A stretch of DNA of 64,000 nt, taken from positions 50,220,001 through 50,284,000 of the forward strand of contig CM069148.1 in assembly GCA_035221665.1 (NCBI GenBank), written 5' to 3'. The position numbers and the translations under genes were made by a program. Numbering within the stretch: the stretch's first letter is position 1; the number at the start of each line of letters is the position of its first letter. The stretch is from Okamejei kenojei (taxonomy: Eukaryota). Below are positions 1 to 64,000 of the stretch, piece after piece. Below the pieces are notes generated by a model. That model was not told the DNA's origin, did no database searches, and saw only the letters and a list, made by a program, of their open reading frames with translations.

Positions 1-1000
1 CGGCGGGTTTGATAACCCAGTCTGGGTTGTTGCGGAGTGAGTCGATGGCAGTACGTTCACGGGGGGGGGGGGGGGGGGGGAGAGATTGGAGTGAGACAGG
101 AGTGGAGAAGTTGAGGCGGTTGATGTCGCGACGGCAGTTTTGGATGAAAAGTTCTAAAGCCGGAGGGCCACGAGGGGTGGTCCACGAGGAGAGGGTACGT
201 TGGAGATGGCAAAAGGGATCATCAATGGGGGACGAGGACTCCTTCCCATCGAAGAACGCTGTGAGGCGGAGGCGACGGTAGAAGAGCTCCAAGTCGTGGT
301 GAGCGCGGAACTCATTGAGGTGGAGACGGAGGGGGACAAAGGTAAGACCTCTGCTGAGGAACGACCGTTCGGTGTCGGAGAGGAGGAGGACCGGGGGGAT
401 GATGAACACACGGCAGGGATGGGGGTTGGGGTCGGAGGAAGGCTGGTGAGTGGACTGAGGATGAAGTGATGTGTGGTGGGGGGGTGGAGGGTGGTCAGGG
501 GGTGGGGGGGGGGGGGGGGGTATGAGGGCAGTGGTGTGGGTAGGGAAGAGCAGGAGTCACATAGTTGGAGGGGGATGGGGAAGACCCAGTGGAATAGCCA
601 CTGAGGTAACCAGGGTTGGGGAGATGGGCACTAGGACCCAGTGCCGTCAAAACCAGAGTAGTGGGAATCGACAACGTGGAGGCTTCAGGCCCGCTGCTGA
701 GTCCAGGCTACAGGTGAGACGACAACTGTGGGCTGCTGGGTCGCGGTGGAGTGTCGAGGTTCGGCGGACCCGAAGGTAGGAGTCCGCGGGCAGTAGAGTT
801 GGGGGCGGCGGGCGATGCGTGGGAGGTCCCGGTGGGCGGGTGGTCAGTGGGGCAGCGTGGTTTGGCCCGGCTTGTGGGGTGGCAAGATGAGTAGGGTGCG
901 GTGCGGCAGCCATGTTCGGGGAGCCCCGGTCCGGCGGCGATGCTCTGTAGGCCCGGTCCGGCGGGGAAGTTGGGTAGGCTCGGTCCGGCAGCGATGTTGG
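1..1000 (-). mobile_element. Penelope-like retroelement fragment (region N-terminal to RT), degenerate
   Basis: The minus strand reads LSRGLTFVPLRLHLNEFRAHHDLELFYRRLRLTAFF...ELFIQNCRRDINRLNFS...AIDSLRNNPDWVIKPA, which matches the conserved PLE segment preceding the (V/I)IKPADKG motif. It runs off the window edge and the right boundary is approximate. Confidence 0.75.
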
Positions 1001-1950
1001 GTAGCGAGTATAGATGTTGGGAAGATAAGGTGAGGTTGTATAAGCCGTTGGTGAGGCCACATTTAGAGTATTGTGTTCAAATCTTGGCACCGTGTTATAG
1101 GAAAGATGTTGTCAACTCCGGACGGTGACATCGGGAGCTCGGGGGTCCCTGGTGAGAGACCGCTTTTTGGAGCTCCCGCAACGGCAACTTCTCCCACCCG
1201 AGTTGCGGGGTTGATGGCGACTCGGAGTGGGGCCTTACATCGCCCAGCGTGGCTTAAACGGCCGCGGGACTTGCCAGCACCCGCCTGGGGCTCCAAGATC
1301 AAGACCCGGGCAGGGCCTTACATCATCTGGCGTTGCCTTAATAGCCGTGGGACCTGCCAACACCCGCCGGGGGCTTTGACATCAGGAGAAGAATGGAGAG
1401 CAGGCGAGAGACAAGACTTTGCATTCCATCACAGTGAGGAGGAGATTCACTGTGATGGATGTCTGTGTAAATTGTGTTGCTGAGTGTCTTGGTTCTTTTC
1501 TTGTTGTATGACTGCAGAAACCAAATTTGGTTTGAACTTCATTTGAGGTTCAAATGACAACAAACGGTATTGTATTGTGTCAAGCTGGAAAGGGAACATA
1601 GAAGATTTACAAGGATGTTACCAGGAGTAGAGGGTCAGAGCTCTAGGCAGAGGTTTAGGCTGGGACTTGATGTACATAGGTTTAAGGTGAAGGGGAATAG
1701 ATTTAATAGGAATCTGTGGCATAACCTTTTCATACAAAGGATGGTGGGTGTATGGAACAAGCTGCCAGAGGAGGTAGTTGAGGCTGCGACTAACGTTTGA
1801 CAAACTGTTAGACAGGTACATGGATAGGACAAGTTTGGAGGGATAGGTACCAAGCACAAGCAGTTGGGACTGGTGTAGCTGGGACATGTTGGCCAGTGTG
1901 GGCAAGTTGGGCTGAAGTACCTGTTTCCACGCTGTATCACTCTATGACTC
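1001..1950 (+). mobile_element. CR1 LINE 3' fragment, interrupted by the 1116-1577 insertion
   Basis: LYKPLVRPHLEYCVQ..PCYRKDVV continues as KLEREHRRFTRMLPG, then FKVKGNRF...VGVWNKLPEEVVEA and a CR1 3' tail (ctctatgactc). Confidence 0.85.
1116..1577 (+). mobile_element. Non-LTR retroposon 3' end or SINE-like insertion with 6-bp TSD
   Basis: Flanked by TGTCAA at 1110-1115 and 1578-1583, ends in a (gtatt)n tail, and splits a CR1 ORF2 cleanly. Confidence 0.65.
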
Positions 1951-3366
1951 CATGGCTATCCGGTCCCTGCTATTCCGTCCCAAATGTTTACTGGACTTCA
2001 GAATGAACAATTCTGGGCTATTCACATTGGACAAAATATCTCTCTGTCAACCCAGGGAATATAAATTGAAACAATTCGGCAAGTGCCCTTGTGCCTCATG
2101 GCAGAAAATCTTATTCTAGTGAAAAGCTTTGTGTTGCAGCAATCCAACCAGATCAGGTGTACCAGCCATAAATACAATCAAGTCAAAGGGGAAGATGAAG
2201 TGCAGAATATAGTTCTATACTTACAGGAAGAAAATTAGATTTAAAAGATCTACACTTGCAGGTGGACCAAATGATTTTAAAGTGCAGAACACACAAAGAG
2301 TAACAACTGAACTTGAATTTGTGGAGTTGCACACAGATAATGTGCCATCTTTGTGAATTTACCTAATAGTTTATAAAATTCTAAGAGCATTAGATAGGGT
2401 AGACAGTCAGAACCTTTTTCCCAGGATACGAGATGCAAATACTAGAGGGCACAGCTTTAAAATGAGAAGGGCAATATTTAAAGGAGATATCCAGATGCAC
2501 AAAGTCAGTGACTCCAACTCTCCCGCTTTCGGCGGGAGATCGCCCGCTGAAAGGCCATTTTCGCAAAATCTCCCGCTCTCCCGCTTGAGATTTAATTTCT
2601 CCCGCCCGGGCGGGAGAAATTATATCTCAAGCGGGAGAGCGGGAGATTTTGCTAAAATGGCCTTTCAGCGGGCGATCTCCCGCCAAAAGCGGGAGAGTTG
2701 GAGTCACTGCACAGTCTCTTGCTCGGAGTAGGTGAATCGAGGACCAGGTTTAAGCTGAAGGGGGAAAGATTTAATTGGAATCTGAGGGGTAACTTTTTCA
2801 CACAAAGGGAGGTAGGCGTATGGACAAACTGCCAGAGGAGGTAGTTCAGGCAGGGACTATCCCAACATTTATGAAACAGACAGGTAAAAGGATAGGACTT
2901 GTTTGGAGGATTATGGAACAAACGCGGGCAGCTGGGACAAATGTAGCTGGGATATATTGACCGGTGTGGGCGAGTTGGGTAATAGGGTCTGTTTCCACAC
3001 TGTATCTATGACTGTGACTATGACTATGTGCTGTGCGGGTTTTATACACAGAGGGTGGTGGGTGACTGGGACTCGCTGCCAGGGGTGGTGGTGGAGGCAG
3101 ATACGATAATGACGTTTAAGAGACTTCTGCATAGACACACGGATATGCTGGGAATATAGGGATATGGGTAATGTGCAGGAAGATAAGTGATGGTCTTGGC
3201 ATCATGTTCAGCACAGATATTGTGGGCTGAAGGGCCTGTTCCTGTGCTGTACTGATCCGTACCTGCTGTAAGCCAAATGTTTAATGGACTTCAGAATGAA
3301 CGAAACAATTCGGCAAGTGCACTTAGAGTCATAGTCTCATAGAGCGATACAGCGTGGAAACAGGCC

Positions 3367-5178
3367 AGATGTCCTGCTCGACCAGCTTCATGAGACCATT
3401 CATGACCTTCTCTTTCAGGGCTACTGGTACCGGCTTTGCAGAACACTGTGATGGGGTCACATCCTCTGTTCTAGTTACCAACTTGACCTTGCCAGGCAGC
3501 CTCCCACGTCTTTCGTCATCAAAGACATCTTTGTATCTCTTGAGTAATGAGCCAGCCTCACTAACAGCATTCAGGCTCTTGAAGTTCTCATAGTGAACGT
3601 GATGAGTTTCACCTGTGGTGTAGCTTTGCCGCTCAGGAGCGGTGTGAGCCAGCCGTCCTCTACCACTATGTAGTGAACACGGTACTTCTTGTTGTTCGTC
3701 TCGTTCCGGAGCATGACTTTGGTCCTACCTTGCGCCAGCAGGTTGGATCTGTTGTACATCTTTAAGATGATTTTCTCTCATCTAATGTCCTCTTTGTTGG
3801 GTACAAGATCCTTGGGAATCACATTAACACTGGCACCAGAGTCAATTTGAAATTTGATGGGTGCTGTGCCGACCTGCATCTCAGCGAATAGGCCTGAAGA
3901 GGAATTGCTTCCAGCTGCATTGATCTCAATGCAACTCACAGACTCTGTCGGAAGTGGGCGTGTCAGATGTCTCTACGACCTTGTGCAGACACCGTTTCTG
4001 CGTGCTCTCCTTCCTCTACTTGCAGCAGCAGGCGAAGTGGTTTTGACGTCCGCATCTGTTGCAGACCTTCCCATATGCTGGGCATTCCTCCTTCCTATGC
4101 TTGTGCATCCTTGCACAGAACTTACACTTGACTAGTCCCTGATTCTTCCTCTGCAAAGGAAAATCAATCACCTTTCCCCTCGGTTTGAATCGTTGTGTAT
4201 TGTCGGCTCTTCGCCGATGACCTGCATTCTTGCCGCTGTTACCTCCGAGGATCTACATATGTCCACAGTTCCCTGCAGTGTCAGATTCCTCTTCTGAAGG
4301 AGTGTCTTCCTAGTTGACTGGTCCTCAATACCAATGACGATGCGATCTCAAATGAGCCTTTCTCTCAGGCAATCACAGAAGTTGCATGTTTTAGCAAGCT
4401 CCTTCAGCTCTGCAACTCATGATTTATTGCTTTCCCCTGATTTCTGGTCTCGTTTATTGAAAATGAATCTTTCATACGTTTCATTCGTCTCTCCTATGAT
4501 GATGGTTGACATCTTGTCGATGATGACTTTCACATCCGTCTCATCTGTTACCGTTTTGAATGTCAGGGTATTGATGATTCACACACCTTCTGGCCCAACA
4601 GAATGCAGGAATACTGCTTTTTGATACTGTTTCTCTTTCTTATCCACTTCTATTATCACTTCATAATTGTCATGCATTCGTTTAAACATTTTCCACTCTT
4701 TCCACCCTGTTCTCTTTGAGCTTTTTGGGAGCCACGTGGAAAGATGGACTGGTCTGCGCCATTTTGAACTATCAGCATATTCCTCTCTCTTAATAGCTTA
4801 TTTTATCTTTAAGCAGTCTCCCACAGCACGTCATTTTAACACTTCGACTCCCACAGCACTGATTTACACGCAGCGTCTTATCTTTGTGTGTTCACTGACC
4901 AGCATCCACTCATGCATGCAGCTAGTCCGGTCACTGAGTGTTGAAACACTGAAACACAAATCTTCACTTTCACTGCTGCCACCATATTTTGATATTTGTC
5001 TGCTTACAAAATAAGTAAACTAGCATATAATATACAGAGAAAGATGGTTGCACACACACTCATGTTGGGATCAAAAGCAGGTATGATTTATTTCCAAGTC
5101 AAGGGTCACTGACTGACTTACTGAGCATTTGCGATAATGAGTACAGCTCATACGCATAATTAAATGGATATTGTCACA
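3367..5178 (-). mobile_element. Ty3/Gypsy fragment (5' LTR, PBS, gag, protease), unit 1
   Basis: LTR at about 4985-5178 starts TGTGAC and contains AATAAA. PBS TGGTGGCAGCAGTG (tRNA-Leu-like) at 4971-4984. Gag zinc knuckle CPAYGKVCNRCGRQNHFACCC and protease FQIDSGASVNVIP. Truncated near the start of RT and nested in a CR1. Confidence 0.85.
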
Positions 5179-5980
5179 ATATCCCTCCAAACCTGTCCAT
5201 GTACCTGTCGAACAGTTTCTTAAATTTTGTGATAGTCCCCATCTTCACTACCTCCTCTGGCAGCTTGTTCCATACAGCCACTACCCTCTGTGTAAAAATG
5301 TTATCTCTCAGATCTTTTCCCTTTCACCTTAAACCTATGTCCTCTGGTTCTCGATTCACCTAATCTGGGCAAGAGACTCTGTGCATCTACCCGATTTATT
5401 CCTCTCATGATCCTATACACCTCTGTAAGATCACTCCTGCACTTCAAGGAATAGGAGTACTCAACCTCTCCCTGTAGCTCACACCCTCTAGTCCTGGCAA
5501 CATCCTCTAAATCTTCTCTGCACCCTTTCCAGCTTGTCAACATATTTCCTGTAACATGGTGCTAGAACTGAGCACAGTATACCAAATGCGGTCGCACCAA
5601 TGTCTTATACAACTGCATCATGACCTCGCAACTTATACACTCAATACCCTGGCTGATGAAGGCCAATGTGCCAAAAGTATTTTTGACCACCCAACCTACC
5701 TGCGACCACTTTGAATGAACTAAGCACTCCTAGATCCTTCTGCTCCACAACACTCCCCAGGGCCCTACCATTCACTGTGTAGGTCCTGCCACATTAGACT
5801 TCCCAAAAAGCAACACCTCACATTTCTCTGCATTAAATTCCATCAATCAATCTTTAGCCCATCGGGACAATCGATCAAGATTCTGCTGCAATTTTTCACA
5901 ACCTACTTCACCATCTGCAAAACCACCCACTTTTGTATCATCTGCAAAGTTGTGAATCTTGCCAAGTTTTCATCCAAATC
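5179..5980 (-). mobile_element. CR1 LINE ORF2 3' fragment (also present in units 2-5 at about 10630-11450, 16079-16890, 21506-22320, 26934-27760)
   Basis: MEFNAEKCEVL, LYKTLVRPHL, DLTEVYRIMRGINRVD and ESRTRGHRFKVKG are typical CR1 ORF2 C-terminal motifs. Confidence 0.85.
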
Positions 5981-6586
5981 ACTTTTGTGAGTCTGTGGAA
6001 TTCACTGCCTCAGGGCGATGGAGGCCATGGATACTTTCACGAGAGAGCTAGATAGGCCTCTTAAAGTTAGCAGAGTCAGAGATATGTGGAGAAGCAGGAA
6101 CGGGGCACTGATTGTGGATGATCAGCCATGATCACATTGAATGGCTTGAAGGGCCGAATGGCCTCCTCCTGCACCTAGTGTCTATTGTCTACCAGGCAGA
6201 AAATACAATCAAGTCAAACTCAAGTACAATAGATGGAACAAAGGGGAAGATACTGAATGCAGAATATCGTTCTATACTGACAGGAAGAAAATAAGATTTA
6301 AAAGATCTGTACTTGCCGGGAGAACAAAGGAATGCAAAGGGCACAATGAGCAACAACTGAATTTGAATATGTGGTTTTCCACATAGAAAATCTGACATAT
6401 ATGTGAATTTTTCCTGATAGGCATATAAAATTGAAATTACGAATATGCTGGGAATGGAGGGATATGGGTTATGTGCAGAAAGCTAATTGATGGTCTTGGC
6501 GTTACATTCAGCCCAGACATTGTGGGCTGAAGGGCCTGTTCCTGTGCTGTACTGTTCCATGTGCGATATTTCAGCAAAAGCATTAC

Positions 6587-6677
6587 CTTCCTGTTTTCCT
6601 GCACTTTGATTTTCCCAGATTCTCTTTTTCCATTTTACCTTCATCAAGACTTCTTATGGTGACATCTGAATCCGGCG
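6587..6677 (-). CDS. 30-aa repeat exon type B, unit 1 (91 nt, +1 indel)
   Basis: ttaatacag|CGCCGG...CAGGAAG|gtaatg, with an extra base in a homopolymer. Confidence 0.5.
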
Positions 6678-6896
6678 CTGTATTAAAACACAAGCAAGGT
6701 GACAAAAACTGAACATGAATGCGTGGAATTCCAAAACATAAAAATTCCACATTTGTGTGAGTATTGACTGAATATTGTATATAATATTTGCAGGGATTAA
6801 CTAAATATAAATCATGTACAGTCTGCAGACAATGGCTGGACTTCAAATGTCACAGAAAGGCCAACAATACTCTGGATGCTTTGAGAAATGCCTTAC

Positions 6897-6985
6897 CTTC
6901 ACTTGCTCCTGCATTTTGGGTATCCTGCCTCTCTGTCTCCTGTTCACCTTCATCACAACTCCTGTGGCAGCGTCTGACTTGGGCT
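6897..6985 (-). CDS. 30-aa repeat exon type C, unit 1 (89 nt, -1 indel)
   Basis: tttaaatgcag|AGCCC...AGTGAAG|gtaagg, with one base missing from a homopolymer. Confidence 0.5.
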
Positions 6986-7309
6986 CTGCATTTAAACAAA
7001 AGAAAGTCTCTCAGATGTGATAATGGCAACACTACCTGAGACAAGGTATGTGAGAAGCTGGATCACACCTCGAGGAACACTATTATTCTTCCCCACAGTG
7101 AAGCCTTCATCTGCCGAAGGGATCTGTATCTCACTCCTGCAGAAAATACCTTCAACTCCTCTTCACTTTGAACCACATTTGTCTTTTGACTTTAGAGACA
7201 CAGCCCTTTGGCCCACCGAGTCCGCGCCGACCAGTGATTCACCCTGTACACTAACGCTATCCTACACATTAATGACTATTTACAATTTTTACCAAAATGC
7301 AAATTAGGA

Positions 7310-7566
7310 GTGGCACGATGGAGCAGTGGACAAGTTGTTGCCTTACAGCGCGCAGTGAGCCTGGATCGATTCTGACTATAAATGCTTTCTGTATGGAGTT
7401 TTGTACGTTCTCCCCCCGTGACCGCGTGGGTTTTCTCCAGCTGCTCTGGTTTGCTCCCGTACTCCAAAGACGTACAGGTTGGAGGTTAATTGGCTTTGGT
7501 ACAAATTGTCCCTGATGTGTAGGATAGTGCTATGTGTGGGGATCACTGGTCGGCCACGGACTGGGG
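7310..7566 (+). mobile_element. HE1-like V-SINE (also present in units 2-5 at about 12771, 18208, 23634, 29079)
   Basis: tRNA-like head gtggcacgatggagcagtgg followed by the V-domain-like core ggagtttgtacgttctcccc gtgaccgcgtgggttttctcc...tccaaagacgtacaggtt. Confidence 0.7.
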
Positions 7567-8362
7567 TAGCCTAGAATACAAGAGATATTGTGGTTGTAGC
7601 AGGAGAAAAGGAGTGGACCAGGAAGAAGCGCTGGGATCACATGACTCCCTGGAGGAGCATCGGGATGTAGGAATTACTTCAGAAGGAAATTGGAACGACT
7701 AAGAGAAAGCATGAGATCGCTTTGGCTGAGAAGATTAAGGAGAATGCAACAAGTTTTCATAGGTTATATGAAGGGGAATAGAGAATTGGATTAGTAAAGG
7801 ATGCAGAATTAGCCTGAAGTTTCATAAGTTGTGGGAGCAGAATTAGGCCATTCAGCCTATCAGATGCAGAGAGAGTGAAAGATGCAAGGAACTGTAGATG
7901 CTGGTTTACAAAAATATGGACACAAAGTGGTGGAGTAAGTGATTCAAGTAGCAGTTGTGGAAAACACGGATAGGTAATCTTTTGGGTTGGGACCTTTTTT
8001 TGAACTAGAGACCCTGTCTAGTGGTGTGCCTTCCCATTGCTGTTTGTTATCAAGATATAGGGTCTGTTTCCACACTGTATCTATGACTGTGACTATGACT
8101 ATGTGCTGTGCGGGTTTTATACACAGAGGGTGGTGGGTGACTGGGACTCGCTGCCAATGGGGTGGTGGTGGAGGCAGATACGATAATGACGTTTAAGAGA
8201 CTTCTGCATAGACACACGGATATGCTGGGAATATAGGGATATGGGTAATGTGCAGGAAGATAAGTGATGGTCTTGGCATCATGTTCAGCACAGATATTGT
8301 GGGCTGATGGGCCTGTTCCTGTGCTGTATGCTCTATGTTCTATGTTTCCGCAAAAGCATTAC

Positions 8363-8453
8363 CTTCCTGTTTTACTGCACGTGGATTTTCCAGTTTCCTT
8401 GCTTGATTTTTTATGCTCATCGGGACTTCCTGTGGTGACATCTGAATCCGGCG
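8363..8453 (-). CDS. 30-aa repeat exon type A, unit 2 (91 nt, +1 indel)
   Basis: ttaatacag|CGCCGG...CAGGAAG|gtaatg. Confidence 0.5.
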
Positions 8454-8806
8454 CTGTATTAAAATACAAGAAGGTCTCACATGTAATGATGCCAACGCTG
8501 CCTGAGATAAGGTATCCCAACACTTTCGTGAAGCTGGATCACAGGACTCGAACTTTTGTAGTTTCCCACCAATATTTAAAGAGCACAAAAGAGAAGCCTA
8601 AACCTGACTAAAGATCTACATGTTGCTGCTGCAAAAGTTACGTACAATTGTTATTTAGTTAAATACATCACTATTGACATCAAATTTCATCTGATCCGTA
8701 CCTGCTGTAAGCCAAATGTTTAATGGACTTCAGAATGAACGAAACAATTCGGCAAGTGCAACTTAGAGTCATAGACTCATAGAGCGATACAGCGTGGAAA
8801 CAGGCC

Positions 8807-10629
8807 AGATGTCCTGCTCGACCAGCTTCATGAGACCATTCATGACCTTCTCTTTCAGGGCTACTAGTACCGGCTTTGCAGAACACTGTGATGGGGTCAC
8901 ATCCTCTGTCCTAGTTACCAACTTGACCTTGCCAGGCAGCCTCCCACGTCTTTCGTCATCAAAGACATCTTTGTATCTCTTGAGTAATGAGCCAGCCTCA
9001 CTAACAGCATTCAGGCTCTTGAAGTTCTCATAGTGAACGTGATGAGTTTCACCTGTGGTGTAGCTTTGCCGCTCAGGAGCGGTGTGAGCCAGCCTTCCTC
9101 TACCACTATGTAGTGAACACGGTACTTCTTGTTCGTCTCGTTCCGGAGTATGACTTTGGTCCTACCTTGCGCCAGCAGGTTGGATCTGTTGTACATCTTT
9201 AAGATGATTTTCTCTCATCTAATGTCCTCTTTGTTGGGTACAAGATCCTTGGGTATCACATTAACACTGGCACCAGAGTCAATTTGAAATTTGATGGGTG
9301 CTGTGCCGACCTGCATCTCAGCGAATAGGCCTGAAGAGGAATTGCTTCCAGCTGCATTGATCTCAATGCAACTCACAGACTCTGTCGGAAGTGGGCGTGT
9401 CAGATGTCTCTATACGACCTTGTGCAGACACCGTTTCTGCGAGCTCTCCTTCCTCTACTTGCAGCAGCAGGCGAAGTGGTTTTGACGTCCGCATCTGTTG
9501 CAGACCTTCCCATATGCTGGGCATTCCTCCTTCCTATGCTTGTGCATCCTTGCACAAAACTTACACTTGACTAGTCCCTGATTCTTCCTCTGCAAAGGAA
9601 AATCAATCACCTTTCCCCTCGGTTTGAATCGTTCCACCTTGTGTATTGTCGGCTCTTCGCCGATGACCTGCATTCTTGCTGCTGTTACCTCCGAGGATCT
9701 ACATATGTCCACAGTTCCCTGCAGTGTCAGATTCCTCTTCTGAAGGAGTGTCTTCCTAGTTGACTGGTCCTCAATACCAATGACGATGCGATCTCAAATG
9801 AGCCTTTCTCTCAGGCAATCACAGAAGTTGCATTGTTTTAGCAAGCTCCTTCAGCTCTGCAACTCATGATTTATTGCTTTCCCCCTGATTTCTGGTCTCG
9901 TTTATTGATAATGAATCTTTCATACGTTTCATTCGTCTCTCCTATGATTGATGGTTGACATCTTGTCGATGATGACTTTCACATCCGTCTCATCTGTTAC
10001 CGTTTTGAATGTCAGGGTATTGATGATTCACACACCTTCTGGCCCAACAGAATGCAGGAATACTGCTTTTTGATACTGTTTCTCTTTCTTATCCACTTCT
10101 ATTATCACTTCATAATTGTCATGCATTCGTTTAAAACATTTTCCACTCTTCCACCCTGTTCTCTTTTGAGCTTTTTGGAGCCACGTGGAAAAGATGGACT
10201 GGTCTGCGCCCATTTTGAACTATCAGCATATTCCCTCTTCTTAATAGCTTATTTTATCTTTAAGCAGTCTCCCACAGCACGTCATTTTACACTTCGACTC
10301 CCACAGCACTGATTTACACGCAGCGTCTTATCTTTGTGTGTTCACTGACCAGCATCCACTCATGCATGCAGCTAGTCCGGTCACTGAGTGTTGAAACACT
10401 GAAACACAAATCTTCACTTTCACTGCTGCCACCATATTTTGATATTTGTCTGCTTACAAAATAAGTAAACTAGCATATTAATATACAGAGAAAGATGGTT
10501 GCACACACACTCATGTTGGGATCAAAAGCAGGTATGATTTATTTCCAAGTCAAGGGTCACTGACTGACTTACTGAGCATTTGCGATAATGAGTACAGCTC
10601 ATACGCATAATTAAATGGATATTGTCACA
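8807..10629 (-). mobile_element. Ty3/Gypsy fragment, unit 2
   Basis: Copy of 3367-5178. Confidence 0.85.
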
Positions 10630-12052
10630 ATATCCCTCCAAACCTGTCCATGTACCTGTCGAACAGTTTCTTAAATTTTGTGATAGTCCCCATCTTCACT
10701 ACCCTCCTCTGGCAGCTTGTTCCATACAGCCACTACCCTCTGTGTAAAAATGTTATCTCTCAGATCTTTTCCCTTTCACCTTAAACCTATGTCCTCTGGT
10801 TCTCGATTCACCTAATCTGGGCAAGAGACTCTGTGCATCTACCCGATTTATTCCTCTCATGATCCTATACACCTCTGTAAGATCACTCCTGCACTTCAAG
10901 GAATAGGAGTACTCAACCTCTCCCTGTAGCTCACACCCTCTAGTCCTGGCAACATCCTCTAAATCTTCTCTGCACCCTTTCCAGCTTGTCAACATATTTC
11001 CTGTAACATGGTGCTAGAACTGAGCACAGTATACCAAATGCGGTCGCACCAATGTCTTATACAACTGCATCATGACCCTCCGCAACTTATACACTCAATA
11101 CCCTGGCTGATGAAGGCCAATGTGCCAAAAGTATTTTTTGACCACCCAACCTACCTGCGAACACTTTGAATGAACTAAGCACCCTGCACTCCTAGATCCT
11201 TCTGCTCCACAACACTGTCCCCAGGGCCCTACCATTCACTGTGTAGGTCCTGCCCACATTAGACTTCCCAAAAAGCAACACCTCACATTTCTCTGCATTA
11301 AATTCCATCAATCAATCTTTAAGCCCATCGGGACAATCGATCAAGATTCTGCTGCAATTTTTCACAACCTACTTCACCATCTGCAAAACCACCCACTTTT
11401 GTATCATCTGCAAAGTTGTGAATCTTGCCAAGTTTTCATCCAAATCACTTTTGTGAGTCTGTGGAATTCACTGCCTCAGGGCGATGGAGGCCATGGATAC
11501 TTTCACGAGAGAGCTAGATAGGCCTCTTAAAGTTAGCAGAGTCAGAGATATGTGGAGAAGCAGGAACGGGGCACTGATTGTGGATGATCAGCCATGATCA
11601 CATTGAATGGCTTGAAGGGCCCGAATGGCCTCCTCCTGCACCTAGTGTCTATTGTCTACAGGCAGAAATACAATCAAGTCAAACTCAAGTACAATAGATG
11701 GAACAAAGGGGAAGATACTGAATGCAGAATATCGTTCTATACTGACAGGAAGAAAAATAAGATTTAAAAGATCTGTCCTTGCCGGGAGAACAAAGGAATG
11801 CAAAGGGCACAATGAGCAACAACTGAATTTGAATATGTGGTTTTCCACATAGAAAATCTGACATATATGTGAATTTTCCTGATAGGCATATAAAATTGAA
11901 ATTACGAATATGCTGGGAATGGAGGGATATGGGTTATGTGCAGAAAGCTAAATTGATGGTCTTGGCGTTACATTCAGCCCAGACATTGTGGGCTGAAGGG
12001 CCTGTTCCTGTGCTGTACTGTTCCATGTGCGATATTTCAGCAAAAGCATTAC

Positions 12053-12143
12053 CTTCCTGTTTTCCTGCACTTTGATTTTCCAGATTCTCTTTTTTCCATT
12101 TTACCTTCATCAAGACTTCTTATGGTGACATCTGAATCCGGCG
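12053..12143 (-). CDS. 30-aa repeat exon type B, unit 2 (91 nt, +1 indel)
   Basis: Splice sites intact; extra base in a homopolymer. Confidence 0.5.
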
Positions 12144-12358
12144 CTGTATTAAAACACAGCAAGGTGACAAAAACTGAACATGAATGCGTGGAATTCCAAA
12201 CATAAAATTCCACATTTGTGAGTATTGACCTGAATATTGTATATAATATTTGCAGGGATTAACTAAATATAAATCATGTACAGTCTGCAGACAATGGCTG
12301 GACTTCAAATGTCACAGAAAGGCCAACAATACTCTGGATGCTTTGAGAAATGCCTTAC

Positions 12359-12448
12359 CTTCACTTGCTCCTGCATTTTGGGTATCCTGCCTCTCTGTCT
12401 CCTGTTCACCTTCATCACAACTCCCTGTGGCAGCGTCTGACTTGGGCT
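12359..12448 (-). CDS. 30-aa repeat exon type C, unit 2 (90 nt)
   Basis: Phase 1-1; (E)PKSDAATGSCDEGEQETERQDTQNAGASE. Confidence 0.65.
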
Positions 12449-13813
12449 CTGCATTTAAACAAAAGAAAGTCTCTCAGATGTGATAATGGCAAACACTGCC
12501 TGAGACAAGGTATGTGAGAAGCTGGATCACACCTCGAGGAAACACTATTATTCTTCCCCACAGTGAAGCCTTCATCTGCCGAAGGATCTGTATCTCACTC
12601 CTGCAGAAAATACCTTCAACTCCTCTTCACTTTGAACCACATTTGTCTTTTGACTTTAGAGACACAGCCCTTTGGCCCACCGAGTCCGCGCCGACCAGTG
12701 ATCACCCTGTACACTAACGCTATCCTACACATTAATGACTATTTACAATTTTAACAAATGCAAATTAGGAGTGGCACGATGGAGCAGTGGACAAGTTGTT
12801 GCCTTACAGCGCCAGTGAGCCTGGATCGATTCTGACTATAAATGCTTTCTGTATGGAGTTTGTACGTTCTCCCCCGTGACCGCGTGGGTTTTCTCCAGCT
12901 GCTCTGGTTTGCTCCCGTACTCCAAAGACGTACAGGTTGGAGGTTAATTGGCTTTGGTACAAATTGTCCCTGATGTGTAGGATAGTGCTATGTGTGGGGA
13001 TCACTGGTCGGCACGGACTGGGGTAGCCTAGAATACAAGAGATATTGTGGTTGTAGCAGGAGAAAAGGAGTGGACCAGGAAGAAGCGCTGGGATCACATG
13101 ACTCCCTGGAGGAGCATCGGGATGTAGGAATTACTTCAGAAGGAAATTGGAACGACTAAGAGAAAGCATGAGATCGCTTTGGCTGAGAAGATTAAGGAGA
13201 ATGCAACAAGTTTTCATAGGTATATGAAGGGGAATAGAGAATTGGATTAGTAAAGGATGCAGAATTAGCCTGAAGTTCATAAGTTGTGGGAGCAGAATTA
13301 GGCCATTCAGCCTATCAGATGCAGAGAGTGAAAGATGCAAGGAACTGTAGATGCTGGTTTACAAAAATATTGGACACAAAGTGGTGGAGTAAGTGATTCA
13401 AGTAGCAGTTGTGGAAAACACGGATAGGTAATCTTTTGGGTTGGGACCTTTTTTGAACTAGAGACCCTGTCTAGTGGTGTGCCTCCCATTGCTGTTTGTT
13501 ATCAAGGTATAGGGTCTGTTTCCACACTGTACTATGACTGTGACTATGACTATGTGCTGTGCGGGTTTTATACACAGAGGGTGGTGGGGTGACTGGGACT
13601 CGCTGCCAGGGTGGTGGTGGAGGCAGATACGATAATGACGTTTAAGAGACTTCTGCATAGACACACGGATATGCTGGGAAAATATAGGGATGGGTAATGT
13701 GCAGGAAGATAAGTGATGGTCTTGGCATCATGTTCAGCACAGATATTGTGGGCTGAAGGGCCTGTTCCTTCGCTGTACTGCTCTATGTTTCTATGTTTCC
13801 GCAAAAGCATTAC

Positions 13814-13904
13814 CTTCCTGTTTTACTGCACGTGGATTTTCCAGTTTCCTTGCTTGATTTTTATGCTCATTCGGGACTTCCTGTGGTGACACCTGAATCC
13901 GGCG
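13814..13904 (-). CDS. 30-aa repeat exon type A, unit 3 (91 nt, +1 indel)
   Basis: Splice sites intact; one duplicated base. Confidence 0.5.
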
Positions 13905-14258
13905 CTGTATTAAAATACAAGAAGGTCTCACATGTAATGATGCCAACGCTGCCTGAGATAAGGTATCCCAACACTTTCGGGAAGCTGGATCACAGGACTC
14001 GAACTTTTGTAGTTTCCCACCAATATTTTAAGAGCACAAAAGAGAAGCCTTAACCTGACTAAAGATCTAACATGTTGCTGCTGCAAAAAGTTACGTACAA
14101 TTGTTATTTAGTTAAATACATCACTATTGACATCAAATTTCATCTGATCCGTACCTGCTGTAAGCCAAATGTTTAATGGACTTCAGAATGAACGAAACAA
14201 TTCGGCAAGTGCACTTAGAGTCATAGACTCATAGAGCGATACAGCGTGGAAACAGGCC

Positions 14259-16078
14259 AGATGTCCTGCTCGACCAGCTTCATGAGACCATTCATGACCT
14301 TCTCTTTCAGGGCTACTAGTACCGGCTTTGCAGAACACTGTGATGGGGTCACATCCTCTGTCCTAGTTACCAACTTGACCTTGCCAGGCAGCCTCCCACG
14401 TCTTTTCGTCATCAAAGACATCTTTGTATCTCTTGAGTAATGAGCCAGCCTCACTAACAGCATTCAGGCTCTTTGAAGTTCTCATAGTGAACGTGATGAG
14501 TTTTCACCTGTGGTGTAGCTTTGCCGCTCAGGAGCGGTGTGAGCCAGCCTTCCTCTACCACTATGTAGTGAACACGGGTACTTCTTGTTCGTCTCGTTCC
14601 GGAGTATGACTTTGGTCCTACCTTGCGCCAGCAGGTTGGATCTGTTGTACATCTTTAAGATGATTTTCTCTCATCTAATGTCCTCTTTGTTGGGTACAAG
14701 ATCCTTGGGTATCACATTTAACACTGGCACCAGAGTCAATTTGAAATTTGATGGGTGCTGTGCCGACCTGCATCTCAGCGAATAGGCCTGAAGAGGAATT
14801 GCTTCCAGCTGCATTGATCTCAATGCAACTCACAGACTCTGTCGGAAGTGGGCGTGTCAGATGTCTCTACGACCTTGTGCAGACACCGTTTCTGCGAGCT
14901 CTCCTTCCTCTACTTGCAGCAGCAGGCGAAGTGGTTTTGACGTCCGCATCTGTTGCAGACCTTCCCATATGCTGGGCATTCCTCCTTCCTATGCTTGTGC
15001 ATCCTTGCACAAAACTTACACTTGACTAGTCCCTGATTCTTCCTCTGCAAAGGAAAATCAATCACCTTTCCCCTCGGTTTGAATCGTTCCACCTTGTGTA
15101 TTGTCGGCTCTTCGCCGATGACCTGCATTCTTGCTGCTGTTACCTCCGAGGATCTACATATGTCCACAGTTCCCTGCAGTGGTCAGATTCCTCTTCTGAA
15201 GGAGTGTCTTCCTAGTTGACTGGTCCTCAATACCAATGACGATGCGATCTCAAATGAGCCTTTCTCTCAGGCAATCACAGAAGTTGCATGTTTTAGCAAG
15301 CTCCTTCAGCTCTGCAACTCATGATTTATTGCTTTCCCCTGATTTCTGGTCTCGTTTATTGATAATGAATCTTTCATACGTTTCATTCGTCTCTCCTATG
15401 ATGATGGTTGACATCTTGTCGATGATGACTTTCACATCCGTCTCATCTGTTACCGTTTTGAATGTCAGGGTATTGATGATTCACACACCTTCTGGCCCAA
15501 CAGAATGCAGGAATACTGCTTTTTGATACTGTTTCTCTTTCTTATCCACTTCTATTATCACTTCATAATTGTCATGCATTCGTTTAAACATTTTCCACTC
15601 TTCCACCCTGTTCTCTTTGAGCTTTTTGGAGCCACGTGGAAAGATGGACTGGTCTGCGCCATTTTGAACTATCAGCATATTCCCTCTCTCTTAATAGCTT
15701 ATTTTATCTTTAAGCAGTCTCCCACAGCACGTCATTTTACACTTCGACTCCCACAGCACTGATTTACACGCAGCGTCTTATCTTTGTGTGTTCACTGACC
15801 AGCATCCACTCATGCATGCAGCTAGTCCGGTCACTGAGTGTTGAAACACTGAAACACAAATCTTCACTTTCACTGCTGCCACCATATTTTGATATTTGTC
15901 TGCTTACAAAATAAGTAAACTAGCATATAATATACAGAGAAAGATGGTTGCACACACACTCATGTTGGGATCAAAAGCAGGTATGATTTATTTCCAAGTC
16001 AAGGGTCACTGACTGACTTACTGAGCATTTGCGATAATGAGTACAGCTCATACGCATAATTAAATGGATATTGTCACA
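14259..16078 (-). mobile_element. Ty3/Gypsy fragment, unit 3
   Basis: Copy of 3367-5178. Confidence 0.85.
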
Positions 16079-17490
16079 ATATCCCTCCAACCTGTCCATG
16101 TACCTGTCGAACAGTTTCTTAAATTTTGTGATAGTCCCCATCTTCACTACCTCCTCTGGCAGCTTGTTCCATACAGCCACTACCCTCTGTGTAAAAATGT
16201 TATCTCTCAGATCTTTTCCCTTTCACCTTAAACCTATGTCCTCTGGTTCTCGATTCACCTAATCTGGGCAAGAGACTCTGTGCATCTACCCGATTTATTC
16301 CTCTCATGATCCTATACACCTCTGTAAGATCACTCCTGCACTTCAAGGAATAGGAGTACTCAACCTCTCCCTGTAGCTCACACCCTCTAGTCCTGGCAAC
16401 ATCCTCTAAATCTTCTCTGCACCCTTTCCAGCTTGTCAACATATTTCCTGTAACATGGTGCTAGAACTGAGCACAGTATACCAAATGCGGTCGCACCAAT
16501 GTCTTATACAACTGCATCATGACCTCGCAACTTATACACTCAATACCCTGGCTGATGAAGGCCAATGTGCCAAAAGTATTTTTGACCACCCAACCTACCT
16601 GCGACCACTTTGAATGAACTAAGCACCTGCACTCCTAGATCCTTCTGCTCCACAACACTCCCCAGGGCCCTACCATTCACTGTGTAGGTCCTGCCCACAT
16701 TAGACTTCCCAAAAAGCAACACCTCACATTTCTCTGCATTAAATTCCATCAATCAATCTTTAGCCCATCGGGACAATCGATCAAGATTCTGCTGCAATTT
16801 TTCACAACCTACTTCACCATCTGCAAAACCACCCACTTTTGTATCATCTGCAAAGTTGTGAATCTTGCCAAGTTTTCATCCAAATCACTTTTGTGAGTCT
16901 GTGGAATTCACTGCCTCAGGGCGATGGAGGCCATGGATACTTTCACGAGAGAGCTAGATAGGCCTCTTAAAGTTAGCAGAGTCAGAGATATGTGGAGAAG
17001 CAGGAACGGGGCACTGATTGTGGATGATCAGCCATGATCACATTGAATGGCTTGAAGGGCCGAATGGCCTCCTCCTGCACCTAGTGTCTATTGTCTACCA
17101 GGCAGAAATACAATCAAGTCAAACTCAAGTACAATAGATGGAACAAAGGGGAAGATACTGAATGCAGAATATCGTTCTATACTGACAGGAAGAAAATAAG
17201 ATTTAAAAGATCTGTCCTTGCCGGGAGAACAAAGGAATGCAAAGGGCACAATGAGCAACAACTGAATTTGAATATGTGGTTTTCCACATAGAAAATCTGA
17301 CATATATGTGAATTTTCCTGATAGGCATATAAAATTGAAATTACGAATATGCTGGGAATGGAGGGATATGGGTTATGTGCAGAAAGCTAATTGATGGTCT
17401 TGGCGTTACATTCAGCCCAGACATTGTGGGCTGAAGGGCCTGTTCCTGTGCTGTACTGTTCCATGTGCGATATTTCAGCAAAAGCATTAC

Positions 17491-17581
17491 CTTCCTGTTT
17501 TCCTGCACTTTGATTTTCCAGATTCTCTTTTTCCATTTTACCTTCATCAAGACTTCTTATGGTGACATCTGAATCCGGGCG
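17491..17581 (-). CDS. 30-aa repeat exon type B, unit 3 (91 nt, +1 indel)
   Basis: Splice sites intact; extra base in a homopolymer. Confidence 0.5.
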
Positions 17582-17797
17582 CTGTATTAAAAACACAGCA
17601 AGGTGACAAAAACTGAACATGAATGCGTGGAATTCCAAACATAAAATTCCACATTTGTGAGTATTGACCTGAATATTGTATATAATATTTGCAGGGATTA
17701 ACTAAATATAAATCATGTACAGTCTGCAGACAATGGCTGGACTTCAAATGTCACAGAAAGGCCAACAATACTCTGGATGCTTTGAGAAATGCCTTAC

Positions 17798-17887
17798 CTT
17801 CACTTGCTCCTGCATTTTGGGTATCCTGCCTCTCTGTCTCCTGTTCACCTTCATCACAACTCCCTGTGGCAGCGTCTGACTTGGGCT
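17798..17887 (-). CDS. 30-aa repeat exon type C, unit 3 (90 nt)
   Basis: Phase 1-1, open frame. Confidence 0.65.
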
Positions 17888-19248
17888 CTGCATTTAAACA
17901 AAAGAAAGTCTCTCAGATGTGATAATGGCAACACTGCCTGAGACAAGGTATGTGAGAAGCTGGATCACACCTCGAGGAACACTATTATTCTTCCCCACAG
18001 TGAAGCCTTCATCTGCCGAAGGATCTGTATCTCACTCCTGCAGAAAATACCTTCAACTCCTCTTCACTTTGAACCACATTTGTCTTTTGACTTTAGAGAC
18101 ACAGCCCTTTGGCCCACCGAGTCCGCGCCGACCAGTGATCACCCTGTACACTAACGCTATCCTACACATTAATGACTATTTACAATTTTACCAAATGCAA
18201 ATTAGGAGTGGCACGATGGAGCAGTGGACAAGTTGTTGCCTTACAGCGCCAGTGAGCCTGGATCGATTCTGACTATAAATGCTTTCTGTATGGAGTTTGT
18301 ACGTTCTCCCCGTGACCGCGTGGGTTTTCTCCAGCTGCTCTGGTTTGCTCCCGTACTCCAAAGACGTACAGGTTGGAGGTTAATTGGCTTTGGTACAAAT
18401 TGTCCCTGATGTGTAGGATAGTGCTATGTGTGGGGATCACTGGTCGGCACGGACTGGGGTAGCCTAGAATACAAGAGATATTGTGGTTGTAGCAGGAGAA
18501 AAGGAGTGGACCAGGAAGAAGCGCTGGGATCACATGACTCCCTGGAGGAGCATCGGGATGTAGGAATTACTTCAGAAGGAAATTGGAACGACTAAGAGAA
18601 AGCATGAGATCGCTTTGGCTGAGAAGATTAAGGAGAATGCAACAAGTTTTCATAGGTATATGAAGGGGAATAGAGAATTGGATTAGTAAAGGATGCAGAA
18701 TTAGCCTGAAGTTCATAAGTTGTGGGAGCAGAATTAGGCCATTCAGCCTATCAGATGCAGAGAGTGAAAGATGCAAGGAACTGTAGATGCTGGTTTACAA
18801 AAATATGGACACAAAGTGGTGGAGTAAGTGATTCAAGTAGCAGTTGTGGAAAACACGGATAGGTAATCTTTTGGGTTGGGACCTTTTTTGAACTAGAGAC
18901 CCTGTCTAGTGGTGTGCCTCCCATTGCTGTTTGTTATCAAGGTATAGGGTCTGTTTCCACACTGTATCTATGACTGTGACTATGACTATGTGCTGTGCGG
19001 GTTTTATACACAGAGGGTGGTGGGTGACTGGGACTCGCTGCCAGGGGTGGTGGTGGAGGCAGATACGATAATGACGTTTAAGAGACTTCTGCATAGACAC
19101 ACGGATATGCTGGGAATATAGGGATATGGGTAATGTGCAGGAAGATAAGTGATGGTCTTGGCATCATGTTCAGCACAGATATTGTGGGCTGAAGGGCCTG
19201 TTCCTGTGCTGTACTGCTCTATGTTCTATGTTTCCGCAAAAGCATTAC

Positions 19249-19338
19249 CTTCCTGTTTTACTGCACGTGGATTTTCCAGTTTCCTTGCTTGATTTTTATG
19301 CTCATCGGGACTTCCTGTGGTGACACCTGAATCCGGCG
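19249..19338 (-). CDS. 30-aa repeat exon type A, unit 4 (90 nt)
   Basis: (A)PDSGVTTGSPDEHKNQARKLENPRAVKQE, flanked by cag| and |gtaatg. Confidence 0.7.
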
Positions 19339-19690
19339 CTGTATTAAAATACAAGAAGGTCTCACATGTAATGATGCCAACGCTGCCTGAGATAAGGTAT
19401 CCCAACACTTTCGGGAAGCTGGATCACAGGACTCGAACTTTTGTAGTTTCCCACCAATATTTTAAGAGCACAAAAGAGAAGCCTTAACCTGACTAAAGAT
19501 CTACATGTTGCTGCTGCAAAAGTTACGTACAATTGTTATTTAGTTAAATACATCACTATTGACATCAAATTTCATCTGATCCGTACCTGCTGTAAGCCAA
19601 ATGTTTAATGGACTTCAGAATGAACGAAACAATTCGGCAAGTGCACTTAGAGTCATAGACTCATAGAGCGATACAGCGTGGAAACAGGCC

Positions 19691-21505
19691 AGATGTCCTG
19701 CTCGACCAGCTTCATGAGACCATTCATGACCTTCTCTTTTCAGGGCTACTAGTACCGGCTTTGCAGAACACTGTGATGGGGTCACATCCTCTGTCCTAGT
19801 TACCAACTTGACCTTGCCAGGCAGCCTCCCACGTCTTTCGTCATCAAAGACATCTTTGTATCTCTTGAGTAATGAGCCAGCCTCACTAACAGCATTCAGG
19901 CTCTTGAAGTTCTCATAGTGAACGTGATGAGTTTCACCTGTGGTGTAGCTTTGCCGCTCAGGAGCGGTGTGAGCCAGCCTTCCTCTACCACTATGTAGTG
20001 AACACGGTACTTCTTGTTCGTCTCGTTCCGGAGTATGACTTTGGTCCTACCTTGCGCCAGCAGGTTGGATCTGTTGTACATCTTTAAGATGATTTTCTCT
20101 CATCTAATGTCCTCTTTGTTGGGTACAAGATCCTTGGGTATCACATTAACACTGGCACCAGAGTCAATTTGAAATTTGATGGGTGCTGTGCCGACCTGCA
20201 TCTCAGCGAATAGGCCTGAAGAGGAATTGCTTCCAGCTGCATTGATCTCAATGCAACTCACAGACTCTGTCGGAAGTGGGCGTGTCAGATGTCTCTACGA
20301 CCTTGTGCAGACACCGTTTCTGCGAGCTCTCCTTCCTCTACTTGCAGCAGCAGGCGAAGTGGTTTTGACGTCCGCATCTGTTGCAGACCTTCCCATATGC
20401 TGGGCATTCCTCCTTCCTATGCTTGTGAATCCTTGCACAGAACTTACACTTGACTAGTCCCTGATTCTTCCTCTGCAAAGGAAAATCAATCATCTTTCCC
20501 CTCGGTTTGAATCGTTCCACCTTGTGTATTGTCGGCTCTTCGCCGATGACCTGCATTCTTGCTGCTGTTACCTCCGAGGATCTACATATGTCCACAGTTC
20601 CCTGCAGTGTCAGATTCCTCTTCTGAAGGAGTGTCTTCCTAGTTGACTGGTCCTCAATACCAATGACGATGCGATCTCAAATGAGCCTTTCTCTCAGGCA
20701 ATCACAGAAGTTGCATGTTTTAGCAAGCTCCTTCAGCTCTGCAACTCATGATTTATTGCTTTCCCCTGATTTCTGGTCTCGTTTATTGATAATGAATCTT
20801 TCATACGTTTCATTCGTCTCTCCTATGATGATGGTTGACATCTTGTCGATGATGACTTTCACATCCGTCTCATCTGTTACCGTTTTGAATGTCAGGGTAT
20901 TGATGATTCACACACCTTCTGGCCCAACAGAATGCAGGAATACTGCTTTTTGATACTGTTTCTCTTTCTTATCCACTTCTATTATCACTTCATAATTGTC
21001 ATGCATTCGTTTAAACATTTTCCACTCTTCCATCCTGTTCTCTTTGAGCTTTTTGGAGCCACGTAGAAAGATGGACTGGTCTGCGCCATTTTGAACTATC
21101 AGCATATTCCCTCTCTCTTAATAGCTTATTTTATCTTTAAGCAGTCTCCCACAGCACGTCATTTTACACTTCGACTCCCACAGCACTGATTTACACGCAG
21201 CGTCTTATCTTTGTGTGTTCACTGACCAGCATCCACTCATGCATGCAGCTAGTCCGGTCACTGAGTGTTGAAACACTGAAACACAAATCTTCACTTTCAC
21301 TGCTGCCACCATATTTTGATATTTGTCTGCTTACAAAATAAGTAAACTAGCATATAATATACAGAGAAAGATGGTTGCACACACACTCATGTTGGGATCA
21401 AAAGCAGGTATGATTTATTTCCAAGTCAAGGGTCACTGACTGACTTACTGAGCATTTGCGATAATGAGTACAGCTCATACGCATAATTAAATGGATATTG
21501 TCACA
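19691..21505 (-). mobile_element. Ty3/Gypsy fragment, unit 4
   Basis: Copy of 3367-5178. Confidence 0.85.
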
Positions 21506-22918
21506 ATATCCCTCCAAACCTGTCCATGTACCTGTCGAAACAGTTTCTTAAATTTTGTGATAGTCCCCATCTTCACTACCTCCTCTGGCAGCTTGTTCCA
21601 TACAGCCACTACCCTCTGTGTAAAAATGTTATCTCTCAGATCTTTTCCCTTTCACCTTAAACCTATGTCCTCTGGTTCTCGATTCACCTAATCTGGGCAA
21701 GAGACTCTGTGCATCTACCCGATTTATTCCTCTCATGATCCTATACACCTCTGTAAGATCACTCCTGCACTTCAAGGAATAGGAGTACTCAACCTCTCCC
21801 TGTAGCTCACACCCTCTAGTCCTGGCAACATCCTCTAAATCTTCTCTGCACCCTTTCCAGCTTGTCAACATATTTCCTGTAACATGGTGCTAGAACTGAG
21901 CACAGTATACCAAATGCGGTCGCACCAATGTCTTATACAACTGCATCATGACCTCGCAACTTATACACTCAATACCCTGGCTGATGAAGGCCAATGTGCC
22001 AAAAGTATTTTTGACCACCCAACCTACCTGCGACCACTTTGAATGAACTAAGCACCTGCACTCCTAGATCCTTCTGCTCCACAACACTCCCCAGGGCCCT
22101 ACCATTCACTGTGTAGGTCCTGCCACATTAGACTTCCCAAAAAGCAACACCTCACATTTCTCTGCATTAAATTCCATCAATCAATCTCTAGCCCATCGGG
22201 ACAATCGATCAAGATTCTGCTGCAATTTTTCACAACCTACACCACCATCTGCAAAACCACCCACTTTTGTATCATCTGCAAAGTTGTGAATCTTGCCAAG
22301 TTTTCATCCAAATCACTTTTGTGAGTCTGTGGAATTCACTGCCTCAGGGCGATGGAGGCCATGGATACTTTCACGAGAGAGCTAGATAGGCCTCTTAAAG
22401 TTAGCAGAGTCAGAGATATGTGGAGAAGCAGGAACGGGGCACTGATTGTGGATGATCAGCCATGATCACATTGAATGGCTTGAAGGGCCGAATGGCCTCC
22501 TCCTGCACCTAGTGTCTATTGTCTACCAGGCAGAAATACAATCAAGTCAAACTCAAGTACAATAGATGGAACAAAGGGGAAGATACTGAATGCAGAATAT
22601 CGTTCTATACTGACAGGAAGAAAATAAGATTTAAAAGATCTGTACTTGCCGGGAGAACAAAGGAATGCAAAGGGCACAATGAGCAACAACTGAATTTGAA
22701 TATGTGGTTTTCCACATAGAAAATCTGACATATATGTGAATTTTCCTGATAGGCATATAAAATTGAAATTACGAATATGCTGGGAATGGAGGGATATGGG
22801 TTATGTGCAGAAAGCTAATTGATGGTCTTGGCGTTACATTCAGCCCAGACATTGTGGGCTGAAGGGCCTGTTCCTGTGCTGTACTGTTCCATGTGCGATA
22901 TTTCAGCAAAAGCATTAC

Positions 22919-23008
22919 CTTCCTGTTTTCCTGCACTTTGATTTTCCAGATTCTCTTTTTCCATTTTACCTTCATCAAGACTTCTTATGGTGACATCTGA
23001 ATCCGGCG
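22919..23008 (-). CDS. 30-aa repeat exon type B, unit 4 (90 nt)
   Basis: (A)PDSDVTIRSLDEGKMEKENLENQSAGKQE, flanked by cag| and |gtaatg. Confidence 0.7.
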
Positions 23009-23223
23009 CTGTATTAAAACACAGCAAGGTGACAAAAACTGAACATGAATGCGTGGAATTCCAAACATAAAATTCCACATTTGTGAGTATTGACCTGAAT
23101 ATTGTATATAATATTTGCAGGGATTAACTAAATATAAATCATGTACAGTCTGCAGACAATGGCTGGACTTCAAATGTCACAGAAAGGCCAACAATACTCT
23201 GGATGCTTTGAGAAATGCCTTAC

Positions 23224-23313
23224 CTTCACTTGCTCCTGCATTTTGGGTATCCTGCCTCTCTGTCTCCTGTTCACCTTCATCACAACTCCCTGTGGCAGCG
23301 TCTGACTTGGGCT
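23224..23313 (-). CDS. 30-aa repeat exon type C, unit 4 (90 nt)
   Basis: (E)PKSDAATGSCDEGEQETERQDTQNAGASE, flanked by cag| and |gtaagg. Confidence 0.7.
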
Positions 23314-24675
23314 CTGCATTTAAACAAAAGAAAGTCTCTCAGATGTGATAATGGCAACACTGCCTGAGACAAGGTATGTGAGAAGCTGGATCACACCTCG
23401 AGGAACACTATTATTCTTCCCCACAGTGAAGCCTTCATCTGCCGAAGGATCTGTATCTCACTCCTGCAGAAAATACCTTCAACTCCTCTTCACTTTGAAC
23501 CACATTTGTCTTTTGACTTTAGAGACACAGCCCTTTGGCCCACCGAGTCCGCGCCGACCAGTGATCACCCTGTACACTAACGCTATCCTACACATTAATG
23601 ACTATTTACAATTTTACCAAATGCAAATTAGGAGTGGCACGATGGAGCAGTGGACAAGTTGTTGCCTTACAGCGCCAGTGAGCCTGGATCGATTCTGACT
23701 ATAAATGCTTTCTGTATGGAGTTTGTACGTTCTCTCCCGTGACCGCGTGGGTTTTCTCCAGCTGCTCTGGTTTGCTCCCGTACTCCAAAGACGTACAGGT
23801 TGGAGGTTAATTGGCTTTGGTACAAATTGTCCCTGATGTGTAGGATAGTGCTATGTGTGGGGATCACTGGTCGGCACGGACTGGGGTAGCCTAGAATACA
23901 AGAGATATTGTGGTTGTAGCAGGAGAAAAGGAGTGGACCAGGAAGAAGCGCTGGGATCACATGACTCCCTGGAGGAGCATCGGGATGTAGGAATTACTTC
24001 AGAAGGAAATTGGAACGACTAAGAGAAAGCATGAGATCGCTTTGGCTGAGAAGATTAAGGAGAATGCAACAAGTTTTCATAGGTATATGAAGGGGAATAG
24101 AGAATTGGATTAGTAAAGGATGCAGAATTAGCCTGAAGTTCATAAGTTGTGGGAGCAGAATTAGGCCATTCAGCCTATCAGATGCAGAGAGTGAAAGATA
24201 CAAGGAACTGTAGATGCTGGTTTACAAAAATATGGACACAAAGTGGTGGAGTAAGTGATTCAAGTAGCAGTTGTGGAAAACACGGATAGGTAATCTTTTG
24301 GGGTGGGACCTTTTTTGAACTAGAGACCCTGTCTAGTGGTGTGCCTCCCATTGCTGTTTGTTATCAAGGTATAGGGTCTGTTTCCACACTGTATCTATGA
24401 CTGTGACTATGACTATGTGCTGTGCGGGTTTTATACACAGAGGGTGGTGGGTGACTGGGACTCGCTGCCAGGGGTGGTGGTGGAGGCAGATACGATAATG
24501 ACGTTTAAGAGACTTCTGCATAGACACACGGATATGCTGGGAATATAGGGATATGGGTAATGTGCAGGAAGATAAGTGATGGTCTTGGCATCATGTTCAG
24601 CACAGATATTGTGGGCTGAAGGGCCTGTTCCTGTGCTGTACTGCTCTATGTTCTATGTTTCCGCAAAAGCATTAC

Positions 24676-24765
24676 CTTCCTGTTTTACTGCACGTGGATT
24701 TTCCAGTTTCCTTGCTTGATTTTTATGCTCATCGGGACTTCCTGTGGTGACATCTGAATCCGGCG
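24676..24765 (-). CDS. 30-aa repeat exon type A, unit 5 (90 nt)
   Basis: (A)PDSDVTTGSPDEHKNQARKLENPRAVKQE, flanked by cag| and |gtaatg. Confidence 0.7.
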
Positions 24766-25117
24766 CTGTATTAAAATACAAGAAGGTCTCACATGTAATG
24801 ATGCCAACGCTGCCTGAGATAAGGTATCCCAACACTTTCGGGAAGCTGGATCACAGGACTCGAACTTTTGTAGTTTCCCACCAATATTTTAAGAGCACAA
24901 AAGAGAAGCCTTAACCTGACTAAAGATCTACATGTTGCTGCTGCAAAAGTTACGTACAATTGTTATTTAGTTAAATACATCACTATTGACATCAAATTTC
25001 ATCTGATCCGTACCTGCTGTAAGCCAAATGTTTAATGGACTTCAGAATGAACGAAACAATTCGGCAAGTGCACTTAGAGTCATAGACTCATAGAGCGATA
25101 CAGCGTGGAAACAGGCC

Positions 25118-26933
25118 AGATGTCCTGCTCGACCAGCTTCATGAGACCATTCATGACCTTCTCTTTCAGGGCTACTGGTACCGGCTTTGCAGAACACTGT
25201 GATGGGGTCACATCCTCTGTCCTAGTTACCAACTTGACCTTGCCAGGCAGCCTCCCACGTCTTTCGTCATCAAAGACATCTTTGTATCTCTTGATTAATG
25301 AGCCAGCCTCACTAACAGCATTCAGGCTCTTGAAGTTCTCATAGTGAACGTGATGAGTTTCACCTGTGGTGTAGCTTTGCCGCTCAGGAGCGGTGTGAGC
25401 CAGCCGTCCTCTACCACTATGTAGTGAACACGGTACTTCTTGTTGTTCGTCTCGTTCCGGAGTATGACTTTGGTCCCCTTGCGCCAGCAGGTTGGATCTG
25501 TTGTACATCTTTAAGATGATTTTGTCTCATCTAATGTCCTCTTTGTTGGGTACAAGATCCTTGGGAATCACATTAACACTGGCACCAGAGTCAATTTGAA
25601 ATTTGATGGGTGCTGTGCCAACCTGCATCTCAGCGAATAGGCCTGAAGAGGAATTGCTTCCAGCTGCATTGATCTCAATGTAACTCACAGACTCTGTCGG
25701 AAGTGGGCGTGTCAGATGTCTCTACGACCTTGTGCAGACACCGTTTCTGCGAGCTCTCCTTCCTCTACTTGCAGTAGCAGGCGAAGTGGTTTTGACGTCC
25801 GCATCTGTTGCAGACCTTCCCATATACTGGGCATTCCTCCTTCCTACGCTTGTGCATCCTTGCACAGAACCTACACTTGACTAGTCCCTGATTCTTCCTC
25901 TGCAAAGGAAAATCAATCATCTTTCCCCTCGGTTTTAATCGTTCCACCTTGTGTATTGTCGGTTCTTCGCCGATGACCTGCATTCTTGCCGCTGTTACCT
26001 CCGAGGATCTACATATGTCCACAGTCCCCTGCAGTGTCAGATTCCTCTTCTGAAGGAGTGTCTTCCTAGTTGACTGGTCCTGAATACCAATGACGATGCG
26101 ATCTCAAATGAGCCTTTCTCTCAGGCAATCACAGAAGTTGCATGTTTTAGCAAGCTCCTTCAGCTCTGCAACTCATGATTTATTGCTTTCCCCTGATTTC
26201 TGGTCTCGTTTATTGAAAATGAATCTTTCATACGTTTCATTCGTCTCTCCTATGATGATGGTTGACATCTTGTCGATGATGACTTTCACATCCGTCTCAT
26301 CTGTTACCGTTTTGAATGTCAGGGTATTGATGATTCACACACCTTCTGGCCCAACAGAATGCAGGAATACTGCTTTTTGATACTGTTTCTCTTTCTTATC
26401 CACTTCTATTATCACTTCATAATTGTCATGCATTCGTTTAAACATTTTCCACTCTTCCACCCTGTTCTCTTTGAGCTTTTTGCAGCCACGTGGAAAGATG
26501 GACTGGTCTGCGCCATTTTGAACTATCAGCATATTCCTTTTCTCTTAATAGCTTATTTCATCTTTAAGCAGTCTCCCACAGCACGTCATTTTACACTTCG
26601 ACTCCCACAGCACTGATTTACACGCAGCGTCTTATCTTTGTGTGTTCACTGACCAGCATCCACTCATGCATGCAGCTAGTCCGGTCACTGAGTGTTGAAA
26701 CACTGAAACACAAATCTTCACTTTCACTGCTGCCACCATATTTTGATATTTGTCTGCTTACAAAATAAGTAAACTAGCATATAATATACAGAGAAAGATG
26801 GCTGCACACACACTCATGTTGGGATCAAAAGCAGGTATGATTTATTTCCAAGTCAAGGGTCACTGACTGACTTACTGAGCATTTGCGATAATGAGTACAG
26901 CTCATACGCATAAATTAAATGGATATTGTCACA
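25118..26933 (-). mobile_element. Ty3/Gypsy fragment, unit 5
   Basis: Copy of 3367-5178. Confidence 0.85.
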
Positions 26934-28362
26934 ATATCCCTCCAAACCTGTCCATGTACCTGTCGAACAGTTTCTTAAATTTTGTGATAGTCCCCATCTT
27001 CACTACCTCCTCTGGCAGCTTGTTCCATACAGCCACTACCCTCTGTGTAAAAATGTTATCTCTCAGATCTTTTCCCTTTCACCTTAAACCTATGTCCTCT
27101 GGTTCTCGATACACCTAATCTGGGCAAGAGACTCTGTGCATCTACCCGATTTATTCCTCTCATGATCCTATACACCTCTGTAAGATCACCCATCATCCTC
27201 CTGCACTTCAAGGAATAGGAGTACTCAACCTCTCCCTGTAGCTCACACCCTCTAGTCCTGGCAACATCCTCTAAATCTTCTCTGCACCCTTTCCAGCTTG
27301 TCAACATATTTCCTGTAACATGGTGCTAGAACTGAGCACAGTACACCAAATGTGGTCGCACCAATGTCTTATACAACTGCATCATGACATCGCAACTTAT
27401 ACACTCAATACCCTGGCTGATGAAGGCCAATGTGCCAAAAGTATTTTGACCACCCAACCTACCTGCGACCACTTTGAATGAACTAAGCACCTGCACTCCT
27501 AGATCCTTCTGCTCCACAACACTCCCCAGAGCCCTACCATTCACTGTGTAGGTCCTGCCACATTAGACTTCCCAAAAAGCAACACCTCACATTTCTCTGC
27601 ATTAAATTCCATCAATCAATCTTTAGCCCATCGGAACAATCGATCAAGATTCTGCTGCAATTTTTCACAACCTACTTCACCATCTGCAAAACCACCCACA
27701 TTTGTATCATCTGCAAAGTTGTGAATCTTGCCATCTAAGTTTTCATCCAAATCACTTTTGTGAGTCTGTGGAATTCACTGCCTCAGGGCGATGGAGGCCA
27801 TGGATACTTTCAAGAGAGAGCTAGATAGGCCTCTTAAAGTTAGCAGTCAGAGATATGTGGAGAAGCAGGAACGGGGCACTGATTGTGGATGATCAGCCAT
27901 GATCACATTGAATGGCTTGAAGGGCCGAATGGCCTCCTCTTGCACCTAGTGTCTATTGTCTACCAGGCAGAAATACAATCAAGTCAAACTCAAGTACAAT
28001 AGATGGAACAAAGGGGAAGATACCGAATGCAGAATATCGTTCTATACTGACAGGAAGAAAATAAGATTTAAAAGATCTGTACTTGCCGGGAGAACAAAGG
28101 AATGTAAAGGGCAAAGGGCACAATGAGCAACAACTGAATTTGAATATGTGGTTTTCCACATAGAAAATCTGACATATATGTGAATTTTCCTGATAGGCAT
28201 ATAAAATTGAAATTACGAATATGCTGGGAATGGAGGGATATGGGTTATGTGCAGAAAACTAATTGATGGTCTTGGCGTTACATTCAGCCCAGACATTGTG
28301 GGCTGAATGGCCTGTTCCTGTGCTGTACTGTTCCATGTGCGATATTTCAGCAAAAGCATTAC

Positions 28363-28452
28363 CTTCCTGTTTTCCTGCACTTTGATTTTCCAGATTCTCT
28401 TTTTCCATTTTACCTTCATCAAGACTTCTTATGGTGACATCTGAATCCGGCG
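28363..28452 (-). CDS. 30-aa repeat exon type B, unit 5 (90 nt)
   Basis: (A)PDSDVTIRSLDEGKMEKENLENQSAGKQE, flanked by cag| and |gtaatg. Confidence 0.7.
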
Positions 28453-28668
28453 CTGTATTAAAACACAGCAAGATGACAAAAACTGAACATGAATGCGTGG
28501 AATTCCAAACATAAAATTCCACATATGTGAGTATTGACCTGAATATTGTATATAATATATTTCAGGGATTAACTAAATATAAATCATGTACAGTCTGCAG
28601 ACAATGGCTGGACTTCAAATGTCACAGAAAGGCCAACAATACTCTGGATGCTTTGAGAAATGCCTTAC

Positions 28669-28758
28669 CTTCACTTGCTTCTGCATTTTGGGTATCCTGC
28701 CTCTCTGTCTCCTGTTCACCTTCATCACAACTCCCTGTGGCAGCGTCTGACTTGGGCA
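28669..28758 (-). CDS. 30-aa repeat exon type C, unit 5 (90 nt)
   Basis: (V)PKSDAATGSCDEGEQETERQDTQNAEASE, flanked by cag| and |gtaagg. Confidence 0.7.
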
Positions 28759-29851
28759 CTGCATTTAAACAAAAGAAAGTCTCTCAGATGTGATAATGGC
28801 AACACTGCCTGAGACAAGGTATGTGAGAAGCTGGATCACACCTCGAGGAACACTATTATTCTTCCCCACAGTGAAGCCTTCATCTGCCGAAGGATCTGTA
28901 TCTCACTCCTGCAGAAAATACCTTCAACTCCTCTTCACTTTGAACCACATTTGTCTTTTGACTTTAGAGACACAGCCCTTTGGCCCACCGAGTCCGCGCC
29001 GACCAGTGATCACCCTGTACACTAACGCTATCCTACACATTAATGACTATTTACAATTTTACCAAATGCAAATTAGGAGTGGCACGATGGAGCAGTGGAC
29101 AAGTTGTTGCCTTACAGCGCCAGTGAGCCTGGATCGATTCTGACTATAGATGCTGTCTGTATGGAGTTTGTACGTTCACCCCGTGACCGCGTGGGTTTTC
29201 TCCAGCTGCTCTGGTTTGCTCCCGTACTCCAAAGACGTACAGGTTGGAGGTTAATTGGCTTTGGTACAAATTGTCCCTGATGTGTAGGATAGTGCTATGT
29301 ATGGGGATCACTGGTCGGCACGGACTGGGGTAGCCTAGAATACAAGAGATATTGTGGTTGTAGCAGGAGAAAAGGAGTGGACCAGGAAGAAGCACTGGGA
29401 TCACATGACTCCCTGGAGGAGCATCGGGATGTAGGAATTACTTCAGAAGGAAATTGGAACGACTAAGAGAAAGCATGAGATCGCTTTGGCTGAGAAGATT
29501 AAGGAGAATGCAACAAGTTTTTATAGGTATATGAAGGAGAATAGAGAATTGGATTAGTAAAGGATGCAGAATTAGCCTGAAGTTCATAAGTTGTGGGAGC
29601 AGAATTAGGCCATTCAGCCTATCTGATGCAGAGAGTGAAAGATACAAGGAACTGTAGATGCTGGTTTACAAAAATATGGACACAAAGTGGTGGAGTAAGG
29701 GATTCAAGTAGCATTTGTGGAAAACACGGATAGGTAATCTTTTGGGTTGGGACCTTTTTTGGACTAGAGACCCTGTCTAGTGGTGTGCCTCCCATTGCTG
29801 TTTGTTATCAATGATTTAGATGAGAATGTACAAGGCATTATTAGATATTAC

Positions 29852-30251
29852 CTGAGGTAACTTTGAGTACTGTAGTATGCATTTCAGACCAAGTGGCGTC
29901 TGGAGTGTTTGATTTGTGTTCAATATCGATCTGAGCAGCATCGTCCGTGGATAAATTAGGCTGCACCTTAATACAGCAGTGAATGTATGAATAACCTGTA
30001 TCTGCAGTTTGTAATTCAGGCTGATCTGCGGAGAAGGATTTATCTGGATTGCATGAATTCAGTATAGTTAGAGGTTGTGTCACCCTTTTTGGTCCCTGCA
30101 ATTGTTCTGCTGACAATTGCCAGTGAAATAATGTAATTGTTTTCCGCTCTCTCCTCTTCAGTGATATAACATTATCCATTGGCACCAGAGTAGTCATGGT
30201 CACATCCCAGCTCACATCAGCAGTTTCACCATGTACGACTTCATACTGATT
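29852..30251 (-). pseudogene. Ig-like (C1-like) exon, 3' part, separated from its 5' part by the DIRS insertion
   Basis: Open frame NQYEVVHGETADVSWDVTM...LKRRERKTITLFHW...HCCIKVQPNLSTDDAAQIDIEHKS...VLKVTS, ending at a phase-1 donor TCAG|gtaata. Confidence 0.65.
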
Positions 30252-30447
30252 TTACTTCGGAGTAACGTGAGTGACTACGTGAATAGAAGCCCGTACATCC
30301 GTTGGTGCGTCATGACGTCAGACGTTGGTGCAGTCGGCCGGTTGGAGCAGCAGCGCTCCTCCAAGCGGTAAGTTTAAACGGAGGTAAGGTTTTTTAAAAT
30401 TTTTTACCACAGGTCATTTTCTGTGACGGTTTGGAGTTCTTGGAGAT

Positions 30448-31681
30448 ATGTTGCAGAAAGTGAAGAAGGTGTCGGCGAGGCGCTCCGGGGGTAGAAAGGA
30501 AAGTGGCCAGGAGAGTGTTGAGGATGAAGGCCCGTCTGGTACACCTGGTCCGGTGCTGGCTACACAGCCAGTGGTTGCGGACCCACTGCCGGGGGGCAGT
30601 GGAGGCTTGCCAGTAGGGCGGAAGGCCACTGGCAAGTCTCTGTGGCCCGTAGATGAGTCGGGCCTGGAGGTTATACCCTCCATAGGAGAGTCCGTTTGCT
30701 CACGGCTCTCCCACGTCGAGATTTTATTACAAAAGAATGCTCGACAGGGACCAGCTCCGTGAGGAGGAGTGGTGCCCAAGCCAGGCTGATGGAGAGCTTG
30801 TGCTAGCAGCACCTGTTTCAGGGCTGCAGAACTATCCTGCCTGTGAGGAGGATGTTCTATCACTGCAGTTTGCTGACACTGATTCTATGCTGGGGGAGAG
30901 CAGTAAAGAAGTTCGGTTGGAGGTAATTCCGAACATTGCTGGGAAGTTTGCTCAGCCTAGAGAGGCAGGAGAGGCGATTGATGGGGAATTGGCTGAAGCC
31001 ATTCAGTATATGCTCCCCCACCAGTTACAGGAGTTAGCTATGGATGAAGCAGCAAAAAACTATAAAGCTCCTGTTAATTGTGATCTCCTGAAGGTACCAG
31101 TGGTTAATCACCAAATTTGGTCACAGATGGGTATGCCTGCTAGGGCTCATTAGATGAAGTTCCAAAAAGTGCTTAAACTGTTGTCAGCAGGTATTACAGC
31201 TGTGGGGAAAGTGATTGATCCAAGCAATGTGGTTGAAGCACACCAGGACGGACTGGGATTCCTTTGTAATGCGTTTTTTGAAATAAATAACATCAGGAGG
31301 GCCGCTATTAGGCCAGTGCTTAATCCGAATTTGGCAAGTTTGTGCAAACCAACCAGTGTACCACCACAAAATCTGTTGCTTGCGAAAAGGGTCAAAGAAT
31401 GTCATGAAGATGTTAAAACTATGGCCCTCATTAAGCCGGCTGGTAAGCAGGGCAAAAGGTTTTCTCCGTATTGGAAAGGAACTAATGTGGATGCAGGAGA
31501 AGGAACGAGCCGTTCAGGTCTTCAATTTCGGAACTGGCAGGCTGCCAGCATGAAGGGGAAGGTGCCTTTCTCCACAAGAGGTCGAGGACAACAAGGTCCG
31601 CAAGGAAAGATGCAGGTAAGGAATATAACATTGATAGACGATGAATTAACTGATGTTCCTGTTCAAATTGGGGAAGGTTAA
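30448..31681 (+). pseudogene. DIRS gag-like ORF (frameshift and TAG at 31151)
   Basis: PVNCDLLKVPVVNHQIW and EINNIRRAAIRPVLNP, located upstream of RT. Confidence 0.75.
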
Positions 31682-31683
31682 AA

Positions 31684-33060
31684 TTGTTTCTCAAACAATG
31701 GCAGCAGTTGACATCAGATTTGTTCATACTTAGTAGTATTGAAGGGGTGAAAAATGAATTTTACTCTAAGGACAGTCTACCTAATCAACATTTTCCTAGT
31801 CGTAAACTTATTTTTTCAGATGAGGAAAATGTGCTTGTTCAAGCAGAGATTCAGTCGTTACATAAGAAAGGGGTAATTGAGCCTTCTGTCTATCAAAGTC
31901 AACAATTTCTGTCAAGTATATTTCCCAGATCTAAAAAGACTGGGGGATGTAGAATTATTCTGGATTTATCGAGTTTGAACAAATTTGTTTGTTATAGGTA
32001 TTTCAAAATGGAGACCTTTACCACGGGCAAACATCTAGTGTCCAAAGGGTATTATATGGCAACCATTGATTTAAAGAATGTGTATTACTCAGTGTCTATT
32101 CATGGTGATGATAGAAGATATTTGAAATTTATTTGGATGACTGAGCTGTGGCAATTCAGGGCATTGCCGAATGGATTAACTTCAGCTCCTAGATTATTTA
32201 CTAAATTGGTAAAACCTGTGTTAGCATTACTTAGAGCTCAGGGGCATGTGGTAATGGCCTATTTAGATGATATTCTGATTGTTGGAAAGACTCATGCTGA
32301 AACTCAATCATCAGTTTTCAGTTATTAAAATCACTTTTGAACAAATGGGATTTGTTATTCACCCAGATAAATCTAAATTATCACCAGTCCAAATTATTGA
32401 TTATCTGGGATTTACCATTAATTCCAATCACATGTTGGTAACTTTGCCCAGGGATAAATTGAATCAGTTAATTGAGGACTGTGTTAATCTCGTTGGAGAA
32501 CAACGGCCTTCGATTAGACAAGTAGCCAGTTTAATTGGGAAGTTTGTTGCAGCATTTCCAGCTGTGCAGTATGGTCCTCTGCATTATCAACAATTACAAA
32601 GATCAAAGGAACAGGCACTGAGAATACAAAGGGGCCATTTTGATAGGCCTATGCAGTTGTCAGCTGGGGCGATTGCTGACATACAATGGCGGATAGTACA
32701 TGTTTCAAAAAGTTTAGGAATGTTTTGGTGGAACCACCGTCACTGATATTACAGACTGATGTAAGTGCACTGGGTTGGGGTGCAACAGATATGTCTTCTA
32801 GTTGTGGAGGCAGATGGAATGTGGATGAGACATCGCTTCTTCAATTAAGAAGGATTAATTATTTAGAGTTGTTGGGCACCTGGTATGGGCTCAAAGCTTA
32901 TTGTTCTACAAGCAGGGACTTGCATGTGCAGGTCCAGATTGACAACACCACAGCAGTGGCATATGTAAACCACATGGGTGGAGTTAAGTCACAGCCTTGT
33001 GATAGACTGGCTAACCAGATTTGGAGCTGGTGTATTGACTAAAATATCTGGCTTTCAGCA
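31684..33060 (+). pseudogene. DIRS reverse transcriptase / RNase H (frameshifted)
   Basis: RIILDLSSLNKF, IDLKNVYYSV, LPNGLTSAPRLFTK, YLDDIL; RNase H motifs TDVSALGWG, INYLEL, DNTTAVAYVNHMGG. Confidence 0.92.
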
Positions 33061-33543
33061 CTTTGTTTGCCAGGAAGATTCAACACTGTAGCTGACACTA
33101 GGTCACGTCAGTTTAATAACAACATTGAATGGATGTTAAATCAGGATATATTTAACCAAATGATTGTTGAGTATGGATTGCCAGATATTGACTTGTTTGC
33201 ATCTTGATTAAATCATCAGTTACCTAGATATGTTTCATGGGAACCAGATTCTGGGGCAGTAGCAGTGGATGCGTTTTCGCTGCATTGGGGAGGAATGTTT
33301 GTGTATGTATTTCCTCCATTCTGTCTCATCAGCAGATGTTTGCAAAAGATCAAGGAGGACTCCGCTTCAGGGGTATTGGTAGTGCCAGATTGGCCTACAC
33401 AAGCATGGTTTCCTGTTGTATTACAAATGGCTAGAGAGCCTTACATGATTATTCCCAAGAATAAAAATCTACTGGTAAATCCATTCACTGGGGATCAACA
33501 TCCTTTACATGATCGTATTGATCTGTTAATTTGCAGATTTTAA
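33061..33543 (+). pseudogene. DIRS N6-adenine methyltransferase-like domain
   Basis: IDLFAS*LNHQLPRYVSW...DAFSLHW...YVFPPF...VVPDWPTQAWFP. Confidence 0.85.
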
Positions 33544-34571
33544 GGAGGCCATACCTGGGGAGAGGACTGTCTCATCGGACTGTGGATGTTCTCACATTGG
33601 CCTGCAGGGATAGTACACAGCAGCAATATATCACCTATATAAGGAAGTGGGAGCAATTCTGCCTACAGCAGAATATTGTATATCACACTGCAGGGATCAC
33701 GGACGTATTGGAGTTTTGTCAACTCTTTATTTCGGCCAAAAATTAAGTTACAGTGCGATTAATTCAGCCAGAAGTGCTCTGTCTTCTTATTTACCTATGA
33801 ATGCAGAATTGCATACAGTAGGGACACATCCGTTAGTTTCACGATTCATGAAGGGAGTTTTCAATTCTAATCCTCCTAAACCCAGGTATGCCGGTATTTG
33901 GAATGTGGGTGAGGTTCTTATGGTTCTTCGCCAGTGGGCTCCGGTTACAAGCCTATCTATAGCCAAATTAACTATGAAGGTGGTCATGCTTATGGCGTTG
34001 GTTTCAGCTCAACGTGTACAAACGTTGCAAAAGCTACGGCTAGATATAATGCATGTGTCGGCAGATGCCATTATATTTTATGTCTATGATTTGCTTAAAC
34101 ATAATAGAAGGCATGACAGGATGTAAGATTGTGTTTTCAGCATACCCCGCAGATGGTCACTTGTGTGTAGTCTCACATTTATCTCGTTACATTGAGATTA
34201 CTAAACCTCTGAGAGGAACAGAGTTGGCTTTGTTTATTAGTCACAAAAAAACACACAGTAAGGTGTCGGTGCAAACGATTTCAAGGTGGCTAAAGCAGGT
34301 CCTGGCAAGTTCAGGAATTGATACTGATAAATTCAAATCTCATTCCACCAGGGTGGCATCAACTTCCGCGGCAAGGGCGATGGACTTGCCAATAGACCAT
34401 ATCCTCGCGGCCGCAGGATGGTCCAGTGAGCTAACTTTTCAGAGGTTTTATCACAAGCCGATTTCAAGGCTCGGGGTGTTTGCTGATTCTGTTTTCAGTA
34501 CTGTTATAGTTTCCCCTGAGTTAGAGGGGTTTGTTATGATTTTGGTTGTAAATAAACTGTTATTCGTTTAA
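33531..34571 (+). pseudogene. DIRS tyrosine recombinase (frameshifted)
   Basis: SAQRVQTL, HSTRVASTS and AAGWSSELTFQRFY supply the catalytic R...HxxR...W...Y residues. Confidence 0.92.
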
Positions 34572-34677
34572 CAAATGTTATTATTGATGCATGATTGATT
34601 GCTAACGACTTTGAGTCAATCCAGACAGTGTGAACGTCGGATTTGGGTCTGCGGCGTGAATTCATAGTGCTTTGAAG

Positions 34678-34790
34678 TATTCACGTAGTCACTCACGTGA
34701 CTCTGAAGTAAAATAGTAAGATTAAACGAGAACTTACCAGTTTGAAGTTTGATCTTTATTTTATGAGGAGTCGAGTTGAGGGACTACGTG
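34678..34790. repeat. DIRS internal complementary region (ICR)
   Basis: Reverse complement of the left end (30249-30285) fused to the reverse complement of the right end (34930-35008). Confidence 0.9.
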
Positions 34791-35008
34791 AATAGAAGCC
34801 CGTACAGCCGTTGGTGCGTCAATCTTCAAAGCAGCGGAATGAATTCACAGCTAACAATGACTGAAGTATAATGGTAAGATGATAAAACTAGAACTACCAG
34901 ATGAGATCTATGAGGGTGGGAGCGGAGGGCACGTAGTCCCTCAACTCGACTCCTCATAAAATAAAGATCAAACTTCAAACTGGTAAGTTCTCGTTTGATC
35001 TTACTATT

Positions 35009-35035
35009 CTTCATCTCACTAATTGCAGGAGGTGA
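35009..35035 (-). pseudogene. Ig-like exon, 5' stub (PPAISEMK)
   Basis: Follows a pyrimidine tract and joins 30251 in frame when the DIRS is removed. No suitable AG acceptor is present. Confidence 0.55.
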
Positions 35036-35431
35036 AAGATAGACACAAAAAAAATTAAATGGAATGTAAACGTAATGTTCCATTTTACTCCATTATTGTC
35101 CAGCGCATTATTCCTTGCATGTAATTTACAAACTTCATTAATTTAAACTTAATTTAGTTTAGAGATACAGCACAGGAACAGTTCTTCGACCCACTGCGTC
35201 CGCGCACACCAGTAACCACTCCATACACTCCATACACTTTCTCATCGACTAGGGGCAATTTCCAGAGAGCCAATTAACTGACAAACCCGCACGTCCTAGG
35301 AATGTGTGAGGACAACCATAGAAAACGATGTCAAGGGTTATGGGGAGAAAGCAAGAGATTGGGGTTGAGAGGGAAAGATAGATCAGCATGATTGAATTGC
35401 GGAGTGGACTTGAAGGGCCAAATGTATAGTC

Positions 35432-36020
35432 TATGCAGGTAGACAAATCTCCAGGGCCTAATCAGATATATCCGCGGACATTGTGGGAAACCAGAGAGGA
35501 AATTGTGGGAGCCCTGGTTGAAATTTACGTCTTCTTTAAATAATGAGAGGTGCTGGAAGATTGGAGGGTGCCTCTATTCAAGAAGGGCTGCAGGGAAAAT
35601 GCTGGGATCTATAGGGCAGTGGGCTTAACATCTGTAGTTGGAAAGTTACTAGATAGTATTCTGAGGGATAGGATATACAGACATTTAGACAGACAAGGGC
35701 TGATTAGGGATAGTCAGCATAGTTTTGTACGTGGGAGATTGTGTCTCACAAATCTGATTGAGTTTTTTGAAGACGTGACCAAAAAGGTCGATGAGGGAAG
35801 AGCAGTAGATGTTTCATATATGGACATCAGTGAGGCATTCGACAAGGTTCCACATAGTTGGCTGCTCTGGAAGGTTAGATTGCATGGGACCCAAGGAGAG
35901 ATAGCTGAATGGATAGAAAATTGGCTTCATGGAAGGAAGAAGAGGGTGATGGTGGAAAGTTGCTTCTCAGATTGGAGGCCTGTGACTACTGGTGTGCCTC
36001 AGGGTTCGGTGCTGGACCTG
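35432..36020 (+). mobile_element. CR1 RT fragment
   Basis: PLFKKG...LTSVVGKLL...CLTNLIEFFE...AFDKVPH...GVPQGSVL. Confidence 0.88.
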
Positions 36021-37610
36021 TTACATAGAAGCATAGAATCATAGAAAATAGGTGCAGGAGTAGGCCATTCAGCCCTTCGAGCCTGCACCGCCATTCAATA
36101 TGATCAAGGCTGATCATCCAACTCGGTATCCTGTACCTGCCTTCTCTCCATACTCCCTGATCCCTTTAGCCACAAGGGCCACATCTAACTCCCTCTTAAA
36201 TATAGCCAATGAACTGGCCTCAACTACCTTCTGTGGCAGAGAATTCCACAGATTCACCACTCTGTTTGAAAAATGATTTTCTCATCTCGGTCCCAAAAGA
36301 CTTCCCCCTTACCCTTAAACTGTGTTCTGGACTTCCCCAACATCGGGAACAATCTTCCTGCATCTAGCCTGTCCAACCCCTTAAGAATTTTGTAAGTTTC
36401 TATAAGACCCCCCGTCAATCTTCTAAATTCTAACGAGTACAAGCTGAGTCTATCCAGTCTTTCTTCATATGGAAGTCCTGTCATCCCAGGAATCAGTCTG
36501 GTGAACCTTCTCTGTACTCCCTCCATGGCAAGAATGTCTTTCCTCAGATTAGGAGATCAAAACTGTACGCAATACTCCAGGTGTGGCCTCGCCAAGACTC
36601 TGTACAACTGTAGTAGAACCTCCCTGCTCTTATACTCAAATCCTTTTGCTATGAATGCTAACATACCATTCCCTTTCTTCACTGCCTGCTGCACCTGCAT
36701 GCCTACTTTCAATGACTGGTGTACCTTGACACCCAGGTCTCGTTGCACCTCCCCTTTTCCTAATCGGCCACCCATTCAGAAAATAGTCTACTTTCCTGTT
36801 TTTTTGCCACCTAAGTGGATAACTTCACATTTTTCCATATTATTCTGCATCTGCCATGCATTTGCCTACTCACCCAACCTATCCAAGTCACTTTGCAGCC
36901 TCCTAGCATCCTCCTCACAGCTAGCACTGCCCCCCAGCTTCGTGTCATCCGCAAACTTGGAGATGTTGCATTCAATTTCCTCATCCAGATCATTAATATA
37001 TATTGTAAATAGCTGGGGTCCCAGCACTGAGCCTTGCACTGAGCTTACTGTCTGCCAGCCAGTTCTCTATCCACATCAATACTGATTCCCCCAATACCGT
37101 GTGATTTAAGTTTGCATACTAATCTCTTATGTGGGACCATGTCGAAAGCCTTCTGAAAGTCCAGATATAACACATCCACTGGTTCTCCCTTATCCACTCT
37201 ACTAGTTACATCCTCAAAAAATTCTATAAGATTCATCAGACATGATTTACCTTGCTGACTTTGTCCAATGTTTTCACCACTTTACTAATGTGCTGCTATC
37301 CCATCTTTAATAACTGACTCTAGCATTTTCCCCACTACCGATGTTAGACTAACTGGTCTGTAATTCCCCGTTTTCTCTCTCCCTCCCTTTTTTAAAAAAG
37401 TGGTATTACATTAGATACCCTCCAATCCTCAGGAACTATTCCAGAATCTAAAGAGTTTTGAAAAATTATCACTAATGCATCTACTATTTCTGGGGCTAAT
37501 TACTTTGGGATGCAGGCTATCTGGTCCTGGGGATTTATCGGCCTTTAATCTATTCAATTTACTTAGCACCACTTCCTGGCTAACCTGGATTTCACTCAGT
37601 TCCTCCATCG
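36021..37610 (-). mobile_element. CR1 ORF2 3' portion with tail
   Basis: [27 protein letters not shown], with a (catagaa)n tail at the left end. Confidence 0.9.
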
Positions 37611-40600
37611 CATAGCTATTAATAATTATGATATTGTTGGGATCATGGAGACATGGCTCCAGGGTGATCAAGGCTGGGAGCTGAACATCCAGGGATATTC
37701 AATATTCAGGAAGGATAGACAGAGAGGTGGTAGCGTTGCTGGTTAGAGCGGAGATTAACGCAATAGAAAGGAATGACATTAGCTTGGAGGATGTGGAATC
37801 GATATGGATGGAGCTGCAAAACTCTAAGCGGCAGAAAACACTAGTGGGTGTTGTGTACAGGCCACCCAACAGTAGTAGTGGAGTTGGGGATGGCATCAAA
37901 CAGCAAATTAGAAATGCGTGCAACGAAGGTAAAACCGTTATAATGGGTGACTTCAATCTATATATAGATTGGGTGAATCAAATTGGCAGGGGTGCTGAGG
38001 AAGAGGATTTCTTGGAATGTATGCGGGATGTCTGATGAAGTGCTACATCTTGGCAGGACAAATAAAAATAGGAAAATGGTAGGGAATTGAGGAATTGCTG
38101 TGGAACAGAGGGATCTAGGAATAACTGTGCATAGTTCCCTGAAGGTGGAATCGCATGTAGATAGGGTGGTAAAGAAAGCCTTTGGTGTGCTGGCCTTTAT
38201 AAATTAGATTATAAATCAAATTGAATATAGGAGTAGGGAAGTAATGTTAAAATTGTACAAGGCATTGGTAAGACCAATTCTGGAGTATGGTGTACAATTT
38301 TGGTCACCTAGTTATAGGAAGGATGTCAACAAAATAGAGAGAGTACAGAGGAGATTTACTAGAATGTTGCCAGGGTTCCAGCAACTATGTTACAGAGAAA
38401 GGTTGAACAAGTTAGGTCTTTATTCTTTGGAGCGCAGAAGGTTAAGGGGGGACTTGATTGAGGTCTTTAAAATGATGAAAGGGATAGACAGAGTTAACGT
38501 GGATATACGTTTTTCCCATTGAGGGTAGGGAAGATTCAAACAAGAGGGCATGCCATGAGAATTAAGGGACAGAAGTTTCGGGGTAATGTGAGGGGGAACT
38601 TCTATACTCAAAGGGTGGTGGCTGTGTGGAATGAGCTTCCAGCAGAAGTGGTGGAGGCAGGATCGATTTTAACATTTAAGAGTAAAGTGGATAGGTATAT
38701 GGACGTGAAGGGAATGGAATGGTCGGCACGGACTGGAAGGGCCGAGAGGGCCTGTTTCCGTGCTGTAATTGTTATATGGTTATATGGTTATATAGTTTTC
38801 TAAACACAATGTGGAGGAACCAATGAGAGAGCAGGCTATTCTAGACTGGATATTGATAATGAGGAAGGGTTAGTTAGCAGCCTTGTTGTACGTGGCCCCT
38901 TGGGCAAGAGTGACCATAATATGGTTGAGTTCTTCATTAGGATGGAGAGTGACATTGTTAATTCAGAAACACGGGACCTGAACTTAAAGAAAGGTAACTT
39001 TGAGGGTATGAGACGTGAATTGGCCAAGATGGACTGGCAATTGATTCTTGAAGGGTTGACGGTGGATATGCAATGGAAGGCATTTAAAGACTGCATGGAT
39101 GAACCACAACAATTGTTCATCCCAGTATGGCAAAAGAATAAATCGGGGAAGGTGGCGCATCCGTGGATAACGAGGGATATCAGGGATAGTATCAAAGAAA
39201 AAGATGAAGCGTACAAATTAGCCAGAAAAAGCAGCCTACCAGGGGACTGGGAAAATTCAGAGACCAACAGAGGAGGACAAAGGACTTAATTAGGAAAGGG
39301 AAAATGGAGTATGAAAGAAAACTGGCAGGAAACATAAAAACTGACTGCAAAAGCTTTTATCGATATGTGAAGCGTAAAAGATTATTTAAAACAAATTTAG
39401 GTCTCTTGCAGTCAGAAACGGGTGAATTGATCATGGGGAACAAGGACATGGCAGACCAATTGAATAACTACTTTGGTTCTGTCTTCACTAAGGAAGACAT
39501 AAATAATTTGCCGGAAATAGCAGGGGATCGTGGGTCAAATGAGATGGAGGAAATGAGTGAAATCCGGGTGTGGTGTTGGGTAAATTGAATGGATTAAAGG
39601 CCGATAAATCCCCTGGGCCAGATAGGCTGCATCCCAGGGTACTTAAGGAAGTAGCCCCAGAAATAGCAGATGCCTTAATGATAATTTTTCAAAACTCTTT
39701 AGATTTTGGAGTAGTTCCTGAGGATTGGAGGGTAGCTAATGTAACCCCACTTTTTAAAGAGGGAGGGAGAGAGAAAACGGGGAATTACAGACCAGTTAGT
39801 CTAACATCGGTAGTGGAGAAACTGCTAGAGTCAATTATTAAAGATGGGATAGCAGCGCATTTGGAAAGTGGTGAAATCATTGGACAAAGTCAGCATGGAT
39901 TTACGAAGGGTAAATCATGTCTGACGAATCTTATTGAATTTTTTGAGGATGTAACGTAGAGTGGAAAAGGGTGAAGCAGTGGACGTTACATCTGGACTTT
40001 CAGAAGGCTTTCGACAAGGTCCCACACAAGAGATTGGTATACAAACTTAAAGCACACGGTATTGGTGGTTCAGTATTGATGTGGATAGAGAACTGGCTGG
40101 CAGACAGGAAGCAAAGAGTAGGAGTGAACGGGTCCTTTTCACGATGGCAGACAGTGACTAGTGGGGTGCCGCAAGGCTCAGTGCTGGGACCCCAGCTATT
40201 TTCAATATACATTAATGATTTGGACGAGGGAATTATATGCAACATCTCGAAGTTTGCGGATGACACGAAGCTGGGAGGCAGTGTTAGCTGTGAGGAGGAT
40301 GCTAGGAGGCTGCAGGATGACTTGGATAGACTGGGTGAGTGGGCAAATGCATGGCAGATGCAGTATAATGTGGATAAATGTGAGGTTATCCACTTTGGTG
40401 GCAAAAACAGGAAGGTAGACTATTATTTGAATGGTGACCGATTAGGAAAAGGGGAGATGCAGCAAGACCTGGGTGTCATGGTACACTGGTCATTGAAAGT
40501 AGGCATGCAGGTGCAGCAGGCTGTGAAGAAAGCGAATGGTATGTTGGCATTCATAGCAAAAGGATTTGAGTACAAGAGCAGGGAGGTTCTACTGCAGTTG

Positions 40601-41145
40601 TACAGGGTCTTGGTGAGGCCACACCTGGAGTATTGCGTACAGTTTTGGTCTCCTAATCTGAGGAAAGACATTCTTGCCATAGAGGGAGTACAGAGAAGGT
40701 TCACCAGACTGATTCCTGGGATGGCACGACTTCCATATGAAGAAAGACTGGATAGACTCGGCTTGTACTCGCTGGAATTTAGAAGATTGAGGGGTGATCG
40801 CATAGACACTTACAAAATTCTTAAGGGGTTGGACAGGCTAGATGCAGGAAGATTGTTCCCGATGTTGGGGAAGTCCAGGAAAAGGGGTCACAGTTTAAGG
40901 ATAAGGGGGAAGTATTTTAGGACCGAGATGAGAAAATCGTTTTTCACACAGAGTGGTGAATCTGTAGAATTCTCTGCCACTGAAGGTAGTTGAGGCCAGT
41001 TCGTTGGCCATATTTAAGAGGGAGTTGGATGTGGCCCTTGTGGCTGAAGAGATCAGGGGGTATGGAGAGAAGGCAGGTACAGGATATTGAGTTGTATGAT
41101 CAGCCATGATCATATTGTATGGCGGTGCAGGCTCGAAGGGCCGAA
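37611..41145 (+). mobile_element. CR1 ORF2 (endonuclease + RT), interrupted by a second CR1 3' fragment at about 38031-38795
   Basis: Endonuclease VGVVYRPPN, MGDFN, LGKSDHN; [20 protein letters not shown]. The nested piece ends in a (gttatatg)n tail. Confidence 0.92.
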
Positions 41146-41625
41146 TAGCTGTATAGAAGGAATGGGTGATGTTTCGGGTGAGACACAGATCAGATGTACC
41201 AGGCATAAATGTGTGGGGTTCCAATCAGTAAATTTGGCATATTTGCAAATTTTCCTGATAGAAGTATATAAAAGTAATCGTGGATAGACTAGCAGCAGCT
41301 TTTTCCCAGGATGTAAAAATCATATACTAGAGGGCACAGCTTTAAGATGAGAAGGGCAAATGTTGAAGATGTGTGGGGTGGGTTTTATAAACAGTGGATG
41401 GTGGGTGACTAGAACGCACGGCCAGGGGTGGTCGTGGAGGCTGATACGACAGTAACGTTTAAGAGGCTTTTGGATAGACACACGGATATGCTGGGAATGG
41501 AGGGATATGGGTTATGTGCAGTTAACTAATTGATGTTCTTGGCATCATGTTCAGCACAGACATTGTGGGCTGAAGGACCTATTCCTGTTCTATGATCTAT
41601 GTTTCATAGTAGGCATACCACTTGG

Positions 41626-42613
41626 TAGGTATGTTACAATACTTACCTTCAGTGGCGCTGCAGTTCTGCCACTGGCCGTGTGCGCGACTTTGGCGCCGTC
41701 TTTGAGTGGAGGGGGGGTGGGATTAAAATGCCGTTTTCTCCTGCCTGTCCGAGATATATTTTCTCGGGCTGCTACCTGATGCAGAAAACTCGTTCCGATT
41801 TCTGTTCTCGGAAGTTTTGAAAAATAATCGCGGGACAATTTAATCGCTGAAGTAAAATAAAAAAGCTACTTCTAACGCCGTGTATTTTACATATAAATTT
41901 GCTTCTTCGGATGACTTTAATCCAAATTTCATTGGCGAAAATGTGATTTTGGTCCCATACGAATCGGCAGTGTTTTTCCTGCCGATGTGGGGTTCAAATT
42001 CACTGCAACCGCAACATTCCAATCAATCGCATTCCACAAAAACCCACTTGCAAGATGATTTAAATGCCCATTAATTTACGGGAATTAAACATTAAATTCC
42101 TTCCATTTGGCCTATAAATTCATGACAATGAGATTTAAAAATCATATTATTGTGTGAATGTTATTTGGACACTTAGGCTATTTAAAAATGTTAATCTTTT
42201 CTTCAGAAATGGATAGATGTTTAGATCTAGTAATTGAATTTTGTAATTAGCTACAATTAGGTAATTAACTAATTATATGCTTTTAATTTCAGGTCATCCA
42301 AGTAAGATTGTTTCATATTTGTTTCAGAATGCTTCAATCTATAATAACTGAAAATGTATTTCAGTTCTCTTAATTTTTAAGAAAGTAATGAATGGGCTTT
42401 TGACTGTCCTCGGTCACAGCTTTTGTGTTAAGTCAATGGAAAAGCAATAGGGAAAAATATGCTAATTTCCGAGTATGAAAATGGCCATAACTTTTGTAAT
42501 ACTGAAGATATGAAAGTGAATTAGGTGTCAAATTAAACTTATTTTTATGCTTTATCTGATGGGATAAATTGCAGACTTGATTTTTTAAATCTCAAAATAT
42601 TGTAACATTGCTA
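41626..42613. mobile_element. Putative non-autonomous DNA transposon (about 990 bp)
   Basis: Imperfect terminal inverted repeats TAGGTATGTTACAATA ... TATTGTAACATTGCTA (14/16 match). AT-rich with no ORF. Confidence 0.55.
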
Positions 42614-42616
42614 CAA

Positions 42617-43912
42617 TCAAGTGATCGTCCTTCTCTGTTTTTCGTACGGATAGAACGGAAGTCCAAGGGTGGAGGGGTTCGCATCATGACCCACAACAAC
42701 TGGTGCAACCATAAGGATATTAAGACGCTTTCCCGTTCCTGCTCGTAGGATCTGGAGCATCTGACGATCTCATGCCATCCATTCTACCTTCCCCGGGAGT
42801 TCAGCTGAGTCATCGTAACAGCCGTCAACAGATTCGGACACCGACACGGCACTATCGATGTGTTATGTCAGCATCAGAACAAGCATCCTGACGCGGCTAT
42901 GGTGGTGGCTGGGGATTTTCATAGGGCGAACCTCAAAAATATTATGCCTAGCTTCTGCCAACTCATCACTTGTGTTTCCAGGGGGGAAATAACTTTGGAC
43001 CACTGTTATACACTGTTCAAGAAAGGATACAAGGCTGTTTCTCTCCCTCCTTTTGGAAAATCTGACCACAGACTTCATAGCAACACTTGCCAACAACACT
43101 AGCCCACAGTAGGGGTTAGCATCTTTCCTAACCAAAAACCCTGGGTGGACAGGTCCATTCGCATTGTTTGAATGTTTGCACCCGCTGATTGACATCCGGC
43201 AACATGGATGACTACAAGGCAGAGTCCTATAGACTGCGAAGGACGGTGAAGAACACAAAAAGGAGGTACAGGGACAGAATGGAGTCACAGATGGAGCAAC
43301 GTGACACCAGACGCCTATGACATAGACAACACACACCGTCACACTGGTGAGAAAGGCAAGGCAGCGCCTTTACCACCTTAGGCAGCTGAGGAAATTCAGA
43401 GTCTCTCTAAGGATCTTTCATTCCCTCTACTCTGGTGCTGTAGAAAGCATCCTGCCAGATACATCTCCATCTGGTTTGGCAACAGCTCTGCCCAGGACAG
43501 GAAGTCTCTGCAGAGAGTAGTGCGTTCTGCCGAACACACCACGGGAACTACATATCCCCCCCCCCCCTCCTTCAGGACCTGTACACCAGGAGGTGCAGAT
43601 CCAGAGCCAGCAGGACCATGAAGGACCCCTACTACCCCAGCAACGGACTGTTCCAGCAGCTGCGGTCGGGCAAGCGTCTCCGCTGTCACACTGCGAAAAC
43701 AGAGAGGATGAGACGGAGTTTCTTCCCACAGGCCATTAGGACTGTAAACACTGATCTCACCAGGGCGTAAATGCTGTTGCATCTTCTTTTTTTTAAATGT
43801 AAATACTGGTTATGTTCTGTTCTTTTCCGTTGTTTTGCACAATCCCGCAAGCATTGCCACTCTCATTTCATTGGACATCTTGTATGTGTATGTGACAAAT
43901 AAAGTTGACTTG
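42617..43912 (+). mobile_element. Rex1/Babar-type LINE, internally deleted
   Basis: Endonuclease KGGGV..., PFYLPREF, VAGDFHRANL, TLDHCYT, PPFGKSDH; C-terminal KARQRLYHLRQLRK; ends AATAAA-gttgacttga. Confidence 0.8.
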
Positions 43913-43933
43913 ATGTTTCAGTAAAAGCATTAA

Positions 43934-43997
43934 CTTCCCATTTTCCTGCACTTTGATTTTCCAGATTCATTGCATCCCTTTCACCCTCATTGGGACC
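43934..43997 (-). pseudogene. Decayed 30-aa repeat exon (fourth type)
   Basis: GPNEGERDAMNLENQSAGKWE, homologous to type B. The donor is mutated (GAAG|ttaatgctttt) and the 5' end is replaced by a CR1 3' tail. Confidence 0.65.
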
Positions 43998-44462
43998 AAT
44001 GTAGCTGGGACGTGTTGGCCGGTGTGGGCAAGGTGGGCCGAAGGGCCTGTTTCCAAGTTGTATCACTGTATGACTCTTTCATTATGAATGGCCAAGATCT
44101 ACAACCTATGACTTTATGAACATGGAGAAAACCCATACAGACAGCACCCGTGGGTTTGTGCTAATGTTTCTAAACTTAGTTTAAAACTTCATCTAATTGT
44201 GTATGTTGTGTGAAGAATAGGAATCTTGTATTCGATATAATGAATCACTATAATCAATTACCTCGTGCAGTTTGTGAGCCCGTCTTGGCGATAAGTGGTG
44301 TACGGTTTGGGTCTTCAATGTCCGTTGTATTTACCTGTCCTGAACAACATAAACAAGACAATTAGACAGAAAACAAGCTGACCAAGTGCCAGTTTAAAAA
44401 GTATAAAAATACACAGATCAATTCCAGCTTTCTGGATAATATATCTTTCTCTGGAACACCAG

Positions 44463-44585
44463 AGGTTGAGGGGGTGCCGTCCTGTATGGGTTTGGCTGCC
44501 CACCCTGCAGCTGTCGGTTTTTTCACCTCTTTTTATTTTTAGTGAGTTAAAGTGTTTTGTTTTTGGTGGTTCAGTCTTTTTTATG

Positions 44586-44642
<57 letters not shown>

Positions 44643-45337
44643 AGGGGGAAATTGCTTTTCAGGGTCCCTACCTGATCGGAGAGGCGGCTTCCCTCCAAGC
44701 AGCAACTTTGACCCGTCCTCACGGCCTACCAGCGGGCATGGAGCGCAATTCCTGAGGGGACTGGCCAGAACTTCAGCTTCAGCCGCGGCGCAGCCCTGGA
44801 GCATTATCGCGGAGCAGACAATACTTTGCCTGGGTCGCCGCATTGGAACTCCAGTACGCTGGGACCGCCGATTGGAACATTGCGGAGCGGCCAGCCGTGG
44901 GCGGCGGCGCTGAACTTTACACAGGGAGCCTGGGATCTCTTGCCGAGATTGCTGGTGATGGAGCTCCATCCAGCACGGCCTGTTAGCTTCGGTAGCTGCG
45001 GCCTCGGTACGGAAGCGGCCGTTGTGGCTCAGTGGCATCCCAAGATGCTGAGATGATTCTCCCGATGCCGGAGCACCATCACCCGGCAAGAACGGCCTGG
45101 AACATCGGGCCCCGTAGCGGCGACTGCGGAGGCCTCAATAGGCCTGACTATGGGTGGACATGGGGATGGGGACTGGACTTTGTGCCTTCCCCCCACAGTG
45201 GAAACCATTGTGGGGGGATGTTTTTATGTTTAATTTTCTTTATTATTGTTATGTTGTATTTTTAAAGTGCTGCAATGGCACTCTACATTTCACTACACCA
45301 ATTGGTGTATGTGACAAATAAAGAACCTTTCAACCTT
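44463..45337 (+). mobile_element. GC-rich interspersed retroposon-like repeat containing poly-G (44587-44641)
   Basis: GC-rich body and a 3' end gtgacaaataaa with a short tandem tail. Family not identified. Confidence 0.45.
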
Positions 45338-45699
45338 TGAGATCTGATGGAAGTATATAATAATGAGAGGCATAGACAGGGTAGACAGTCAGAACCTTTT
45401 ACCCCAGGATGAAAATGTCAAATTTTAGAGGGCATCGGTTTAAGGTGAGAGGTGAGAGGGGTAAAGTTTAAAGAAGATATGCATGGCAACGTTTTTTTAC
45501 ACAGAGGGTGGTGAGTGCTTGGAACGTACTGCCAGGGGTGGTGGTGAAGGCAGATACGATAGTGGCGTTTAAGAGACTTTTTGACAGGCACGTGAATATG
45601 CAGGGAATGGACGGAGATAAGAGCCGGTCTTGGCATCATGTTCAGCACAGACATTGTGGACTGTAGGGCCTGTTCTTGTACTGTACTGATCTATGTAGT

Positions 45700-46228
45700 G
45701 TCATAGAGTCGTAGAATGATACATGGTGGAAACAGGTCCTTCGGCTCAACTTGCCCACACCAGCCAACATGTCCCAGCTATACTAGTCCCACCTGCCAGC
45801 GCTTGTTCCATATCCCCCCAAACCTGTCCTATCCATGTACCTGTCTTACTGTTTCTCTACTGATGGGATAGTCAAAGCCTCAACTACCTTCACTGGTGGC
45901 TTGTTCCACACACCCACCACCCTTTGTGTGAAAATGATACCCCTCAGATTCCTCTTAAATCTATTCCCCTTCACCTTGAACCTATGTCCTCTGGTCCTCG
46001 ATTCCCCTACTCTGGAGAAGAGACTCTGTGATCTACCCAATCTATTCCTCTCATGATTGTGTACACCTCTATAAGATCTCCCCTCATCCTCCTGCACTCC
46101 AAGCCTACTCAACCTCTCCCTATAGCTCACACCCTCTAGTCCTAGCAACATCCTCATCAATCTTTTCTGAACCCTTTCAGGCTTGACAATATCTTTCCTA
46201 TAACTTGGTGCCCAGAACTGAACACAGG
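45700..46228 (-). mobile_element. CR1 3' fragment (duplicated at about 47009-47395)
   Basis: ESRTRGHRFKVKG...TQRVVGVWNK. Confidence 0.85.
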
Positions 46229-47928
46229 ATTATTATGATGATTTAATTCAATTTATAAATATTTCTATTCTTCAATTCTACATCTGAGCAAGTATTTAGA
46301 AGAAAAAATAATTTTCAAATGTTTTAAATTTTCAAGCATGTCTATACTTTGCTGTGAACATGATTTAAAATGTGTGAGCAAGCAGATGGAAACATGATTT
46401 CTTGTTAGACAGCCAAGTTCAAACATCAAGCATGCTCTTTCAATATTTGGAATGGTGTCCATCCTTGTCAAGAGAAGTAAAGAATTATTTTGGAGACACA
46501 AGAGACTGCAGATGTTGGTATGTTGAGCAATAAGTAAAGTGCTGGTGGAACTTAGCGGCTCAGGCAGCATCTGTAGTGGGAATAGACCAATGACGTTTCA
46601 GATCAGGACCCATCTTCAGACTCAAGTCTGAAACGTGGTCTGTCCCTTCCCTCCATACATGCTCCCTCTGAGCTCCTCCACCACTTTGCTTTCTGCTGAA
46701 GAATTATTTTTCATAATGGACCAACATTACCAACAAACTGTAACTTCTGTCCAGGAATTGGAACAGGAAGGACCATTGTGTTCAGCACAGACATTGTGGA
46801 CTGAAGGACCCATTTCCACCATGTATCATTCTATGACTCTGTGACTACATAGATCAGTACAGTACAAGACTCTGTGACTCTTCATAGATCAGTACAGTAC
46901 AGGCCCTTCAGTCCACAATGTCTGTGCTGAACATGATGCCAAGATCGGCTCTTATCTATAATCCATCTCCGTCCATTCCCTGCATATTCACGTGCCTGTT
47001 AAAAAGTCTCTTACTGTTTCTCAATCGATGGGATAGTCAAAGCCTCTACTACCTCCTCTGGTGGCTTGTTCCACACACCCACCACCCTTTGTGTGAAAGA
47101 GTTACCCCTCAGATTCCTCTTAAATCTTTTCCCCTTCACCTTGAACCTATGTCCTCTGGTCCTCGATTCCCCTACTCTGCGCAAGAGACTCCGTGCATTT
47201 ACCCGATCTATTCCTCTCATGATTGTGTACACCTCTATAAGATCTCCCCTCATCCTCCTGCGCTCCAAGCCTACTCAACATCTCCCTATAGCTCACACCC
47301 TCTAGTCCTAGCAACATCCTCATCAATCTTTTCTGAACCCTTTCAGGCTTGACAATATCTTTCCTATAACATGGTGCCCAGAACTGAACACAGGATTATT
47401 ATGATGATTTAATTCAATTTATAAATATTTCTATTCTTCAATTCTACAGCTGAGCAAGTATTTAGAAGAGAAAATAATTTTCAAATGTTTTAAATTTTCA
47501 AGCATGTCTATACTTTGCTGTGAACATGATTTAAAACGTGTGAGCAGGCAGATGGAAACATGATTTGTTGTTAGACAGCCAAGTTCAAATATCAAGCATG
47601 CTCTTTCAATATTTGGAATGGTGTCCATCCTTGCCAAGAGAAGTAAAGAATTATTTTGGAGACACAAGAGACTGCAGATGTTGGTATGTTGAGCAATATG
47701 CAAAGTGCTGCTGGAACTTAGCGGCTCAGGCAGCATCTGTAGTGGGAATAGACCAATGACGTTTCAGATCAGGACCCATCTTCAGACTCAAGTCTGAAAC
47801 GTGGTCTGTCCCTTCCCTCCATACATGCTCCCTCTGAGCTCCTCCACCACTTTGCTTTCTGCTGAAGAATTATTTTTCATAATGGACCAACATTACCAAC
47901 AAACTGTAACTTCTGTCCAGGAATTGGA
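45844..47928. repeat. About 0.92 kb direct duplication (45844-46762 and 47009-47928) with an inverted spacer
   Basis: The two copies align end to end. The spacer at about 46803-47012 is the reverse complement of about 45571-45745. Confidence 0.9.
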
Positions 47929-48494
47929 TTTCATCCATTTTTTTTCATGCACTAAATATGTGTTGCATTTAGCCCAGTCAGTGGAAATTATACCATCACT
48001 GAATTGGTGAAATTTATCTTTAAAACATTTTTGATTAGTTTTAGCCTCTCAAACCTTTTGTGGTAGAGAATTCAGGAGATTCACCATATTCTAGAAGGAG
48101 AAATTCCTCTGCACCTCATGTTTCAATGATTGTGTCACTGCCTTCCATCAATGTCCTCTCATCTGACATCCTCCCTCAAGTGGAAATATCAAAACATCTA
48201 TCCACTCATGGTCCCTTGGATAATTTTTGATTTGGTAAGATCAAACTTCTAAATGTTGAAGAAAACAGATCTAATTTGTTTCAGTAATTCATGATAGAAC
48301 ATTGCTGTTATTCCACGAATGACCCGAATGGATCTCATCTGAAATCCCTTGAACACCAGTTGTTATTTTCTTGGTCCTGCAGGTCTGCTTGGTCTGTATT
48401 CTGTACATTCGTAACAATAATTCACTATCTCTCCACTTCAACCACCTTGCAATAGAGCCCAATAGGAAACTTGTTTCCTCATTACATCCAGGAA

Positions 48495-48950
48495 TGAAGG
48501 TGGTTATAATAAGTAGTGGACGCTGCCCACTCCATCATGGGTACTGACCTCCCCACCACACACTGCCCGCTCCATCATGGGTACTGCCCTCCCCACACAC
48601 ACTGTCCGCATCATCGCTGGTACTGACCTCCCCACCACACACTGCCCAATCCATCACGGGTACTGACCTTCCACAACAATCAGAGGGGTCTACAGGAGGT
48701 GGTGCCTCACAAGGGCAGCCAGTATCATCAGAGACCCACACCACCCTGGCCACACACTCATTTCACCCCTGCCATTGGGAAGAAGGTACAGGAGCCTGAA
48801 AACTGTAACGTCCAGGTTCAGGAACAGCCTTTTCCCAAAATCCATTTGGCTCTTCAATCATGGACTGTCTTGTTGCATTTAGGACTTTGGGCTCTTGGGT
48901 CAGTATCAGGGTTATTAATTTATTGAATTATTTTTATTTATTATATGTTA
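48495..48950 (+). mobile_element. Rex/Babar-like LINE 3' end with a short internal tandem expansion
   Basis: Repeated ccatcatgggtactgacctccccaccacacactgccc, followed by IIRDPHHPGHTLISPLPLGRRYRSLKTVTSRFRNS. Confidence 0.65.
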
Positions 48951-49375
48951 ACTGATTACAGGCCTGTTCAAGAAAGTCAAGAGTGTTTTATTGTCATATG
49001 TCCCAGATAGAACAATTACATTCTTAATTGTTGCAGCACAGCAGAATATGTAAACATAGTACACTGTAAACAATATAATAAACGAGAGAGAAAACGTTCA
49101 GTATATGTATGTATATGTATATATATATATGTGTGTGTATATAGATGTGTGTGTGTTTGTTCCACTCTGACAGTGGCCGTTCCAGTTCCCGATTTTTCAA
49201 GGGAGTGCTGCGAACTTGACAGTCGCCGGCAGTCCACTGAAAAATCACCAAAGTGGGACAGGCCCTTAAATGGGATAATGGAACTCCACAGTCAAAAAAG
49301 CCCAACAGAGGATGTACTTCCTGCGGCACCTGAGGGAACACAACCTGCCACAGGTAATGATGGTACACAAAAGGC

Positions 49376-49765
49376 NNNNNNNNNNNNNNNNNNNNNNNNN
49401 NNNNNNNNNNNNNNNNNNNNNNNNNNNNNNNNNNNNNNNNNNNNNNNNNNNNNNNNNNNNNNNNNNNNNNNNNNNNNNNNNNNNNNNNNNNNNNNNNNNN
49501 NNNNNNNNNNNNNNNNNNNNNNNNNNNNNNNNNNNNNNNNNNNNNNNNNNNNNNNNNNNNNNNNNNNNNNNNNNNNNNNNNNNNNNNNNNNNNNNNNNNN
49601 NNNNNNNNNNNNNNNNNNNNNNNNNNNNNNNNNNNNNNNNNNNNNNNNNNNNNNNNNNNNNNNNNNNNNNNNNNNNNNNNNNNNNNNNNNNNNNNNNNNN
49701 NNNNNNNNNNNNNNNNNNNNNNNNNNNNNNNNNNNNNNNNNNNNNNNNNNNNNNNNNNNNNNNNN
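49376..49765. other. Assembly gap
   Basis: Run of N. Confidence 1.
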
Positions 49766-49817
49766 CAATACTAGTGCAATAATAACAATAACCATCTATT
49801 GTAGTTCAGAGTTTTAA

Positions 49818-49945
49818 AGAAGGAACTGCAGATGCTGGAAAATCGAGGGTACACAAAATGCTGGAGACACTCAGCGAGTGCAGCAGCATCAATGGAGCGA
49901 AGGAGATAGGCGACGTTTCGGGCCGAAACCCTTCTTCAGACTGAG
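49818..49945 (-). mobile_element. Penelope pLTR-like repeat (related pieces near 46495-46700, 47660-47865, 50850-51020, 58430-58660)
   Basis: ctgcagatgctgg...tgctggag..actcagcg...cagcagcatc...gacgtttcgggccgaaacccttcttcagac. Confidence 0.65.
49912..49939 (-). ncRNA. Minimal hammerhead ribozyme-like core in a Penelope pLTR
   Basis: CUGAAGA-AGGGUUUCGGCCC-GAAA-C-GUC: CUGANGA box, short stem II, GAAA box, GUC triplet. Confidence 0.55.
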
Positions 49946-50675
49946 TAGTTCGGATTGATTGTAGTTCAGAGTTTATTTGAGGTTCTGCTTCTACAAGGAA
50001 GAATCTAATTGTTCTATTGTCGCTAGTTATGACAATTAAACATACTTCAGTCTTGACGTTACATGTTAAGCAATCAGTTATTGAATAGAAAAGGCATCAC
50101 AGTGACACAGCTGATAGAGCTGCTGCCTCACAGCGAGGTGACCTTGGGTGCTGTCTGTGTGGAGTTTGCACATTCTCCCCGTGACCGTATGAGTTTTCTC
50201 CAGATTCTTCTCTAATTTAGTAGATTACTTTTATAATCCAGCCAGATGTTAAAAACAAAGTCTTTTTTCATTTGTCCAACTTCATGTTACAAATTTTCTG
50301 ATCATTTGATGATGCTTTAAAATGATATGAGAGAATTCACTGTGAGGGGTTGGGTAGGCTAGGGCTTTATACCTGACCTCGGGTGCTGTCTGTGTGGAGT
50401 TTGCACATTCTCCCTGTGACCACATAGGTTTCCTCCCGGTGCGGCTGTAAGTTGCCCCTCGTGTGTGGGGAATGGATGTGAAAGTGGGATAACGCAGAAC
50501 TAGTGCGAATGGTGATCGATGGTCAGCGTGGACTCAGTGAGCTGAAGGTTTCCATGCTGTATCTCTAAACTAAACTAAATTCCAAGCTAAATGAGAAACA
50601 AGTTGAAACAAATTAGCGTAAGTGTATTAATTTTCACTTTTTTTGTTGATTGCTATAAGATGGAGAAGTGTTTAC

Positions 50676-50777
50676 CTTTACATTTCTTCTTCCAGGTACA
50701 AATTGCTATGCACACAACACATAGGAATATGCAGATGCCACAGATGCCTCCAATAATCAGCCCAATTTTTCCATGTT
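50676..50777 (-). CDS. NCR3LG1-like: B7-H6-like gene, transmembrane exon (102 nt, phase 1-1)
   Basis: gtctgttttaacag|AA CAT GGA...TGT AAA G|gtaaac, encoding (E)HGKIGLIIGGICGICIFLCVVCIAICTWKKKCK: a hydrophobic helix plus a basic stop-transfer. Missed by the ORF track. Confidence 0.88.
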
Positions 50778-51089
50778 CTGTTAAAACAGACATAGATCTA
50801 TGAACACGTGAATAATAAATACACTAGGCCATTTACGACATTCATCAGAGACACTAGAATCAGCAGATGCTGGAATCTTGAGCAAAACACAAATTGCTGG
50901 AGGAATTCAGTGGGTCAGGCAGCATCTGCGGAGGGAATGAACAGACGATGTTTAGGGTCGGGAACATCACCTCTCCATTCCTTCCACAGATACTGCCTGA
51001 CCCGTTGAGTTCCTCCAGCGCTTATATACAATATTCCACAGAATGTATCACTAACTTATTCTACTTATCAATTGATTAATTCCCTCATT

Positions 51090-51600
51090 AAATTGGTGTA
51101 GTTCTGGTCACTCCATAACAGGAAGGATGTGGAGGCTTTGGAAAGAGTGCAGAAGAGGTTTATCAGAGTGCTTGCTTGGATTAGGGGTATCAGCTACACT
51201 GAGAGGTTGGACAGGTTTGGATTGTTTTCTTTGGAATGACGGAAGTGGAGGGAGAACTGATGGAAGTATATAAAATTATGAGAGACATAGATAAGGTAGA
51301 CAGTCGGAACATTTACCCGATAATTGTGAGAATCTGGAGAGCATAGTTTTAAGGTGAGAAGAGTAAAGTTTAAACGAGATGTACAGGGCAGGTTTTTAAA
51401 CGGACAGTGGATGCCGAGAATGCACTGGTATGTGTGGTGGAGGCAGATACGATCGTGGCGTTTGGGAGGTTTTTTAAATAGGCACATGGATATGCAGGGA
51501 ATGGAGGGACATGAACCACACACAGGCAGGAGATGAGTTTATCTTGGCATCATGTCAACACTGTGGGCCGGAGGGCCTGCTCCTGTGCTGTACTGTTCTA
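51090..51600 (+). mobile_element. Old CR1 3' fragment
   Basis: FWSLHNRKDVEALERVQKRF-like sequence and a CR1 3' UTR. Confidence 0.75.
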
Positions 51601-51947
51601 GGTTCTGTACTTAACTGGTACCCATTGTGTTTATCTCCCAGGTGTAAAACAGCTGCAGCATTTAAGATTCCAAGGATTATACATATCATCACCATGATGC
51701 AGATTATAATTAAAGTGTAATTTGATTTCTGGATGTTGTCAATTAAAAAAAATATAAAATTGCACAGACTTTGAATAAAAGAAGCAATAGATTGACTTAA
51801 ATGTTCAGGAATGTTAATAATCCTTGATTTGATGAATTGAATTGAATTGAATTGAGAGATTGAATTGATTGAACGGACCCTAAAGCCCACTAAGACCATG
51901 CTGACATTGATCATGTGTTCACACTAGTTCTATGTTTCTATCCCACT

Positions 51948-52458
51948 TTAAATGGTGGCCGATTAGGAAAAGGGGAGATGCAGCGAGACCTGGGTGTCAT
52001 GGTACACCAGTCATTGAAAGTAGGCATGCAGGTGCAGCAGGCAGTGAAAAAAGCGAATGGTATGTTAGCTTTCATAGCAAAAGGATTTGAGTACAGGAGC
52101 ACGGAGGTTCTACTTCAGTTGTACAGGGTCTTGGTGAGACCACACCTGGAGTCACAGCTTAAGGATAAGGGGGAAATCCTTTAAGACCGAGATGAGAAAG
52201 ACTTTTTTCACACAGAGAGTGGTGAGTCTCTGGAACTCTCTGCCACAGAGGGTAGTTGAGGCCAGTTCATTGGCTATATTTAAGAGTGAGTTGGATGTGG
52301 CCCTTGTGGCTAAGGGGATCAGAGGGTATGGAGAGAAGGCAGGTACGGGATACTGAGTTGGATGATCAGCCATGATCATATTGAATGGCGGTGCAGGCTC
52401 GAAGGGCTGAATGGCCTACTCCTGCACCTAATTTCTATGTTTCTATGTTTCTATGTTT
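51948..52458 (+). mobile_element. Young CR1 3' fragment with internal deletion
   Basis: LNGGRLGKGEMQRDLGV...RPHLE joined to the 3' end, with a (tttctatg)n tail. Confidence 0.88.
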
Positions 52459-53577
52459 CTCATCTTCTCCCTACAAACTAGGGGCAATTTACAGAGGGCC
52501 AATTAACCTACAATCCTGCATGTTCTTGAAACCCACGAGGTCACAGGGAGCACGGGCAAACTCCACACAGATGGCACCCGTGGTCAGGATTGAACCCCGG
52601 TCTCTGGAGCTTTGAGGCAGCAACTCTACTTGATGCAATACTGTGCTGCCCCTGGGAATGATCAGAGGTCCTTTATGTACAAGTTTCTAGACATGTGGCA
52701 ATCTGCAAAGTTGTATTATCTAGATTAATATTCTAAAACCTGATTTGTTAGACATAACCAGACAAGCATTGAACCGGTGGTGATTCAACTGTGGAACACT
52801 GCTCATTGCCCTGAATCCATTTTTGCCGCTGAGCCACACACCAACTCCATCAGTGAAGCAGTTATCTCCAGAGCTGAGGATCCTGATGCACTTCACATCT
52901 GACCCCTCACTTTATTCAAGGATGATGTACATCAGCGCTCATTACTAAAGGCTGACATTTTTAATTATTTAATTCTTAAATGCGTATTGAATCATGAGGG
53001 GAATATATGGGGTGATGCACAGAGCCTTTTACCCCCCAGCCAAAGGGAATCAAGAACCAGGGGACATAGGTGAGTGGGGAAAGATTTAATAGGAAGCTGA
53101 GGGGAAACACTCACACTCAGAGGGTAGTGGGTAAATGGAACAAGCTGCCAGAGGGAGTTGGGGCTGGTATTATAACAGCATTTAAAAGATTTTTGTACAG
53201 TACATGGATAGGAAACGTTTAGAGGGACATGGGCCAAATGCTTAGATAAGTTCAAATTCATGTGATAGGAGCAGAATTAGGCCATTCAGTCCATCAAGTC
53301 TACTCCACCTGACAATTAAGGCTGATCTATCTTTCCCACCCAATCCCAATCTCCTACCTTCTCCCCATAACCCCGACACCCATACTAATCAAGAATCTGA
53401 CAATCTGTCTTAAAAATGCCCAATGACTTGGCCTCCAAGCCGTCAGTGGCAATCAATTCCACAGATTCACCACCCTCTGACTAAAGAAATTCCTTCTCAT
53501 ATCCTGTCTAAAGGTGCATCCTTTCATTCTGAGGCTGTGGCCTCTGGTCCTAGACTCTCCCACTGTGTTCAACTCAC

Positions 53578-53892
53578 CTGGCACGGTGAGAGAAGTTTCT
53601 ATTATGAAACCATTCAGGAACGTTTGATGTCTCACTACGCATCTGTATTCATCACCATTATTGTTCAATGTCGGGTGAATCTTCAGTTCACTCTCAGCAT
53701 TGAAAGTGCGATCACCATTGGCCGTGATTTGAGTTGTATAGTTATTCATAGAAACACTTCTTCTTCCTGTTATCTTCACCCAGGTGATGTTTATGAGTCG
53801 AGGATAAAATCCATTGGCTTTGCATGTCAGAGAACCTTCTGGACCTTTCTCATTTGTGATGGACTGTGTCGCTATACTAACGTTTGGTCGAG
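53578..53892 (-). CDS. NCR3LG1-like: B7-H6-like gene, IgC1 exon (315 nt, phase 1-1)
   Basis: ttttaatgcag|CT CGA CCA...GTG CCA G|gtgagt, encoding ARPNVSI...LTCKANGFYPRLINITW...NGDRTFNAESEL...YRCVVRHQTF (canonical C1-set motifs). Confidence 0.93.
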
Positions 53893-55045
53893 CTGCATTA
53901 AAAAAATGTACATTTAAATATTAGAGGAAGAGACTGCAGGTGCTGGAGATAGAAAACAAAAGCAGACAACACTGGAAGCACTAAGTAGGTCCAAAAACAT
54001 TGTCAGGGAATAGAACAGGGCCATTTCTTCAGGCTGGGGTATCTTAATCAGAGTTAGGAATGTTAGAACCATTAGCATCTGAAGACATCAATATGTTAAA
54101 GTAGGCACATGGTGTGCTTGCATTCATTGGTTGGGGCATTGAGTAGGAAGTCATGACTCAGCTTCATAGGACTTTGTTTTACCTGTATTTAGACTGTTGT
54201 GGGCAGTTCAGTTTAGTTTATTATCACATGTAATGAGGTACATAAAATGCTTTGGGTGCGTGGTAAGACAAAACATGATTACAATCAAACCATTCACAGT
54301 GTACAGATGCATGATAAGGGAATTACGCTTAGTGCAAAATAAAACCAGTAAAGTCTGATTAAAGATAGTCCAAAGGTCATGAATGAAGTAGATAGTAGTT
54401 CAGGACTACTCTCTACTTGTGGTAGGATGGTTCTGCTGCCTGTTAATAGCTGGGAAGAAACTGTCCCTAAATCTGGAGGTGTGCGTTTTCACACTTCTGG
54501 TCACCCCATTACAGGAAGGGTCTGGATGCTTTGGAGAGAGTGCAGAGGAGGTTTACCGGAATGGATGGATTAGAGGGCAATAGCTACAGGGAGAGTTTGG
54601 ACAGACTTGGATTGTTTTCTCTGGAATGCCGGAGGTAGTAGAAAGACCTGATTGATGTATATCAAATTATGAGAGGCGCAGGTAGGGAAGACAGTTAGAA
54701 CCATTTTCCCAGGATGAAAATATCAAATACTTGAATCTGCTGCTTTATGGTGAGAGGAGCAAAGTTTAAAGGAGATGTGTAGGTGAGTTTTTTTTACACA
54801 GAGGGTGGTAGATGCCTGGAAAGCACTTTAACAGGGGTGGTGGTGGAGGCAGATACGATAGTGATATTTAGGAGACTTTTTGATAGGCACATCCAAAAAC
54901 ACCCCCTACAACTCCCACCAACTTCTGCAGATGCACCGTGGGAAGCATTTTATCGCCTTGTTTGGGAACAGCTGGAACCAAGACCGCACGATATTGCAGC
55001 GAATTGTGGACACAACTCAGACCATCACACAAACCAACCTCCCTT

Positions 55046-55340
55046 NNNNNNNNNNNNNNNNNNNNNNNNNNNNNNNNNNNNNNNNNNNNNNNNNNNNNNN
55101 NNNNNNNNNNNNNNNNNNNNNNNNNNNNNNNNNNNNNNNNNNNNNNNNNNNNNNNNNNNNNNNNNNNNNNNNNNNNNNNNNNNNNNNNNNNNNNNNNNNN
55201 NNNNNNNNNNNNNNNNNNNNNNNNNNNNNNNNNNNNNNNNNNNNNNNNNNNNNNNNNNNNNNNNNNNNNNNNNNNNNNNNNNNNNNNNNNNNNNNNNNNN
55301 NNNNNNNNNNNNNNNNNNNNNNNNNNNNNNNNNNNNNNNN
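55046..55340. other. Assembly gap
   Basis: Run of N. Confidence 1.
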
Positions 55341-56990
55341 ATCTCAGTTTTAACTGGCCTCCCCTTTATTCTTAGACTGTGGCCCCTGGTTCTGGGCTCC
55401 ATTGGGAACATTTTACTGCTATCCAGATGCGTTGTTATTACTTCTTTCATAATTGACTCCAGCATCTTCCCCACCACTGATGTCAGGCTAACTGGTCTAT
55501 AATTCCCCATTTTCTCTCTGGCTCCTTTTTTGAAAAGTGGGATAACATTAGCTTCCACAGGAACTGATCCTGAATCCATAGAACATTGGAATATGATCAC
55601 CAATGCGTCCACGATTTCTAGAGCTACTTCTTGAGTACCCTGGGATGCAGACCATCAGGCCCTGGGGATTTATCATCCTTCAGTCCCATCAGTCTACCCA
55701 ATACTATTTCTCACCTAATGCAAATTTCTTTCAGTTTCTCTGTCTCCCTAAATCCTCTGTCCTCTGGTACATCTGGGAGATTGTTTGTGTGTTCCTTAGT
55801 GAAGACAGAACCAAAGTACCTGTTCAACTCTTCAGCCATTTCCTTGTTCCCCTTAATAATTTCACCCGTGTCTGCCTTCAAGGGACCCACATTTGTCTTT
55901 ATTAATCTTTTTCTCTTAACTAAAGAACCTTTTATTATCCCTCGTTATATTCTTGACCAGCTTACCCTCGTACTTCATCCTTTCACCCCTTTTTGTTACC
56001 TTCTGTTGTCCTTTGAAAGTTTCCCAAACCTCTGGCCTCCTGCCACTCTTTGCTGTGTTATACACCTTTTCCTTTAGTTTTATTCCATCCCGAACTTCCC
56101 TTGTCACCACGGTTGCCTCTTACTTCCCTTAGAATCTTTCTTCCTCTTTGGAATGAAATGATCCTGCATCTTCTGGATTATGCCCAGAAATTCCACCATC
56201 ATTCCTGCTTGAATCCTTTTCCAGTCGACCTTAGCCAGCTCCTCTCTTTGTTCAAATGCAACACTGACACTTCTGATTTAAGCTTCTCCCTCTCAAATTG
56301 CAGATTAAAACTTATCATATTATGGTTACAACCTCCTAGCGCTTCCTTTACCTCAAGTACACTTATTAAATCTGGTTCATAAGACAACACCAAATCCAGA
56401 ATTGCCTTCTCTCTGGTACAAGCTGCTCTAAGAATCCATCTCGGAGGCACTCCACAAACTCCCTTGTTTGGGTCCAGAACCAACCTGATTTTCCCAGTCT
56501 ACCTGCATATTGAAATCTCCCATAACCACAACAGTGGCATTACCTTTGTTACATGCCAATTTTATGTCCTGCTGCAACTTGCACCCTATATCCAGGCTAC
56601 TGTTTGGGGGCCTGTGAATAACTCCCATTAGTGTCGTCTTACCTTTACAATTCCTCAATTCTATCCACAGCGACTCTACATCGTCAGTCCCTATGTCACC
56701 CCTTGCAAGGGACAGAATTTCATCCCTCACCAACAGAGCTACCCCACCTCCTCTGCCCACCTGCCTGTCCTTTCTATAGGACATATAACCCTGAATATTC
56801 AGTTCCCAGTCCCGATCCTCCTGCAGTCTCTGTAATCCCCACAATGTCATATCTACCACCCCCCTCCCCCCCCCCATTATTTAGTTTAAACCCACCCGGT
56901 TAGCAGTGACAAACCTGTCTGCCAGAATGGTGGTTCCCCAGTCTGTGCAACCCGTCCCTTTTGTACAATTCACCCTTATCCCAAAGCAGA
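55341..56990 (-). mobile_element. CR1 ORF2 fragment (endonuclease and start of RT)
   Basis: [48 protein letters not shown]. Confidence 0.9.
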
Positions 56991-57089
56991 TCCCAGTGGT
57001 CTAAGAATCTAAATCCCTGTTCATCCTTGTTTCAAACTTCCAAACCATTTCCTTGGAATTATATTCCTGAATGTTATTGTTAATCTTAC

Positions 57090-57422
57090 CTAACACTTGC
57101 ATTGTTGAAAAGCGACTGAGACTTTCAGGGACGATAAACACAGTGCACGTGTACATTCCTTCGTCAGAGATCTGGACTTTTGGAAGATGAATTGAAGCGT
57201 TTCCCTTCAGTAATTCAGCCTCAGAAATATTGGCACCAGATCGATATCGCTCTTTAGTTCCTCCTTCAAAGGAAAACACTTCTGTTTTCTCATTAAGGGT
57301 CCATATGACTGCCATCTTTTTTAAGTCAATGTTTCCAGACCCAGTAACCATGCATTTCAGAGTCACATTGTCATTTACAAATACCATCAGTGGATTTGCA
57401 AATATCTCCATCTCAAAGGTAT
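57090..57422 (-). CDS. NCR3LG1-like: B7-H6-like gene, IgV exon (333 nt, phase 1-1)
   Basis: tttttttag|AT ACC TTT...GTG TTA G|gtaaga, encoding NVTLKC...AVIW...YRSGANISEAELLKGNASIHLPKVQISDEGMYTCTVFIVP. The V-set motifs and the RxGA and CxVxxxP features resemble B7-H6; TAPBP/SIRP-like relatives are not excluded. Confidence 0.9.
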
Positions 57423-57534
57423 CTAAAAAAAGCATAAAAAACATAAATAGTGAAAGAAGTATATAATGATGACCTGATAAAATTATATAAAATTATGAGA
57501 AGCATTGTCAGCGTCCACACGGGAACCTACATCA

Positions 57535-58070
57535 TGGGCCGGGAAACACACACCACGGACTGGGAACATGGACCAAAACATGGGAAAATGGACCGGGAAC
57601 ATGGGAATCCACGCACGGACCGGGAACACGTGGACACATGCCATGGACCGGGAACACGTGAACACGCATCACGGACCGGGAACAAGGGAACATACGTCAT
57701 GGACCACGAACATGGACTGGGAACATGGGAATCCACGCACGGACCGGGAACACGTGGACACACGCCATGGACCGGGAACACGTGAACACGCATCACGGAC
57801 CGGGAACACGTGAACACGCATCACGGACCGGGAACAAGGGAACATACGCCATGGACCACGAACATGGACTGGGAACATGGGAATCCACGCCACGGACCGG
57901 GAACACGTGGACACACGCCATGGACCGGGAACACGTGGACACACGCCACGGACCGGAAACATGTGAACACGCATCACGGACCGGGAACAAGGGAACATAC
58001 GCCATGGACCACGAACATGGACTGGGAACATGGGAATCCACGCCATGGAGCGGGGACACAGGAACATGTG
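57535..58070. repeat. GC-rich minisatellite, about 28-bp variant units in an about 125-bp higher-order repeat
   Basis: Recurrent ggacCgggaacacgtg(g/a)acac / ggactgggaacatgggaatccacg. Confidence 0.9.
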
Positions 58071-59464
58071 AACCCGCCCGGATGGCCCACCCTGATAGGA
58101 GGGCCGGTGAGCATGTGGGCTGCGGGAGGGAGTGCACGGCCTCGACGGGGGAGTGGGCCGCTGGAGGCCCTGCAACAGCCTGCGGCTTGGTTGGACTGGG
58201 CGCCGCTTCAAGAGGCAGAGTGCGTGGACCAATGCGGCCTATAGCGGTGGAGCAGCAGCGGAGAACACCATGGCTACGCTTGGCCAGGCCAACCCTGCAA
58301 CACGTCAGCACAACGGGCCTTCATTGTCGGTCAAGAACCCTGCACTCACAACAACTGGGACTTGGACATGGTGCCACACTGGTGACTCTAAACTGCCTCA
58401 GTGGACCACTGCTATACTGCTCATATCTCCTCGTTATCACCTCCTCCACAGCCAAAATGGACCATTGTGCTGGCACGGATCTGTTCTGTACCTCTTCATG
58501 TCTCTAGTTTCCCTCTCCCTTGAATCTCAATCTGAAGAAGTGTCTCGGCCCTAAACATCACCTGTCCATGTTCTCCAGTGATGCTGCCTGGTCTGCTGAG
58601 TTACTCCAGCACTTTGTGCCCATCTTCGTTATAAACCATCATCTGCAGTTCCTTCCTACACAGTGGTGACTTCCTACATGGGTGACTTCAATCTACATAT
58701 AGATTGGGTGAATCAAATTGGCAGGGGTGCTGAGGAAGAGAATTTATTGGAATGTATGCGGGATAATTTTCTAAACCAACATGTAGAGGAACCAACGAGA
58801 GAGCAGACTATTCTAGACTGGGTATTGAGTATTGAGGGAGGGTTAGTTAGCAGCCTTGTTGTGCGTGGCCCCTTGGGCAAGAGTGACCATAATATGGTTG
58901 AGTTCTTCATTAGGATGGAGAGTGACATAATCAATTCAGAAACAAGGGTTCTGAACTTAAAGAAAGGTAACTTTGAGGGTATGAGACGTGAATTGGCCAA
59001 GATAGACTGGCAATTGATTCTTAAGGGGTTGACAGTGAATGTGCAATGGAAGGCATTTAAAGACTGCATGGATGAACTACAACAATTGTTGATCCCAGTT
59101 TGGCAAAAGAATAAATCAGGGAAGGTAGTGCATCTGTGGATAACAAGGGAAATGAGGGATAGTGTCAAAACCTAAAGATGAAGCATACAAAGTAGCCAGA
59201 AAAAGCAGCCTACCAGAGGATTGGGAGAAATTCAGAGTCCAGCAGAGGAGGACAAAGGGCTTAATTAGGAAAGGGAAAATAGATTATGAACGAAAACTGG
59301 GAGGGAACATAAAATCTGACTGCAAATGTTTTTATAGATATGTGGAGAAAAATATTAGTTAAAACAAATGTAGGTCCCTTGCAGTCAGAAACATGTGGAT
59401 TGATCATGGGGAACAAGGACATGGCAGACCAATTGAATAACTACTTTGGTTCTGTCTTCACTAA

Positions 59465-62400
59465 ACATAGAAACATAGAAACATAGATATTAGGTGCAGG
59501 AGTAGGCCATTCAGCCCTTCGAGCCTGCACCGCCATTCAATATGATCATGGCTGATCATCCAACTCAGTATCCCGTACCTGCCTTCTCTCCATACCCTCT
59601 GATCCCCTTAGCCACAAGGGCCACATCCAACTCACTCTTAAATATAGCCAATGAACTGGCCTCAACTACCCTCTGTGGCAGAGAGTTCCAGAGACTCACC
59701 ACTCTCTGTGTGAAGAAAGTCTTTCTCATCTCGGTCTTAAAGGATTTCCCCCTTATCCTTAAGCTGTGACCCCTTGTCCTGGACTTCCCCAACATCGGGA
59801 ACAATCTTCCTGCATCTAGCCTGTCCAACCCCTTAAGAATTTTGTAAGTTTCTATAAGATCCCCTCTTAATCTCCTAAAATTCCAGAGAGTATAAACCGA
59901 GTCTATCCAGTCTTTCTTCATAGGACAGTCCTGAGGACTGGGAGAAATTCAGAGACCAGCAGAGGAGGACAAAGGGCTTAATTAGGAAAGGAAAAATAGA
60001 TTATGAAAGAAAACTGGCAGGGAACATAAAAACTGACTGCAAAAGTTTTTTATAGATATGTGAAGAGAAAGAGGTTAGTTAAAACAAATGTAGGTCCCTT
60101 GCAGTCAGAAACAGGTGAGTTGATCATGGGGAACAAGGATATGGCGGACCAATTGAATAACTACTTTGGTTCCGTCTTCACTAAGGAAGACATAAATAAT
60201 CTGCCTGAAATAGCAGGGACTGTGGGTCAAAGGAGGAATTGAGTGAAATCCAGGTCAGTCGGGAAGTGGTGTTGGGTAAATTGAATAGATTAAAGGCCGA
60301 TAAATCCCCAGGGCCAGATAGGCTGCATCCCAGAGTACTTAAGGAAGTAGCTCAGGAAATAGTGGATGCATAGTGATAATCTTTCAAAACTCTTTAGATT
60401 CTGGAGTAGTTCCTGAGGATTGGCGGGTAGCAAATGTAACCCCTCTTTTTAAGAAGGGAGGGAGAGAGAAAACGGGGAATTACAGACCAGTTAGTCTAAC
60501 ATCGGTAGTGGGGAAACTGCTAGAGTCAGTTATTAAAGATGGGATAGCAGCACATTTGGAAAGTGGTGAAATCATTGGACAAAGTCAGCATGGATTTACA
60601 AAAGGTAAATCATGTCTGACGAATCTTGTGGAATTTTTCGAGGATGTAACTAGTAGCGTGGATAAGGGAGAACCAGTGGATGTGGTATATCTGGACTTCC
60701 AGAAGGCTTTCGACAAGGTCCCACATAAGAGATTAGTATACAAACTTAAAGCATACGGTATTAGGGGTTCAGTATTGATGTGGATAGAGAACTGGCTGGC
60801 AAACAGGAAGCAAAGAGTAGGAGTAAACGGGTCCTTTTCACAATGGCAGGCAGTAACTAGTGGGGTACCGCAGGGCTCAGTGCTGGGACCCCAGCTATTT
60901 ACAATATATATTAATGATCTGGATGAGGGAATTGAAGGCAATATCTCCAAGTTTGCGGATGACACTAAGCTGGGGGGCAGTGTTCGCTGTGAGGAGGATG
61001 CTAGGAGACTGCAAGGTGACTTGGATAGGCTGGGTGAGTGGGCAAATGTTTTGGCAGATGCAGTATAATGTGGATAAATGTGAGGTTATCCACTTTGGTG
61101 GCAAAAACAGGAAAGCAGACTATTATTTAAATGGTGGCCGATTAGGAAAAGGGGAGATGCAGCGAGACCTGGGTGTCATGGTACACCAGTCATTGAAAGT
61201 AGGCATGCAGGTGCAGCAGGCAGTGAAAAAAGCGAATGGTATGTTAGCTTTCATAGCAAAAGGATTTGAGTACAGGAGCAGGGAGGTTCTACTTCAGTTG
61301 TACAGGGTCTTGGTGAGACCACACCTGGAGTATTGCGTGCAGTTTTGGTCTCCAAATCTGAGGAAGGACATTATTGCCATAGAGGGAGTGCAGAGAAGGT
61401 TCACCAGACTGATTCCTGGGATGTCAGGACTGTCTTATGAAGAAAGACTGGATAGACTCGGTTTATACTCTCTGGAATTTAGGAGATTAAGAGGGGATCT
61501 TATAGAAACTTACAAAATTCTTAAGGGGTTGGACAGGCTAGATGCAGGTAGATTGTTCCCGATGTTGGGGAAGTCCAGGACAAGGGGTCACAGCTTAAGG
61601 ATAAGGGGGAAATCCTTTAAGACCGAGATGAGAAAGACTTTCTTCACACAGAGAGTGGTGAGTCTCTGGAACTCTCTGCCACAGAGGGTAGTTGAGGCCA
61701 GTTCATTGGCTATATTTAAGAGTGAGTTGGATGTGGCCCTTGTGGCTAAGGGGATCAGAGGGTATGGAGAGAAGGCAGGTACGGGATACTGAGTTGGATG
61801 ATCAGCCATGATCATATTGAATGGCGGTGCAGGCTCGAAGGGCTGAATGGCCTACTCCTGCACCTAATTTCTATGTTTCTATGTTTCTATGACATCCCAG
61901 GAATCAGTCTGGTGAACCTTCTCTGCACTCCCTCTATGGCAATAATGTCCTTCCTCAGATTTGGAGACCAAAACTGCACGCAATACTCCAGGTGTGGTCT
62001 CACCAAGACCCTGTACAACTGAAGTAGAACCTCCCTGCTCCTGTACTCAAATCCTTTTGCTATGAAAGCTAACATACCATTCGCTTTTTTCACTGCCTGC
62101 TGCACCTGCATGCCTACTTTCAATGACTGGTGTACCATGACACCCAGGTCTCGCTGCATCTCCCCTTTTCCTAATCGGCCACCATTTAAATAATAGTCTG
62201 CTTTCCTGTTTTTGCCACCAAAGTGGATAACCTCACATTTATCCACATTATACTGCATCTGCCAAACATTTGCCCACTCACCCAGCCTATCCAAGTCACC
62301 TTGCAGTCTCCTAGCATCCTCCTCACAGCGAACACTGCCCCCCCAGCTTAGTGTCATCCGCAAACTTGGAGATATTGCCTTCAATTCCCTCATCCAGATC

Positions 62401-63470
62401 ATTAATATATATTGTAAATAGCTGGGGTCCCAGCACTGAGCCCTGCGGTACCCCACTAGTTACTGCCTGCCATTGTGAAAAGGACCCGTTTACTCCTACT
62501 CTTTGCTTCCTGTTTGCCAGCCAGTTCTCTATCCACATCAATACTGAACCCCTAATACCGTATGCTTTAAGTTTGTATACTAATCTCTTATGTGGGACCT
62601 TGTCGAAAGCCTTCTGGAAGTACAGATATACCACATCCACTGGTTCTCCCTTATCCACGCTACTAGTTACATTCTCGAAAAATTCCACAAGATTCGTCAG
62701 ACATGATTTACCTTTTGTAAATCCATGCTGACTTTGTCCAATGATTTCACCACTTTCCAAATGTGCTGCTATCCCATCTTTAATAACTGACTCTAGCAGT
62801 TTCCCCACTACCGATGTTAGACTAACTGGTCTGTAATTCCCCGTTTTCTCTCTCCCTCCCTTCTTAAAAAGAGGGGTTACATTTGCTACCCGCCAATCCT
62901 CAGGAACTACTCCAGAATCTAAAGAGTTTTGAAAGATTATCACTAATGCATCCACTATTTCCTGAGCTACTTCCTTAAGTACTCTGGGATGCAGCCTATC
63001 TGGCCCTGGGGATTTATCGGCCTTTAATCTATTCAATTTACCCAACACCACTTCCCGACTGACCTGGATTTCACTCAATTCCTCCTTTGACCCACAGTCC
63101 CCTGCTATTTCAGGCAGATTATTTATGTCTTCCTTAGTGAAGACGGAACCAAAGTAGTTATTCAATTGGTCCGCCATATCCTTGTTCCCCATGATCAACT
63201 CACCTGTTTCTGACTGCAAGGGACCTACATTTGTTTTAAACTAACCTCTTTCTCTTCACATATCTATAAAAACTTTTGCAGTCAGTTTTTATGTTCCCTG
63301 CCAGTTTTCTTTCATAATCTATTTTTCCTTTCCTAATTAAGCCCTTTGTCCTCCTCTGCTGGTCTCTGAATTTCTCCCAGTCCTCTGGTATGCTGCTTTT
63401 TCTGGCTACTTTGTACGCATCATCCTTTGCTTTGATACTATTCCTGATTTCCCTTGTTATCCAAGGATAT
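59465..63470 (-). mobile_element. Young minus-strand CR1 (59465-59934 and 61890-63470)
   Basis: Tail (catagaaa)n at 59465. ORF2 is continuous across ...agtcctga|catcccagg. Confidence 0.9.
59933..61890 (+). mobile_element. Young plus-strand CR1, near-identical to the element it interrupts
   Basis: RT ORFs at 60373-61068 and 60860-61792, with a (tttctatg)n tail. Confidence 0.92.
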
Positions 63471-64000
63471 CTAAGGAAGACATAAATAATCTGCCGGAAA
63501 TAGCAGGGGACCTGGGGCCAAATAAGATGGAGGAACTGAGTGAAATCGAGGTTAGCCAGGAAGTCGTGTTGAATGGATTAAAGGCCGATAAATCCCCAGG
63601 GCCAGATAGGCTACATCCCAGAGTACTCAAGGAAGTAGCCACAGAAATAGTGGATGCATTGGTGGTAATTTTTCAAAACTCTATAGATTCTGGAGTCGTT
63701 CCTGAGGATTGGAGGGTAGCTAATGTAACCCCACTTTTTAAAAAAGGAGGGAGAGAGAAAAAGGGGAATTACAGTCCAATTAGTCTAACATCGGTAGTGG
63801 GGAAACTGCTAGAGTCAGTTATTAATGATGGGATAGCAGCACATTTGGAAAGTGGTGAAATCATTGGACAAAGTCAGCATGGATTTACAGCATGGATCTG
63901 GACTTTCAAAAGGCTTTCGACAAGGTCCCACATAAGAGATTAGTATACAAATTTAAAGCACACGGTATTGGGGGTTCAGTATTGATGTGGATAGAGAACT

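What the first reader, a model, noticed from the sequence alone, without database searches (positions are those of the whole stretch)
6587..28758. A TE-laden 5.4-kb tandem array hides 14 symmetric 90-nt exons encoding a 30-aa repeat
Seen: each unit carries three minus-strand segments bounded by pyrimidine tract+CAG and G|GTAA. All are phase 1-1 and exactly 90 nt when intact. They are mutually homologous but diverged: A APDSDVTTGSPDEHKNQARKLENPRAVKQE, B APDSDVTIRSLDEGKMEKENLENQSAGKQE, C EPKSDAATGSCDEGEQETERQDTQNAGASE (consensus xPxSD....SxDE...A...E). Length, frame and splice sites are conserved between diverged types while their introns have decayed, which is the signature of real exons. Transcription order is (C-B-A)x4-C-B, up to about 420 aa. 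Inference: an acidic, probably disordered tail with a CK2-type SxDE site in every repeat, whose length could be tuned by copy number and by frame-preserving exon skipping.
Basis: partly seen in the sequence, partly recalled or inferred. Interest (0 to 1): 0.9.

Follow-up and report, generated by a model that had tools for sequence, protein, structure and literature searches.

The report
Repeat-exon acidic tail of skate B7-like gene
A 5.4-kb block repeated about five times carries fourteen 90-base exons that most likely encode the acidic, repetitive cytoplasmic tail of a B7-H6/B7-H3-like immune receptor in a skate; related skates have the same exons in annotated but uncharacterised genes.

Summary
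A 5.43-5.46 kb unit is repeated about 4.9 times (window 2982-29811). It carries 14 minus-strand 90-nt segments of three types, in the order (C-B-A)x4-C-B. Every segment has a pyrimidine tract, a CAG acceptor and a G|GTAA donor. Eight are exactly 90 nt; six carry a 1-nt indel.

Adjacent intron is as conserved as the exons, and dN/dS is 0.7-2.3. External evidence supports real exons. A profile of the three peptides hits only two of 1.84 billion proteins, both RefSeq models from other skates. Both are built of the same exact 30-aa A/B/C units. The eight Leucoraja erinacea isoforms differ by whole 30-aa units. The Rhinoraja longicauda model places the repeats after V, C1 and a TM segment, so they are cytoplasmic.

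The window holds intact V, C1, TM and juxtamembrane exons of such a B7-H6/CD276-like gene. An Ig-like module exon upstream of the array is broken, by a lost acceptor and a DIRS insertion.

Verdict: real tail exons of an uncharacterised elasmobranch B7-like family. Whether this particular copy is used is unproven.

The parts
57090..57422 (-). IgV exon, 333 nt, phase 1-1, intact
   Evidence: Read directly. PDB sequence search: CD276 2.8e-20, NCR3LG1/B7-H6 3.2e-12. Pfam V-set 1.7e-8.
53578..53892 (-). IgC1 exon, 315 nt, phase 1-1, intact
   Evidence: Pfam C1-set 1.3e-13. PDB: UrIg2 3.2e-13, B7-H6 1.7e-11.
50676..50777 (-). Transmembrane exon, 102 nt, phase 1-1, intact. A hydrophobic stretch is followed by WKKKCK.
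   Evidence: tblastn of P0002 residues 234-269, 69% identity. Sequence and splice sites read.
44262..44339 (-). Juxtamembrane cytoplasmic exon, 78 nt, phase 1-1, intact
   Evidence: tblastn of P0002 residues 266-292, 70% identity. Read.
43924..43996 (-). Remnant of an A/B-type repeat exon. Only the 3' half survives, 78-84% identical. The 5' half is replaced by SINE-like sequence and the donor GT is now TT.
29852..35031 (-). Module exon in two pieces, 35006-35031 and 29852-30248. Together they make 423 nt, phase 1-1. A DIRS-like element (30249-35005, its ORFs on the + strand) separates them. The expected acceptor AG reads AC at 35033-35032.
   Evidence: The 3' piece is 79% identical to P0002 residues 363-497. 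AF2 beta-sandwich pLDDT 81.5. Foldseek best hits are Ig V-set domains, E 5e-5.
2982..29811 (-). Tandem array of a 5.43-5.46 kb unit, about 4.9 copies. The last unit lacks the A exon (356-nt gap relative to other units, junction about 3252-3257).
28669..28758 (-). Exon C, copy 1, 90 nt, open. Two nonsynonymous differences from the other C copies.
28363..28452 (-). Exon B, copy 1, 90 nt, open
24676..24765 (-). Exon A, copy 1, 90 nt, open
23224..23313 (-). Exon C, copy 2, 90 nt, open
22919..23008 (-). Exon B, copy 2, 90 nt, open
19249..19338 (-). Exon A, copy 2, 90 nt, open (D5G)
17798..17887 (-). Exon C, copy 3, 90 nt, open
17491..17581 (-). Exon B, copy 3, 91 nt (+1 C in a C run), frame broken as assembled
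13814..13904 (-). Exon A, copy 3, 91 nt (+1 A), frame broken as assembled
12359..12448 (-). Exon C, copy 4, 90 nt, open
12053..12143 (-). Exon B, copy 4, 91 nt (+1 A in an A run), frame broken as assembled
8363..8453 (-). Exon A, copy 4, 91 nt (+1 A in an A run), frame broken as assembled
6897..6985 (-). Exon C, copy 5, 89 nt (-1 G in a G run), frame broken as assembled
6587..6677 (-). Exon B, copy 5, 91 nt (+1 G), frame broken as assembled

Best explanation
The 14 segments are cassette exons of the 3' part of a skate gene for a B7-family receptor related to B7-H6 and CD276.

Exon order on the minus strand: IgV, IgC1, transmembrane, a short juxtamembrane exon, an Ig-like module exon, then the repeat exons. 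Every one of these exons is phase 1-1, so any of them can be skipped or duplicated without changing the frame.

Each 90-nt exon adds 30 residues of acidic, low-hydropathy, Pro/Gly/Ser-containing sequence to the cytoplasmic tail. The three exon types A, B and C are old, because all three occur in three skate lineages. In this genome a 5.4-kb block holding one exon of each type, plus LINE/SINE fragments in its introns, was amplified recently. The units differ by only 0.3-1% substitutions.

Shown: the anatomy; homology to annotated coding exons; the position after the TM segment.

Inferred: that the tail is disordered; that its length varies by exon skipping and by copy number; that it is phosphorylated or acts as a charged scaffold or spacer; that the six 1-nt indels are assembly errors rather than mutations.
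For: - Specific homologues. The profile of A/B/C (A1) against 1.84e9 representative proteins gives two hits only: P0001, E 5.9e-127, 11 repeats; P0002, E 1.6e-82, 7 repeats. They are RefSeq XP_055505898.1 (Leucoraja erinacea) and XP_078271721.1 (Rhinoraja longicauda).
- Same units in relatives. All 19 repeats in these models are exactly 30 aa. Each falls into the window's type C (21-29/30 identical), B (20-21/30) or A (18-24/30).
- Isoforms. Leucoraja X1-X8 differ by whole 30-aa units and by a 38-aa and a 45-aa unit.
- Architecture. P0002 reads signal peptide, V, C1, TM, module, repeats. The window has the same exons in the same order, with V, C1, TM and juxtamembrane exons intact.
- Tail better conserved than ectodomain. 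Window versus P0002: V 40-43%, C1 32%; TM 69%, juxtamembrane 70%, module 79%, repeats 60-80%.
- Not a dispersed TE.
- Only the phase-1 frame is open in all three types, and there are no indels between types at 58-80% identity.
- Family-wide design. V-C1-TM relatives in many sharks and rays, 480-1083 aa, also carry acidic tandem-repeat tails.
- Composition is acidic and of the disordered type. In the AF2 model of P0002 the tail has no secondary structure and pLDDT 22-29 (that model is poor overall).
Against: - No RNA from this species. The reads tools returned only three small, probably DNA, contig runs of a related organism.
- Six of 14 exons are out of frame as assembled. Exon indels are as dense as intron indels: 6 seen, about 4 expected.
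- No codon-level purifying selection between types (dN/dS 2.3, 0.74, 0.90). Adjacent intron is equally conserved.
- The module exon just upstream has no AG acceptor and is split by a DIRS insertion.
- No leader exon and no terminal exon were found in the window.
- The RefSeq models are predictions, and their RNA support could not be inspected.
Confidence: 0.75

Rival explanations
1. The exons are homologous to real tail exons, but this copy is a dying or dead gene. The array would then be an untranslated or aberrantly spliced relic that was amplified neutrally together with its TEs.
For: - The module exon lacks its acceptor and carries a 4.8-kb DIRS insertion.
- Repeat remnant X at 43924-43996 has a broken donor.
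- Six of 14 repeat exons are frameshifted, at the same density as intron sequence.
- Exon A is deleted from the last unit.
- No leader or terminal exon was found.
- dN/dS is about 1 or more.
Against: - The V, C1, TM and juxtamembrane exons are intact with good splice sites.
- All exons are phase 1-1, so skipping the broken module keeps the frame.
- The indels are 1-nt, heavily insertion-biased, and rise from 3 to 44 per unit along otherwise 99% identical units. This looks technical rather than mutational.
- Leader and terminal exons may lie outside the window.
Confidence: 0.2
2. The 90-mers are parts of a dispersed transposable-element consensus and only mimic exons.
For: - Each A and B exon lies 22-25 nt from a SINE/LINE-like fragment.
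- The A-B downstream flank is 83-87% identical.
- A partial copy, X, sits 15 kb away.
Against: - Apart from X, no copy exists elsewhere in the 64-kb window, while the neighbouring TE pieces recur 2-7 times.
- In contigs of a related organism the TE pieces reach depth 10^3-10^5, while the C-exon bins are at 0 and the B2 bin at about 1-2.
- Of 1.84e9 proteins, only two skate receptor models match.
Confidence: 0.02
3. The repeats form an extracellular acidic stalk rather than a cytoplasmic tail, or belong to a separate downstream gene.
For: - The Leucoraja models start inside the module exon and lack V/C1/TM.
- An Ig-like fold after a TM segment is unusual.
Against: - The Rhinoraja model, and shark and ray relatives, join V-C1-TM to the module and acidic repeats in one protein with a single hydrophobic segment followed by basic residues.
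- The window has the same exon order and matching phases.
- The module keeps only one conserved Cys.
Confidence: 0.03

Closest known systems
RefSeq models LOC129705962 (Leucoraja erinacea, isoforms X1-X8) and LOC144602449 (Rhinoraja longicauda), both 'uncharacterized protein'
   Same: They carry the same three 30-aa repeat types with the same unit boundaries. The module sequence before the repeats matches (31/31 aligned residues, 93.5% identical to Leucoraja; 79% to Rhinoraja). The TM and juxtamembrane exons match those of the Rhinoraja model.
   Different: The window's repeats form a nearly homogeneous (C-B-A)x4-C-B array, whereas the relatives have diverged, irregular orders. The Leucoraja models add 38-aa and 45-aa units. 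The window's V/C1 is only 32-43% identical to that of the Rhinoraja model, so it is a divergent paralogue. The window's module exon is broken.
Human B7-H6 (NCR3LG1) and B7-H3 (CD276)
   Same: A V-C1 ectodomain followed by a TM segment. These are the best solved-structure sequence matches for the window's V exon (CD276 2.8e-20, B7-H6 3.2e-12), for its C1 exon (B7-H6 1.7e-11) and for the whole P0002 ectodomain (B7-H6 2.5e-23).
   Different: The matches cover the ectodomain only, and nothing in the PDB or Pfam matches the module. I do not recall a repeat-exon acidic tail or a post-TM Ig-like module in the human proteins; that is from memory and was not checked. Orthology, NKp30 binding and MHC linkage were not tested.
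Chicken BG genes (butyrophilin/B7 relatives)
   Same: An Ig-superfamily receptor whose long cytoplasmic tail is built from many short tandem exons. Size polymorphism comes from length variation in the repeat region, and retained intron sequence contributes coding sequence (PMC4046983).
   Different: BG exons are 21 nt and encode heptads thought to form a coiled coil. Here the exons are 90 nt and encode acidic 30-aa units with Pro and Gly and no heptad pattern, arranged in a 5.4-kb three-exon higher-order unit. The two tails share no sequence homology.
V-C1-TM relatives in sharks and rays (Mobula, Hemitrygon, Cetorhinus, Scyliorhinus, Chiloscyllium, Hemiscyllium, Stegostoma), auto-named 'neurofilament medium polypeptide-like', 'RP1L1', 'IWS1 homolog', 'dextranase-like'
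   Same: The same architecture: a B7-like V-C1, a TM segment, one to four copies of the about 135-aa module, and acidic tandem repeats, with many predicted isoforms.
   Different: Their repeat units have other lengths and sequences (about 26 aa in Mobula, about 40 aa in Hemiscyllium). The skate 30-aa profile does not detect them (best domain 5-8 bits).

Membership tests
B7 family, B7-H6/CD276-like V-C1 receptors | N-terminal IgV domain with B7-type sequence | tested here: met
   V exon versus PDB: CD276 2.8e-20, NCR3LG1 3.2e-12, PD-L1 about 1e-6. Pfam V-set.
B7 family, B7-H6/CD276-like V-C1 receptors | Membrane-proximal IgC1 domain followed by a single TM segment, with phase-1 introns | tested here: met
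   C1-set 1.3e-13 and B7-H6 1.7e-11. The TM exon 50676-50777 is intact. All exon lengths are multiples of 3 with phase-1 boundaries.
B7 family, B7-H6/CD276-like V-C1 receptors | Orthology to B7-H6 (NKp30 ligand, MHC-linked) or to CD276 | not testable with these tools
   No synteny or binding data. The window's V/C1 is about equally distant (32-45%) from all family members found.
Skate repeat-tail genes (LOC129705962 / LOC144602449) | Tandem 30-aa units of types A, B and C with a shared P2, S/T4, T8-G9-S10, E13, E30 pattern | tested here: met
   Profile hits E 5.9e-127 and 1.6e-82. Type assignment of 19 repeats. Column counts.
Skate repeat-tail genes (LOC129705962 / LOC144602449) | An about 140-aa module exon directly upstream of the repeats | tested here: met
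   Present at 29852-30248 plus 35006-35031, 79% identical to P0002. It is interrupted by a DIRS element and lacks the AG acceptor.
Skate repeat-tail genes (LOC129705962 / LOC144602449) | Repeat exons present in mature mRNA | not testable with these tools
There is only indirect support from the eight RefSeq isoforms of Leucoraja.
Chicken BG-type tails | 21-nt exons encoding heptad repeats (coiled coil) | tested here: not met
   The exons are 90 nt. The peptides contain Pro and Gly at fixed positions and show no heptad pattern. The BG description is from PMC4046983.
Dispersed transposable element | Many copies elsewhere with the same flanks | tested here: not met
   There is only remnant X outside the array. 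Depth in contigs of a relative is zero or very low, against 10^3-10^5 for the true TE pieces.
CK2 substrate sites | S/T-x-x-D/E in an acidic context | tested here: inconclusive
   There is one S-x-x-E per unit at S10: SPDE, SLDE, SCDE. S10 and E13 are kept in most repeats of the relatives. This is a motif match only. From general knowledge, Pro at +1 in type A disfavours CK2.

The most novel reading that the evidence does not exclude
Elasmobranchs have an undescribed branch of the B7 family. In it, a B7-H6/B7-H3-like ectodomain is coupled to a cytoplasmic, disulfide-free Ig-like module and to an acidic tail. The tail's length is set by the copy number of symmetric exons, and in transcripts by exon skipping. 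In this skate the tail array is being remodelled by recent 5.4-kb segmental amplification. That would make it a length-variable signalling or scaffolding tail, analogous to chicken BG tails but of independent origin.
Probability: 0.3. Interest if true: 0.7.

Novelty: new variant of a known kind. Interest (0 to 1): 0.55.

Why it matters
It ties an unannotated stretch to a receptor family that is present across sharks and rays but has no name or literature. Automatic names such as 'neurofilament medium-like' hide that these are B7-like receptors.

The design is a tail made of interchangeable phase 1-1 exons, sitting in a TE-rich and recently amplified array. This is a second, independent example, after chicken BG genes, of an Ig-superfamily immune gene whose cytoplasmic length can change by exon copy number and splicing. 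It gives comparative immunologists a concrete locus for studying how such tails evolve and what they bind.

Tried and rejected
- **RNA evidence.** The look-up of sequencing runs gave three small runs, share 0.06, probably DNA of a related organism. Read laying showed only TE pile-ups and a few 91-93% identical intron contigs, with no junctions.
- **Terminal exon.** tblastn with the C-termini of P0002 and P0006 found nothing convincing.
- **Leader exon.** A scan of 57.4-64 kb found nothing convincing.
- **First TM guess.** A hydrophobic ORF at about 51.7 kb was rejected because its frame does not fit phase 1. The true TM exon is at 50676-50777.
- **Pfam PH_29.** The hit in the Cetorhinus protein is a summed weak score. 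The fold search favours an Ig-like sandwich.
- **Reach of the 30-aa profile.** It does not detect ray or shark repeats, so homology of the repeat unit beyond skates is unproven.
- **Literature.** No description of this family or of these LOC numbers was found. Flajnik 2012 and Ohta 2015 are not held.
- **AF2 of whole P0002.** Too poor overall (mean pLDDT 40) to weigh the tail's low confidence heavily.
- **Joined model.** Exons were searched one by one by reference. The only whole-tail figure, net charge about -59 for 14 units, is arithmetic on the per-exon values.

Full report
**1. The observation**

The region is a tandem array. Direct-repeat families recur every 5426-5466 nt, and copies are 97-100% identical. 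BLAST of one unit against the rest of the window extends the array to about 2982-29811.

BLAST of the three exon types finds 14 copies on the minus strand: five C, five B and four A. It also finds one partial copy, X, at 43924-43996. Read out in register, all 14 have a pyrimidine tract, a CAG acceptor and an AAG|GTAAG or AAG|GTAAT donor.

- Eight copies are exactly 90 nt and open in phase 1-1.
- Six carry a single-base indel: B3, A3, B4, A4 and B5 have +1 nt, and C5 has -1 nt.
- A fifth A exon is absent because the last unit lacks the equivalent of 24647-25002.

**2. Is it more than chance, and is it a TE?**

Only the phase-1 frame is open in all three types.
- Column shuffles of the A/B/C alignment give an all-open given frame in 3% of trials.
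- Random substitution from B to the observed distances keeps the frame open in both other types in 15% of trials.

So the open frame alone is modest evidence.

- A versus B is 80% identical in the exon but 83-87% over the first 100 nt of downstream intron.
- A versus C is 58% in the exon and 60-74% over the first 100 nt upstream.
- dN/dS between types is 2.3, 0.74 and 0.90.

What does distinguish the exons is that there are no indels between types, and that all splice signals are retained.

The 90-mers are not dispersed repeats.
- The TE-like pieces of the unit (24371-24654, 26934-27341, 27760-27956, 28009-28338) recur 2-7 times elsewhere in the window. The exons recur only as X.
- In contigs of a related organism these TE pieces reach depths of 10^3-10^5. 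The bins with C exons have depth 0, and the B2 bin about 1-2.

**3. What the exons belong to**

A profile of the 30-aa units was scored against 1.84 billion representative proteins. It hit two proteins and nothing else: P0001 (E 5.9e-127, 11 repeats) and P0002 (E 1.6e-82, 7 repeats). These are RefSeq XP_055505898.1, LOC129705962 isoform X7 of Leucoraja erinacea, and XP_078271721.1, LOC144602449 of Rhinoraja longicauda.

All 19 repeats in these models are exactly 30 aa. Each is assignable to the window's C (21-29/30), B (20-21/30) or A (18-24/30) type. The three types therefore predate the split of these skates and have kept their length in every annotated copy.

P0002 reads signal peptide, IgV, IgC1, TM, a short linker, an about 140-aa module, then repeats. 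tblastn places the same parts on the window in the same order:

| Part | Window coordinates | Identity to P0002 |
|---|---|---|
| IgV | 57090-57422 | 40% |
| IgC1 | 53578-53892 | 32% |
| TM | 50676-50777 | 69% |
| Juxtamembrane exon | 44262-44339 | 70% |
| Module (3' piece) | 29852-30248 | 79% |
| Repeats | array | 60-80% |

The V, C1, TM and juxtamembrane exons are intact and phase 1-1.

The ectodomain is of the B7 type.
- The V exon matches CD276 (2.8e-20) and B7-H6 (3.2e-12).
- The C1 exon matches B7-H6 (1.7e-11).
- The whole P0002 ectodomain matches B7-H6 best (2.5e-23).

Because the repeats follow the single TM segment, they form a cytoplasmic tail.

**4. Exon skipping and family context**

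The eight Leucoraja isoforms (P0001, P0003-P0009) differ by removal of whole 30-aa units (X3, X4, X7, X8), of a 38-aa unit (X5, X7, X8) or of a 45-aa unit (X6). From general knowledge of NCBI's pipeline, alternative isoforms are issued when transcript alignments support them. I could not inspect that evidence, so this is indirect support for frame-preserving skipping.

A search with the P0002 ectodomain found about 54% identical V-C1-TM proteins in many sharks and rays. They are 480-1083 aa long and have many isoforms. Their automatic names, such as 'neurofilament medium polypeptide-like', 'RP1L1' and 'IWS1 homolog', reflect acidic repeats. Their sequences show the same plan: TM, one to four modules, and acidic tandem repeats with lineage-specific units. 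The skate profile does not detect those other repeats.

**5. State of this particular copy**

Units differ by 0.3-1% substitutions but by more 1-nt indels than substitutions. Private indels rise from 3 (unit 2) to 20, 44 and 17 (units 3 to 5). They are almost all insertions, and two thirds lie next to homopolymers. Six fall in exons, where about four are expected from the intron density. I read this as assembly noise in a near-identical array. That is an inference. It also means there is no sign of selection against exon indels.

The module exon is damaged.
- It is split by a DIRS-like element at 30249-35005.
- The two pieces together give 423 nt, in frame.
- The position where relatives imply a CAG acceptor reads CAC.

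All exons are phase 1-1, so skipping the module would still join the juxtamembrane exon to the repeats in frame.

No leader exon and no terminal exon were found in the window.

**6. Mechanism**

Each exon type is acidic (net -1, -4 and -7), of low hydropathy, and on the disordered side of the charge-hydropathy boundary. Each has one S-x-x-E site at the conserved S10. In the AF2 model of P0002 the TM helix and the module are structured, and the tail is coil with pLDDT 22-29. The whole model is poor, however.

The most likely reading is a flexible, negatively charged and possibly phosphorylated cytoplasmic extension. Its length would be set by exon number and exon choice. Function beyond that is inferred, not shown.

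**7. Comparison with known systems**

The closest functional analogue is the chicken BG family. Its long cytoplasmic tails are built from many 21-nt heptad exons and vary in length (PMC4046983). Here the exons are 90 nt, are not heptads, and are unrelated in sequence, so the resemblance is convergent.

No paper in the searched library describes these genes.

**8. Limits**

- The reads tools gave no RNA.
Exons were handled one by one by reference.

**Verdict**

The segments are real tail exons of an uncharacterised B7-like family, and their use in this copy is unproven. Confidence in the best explanation is 0.75.

Noticed in passing
window 29852-30248 and 35006-35031 (-), with insertion 30249-35005: The module exon upstream of the array folds as a beta sandwich (AF2 with 10 family sequences: pLDDT 81.5, pTM 0.75). 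Its best PDB fold matches are Ig V-set domains (E 5e-5, TMq 0.5-0.59). It keeps only one conserved Cys and lies after the TM exon. It is split by a DIRS-like element, and its expected acceptor AG reads AC at 35033-35032..
   Followed up: partly
window 43924-43996 (-): Remnant of an A/B-type repeat exon between the juxtamembrane exon and the module. The 5' half is replaced by SINE-like sequence and the donor GT is now TT.
   Followed up: yes
window 2982-23313 (array units 3 to 5): Single-base insertions rise steeply along otherwise 99% identical units: 3, 20, 44 and 17 private indels, with insertions far outnumbering deletions. This is probably unpolished long-read consensus inside the tandem array.
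   Followed up: partly
P0010-P0028 (sharks and rays): An elasmobranch-wide family of B7-like V-C1-TM proteins with post-TM modules and acidic repeats is annotated under misleading automatic names (neurofilament medium-like, RP1L1, IWS1 homolog, dextranase-like, obscurin-like). The Heterodontus and Pristiophorus relatives carry several C1-like Ig domains after the TM segment instead.
   Followed up: partly
P0006 residues 153-190; window 40384-40596, 61084-61209, 62107-62232: The 38-aa cassette unit in the Leucoraja isoforms matches LINE reverse-transcriptase regions of the window at 35-48% identity, which suggests an exonised TE fragment. The 45-aa unit resembles read-through from a repeat exon into its SINE-like downstream flank.
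   Followed up: no
window 57584-58059: A 28-nt, 56-nt and 153-nt nested tandem repeat (GGACCGGGAACACGTGAACACACGCCAC-like) lies just upstream of the V exon.
   Followed up: no
window 44587-44641; 49376-49765; 55046-55340: A run of 55 G lies about 250 nt upstream of the juxtamembrane exon (44262-44339). Two N gaps lie in the introns of the gene. The gaps were not filled or looked up.
   Followed up: no
window V/C1 exons versus TM/tail exons: The ectodomain is only 32-45% identical to every relative found. The TM, juxtamembrane and module exons are 69-79% identical to the Rhinoraja model. This suggests paralogues that share or homogenise their tails while the ectodomains diverge.
   Followed up: partly

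Follow-up and report, generated by a model that had tools for sequence, protein, structure and literature searches.

The 64,000-nucleotide stretch of the Okamejei kenojei genome analysed here (the window) raises the question of whether a skate surface-protein gene with a B7-H6-like ectodomain reads on, behind its membrane exon, into a long array of small repeated exons. Human B7-H6 (NCR3LG1) is a V-C1-TM member of the B7 family and a ligand of NKp30, and the genes for both B7-H6 and NKp30 are present in cartilaginous fish. We propose, with a probability of roughly two in three, that the locus represents one gene of a B7-H6 (NCR3LG1)-like expansion in cartilaginous fishes, in which a modular cassette tail would be transcribed through the array. 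The window contains most of one gene; leader and last exons were not found within its 64 kb.

The ectodomain and membrane segments are encoded on the minus strand by an IgV exon (57090..57422; Pfam V-set 1.7e-8), an IgC1 exon (53578..53892; Pfam C1-set 1.3e-13) and a transmembrane (TM) exon (50676..50777) whose hydrophobic core is followed by WKKKCK. Each is phase 1-1, with a frame that is open from the third base and one base left over, and each is bordered by a pyrimidine-rich AG acceptor and a GT donor (GTAAG, GTGAG or GTAAA); the junction codons read GCT (Ala) between V and C1 and GAA (Glu) between C1 and TM. The original observation that these three exons splice in frame holds, and its coordinates were exact. 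Against the PDB the highest score of the V exon is to CD276 (75.5 bits, 2.8e-20), but this is the sum of two stretches; B7-H6 is matched in one stretch (49.6 bits, 3.2e-12) and single-V CD276 reaches 41.6 bits. Likewise, the top match of the C1 exon is UrIg2 (53.2 bits, 3.2e-13) over two stretches, with B7-H6 matched in one (47.7 bits, 1.7e-11). Among solved structures B7-H6 is thus the top single-domain match for both exons and, together with a basking shark protein that NCBI names 'NCR3LG1-like' and whose V domain is 51% identical to that of the window, this supports the proposed B7-H6-like character of the ectodomain. Over 19 residues the TM exon shows 74% identity to the TM end of XP_078271721, a relative from Rhinoraja longicauda in whose AlphaFold model the homologous segment is a helix, and its 1-1 phase means that skipping it preserves the frame. 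The window gene is a genuine skate immune-type surface-protein gene with IgV, IgC1 and membrane exons.

What follows the membrane exon is best read alongside the same Rhinoraja model (691 residues), in which V-C1-TM is succeeded by the juxtamembrane exon, the domain and the modules that the window also carries. Searched against the window by tblastn, this protein matches the V, C1, TM, 78-nt and domain exons as well as the modules, all on a single strand and with their order broadly preserved; identity is only 43% in V and 60-80% in the tail. The tail exons had at first been linked to the Ig gene by strand and phase only, a basis now widened by a gene model that joins V-C1-TM to the same exons. 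The further expectation that the TM exon joins the repeat exons directly stands in part: modules do follow V-C1-TM in relatives, but a 78-nt exon and a domain exon lie between. The 78-nt juxtamembrane exon (44262..44339, minus strand, phase 1-1), located by a scan for splice sites and phase, forms the junction codon GGA (Gly) with the TM exon, the same Gly that follows KCK in XP_078271721, and is 70% identical to residues 266-292 of that model, directly after its TM. In a relic of an A-like module (43935..43997, minus strand) repeat sequence has taken the place of the 5' half, and the donor has changed from GT to TT. The post-TM Ig-like domain exon is knocked out in this copy, both by loss of its acceptor and by insertion of a DIRS-like element. 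At its first 26 nt (35006..35031, minus strand) a pyrimidine tract is followed by CAC in place of the expected CAG, leaving no acceptor AG, and the 4.75-kb retroelement (30252..35005, plus strand; reverse transcriptase 1.5e-12, tyrosine recombinase 1.1e-5) separates these from the remaining 400 nt (29852..30251, minus strand), which terminate in phase 1. AAT flanks the element on both sides, and the length of the exon is in frame with or without it. These 400 nt have no Pfam match and are 78.5% identical to residues 363-497 of XP_078271721, a domain of about 135 residues; AlphaFold renders the window's own version as an Ig-like sandwich (pLDDT 88), for which Foldseek returns V-type Ig domains as best matches (query-normalised TM-score 0.52-0.60). 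The AlphaFold model of XP_078271721 is confident in its V and C1 domains, its TM helix and its post-TM domain, but drops to a pLDDT of about 30 in the module region (503-691).

Two N gaps interrupt this arrangement, both of them intronic, adjoined by no exon and at least 910 nt from the nearest one. Within the V-C1 intron the first (55046-55340) is 1749 nt away from V and 1153 nt away from C1; the second (49376-49765), in the intron downstream of TM, is separated from that exon by 910 nt and from the next by 5036 nt. As homologues run through both gap-spanning junctions without extra residues, no exon is required inside either, although an optional cassette exon within a gap is possible.

The tandem array itself (2982..29480, the end being approximate) has a period of about 5.44 kb and comprises about 4.9 units, each consisting of B, C and A modules and, for the most part, of retroelement debris, with the B module deleted from the last unit, which is partial. 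Counted by substitutions, identity between units is 99.1-99.7%, and a 5.44-kb block carrying both modules and debris has recently been amplified in tandem to yield 14 modules. All 14 are on the minus strand, belong to three types (A, B and C) of 30 codons each and have near-identical canonical splice sites. Eight are exactly 90 nt, open and phase 1-1, namely C5 (28669..28758), A5 (28363..28452), B4 (24676..24765), C4 (23224..23313; its 29 full codons equal a Leucoraja module exactly), A4 (22919..23008), B3 (19249..19338), C3 (17798..17887) and C2 (12359..12448). In each of the other six a mononucleotide run is longer or shorter by one base: A3 (17491..17581, 91 nt; an additional C in a C run), B2 (13814..13904, 91 nt; one extra A), A2 (12053..12143, 91 nt) and B1 (8363..8453, 91 nt), both with an A run of six instead of five, A1 (6587..6677, 91 nt; one extra G) and the C module of unit 1 (6897..6985, 89 nt; one base absent). 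The claim that all tail modules share one strand and phase 1 consequently stands for strand, and for phase in the eight intact modules but not, as assembled, in the six with a frame-breaking change. Since the copies arose by duplication, only the three types and the 78-nt exon supply partly independent evidence for the phase rule. The modules are acidic, rich in Ser/Thr and predicted to be disordered; neither they nor the 78-nt exon encode a single aromatic residue, tyrosine included, and no Pfam family is matched by the tail exons here or by the tails of relatives. Values of dN/dS among the A, B and C types (2.25, 0.84 and 0.69, over 87 nt) give no signal of residue-level constraint, which we count against the single-gene reading.

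The same observations can be read as those of a decaying copy, in which V-C1-TM may be expressed with a short tail while the array is a neutral, TE-rich duplication whose relic exons no longer enter any productive mRNA. The destroyed domain exon, the relic with its TT donor, the six modules that are out of frame as assembled, dN/dS values around 1 or higher and units made largely of retroelement debris would all be expected of such a copy; moreover, read-through of the TM donor meets a stop after seven codons, a ready short tail, and short-tailed relatives of 273 residues exist. However, nothing is broken in V, C1, TM or the 78-nt exon, eight modules retain perfect acceptors, donors and open frames, and the A, B and C types remain open in Leucoraja and Rhinoraja, whose gene models use them. 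Furthermore, the one-base changes carry the signature of consensus error rather than of mutation. Single-base indels occupy 57 columns across U1-U4, and 53 of these columns fall in runs of two or more; private insertions outnumber private substitutions in both U1 (29 against 9) and U2 (15 against 7); on these grounds the six frame-breaking changes are most likely assembly errors. DNA contigs of a relative, about 5-6% diverged, cover unique parts of the array, and in them B4, C5 and the domain exon are without frame-breaking changes. Together these points make decay of this copy an unlikely explanation, and users of the assembly should be warned that what look like six frameshifts in the array are probably errors of assembly.

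Slightly less likely still is a separate transcription unit, in which the modules would have their own start, for example in or near the retroelement or the domain exon, and encode a tail-only acidic protein. This is how the closest annotated relative, Leucoraja erinacea LOC129705962, is modelled, without V-C1-TM: all eight of its isoforms start at a Met that lies in the 3' portion of the domain exon, and none has an Ig or TM Pfam domain, a circumstance that we also weigh against the single-gene reading, and in the window the insertion cuts the domain exon off from the exons upstream. Annotation pipelines will, however, report a tail-only frame when the upstream frame is broken, a purely disordered acidic protein lacking a signal would be an odd product, and the Rhinoraja model connects V-C1-TM to the same exons. 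Nor does the interval between TM and the array contain another gene start, the only ORFs in it being those of retroelements. It is very improbable that mis-assembly across gaps and repeats created the copy number of the array or placed the array next to the Ig gene. Two N gaps do lie between V and the array, and the units are at least 99% identical and show one-base insertions in an error-like excess; but the unique array-side exons (78-nt and domain) follow TM in the Rhinoraja model, private substitutions are graded among the units, reaching 37 in U4, and unique array parts are covered by the relative's contigs.

The single-gene reading, against which we also count the dead domain exon, the dead relic and the six modules with frame-breaking changes, would give a type I membrane protein with IgV and IgC1 domains, one TM helix, the juxtamembrane exon and a long cassette tail. 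As every exon is phase 1-1, any subset of them, a version without TM included, preserves the frame. Tail length and charge would then be set twice, in the gene by the number of modules left by tandem duplication and in the mRNA by the number retained through cassette splicing. In the membrane form the variable, disordered tail would probably be cytoplasmic, and when the TM exon is skipped it would extend a secreted V-C1 protein at the C terminus. We infer transcription of this copy through the array, the topology of its tail and any tail function from exon structure and from relatives; further candidate sequencing runs compared with the window matched only a young LINE fragment (51947-52458).

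Those relatives are automatic NCBI gene models, mostly named 'uncharacterized', and in at least seven cartilaginous fishes they combine V-C1-TM with repeated modules of about 30 residues. A long repetitive tail after V-C1-TM occurs in Rhinoraja, Mobula, Hemitrygon, Scyliorhinus, Chiloscyllium (X18; XP_043561701, named 'ribosome-binding protein 1-like isoform X18'), Heterodontus and Callorhinchus (X7), and about 30 of the best 150 representatives match the post-TM domain strongly; in nearly all that were checked, a hydrophobic segment directly precedes the match. Searched with a module HMM, Rhinoraja and Leucoraja yield the A, B and C types of the window. The predicted combinatorial use of modules finds its counterpart in isoforms that differ by whole modules: LOC129705962 X1-X8 use A, B and C types with deletions of 30, 30, 38, 45, 68 and 98 residues, and in the horn shark Heterodontus (XP_067902347-52) X2 is one 26-residue module short, whereas the part missing from X3 is precisely the TM segment of 31 residues. 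We tentatively extend the model, at somewhat below even odds, to a lineage-wide and undescribed B7-H6-like class that would carry after C1 a frame-neutral kit of cassettes (TM, Ig-like domains poor in disulfides, and disordered, acidic modules 26-30 residues long), yielding membrane-bound and secreted V-C1 forms with many tail lengths, and in which module number would evolve rapidly by multi-kilobase tandem duplication. The architecture was first thought unfamiliar for a B7 member; it is already present in public gene models, unnamed, and as far as searched is apparently undescribed, no published account of a long-tailed B7-H6-like protein having been found within the literature reachable. The window shares with these models its exon types and their broad order, with A/B/C modules in skates, and differs in its broken domain exon and in carrying its modules as 14 copies in a young 5.44-kb array.

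B7-H6/NKp30 is one of the oldest NK receptor-ligand pairs, with gene numbers that co-vary from sharks to mammals. If the proposed lineage-wide class is real, an NK-ligand family would have gained a further axis of diversification, one that lies in the tail instead of the binding domain. Were long, combinatorially spliced tails of the shark and ray ligands confirmed, ligand-side signalling or sorting, or soluble release, would have been far more elaborate in early jawed vertebrates than in mammals, and the locus would be a clean natural case of protein lengthening through tandem duplication of phase-matched exons. The exon map makes the question experimentally approachable in this species. Like human B7-H6, the window gene has an IgV plus IgC1 ectodomain, a single TM helix and phase-1 domain exons, the last of these usual in Ig-superfamily genes. 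The tail of human B7-H6 is a single gag-like region with tyrosine-based motifs, whereas that of the window gene is a chain of acidic, tyrosine-free 30-codon cassettes that shows no such region and has neither a Pfam family nor an aromatic residue, and relatives of the window gene carry Ig-like domains after TM. Butyrophilin and PECAM-1 genes also build an Ig-superfamily cytoplasmic region from several short exons, those of PECAM-1 being alternatively spliced, but their exons are fixed in number, are not near-identical tandem repeats and lead to a defined signalling domain or motif, B30.2 or ITIM. Finally, shark UrIg2 (PMC12227049) is an Ig-superfamily gene that was likewise enlarged through recent tandem duplication of adjacent exons, although its repeats are extracellular C1 domains before TM and those of the window gene are disordered modules after it.

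We propose that the minus strand of the window carries a gene of V-C1-TM plus module design, largely as originally predicted, and we infer that splicing runs on through its tail. The coordinates predicted for the three upstream exons proved exact: an IgV exon at 57422-57090 (V; Pfam V-set, 1.7e-8), an IgC1 exon at 53892-53578 (C1; Pfam C1-set, 1.3e-13) and a transmembrane exon at 50777-50676 (TM), in which a hydrophobic core is followed by a KKK cluster. Each of these has a frame open from its third base, a pyrimidine-rich AG acceptor, a GT donor and one base left over, and is therefore of phase 1-1, with GCT and GAA as the codons completed across the junctions. Each exon was searched separately. 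Two N gaps interrupt the introns, at 55046-55340 between V and C1 and at 49376-49765 after TM, the nearest exon edge lying 910 nt from a gap. The original prediction had raised an exon hidden in the second gap as an early end to the transcript; no exon need sit in either gap, because homologous proteins read over both junctions without additional residues, and an optional cassette exon inside one is possible.

The repeat exons had been attached to this gene by strand and phase only, and further grounds support the attachment. With the V exon as sole query, HMMER returned many proteins of 500-1500 residues with a single N-terminal V domain, and long-tailed NCBI models, in which V, C1 and TM are followed by a long repetitive tail, exist in Rhinoraja, Mobula, Hemitrygon, Scyliorhinus, Chiloscyllium, Heterodontus and Callorhinchus. 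One basking shark protein, short-tailed (273 aa) and named NCR3LG1-like, has a V domain 51% identical to the window V exon; a word-index search with it found only four proteins, among which were no skate protein and no product of the window. When the Rhinoraja longicauda model XP_078271721 was compared with the window by tblastn it matched V, C1, TM, a 78-nt juxtamembrane exon, a relic module, an Ig-like domain exon and the modules, all on a single strand and largely in the order of the model, the sole exception being the relic, whose counterpart in XP_078271721 sits after the domain. The interval between TM and the array contains retroelement ORFs and no further gene start. As the Rhinoraja model is broadly colinear with the window and no other gene begins between TM and the array, the linkage extends beyond strand and phase, and the repeat exons probably belong to the Ig gene.

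The part of the original prediction that does not stand is the direct joining of TM to the modules, as extra exons lie between them. The 78-nt exon (44339-44262) was found by a scan for splice sites and phase and matched independently by tblastn of XP_078271721, with which the window shares a Gly junction codon after KCK at the TM/78-nt exon junction. About 250 nt upstream of its acceptor are 55 uninterrupted G on the plus strand (44587-44641; poly-C on the gene strand), a run that may be genuine or may stem from the assembly. The relic, a dead A-like module at 43997-43935, retains neither its 5′ half nor its donor. The domain exon is split: its start (35031-35006) is preceded by a good pyrimidine tract whose last bases are CAC in place of the expected CAG, and the remainder (30251-29852, 78.5% identical to XP_078271721) is separated from it by a 4754-nt DIRS-like insert (35005-30252) on the plus strand, opposite to the gene, that encodes a reverse transcriptase and a tyrosine recombinase. 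Once the insert is removed the length of the exon is in frame. The Rhinoraja model suggests a 93-nt module made by an acceptor within the domain exon; this was rejected for the window, which has no AG at that site. With the domain exon broken and the relic dead, the likely mRNA of this copy would consist of V, C1, TM, the 78-nt exon and then the modules. Scans of 57423-64000 gave no credible leader exon, this region containing LINE copies and a minisatellite of 28-nt units (57584-58059; higher-order period 153 nt, 92% matches) just upstream of V, in what is presumed to be the intron between leader and V. For the last exon, the C-terminal peptides of the models from Leucoraja and Rhinoraja likewise gave no credible match on the minus strand of the window.

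The many sequencing runs that match the C1-TM stretch do so because of a 512-nt fragment of a young LINE (51947-52458) and not because of the gene; the matches at shares of 0.14 and 0.07-0.08 are to this fragment and not to exons. The LINE 3′-end copies at 51947-52458, 59463-59770, 61584-61891, 61126-61331 and 61985-62190 are mutually 99.4-99.5% identical, which points to a very young family, probably an active one. The four best-matching runs aligned on 24650-30300 are genomic contigs of a relative, diverged by about 5-6%, that cross the exon-intron borders and have no joints at the predicted splice sites. In them the modules B4 and C5 and the domain exon are free of frame-breaking changes, the indels of the domain exon being of +6 and +3 nt. 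These contigs end 3 nt past 30251 and are compatible with a DIRS-like insertion common to the relative.

A domain of about 135 residues follows the TM helix in some 30 of the best 150 relatives of the V exon, with up to seven copies in horn shark (Heterodontus). It has no Pfam match; its predicted fold is a beta sandwich (pLDDT 88), for which Foldseek ranks V-type Ig domains highest (Nav beta4, TCR V and myelin P0; query-normalised TM-score 0.52-0.60), and an iterated profile makes weak contact with C1 domains. An alignment of 19 domain sequences has a single invariant residue, a proline, and no cysteine that is invariant or nearly so. From this modelling we predict an Ig-like V-type sandwich. 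An Ig-like fold that is cytoplasmic in a B7-type protein, or part of a secreted form if TM is skipped, would merit separate study.

The modules themselves are predicted cassette exons of about 90 nt in a tandem array, delimited by repeat search, that runs from 2982 to ~29480 with a period of ~5.44 kb. A profile of the candidate exons identifies 14 of them, of three related types, with B, C and A in each unit and C5 and A5 at the top, all with canonical, near-identical splice sites. Eight are exactly 90 nt long and the other six are 91 or 89 nt by one base in a mononucleotide run. Over units U1-U4, 53 of 57 single-base indel columns fall within runs of at least two bases; U1 has 29 private insertions to nine private substitutions and U2 has 15 to seven, and U4 has a natural pattern (37 substitutions, one indel). 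Unpolished long-read consensus yields an excess of insertions, and because the excess here resembles it the six one-base frameshifts are read as probable assembly errors. The original prediction is corrected on two further points, one domain exon being dead and the apparent frameshifts probably artefacts. The copy number of the array is approximate. Retroelement debris is present in every unit (gag zinc knuckle, protease motif, and a LINE/SINE tail directly past the A and B donors), and, having been co-amplified with the modules, indicates that the duplicated block was an older intron laden with transposable elements, plus its exons. The LTR-retroelement gag (CCHC knuckle) and protease (DSGA motif) fragments lie on the minus strand at 20100-20600 and at the equivalent site in each unit. 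Directly past the array end, 1-2980 is a G-rich stretch of 57% GC with short tandem repeats at 473-534 and 899-1004; it yielded neither a module nor a last exon nor any recognisable gene. The modules are acidic (6-8 of 29 residues), rich in Ser/Thr and devoid of aromatic residues, and in the Rhinoraja protein model their region has a pLDDT of ~30, in contrast to confident values for V, C1, the TM helix and the domain. Purifying selection was not detected among A, B and C, dN/dS not being below 1, and any constraint on them is one of openness and composition, not of individual residues.

Evidence for use of the modules as cassettes comes from automatic gene models of relatives. The module region of the Rhinoraja model, used as a query, led to Leucoraja erinacea LOC129705962. 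All three types, A, B and C, recur in its eight isoforms, and one C module is identical to window C4 over its 29 full codons. These models begin inside the domain exon and lack V, C1 and TM; their mutual deletions of 30, 30, 38, 45, 68 and 98 residues are whole exons. In the Heterodontus models, one module of 26 residues is absent from isoform X2, and precisely the 31-residue TM segment is absent from isoform X3 (H. francisci XP_067902349). The X3 product would be secreted, with V and C1 followed by seven Ig-like domains and an acidic tail. The TM exon of the window is likewise of phase 1-1. At the level of these gene models, the isoform differences are the pattern that exons all of phase 1 would predict.

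Our literature search, outside which key work on B7-H6 evolution lay, returned no description of such tails, and an earlier description is possible. As judged from sequence, the closest relatives of the window gene are unnamed NCBI models. Its ectodomain appears most similar to that of B7-H6 and is predicted to work like it. The tail of human B7-H6 is unlike that of the window gene.

Follow-up and report, generated by a model that had tools for sequence, protein, structure and literature searches.

A DIRS1-like retrotransposon splits a post-transmembrane Ig-like exon in a B7-H6-like gene of the skate Okamejei kenojei

Introduction

A stretch of 64,000 nt of the Okamejei kenojei genome (GCA_035221665.1, contig CM069148.1, 50,220,001 to 50,284,000, forward strand), hereafter the window, carries on its minus strand a gene in which an Ig-like exon lies downstream of the transmembrane (TM) exon and is split by a retrotransposon. 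The locus raises the question of what the split exon encodes, on which side of the membrane its product would lie, and what has become of it in the skate. It is unusual for a type I immune surface protein to carry Ig domains in its cytosolic part.

Results and Discussion

The host gene

Analysis of the minus strand revealed a V-set exon (57090..57422; Pfam V-set E 4.7e-8; AG/GT ends), an extracellular C1-set exon with both cysteines (53578..53892; Pfam C1-set E 3.9e-13; splice sites present), a TM exon with a basic stretch at its end (50676..50777; splice sites present) and a first cytoplasmic exon of 78 nt (44262..44339; AG/GT ends). All intact exons of the gene are in phase 1-1. The TM and first cytoplasmic exons are identical to the Rhinoraja gene model P0002 at 24/33 and 17/25 residues, respectively. 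An N gap (49376-49765), which counts against the reading offered below, separates the TM exon from the cytoplasmic exons. An acidic-repeat exon remnant (43932..43994, minus strand), recognised by a tblastn match and its sequence, has TT at the donor and has lost its 5' part. A tandem array of about five 5.4-kb units, 97-99% identical (3252..29811, minus strand), contains 90-nt phase-1 acidic exons, the first copies of which are found at 28758-28669, 28452-28363 and 24765-24676. A signal-peptide exon was not located within the 64-kb window.

Human B7-H6 (NCR3LG1), the NKp30 ligand, has a type I V-C-TM layout (PMC6514059) and a Gag-like tail with ITIM, SH2- and SH3-binding motifs (PMC2715080). 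The host gene has the same arrangement, with a V + C ectodomain and a single TM segment. PDB searches with the skate V exon and with the shark homologue P0006 identified B7-H6 as the closest solved relative, being the best single-stretch match of the V exon (E 3e-12) and the best match of the shark protein (E 2e-24); CD276 outscores B7-H6 on the lone V exon solely when two stretches are summed. The skate gene thus resembles B7-H6 in layout and V-domain match, and B7-H6-like is used here as a label for this resemblance. The difference lies in the tail, which here holds C1-derived Ig-like domains and acidic repeats in place of the Gag-like human sequence.

The split exon and its empty site

The post-TM exon follows the TM exon (50777-50676) in the gene and consists of two pieces on the minus strand. 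The 5' piece of 26 nt, including an ATT core (35006..35031), aligns with the start of the domain in P0002, and the 3' piece of 400 nt (29852..30251) is open across 133 codons and ends at a phase-1 GT donor. Rejoined, 26 nt and 400 nt less the shared 3-nt core give 423 nt, a length divisible by 3, stop-free and with a phase-1 GT end. The initial annotation had described an uninterrupted exon of about 140 amino acids; the open frame and the donor stand, with the length corrected to 141 codons and the start to 35031, so that the first of its two leading prolines belongs to intron letters. Its statement that excision restores the frame holds for the reconstruction on paper, while no sign of the element leaving was found. 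The acceptor AG reported as missing is indeed replaced, the position (35032..35034, minus strand) reading CAC instead of CAG; a pyrimidine tract precedes it, and AG is absent from the 55 nt upstream.

The inserted element (30249..35008, plus strand, 4,760 nt) is antisense to the gene, bears ATT at both ends and has frames broken by stops and frame changes. Its left terminus (30249..30285) is complementary to the left part of an internal complementary region (inverted pair I3, 37 nt, 95%) and its right terminus (34930..35008) to the right part (inverted pair I1, 86 nt, 95%). This internal region (34678..34790; pairs I1 and I3) contains a 3-nt circular junction, its reverse complement reading right end, ATT and left end. 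As to inverted terminal repeats, no long left-right pair is among the inverted pairs listed; the ends of the element pair with this region, and 45 nt of the left end occur again at 34777-34821. The coding part, all on the plus strand, comprises a reading frame at the gag position that is interrupted by one stop (30686..31681; named by position only, no Pfam match), a pol region in several frames (31654..33543) with reverse transcriptase (Pfam RVT_1 E 1.7e-12; YLDD) and, by motif only, RNase H and methyltransferase, and a tyrosine recombinase in two frames (33614..34571; Pfam Phage_integrase E 1.1e-5, narrowly short of the curated cut-off; HSTR). All four activities are co-oriented within less than 6 kb, and the ATT termini show no target duplication beyond the core. 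As defined in PMC3266345, DIRS1-like retrotransposons have NTT ends, usually ATT, and an internal complementary region overlapping on a 3-nt junction. The skate element shares with those described there the ATT ends, the split internal region, the absence of a target duplication beyond the core, the order of reverse transcriptase, RNase H and methyltransferase before the recombinase, and the size below 6 kb; the anatomy of the insertion agrees with the DIRS1 model. It differs in nothing unusual, the skate copy having stops and frame changes.

A DIRS-free allele, whose existence had been anticipated, occurs as an uninterrupted coding exon in the Rhinoraja model P0002, with 106/133 residues identical to the skate 3' piece. 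In two related organisms, contigs X1 no. 7 and X5 nos. 29 and 32 end exactly at 30251 and 35006, with overhangs of 16 and 11 letters. The sum 16+3+11 = 30 equals the overlap that neighbouring contigs built from 31-mers would share over an empty site, and we infer such a site in both organisms, from the contig ends and not from the letters of the joint.

Fold and descent of the domain

An AlphaFold model of the skate 3' piece, which lacks the first strand, is an Ig sandwich (pLDDT 78.7, pTM 0.72), and a structure search with it places Ig domains at the top (Z 11.8, rmsd 2.2, 107 aligned). The whole domain was modelled from the chimaera protein P0017; this model matches the C domain of B7-H6 with Z 10.7, rmsd 2.1 and 99 aligned, level with the highest-ranking entries. 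Models and searches together support an Ig beta-sandwich, in line with the initial annotation, as the predicted fold. Because V-type domains predominate among the matches of the skate model, fold by itself is silent on C1. Profile comparison by hhalign gave 97.0% against the extracellular C1 domain (104 columns), 97.6% against post-TM C1 domains and 2.8% against V; a V-set origin was rejected on the last value, and the suggested C1-like character found support. The C1 pattern in strands B, C, E and F is present by hhalign and alignment. Pfam PF07654 (Ig C1-set) still scores on some chimaera copies, and no Pfam family was found for the skate 3' piece at E 1. The domain also weakly matches beta-2-microglobulin by sequence (E 0.012).

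The canonical disulfide pair occurs in none of 42 domain copies, as against 23/23 extracellular C1 domains; the domain is therefore better called C1-derived than canonical C1. The B-strand cysteine, which the initial annotation had read as replaced by Trp, is Trp in 38/42 copies, and the F-strand cysteine is gone in 42/42. By profile the domain thus matches the extracellular C1 domain of its own family; it differs from the C1-set in the missing B-F disulfide, the post-TM placement, a C strand that in most copies has no Trp where the alignment would place it, and an insertion of 30-35 residues with a new conserved Trp and a predicted extra strand, which leaves it without the short C-to-D connection of C1 domains. 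Homodimer prediction scored 0.00, no answer either way.

A post-TM domain family in cartilaginous fishes

Related domains turned up in the gene models of 13 species of cartilaginous fish, with 1-8 copies each. Cartilaginous-fish proteins make up 15 of 19 phmmer matches, and a further search added 10 more; the other four phmmer matches (P0018-P0020 and P0022; a NACHT protein and MBG-repeat proteins) were set aside as fortuitous. Neither the 19 phmmer matches nor the 11 of the further search include the domain from a bony vertebrate. The suggestion that some non-mammalian B7-H6-like proteins carry a similar post-TM domain is supported for sharks, rays and a chimaera, and not confirmed for amphibians or reptiles (0/19, 0/11). 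A near-length homologue search gave no match among two candidates. ESM Atlas returned Ig-type clusters at 0.88-0.89, a lead only, and for a long Narcine paralogue chordate V+C1 clusters at 0.92, which come without TM placement or species and are no proof of amphibian copies. Literature searches on B7-H6 or intracellular Ig domains in fish and amphibians brought up no description of the domain in titles or abstract openings, and one supplement file of PMC3964593 gave no match.

The homologues are all predicted proteins from automatic gene models, which limits the reading given below. XP_078271721.1, XP_067902348.1, XP_072322181.1, XP_042197504.1, XP_042197506.1 and XP_069754451.1 combine, as in the skate, a V-C1-TM front with the post-TM domain; unlike the skate copy, these models are intact, with 1-8 copies, and most are named 'uncharacterized'. 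Long ray paralogues have several additional ordinary C1 domains behind the post-TM domain.

The post-TM order of the initial annotation is supported, the domain lying behind the TM segment in 27/27 proteins that have one among 37 scanned. From this order we infer that the domain of intact copies lies in the cytosol, and the loss of the disulfide is as expected there. An extracellular domain, through secreted isoforms that skip the TM segment or a neighbouring gene's ectodomain fused in by the gene models, appears improbable. It would accord with the Heterodontus isoform P0025, which combines a signal peptide with all seven copies, lacks a TM segment and would be secreted, with the nine of 37 proteins, fragmentary or incompletely modelled, in which a TM segment is absent, and with the 25/56 less-derived post-TM C1 domains of long paralogues that retain both cysteines. 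Sequons for N-glycosylation are likewise not depleted in the domain (46 seen against 27 expected from shuffles), a count that is no argument for a cytosolic site, although the copies share ancestry. Against it, no scanned protein has a second hydrophobic segment after the domain, the domain starts about 10 residues past the TM segment in chimaera and long ray paralogues, the cysteine pair is lost in every one of the 42 copies, and the order is identical in sharks, rays and chimaera.

Fate of the skate exon

Taken with these results, the skate exon probably encodes a C1-derived, predicted Ig domain of cytosolic location in a B7-H6-like V-C1-TM gene. Split by the DIRS1-like element and lacking a splice acceptor, it is likely an ordinary pseudo-exon skipped in frame; splice sites and phases are compatible with the dead exon and frame-preserving skipping put forward earlier. 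The element may have entered by recombination at the ATT core, and the gene likely still yields V-C1-TM with an acidic low-complexity tail, the domain omitted. Two presumed-RNA runs gave trace cover only of the exon with no splice joint listed, which has no bearing on expression.

The exon may, however, have been dead or relaxed in the skate lineage before the element arrived, the insertion being a passenger and not the cause; we give this a substantial chance, somewhat short of even. The branch of the skate sequence measures 0.21 against 0.017 for Rhinoraja, and with shark outgroups changes private to the skate exceed those private to Rhinoraja by 11:2, 10:1 and 11:3, whereas the TM and first cytoplasmic exons have 0-3 skate-only against 7 Rhinoraja-only changes. 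The X1 contig with the putative empty site differs by 2 letters, with no gaps, over 30052-30251, which would place most of the skate changes before the insertion, and Leucoraja gene models start inside the post-TM exon. Ray outgroups nevertheless give a weak or absent excess (10:3, 7:5, 7:8), the frame is open across its 133 codons, and rapid change in an immune gene may reflect adaptation. Rather less likely, the gene copy as a whole would be a pseudogene, or its transcript truncated by the insertion, in place of clean exon skipping. A 4.8-kb antisense element within the transcription unit, the dead donor of the upstream remnant exon and 1-nt gaps in several downstream repeat-exon copies relative to the first copies would fit such decay, but open frames and canonical AG/GT ends are found in the V, C1, TM, first cytoplasmic and first three acidic exons, and the gaps, which fall within near-identical tandem units, may be errors of assembly.

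Origin and significance of the family

The split exon by itself represents ordinary gene decay; the post-TM Ig-domain family of cartilaginous fishes, unnamed and likely cytosolic, is of greater significance. A phase-1 C1 exon may have been duplicated to a position behind the TM exon before the chimaera-elasmobranch split; the duplicate would then have exchanged its cysteines for Trp and Ile/Val, gained the loop of 30-35 residues and multiplied to 1-8 copies. Intact copies could serve as a folded cytosolic docking module, giving a signal or an adaptor link upon engagement of the B7-like ectodomain. We tentatively suggest, as a proposal that may well fail, that cartilaginous-fish B7-family receptors form an undescribed class, signalling through arrays of as many as eight Ig domains that are cytosolic, free of disulfides, descended from the receptors' own C1 exon and retained since the chimaera-shark split, with tails switched by gain and loss of symmetric exons and the skate copy as a loss in progress. 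Should the topology prove correct, the oldest jawed vertebrates have B7-H6-like ligands with a folded signalling module where the human protein has a Gag-like tail, reverse signalling by B7 ligands becomes testable, and the domain offers a natural case of a stable C1 domain free of disulfide.

Post-TM Ig-like domains in cartilaginous fish

The exon split by the DIRS1-like element (minus strand, 35031-29852) belongs to a family of post-TM Ig-like domains found in cartilaginous fish. The intact domain of Rhinoraja had 19 phmmer matches, of which 15 came from 11 cartilaginous species (Heterodontus, two Scyliorhinus, Stegostoma, Heptranchias, two Mobula, Hemitrygon, Narcine, Rhinoraja and Callorhinchus); the other four were discarded as chance matches. 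A search with a Narcine paralogue gave 11 matches, from rays or skates only, and added the genera Hypanus and Pristis. The initial annotation had expected homologues in B7-H6-like proteins of non-mammalian vertebrates, and these were found in sharks, rays and a chimaera; no bony-vertebrate copy occurred among the 19 and 11 matches. Its observation and reading hold for cartilaginous fish.

Among 37 proteins scanned (nine being fragments or partial models), a TM-like segment was found in 27, and every domain copy lies behind it in all 27. The Heterodontus isoform model P0025 has a signal peptide and all seven copies without a TM segment and therefore would be secreted. The number of copies ranges from one to eight. 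In long ray paralogues a single domain of this kind precedes several C1 domains of a more ordinary type, and the long ray and skate paralogues P0021 and P0032-P0041 have several C1 domains of near-canonical type behind their TM segment. There are hints that long and short forms perhaps belong to one gene cluster in Rhinoraja, Mobula hypostoma and Hemitrygon. A tree built from 42 copies (87 minus identical copies, isoforms and fragments) places the window domain with Rhinoraja (100/99) within a ray-skate clade (100/98).

Descent, fold and cysteines

AlphaFold modelling of the 132-residue 3' piece with nine sequences predicted an Ig fold (pLDDT 78.7, pTM 0.72) with strands nearly throughout, as the initial annotation had anticipated. 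Foldseek matches of this model were mostly Ig domains, with a ZP-C domain in the top row at an rmsd of 10, and VIA-align returned Ig domains throughout, mainly V-type (best Z 11.8). For the predicted model of the whole chimaera domain (P0017), both C-type and V-type domains are among the matches; its comparison with the B7-H6 C domain gave Z 10.7 and rmsd 2.1 over 99 aligned residues with 20% identity. Descent is settled by sequence, not by fold: profile comparison gives 97.0% for the extracellular C1 domains of the family versus 2.8% for V, which indicates a C1-derived domain and rules out V-set descent. Profile alignment also revealed an insertion of 30-35 residues after strand C.

Tryptophan replaces the B-strand cysteine in 38 of the 42 copies, the substitution noted earlier in the window exon, and isoleucine, valine or leucine replaces the F-strand cysteine in all 42; as the copies are related, these counts are not independent events. 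Both cysteines are kept in 23/23 extracellular C1 domains and in 25/56 of the less-derived post-TM C1 domains of the long paralogues. A type I topology, with a signal peptide, a single TM segment and basic residues behind it, would place the domain in the cytosol. Sequons are not depleted (46 seen versus 27 expected), thus giving this location no help. The intact domain might conceivably act as a docking or scaffold module, signalling back into the B7-H6-bearing cell. According to passages of PMC2715080, human B7-H6 differs in carrying a Gag-like tail with signalling motifs at this place.

What would be new here is the likely cytosolic, disulfide-free, C1-derived domain family. B7 evolution was reportedly treated by Flajnik and colleagues in 2012, and the Flajnik group is said to have described expanded B7H6 clusters in Xenopus, where cytoplasmic Ig domains may have been noted; the novelty of the domain is therefore uncertain. 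No description of the domain was found in titles and abstract openings; the literature consulted also comprised passages of PMC12227049, PMC13262535, PMC6514059, PMC2715080, PMC11599192 and PMC3266345, and one supplement file of PMC3964593 gave 0 matches.

DIRS1-like insertion and fate of the split exon

The element (plus strand, 30249-35008) has ATT at each end, and its RT, RNase H, methyltransferase and recombinase motifs are interrupted by stops and frame changes. Its region 34678-34790 is complementary, in this order, to right end, ATT junction and left end, the same layout as that of DIRS1 in passages of PMC3266345, where annotated elements mostly start and finish with NTT, most commonly ATT, and insert by recombination at this core. 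With the core counted once, the 5' piece (35031-35006, 26 nt) and the 3' piece (30251-29852, 400 nt) give an exon of 423 nt whose frame is open and which ends at a phase-1 GT donor, in agreement with the initial annotation. A DIRS-free coding version also exists, since the Rhinoraja gene model P0002 codes straight through the junction.

Contigs of 4 of 24 sequencing runs were compared with the window. One contig match in the relative organism A stops at 30251 with 16 letters beyond, and of two in organism B one stops at 30251 with 16 extra letters and the other at 35006 with 11; 16+3+11 makes 30, the overlap expected for adjacent 31-mer contigs spanning an empty site. From these contig ends we infer the empty site in both relatives, the joint itself not being among the matches listed. 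Identity between these contigs and the window is 96-99% over the exon, and the insertion is therefore recent on that scale or confined to this copy. Very many contigs of both relatives match along the entire element, so the DIRS family appears abundant in them; depth gives no copy number.

The acceptor position reads CAC behind a pyrimidine tract, the closest upstream AG being 56 nt away, so the suspected acceptor loss is borne out. Three AGs lie within the 5' piece; two of them, the first and the third, are out of phase with the phase-1 donor, and all three run into the element. Owing to the two lesions, insertion and lost acceptor, inclusion is unlikely; skipping preserves the frame, as proposed, the neighbours being phase 1-1. 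Changes in the window domain versus Rhinoraja were 11:2, 10:1 and 11:3 with shark outgroups (p 0.02, 0.01 and 0.06) and 10:3, 7:5 and 7:8 with ray outgroups, which points to faster evolution of the window domain with the former, the excess being weak or absent with the latter; in the TM exon and the first cytoplasmic exon the trend is reversed. The 3' piece is, in its first half, nearly letter-identical to the organism A contig, hence most of these changes would be older than the insertion and the exon may already have been relaxed when the element landed. The split exon in itself is ordinary.

Host gene organization

The nearest named proteins are those of the skates Rhinoraja longicauda and Leucoraja erinacea. 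On the minus strand the order is V (57422-57090), C1 (53892-53578), TM (50777-50676), a 78-nt cytoplasmic exon (44339-44262), the post-TM Ig-like exon and 90-nt acidic exons; phase 1-1 and AG/GT ends are common to all intact exons, and N gaps separate V from C1 and the TM exon from the cytoplasmic exons. B7-H6 is the top single-stretch PDB match of the V exon and the top PDB match of the ectodomain of the Scyliorhinus homologue P0006. Identity to P0006 versus P0002 is 65/110 versus 48/110 for V and 52/104 versus 30/104 for C1; P0002 is closest for TM (24/33), the first cytoplasmic exon (17/25) and the domain (106/133 residues shared with the 3' piece). By these identities the gene (57422-50676) looks like a mosaic, its ectodomain near P0006 and the remainder near P0002; as the C1-TM interval has no N gap, paralogues may have exchanged ectodomains here.

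Three kinds of acidic exons are multiplied in about five 5.4-kb tandem units, 97-99% identical (minus strand, 3252-29811). Each unit also bears a broken retroelement-like fragment, and 1-nt gaps in some exon copies are either real or assembly errors. An acidic-repeat exon remnant (minus strand, 43932-43994) has TT as donor and repeat-like sequence in place of its 5' part. The intron after the TM exon contains a 920-nt direct duplication (45844-46762 and 47009-47928, 96.7% identity), and nested reverse transcriptase fragments of LINE type, in either orientation, are densely packed in 35500-42000 and 55400-64000.
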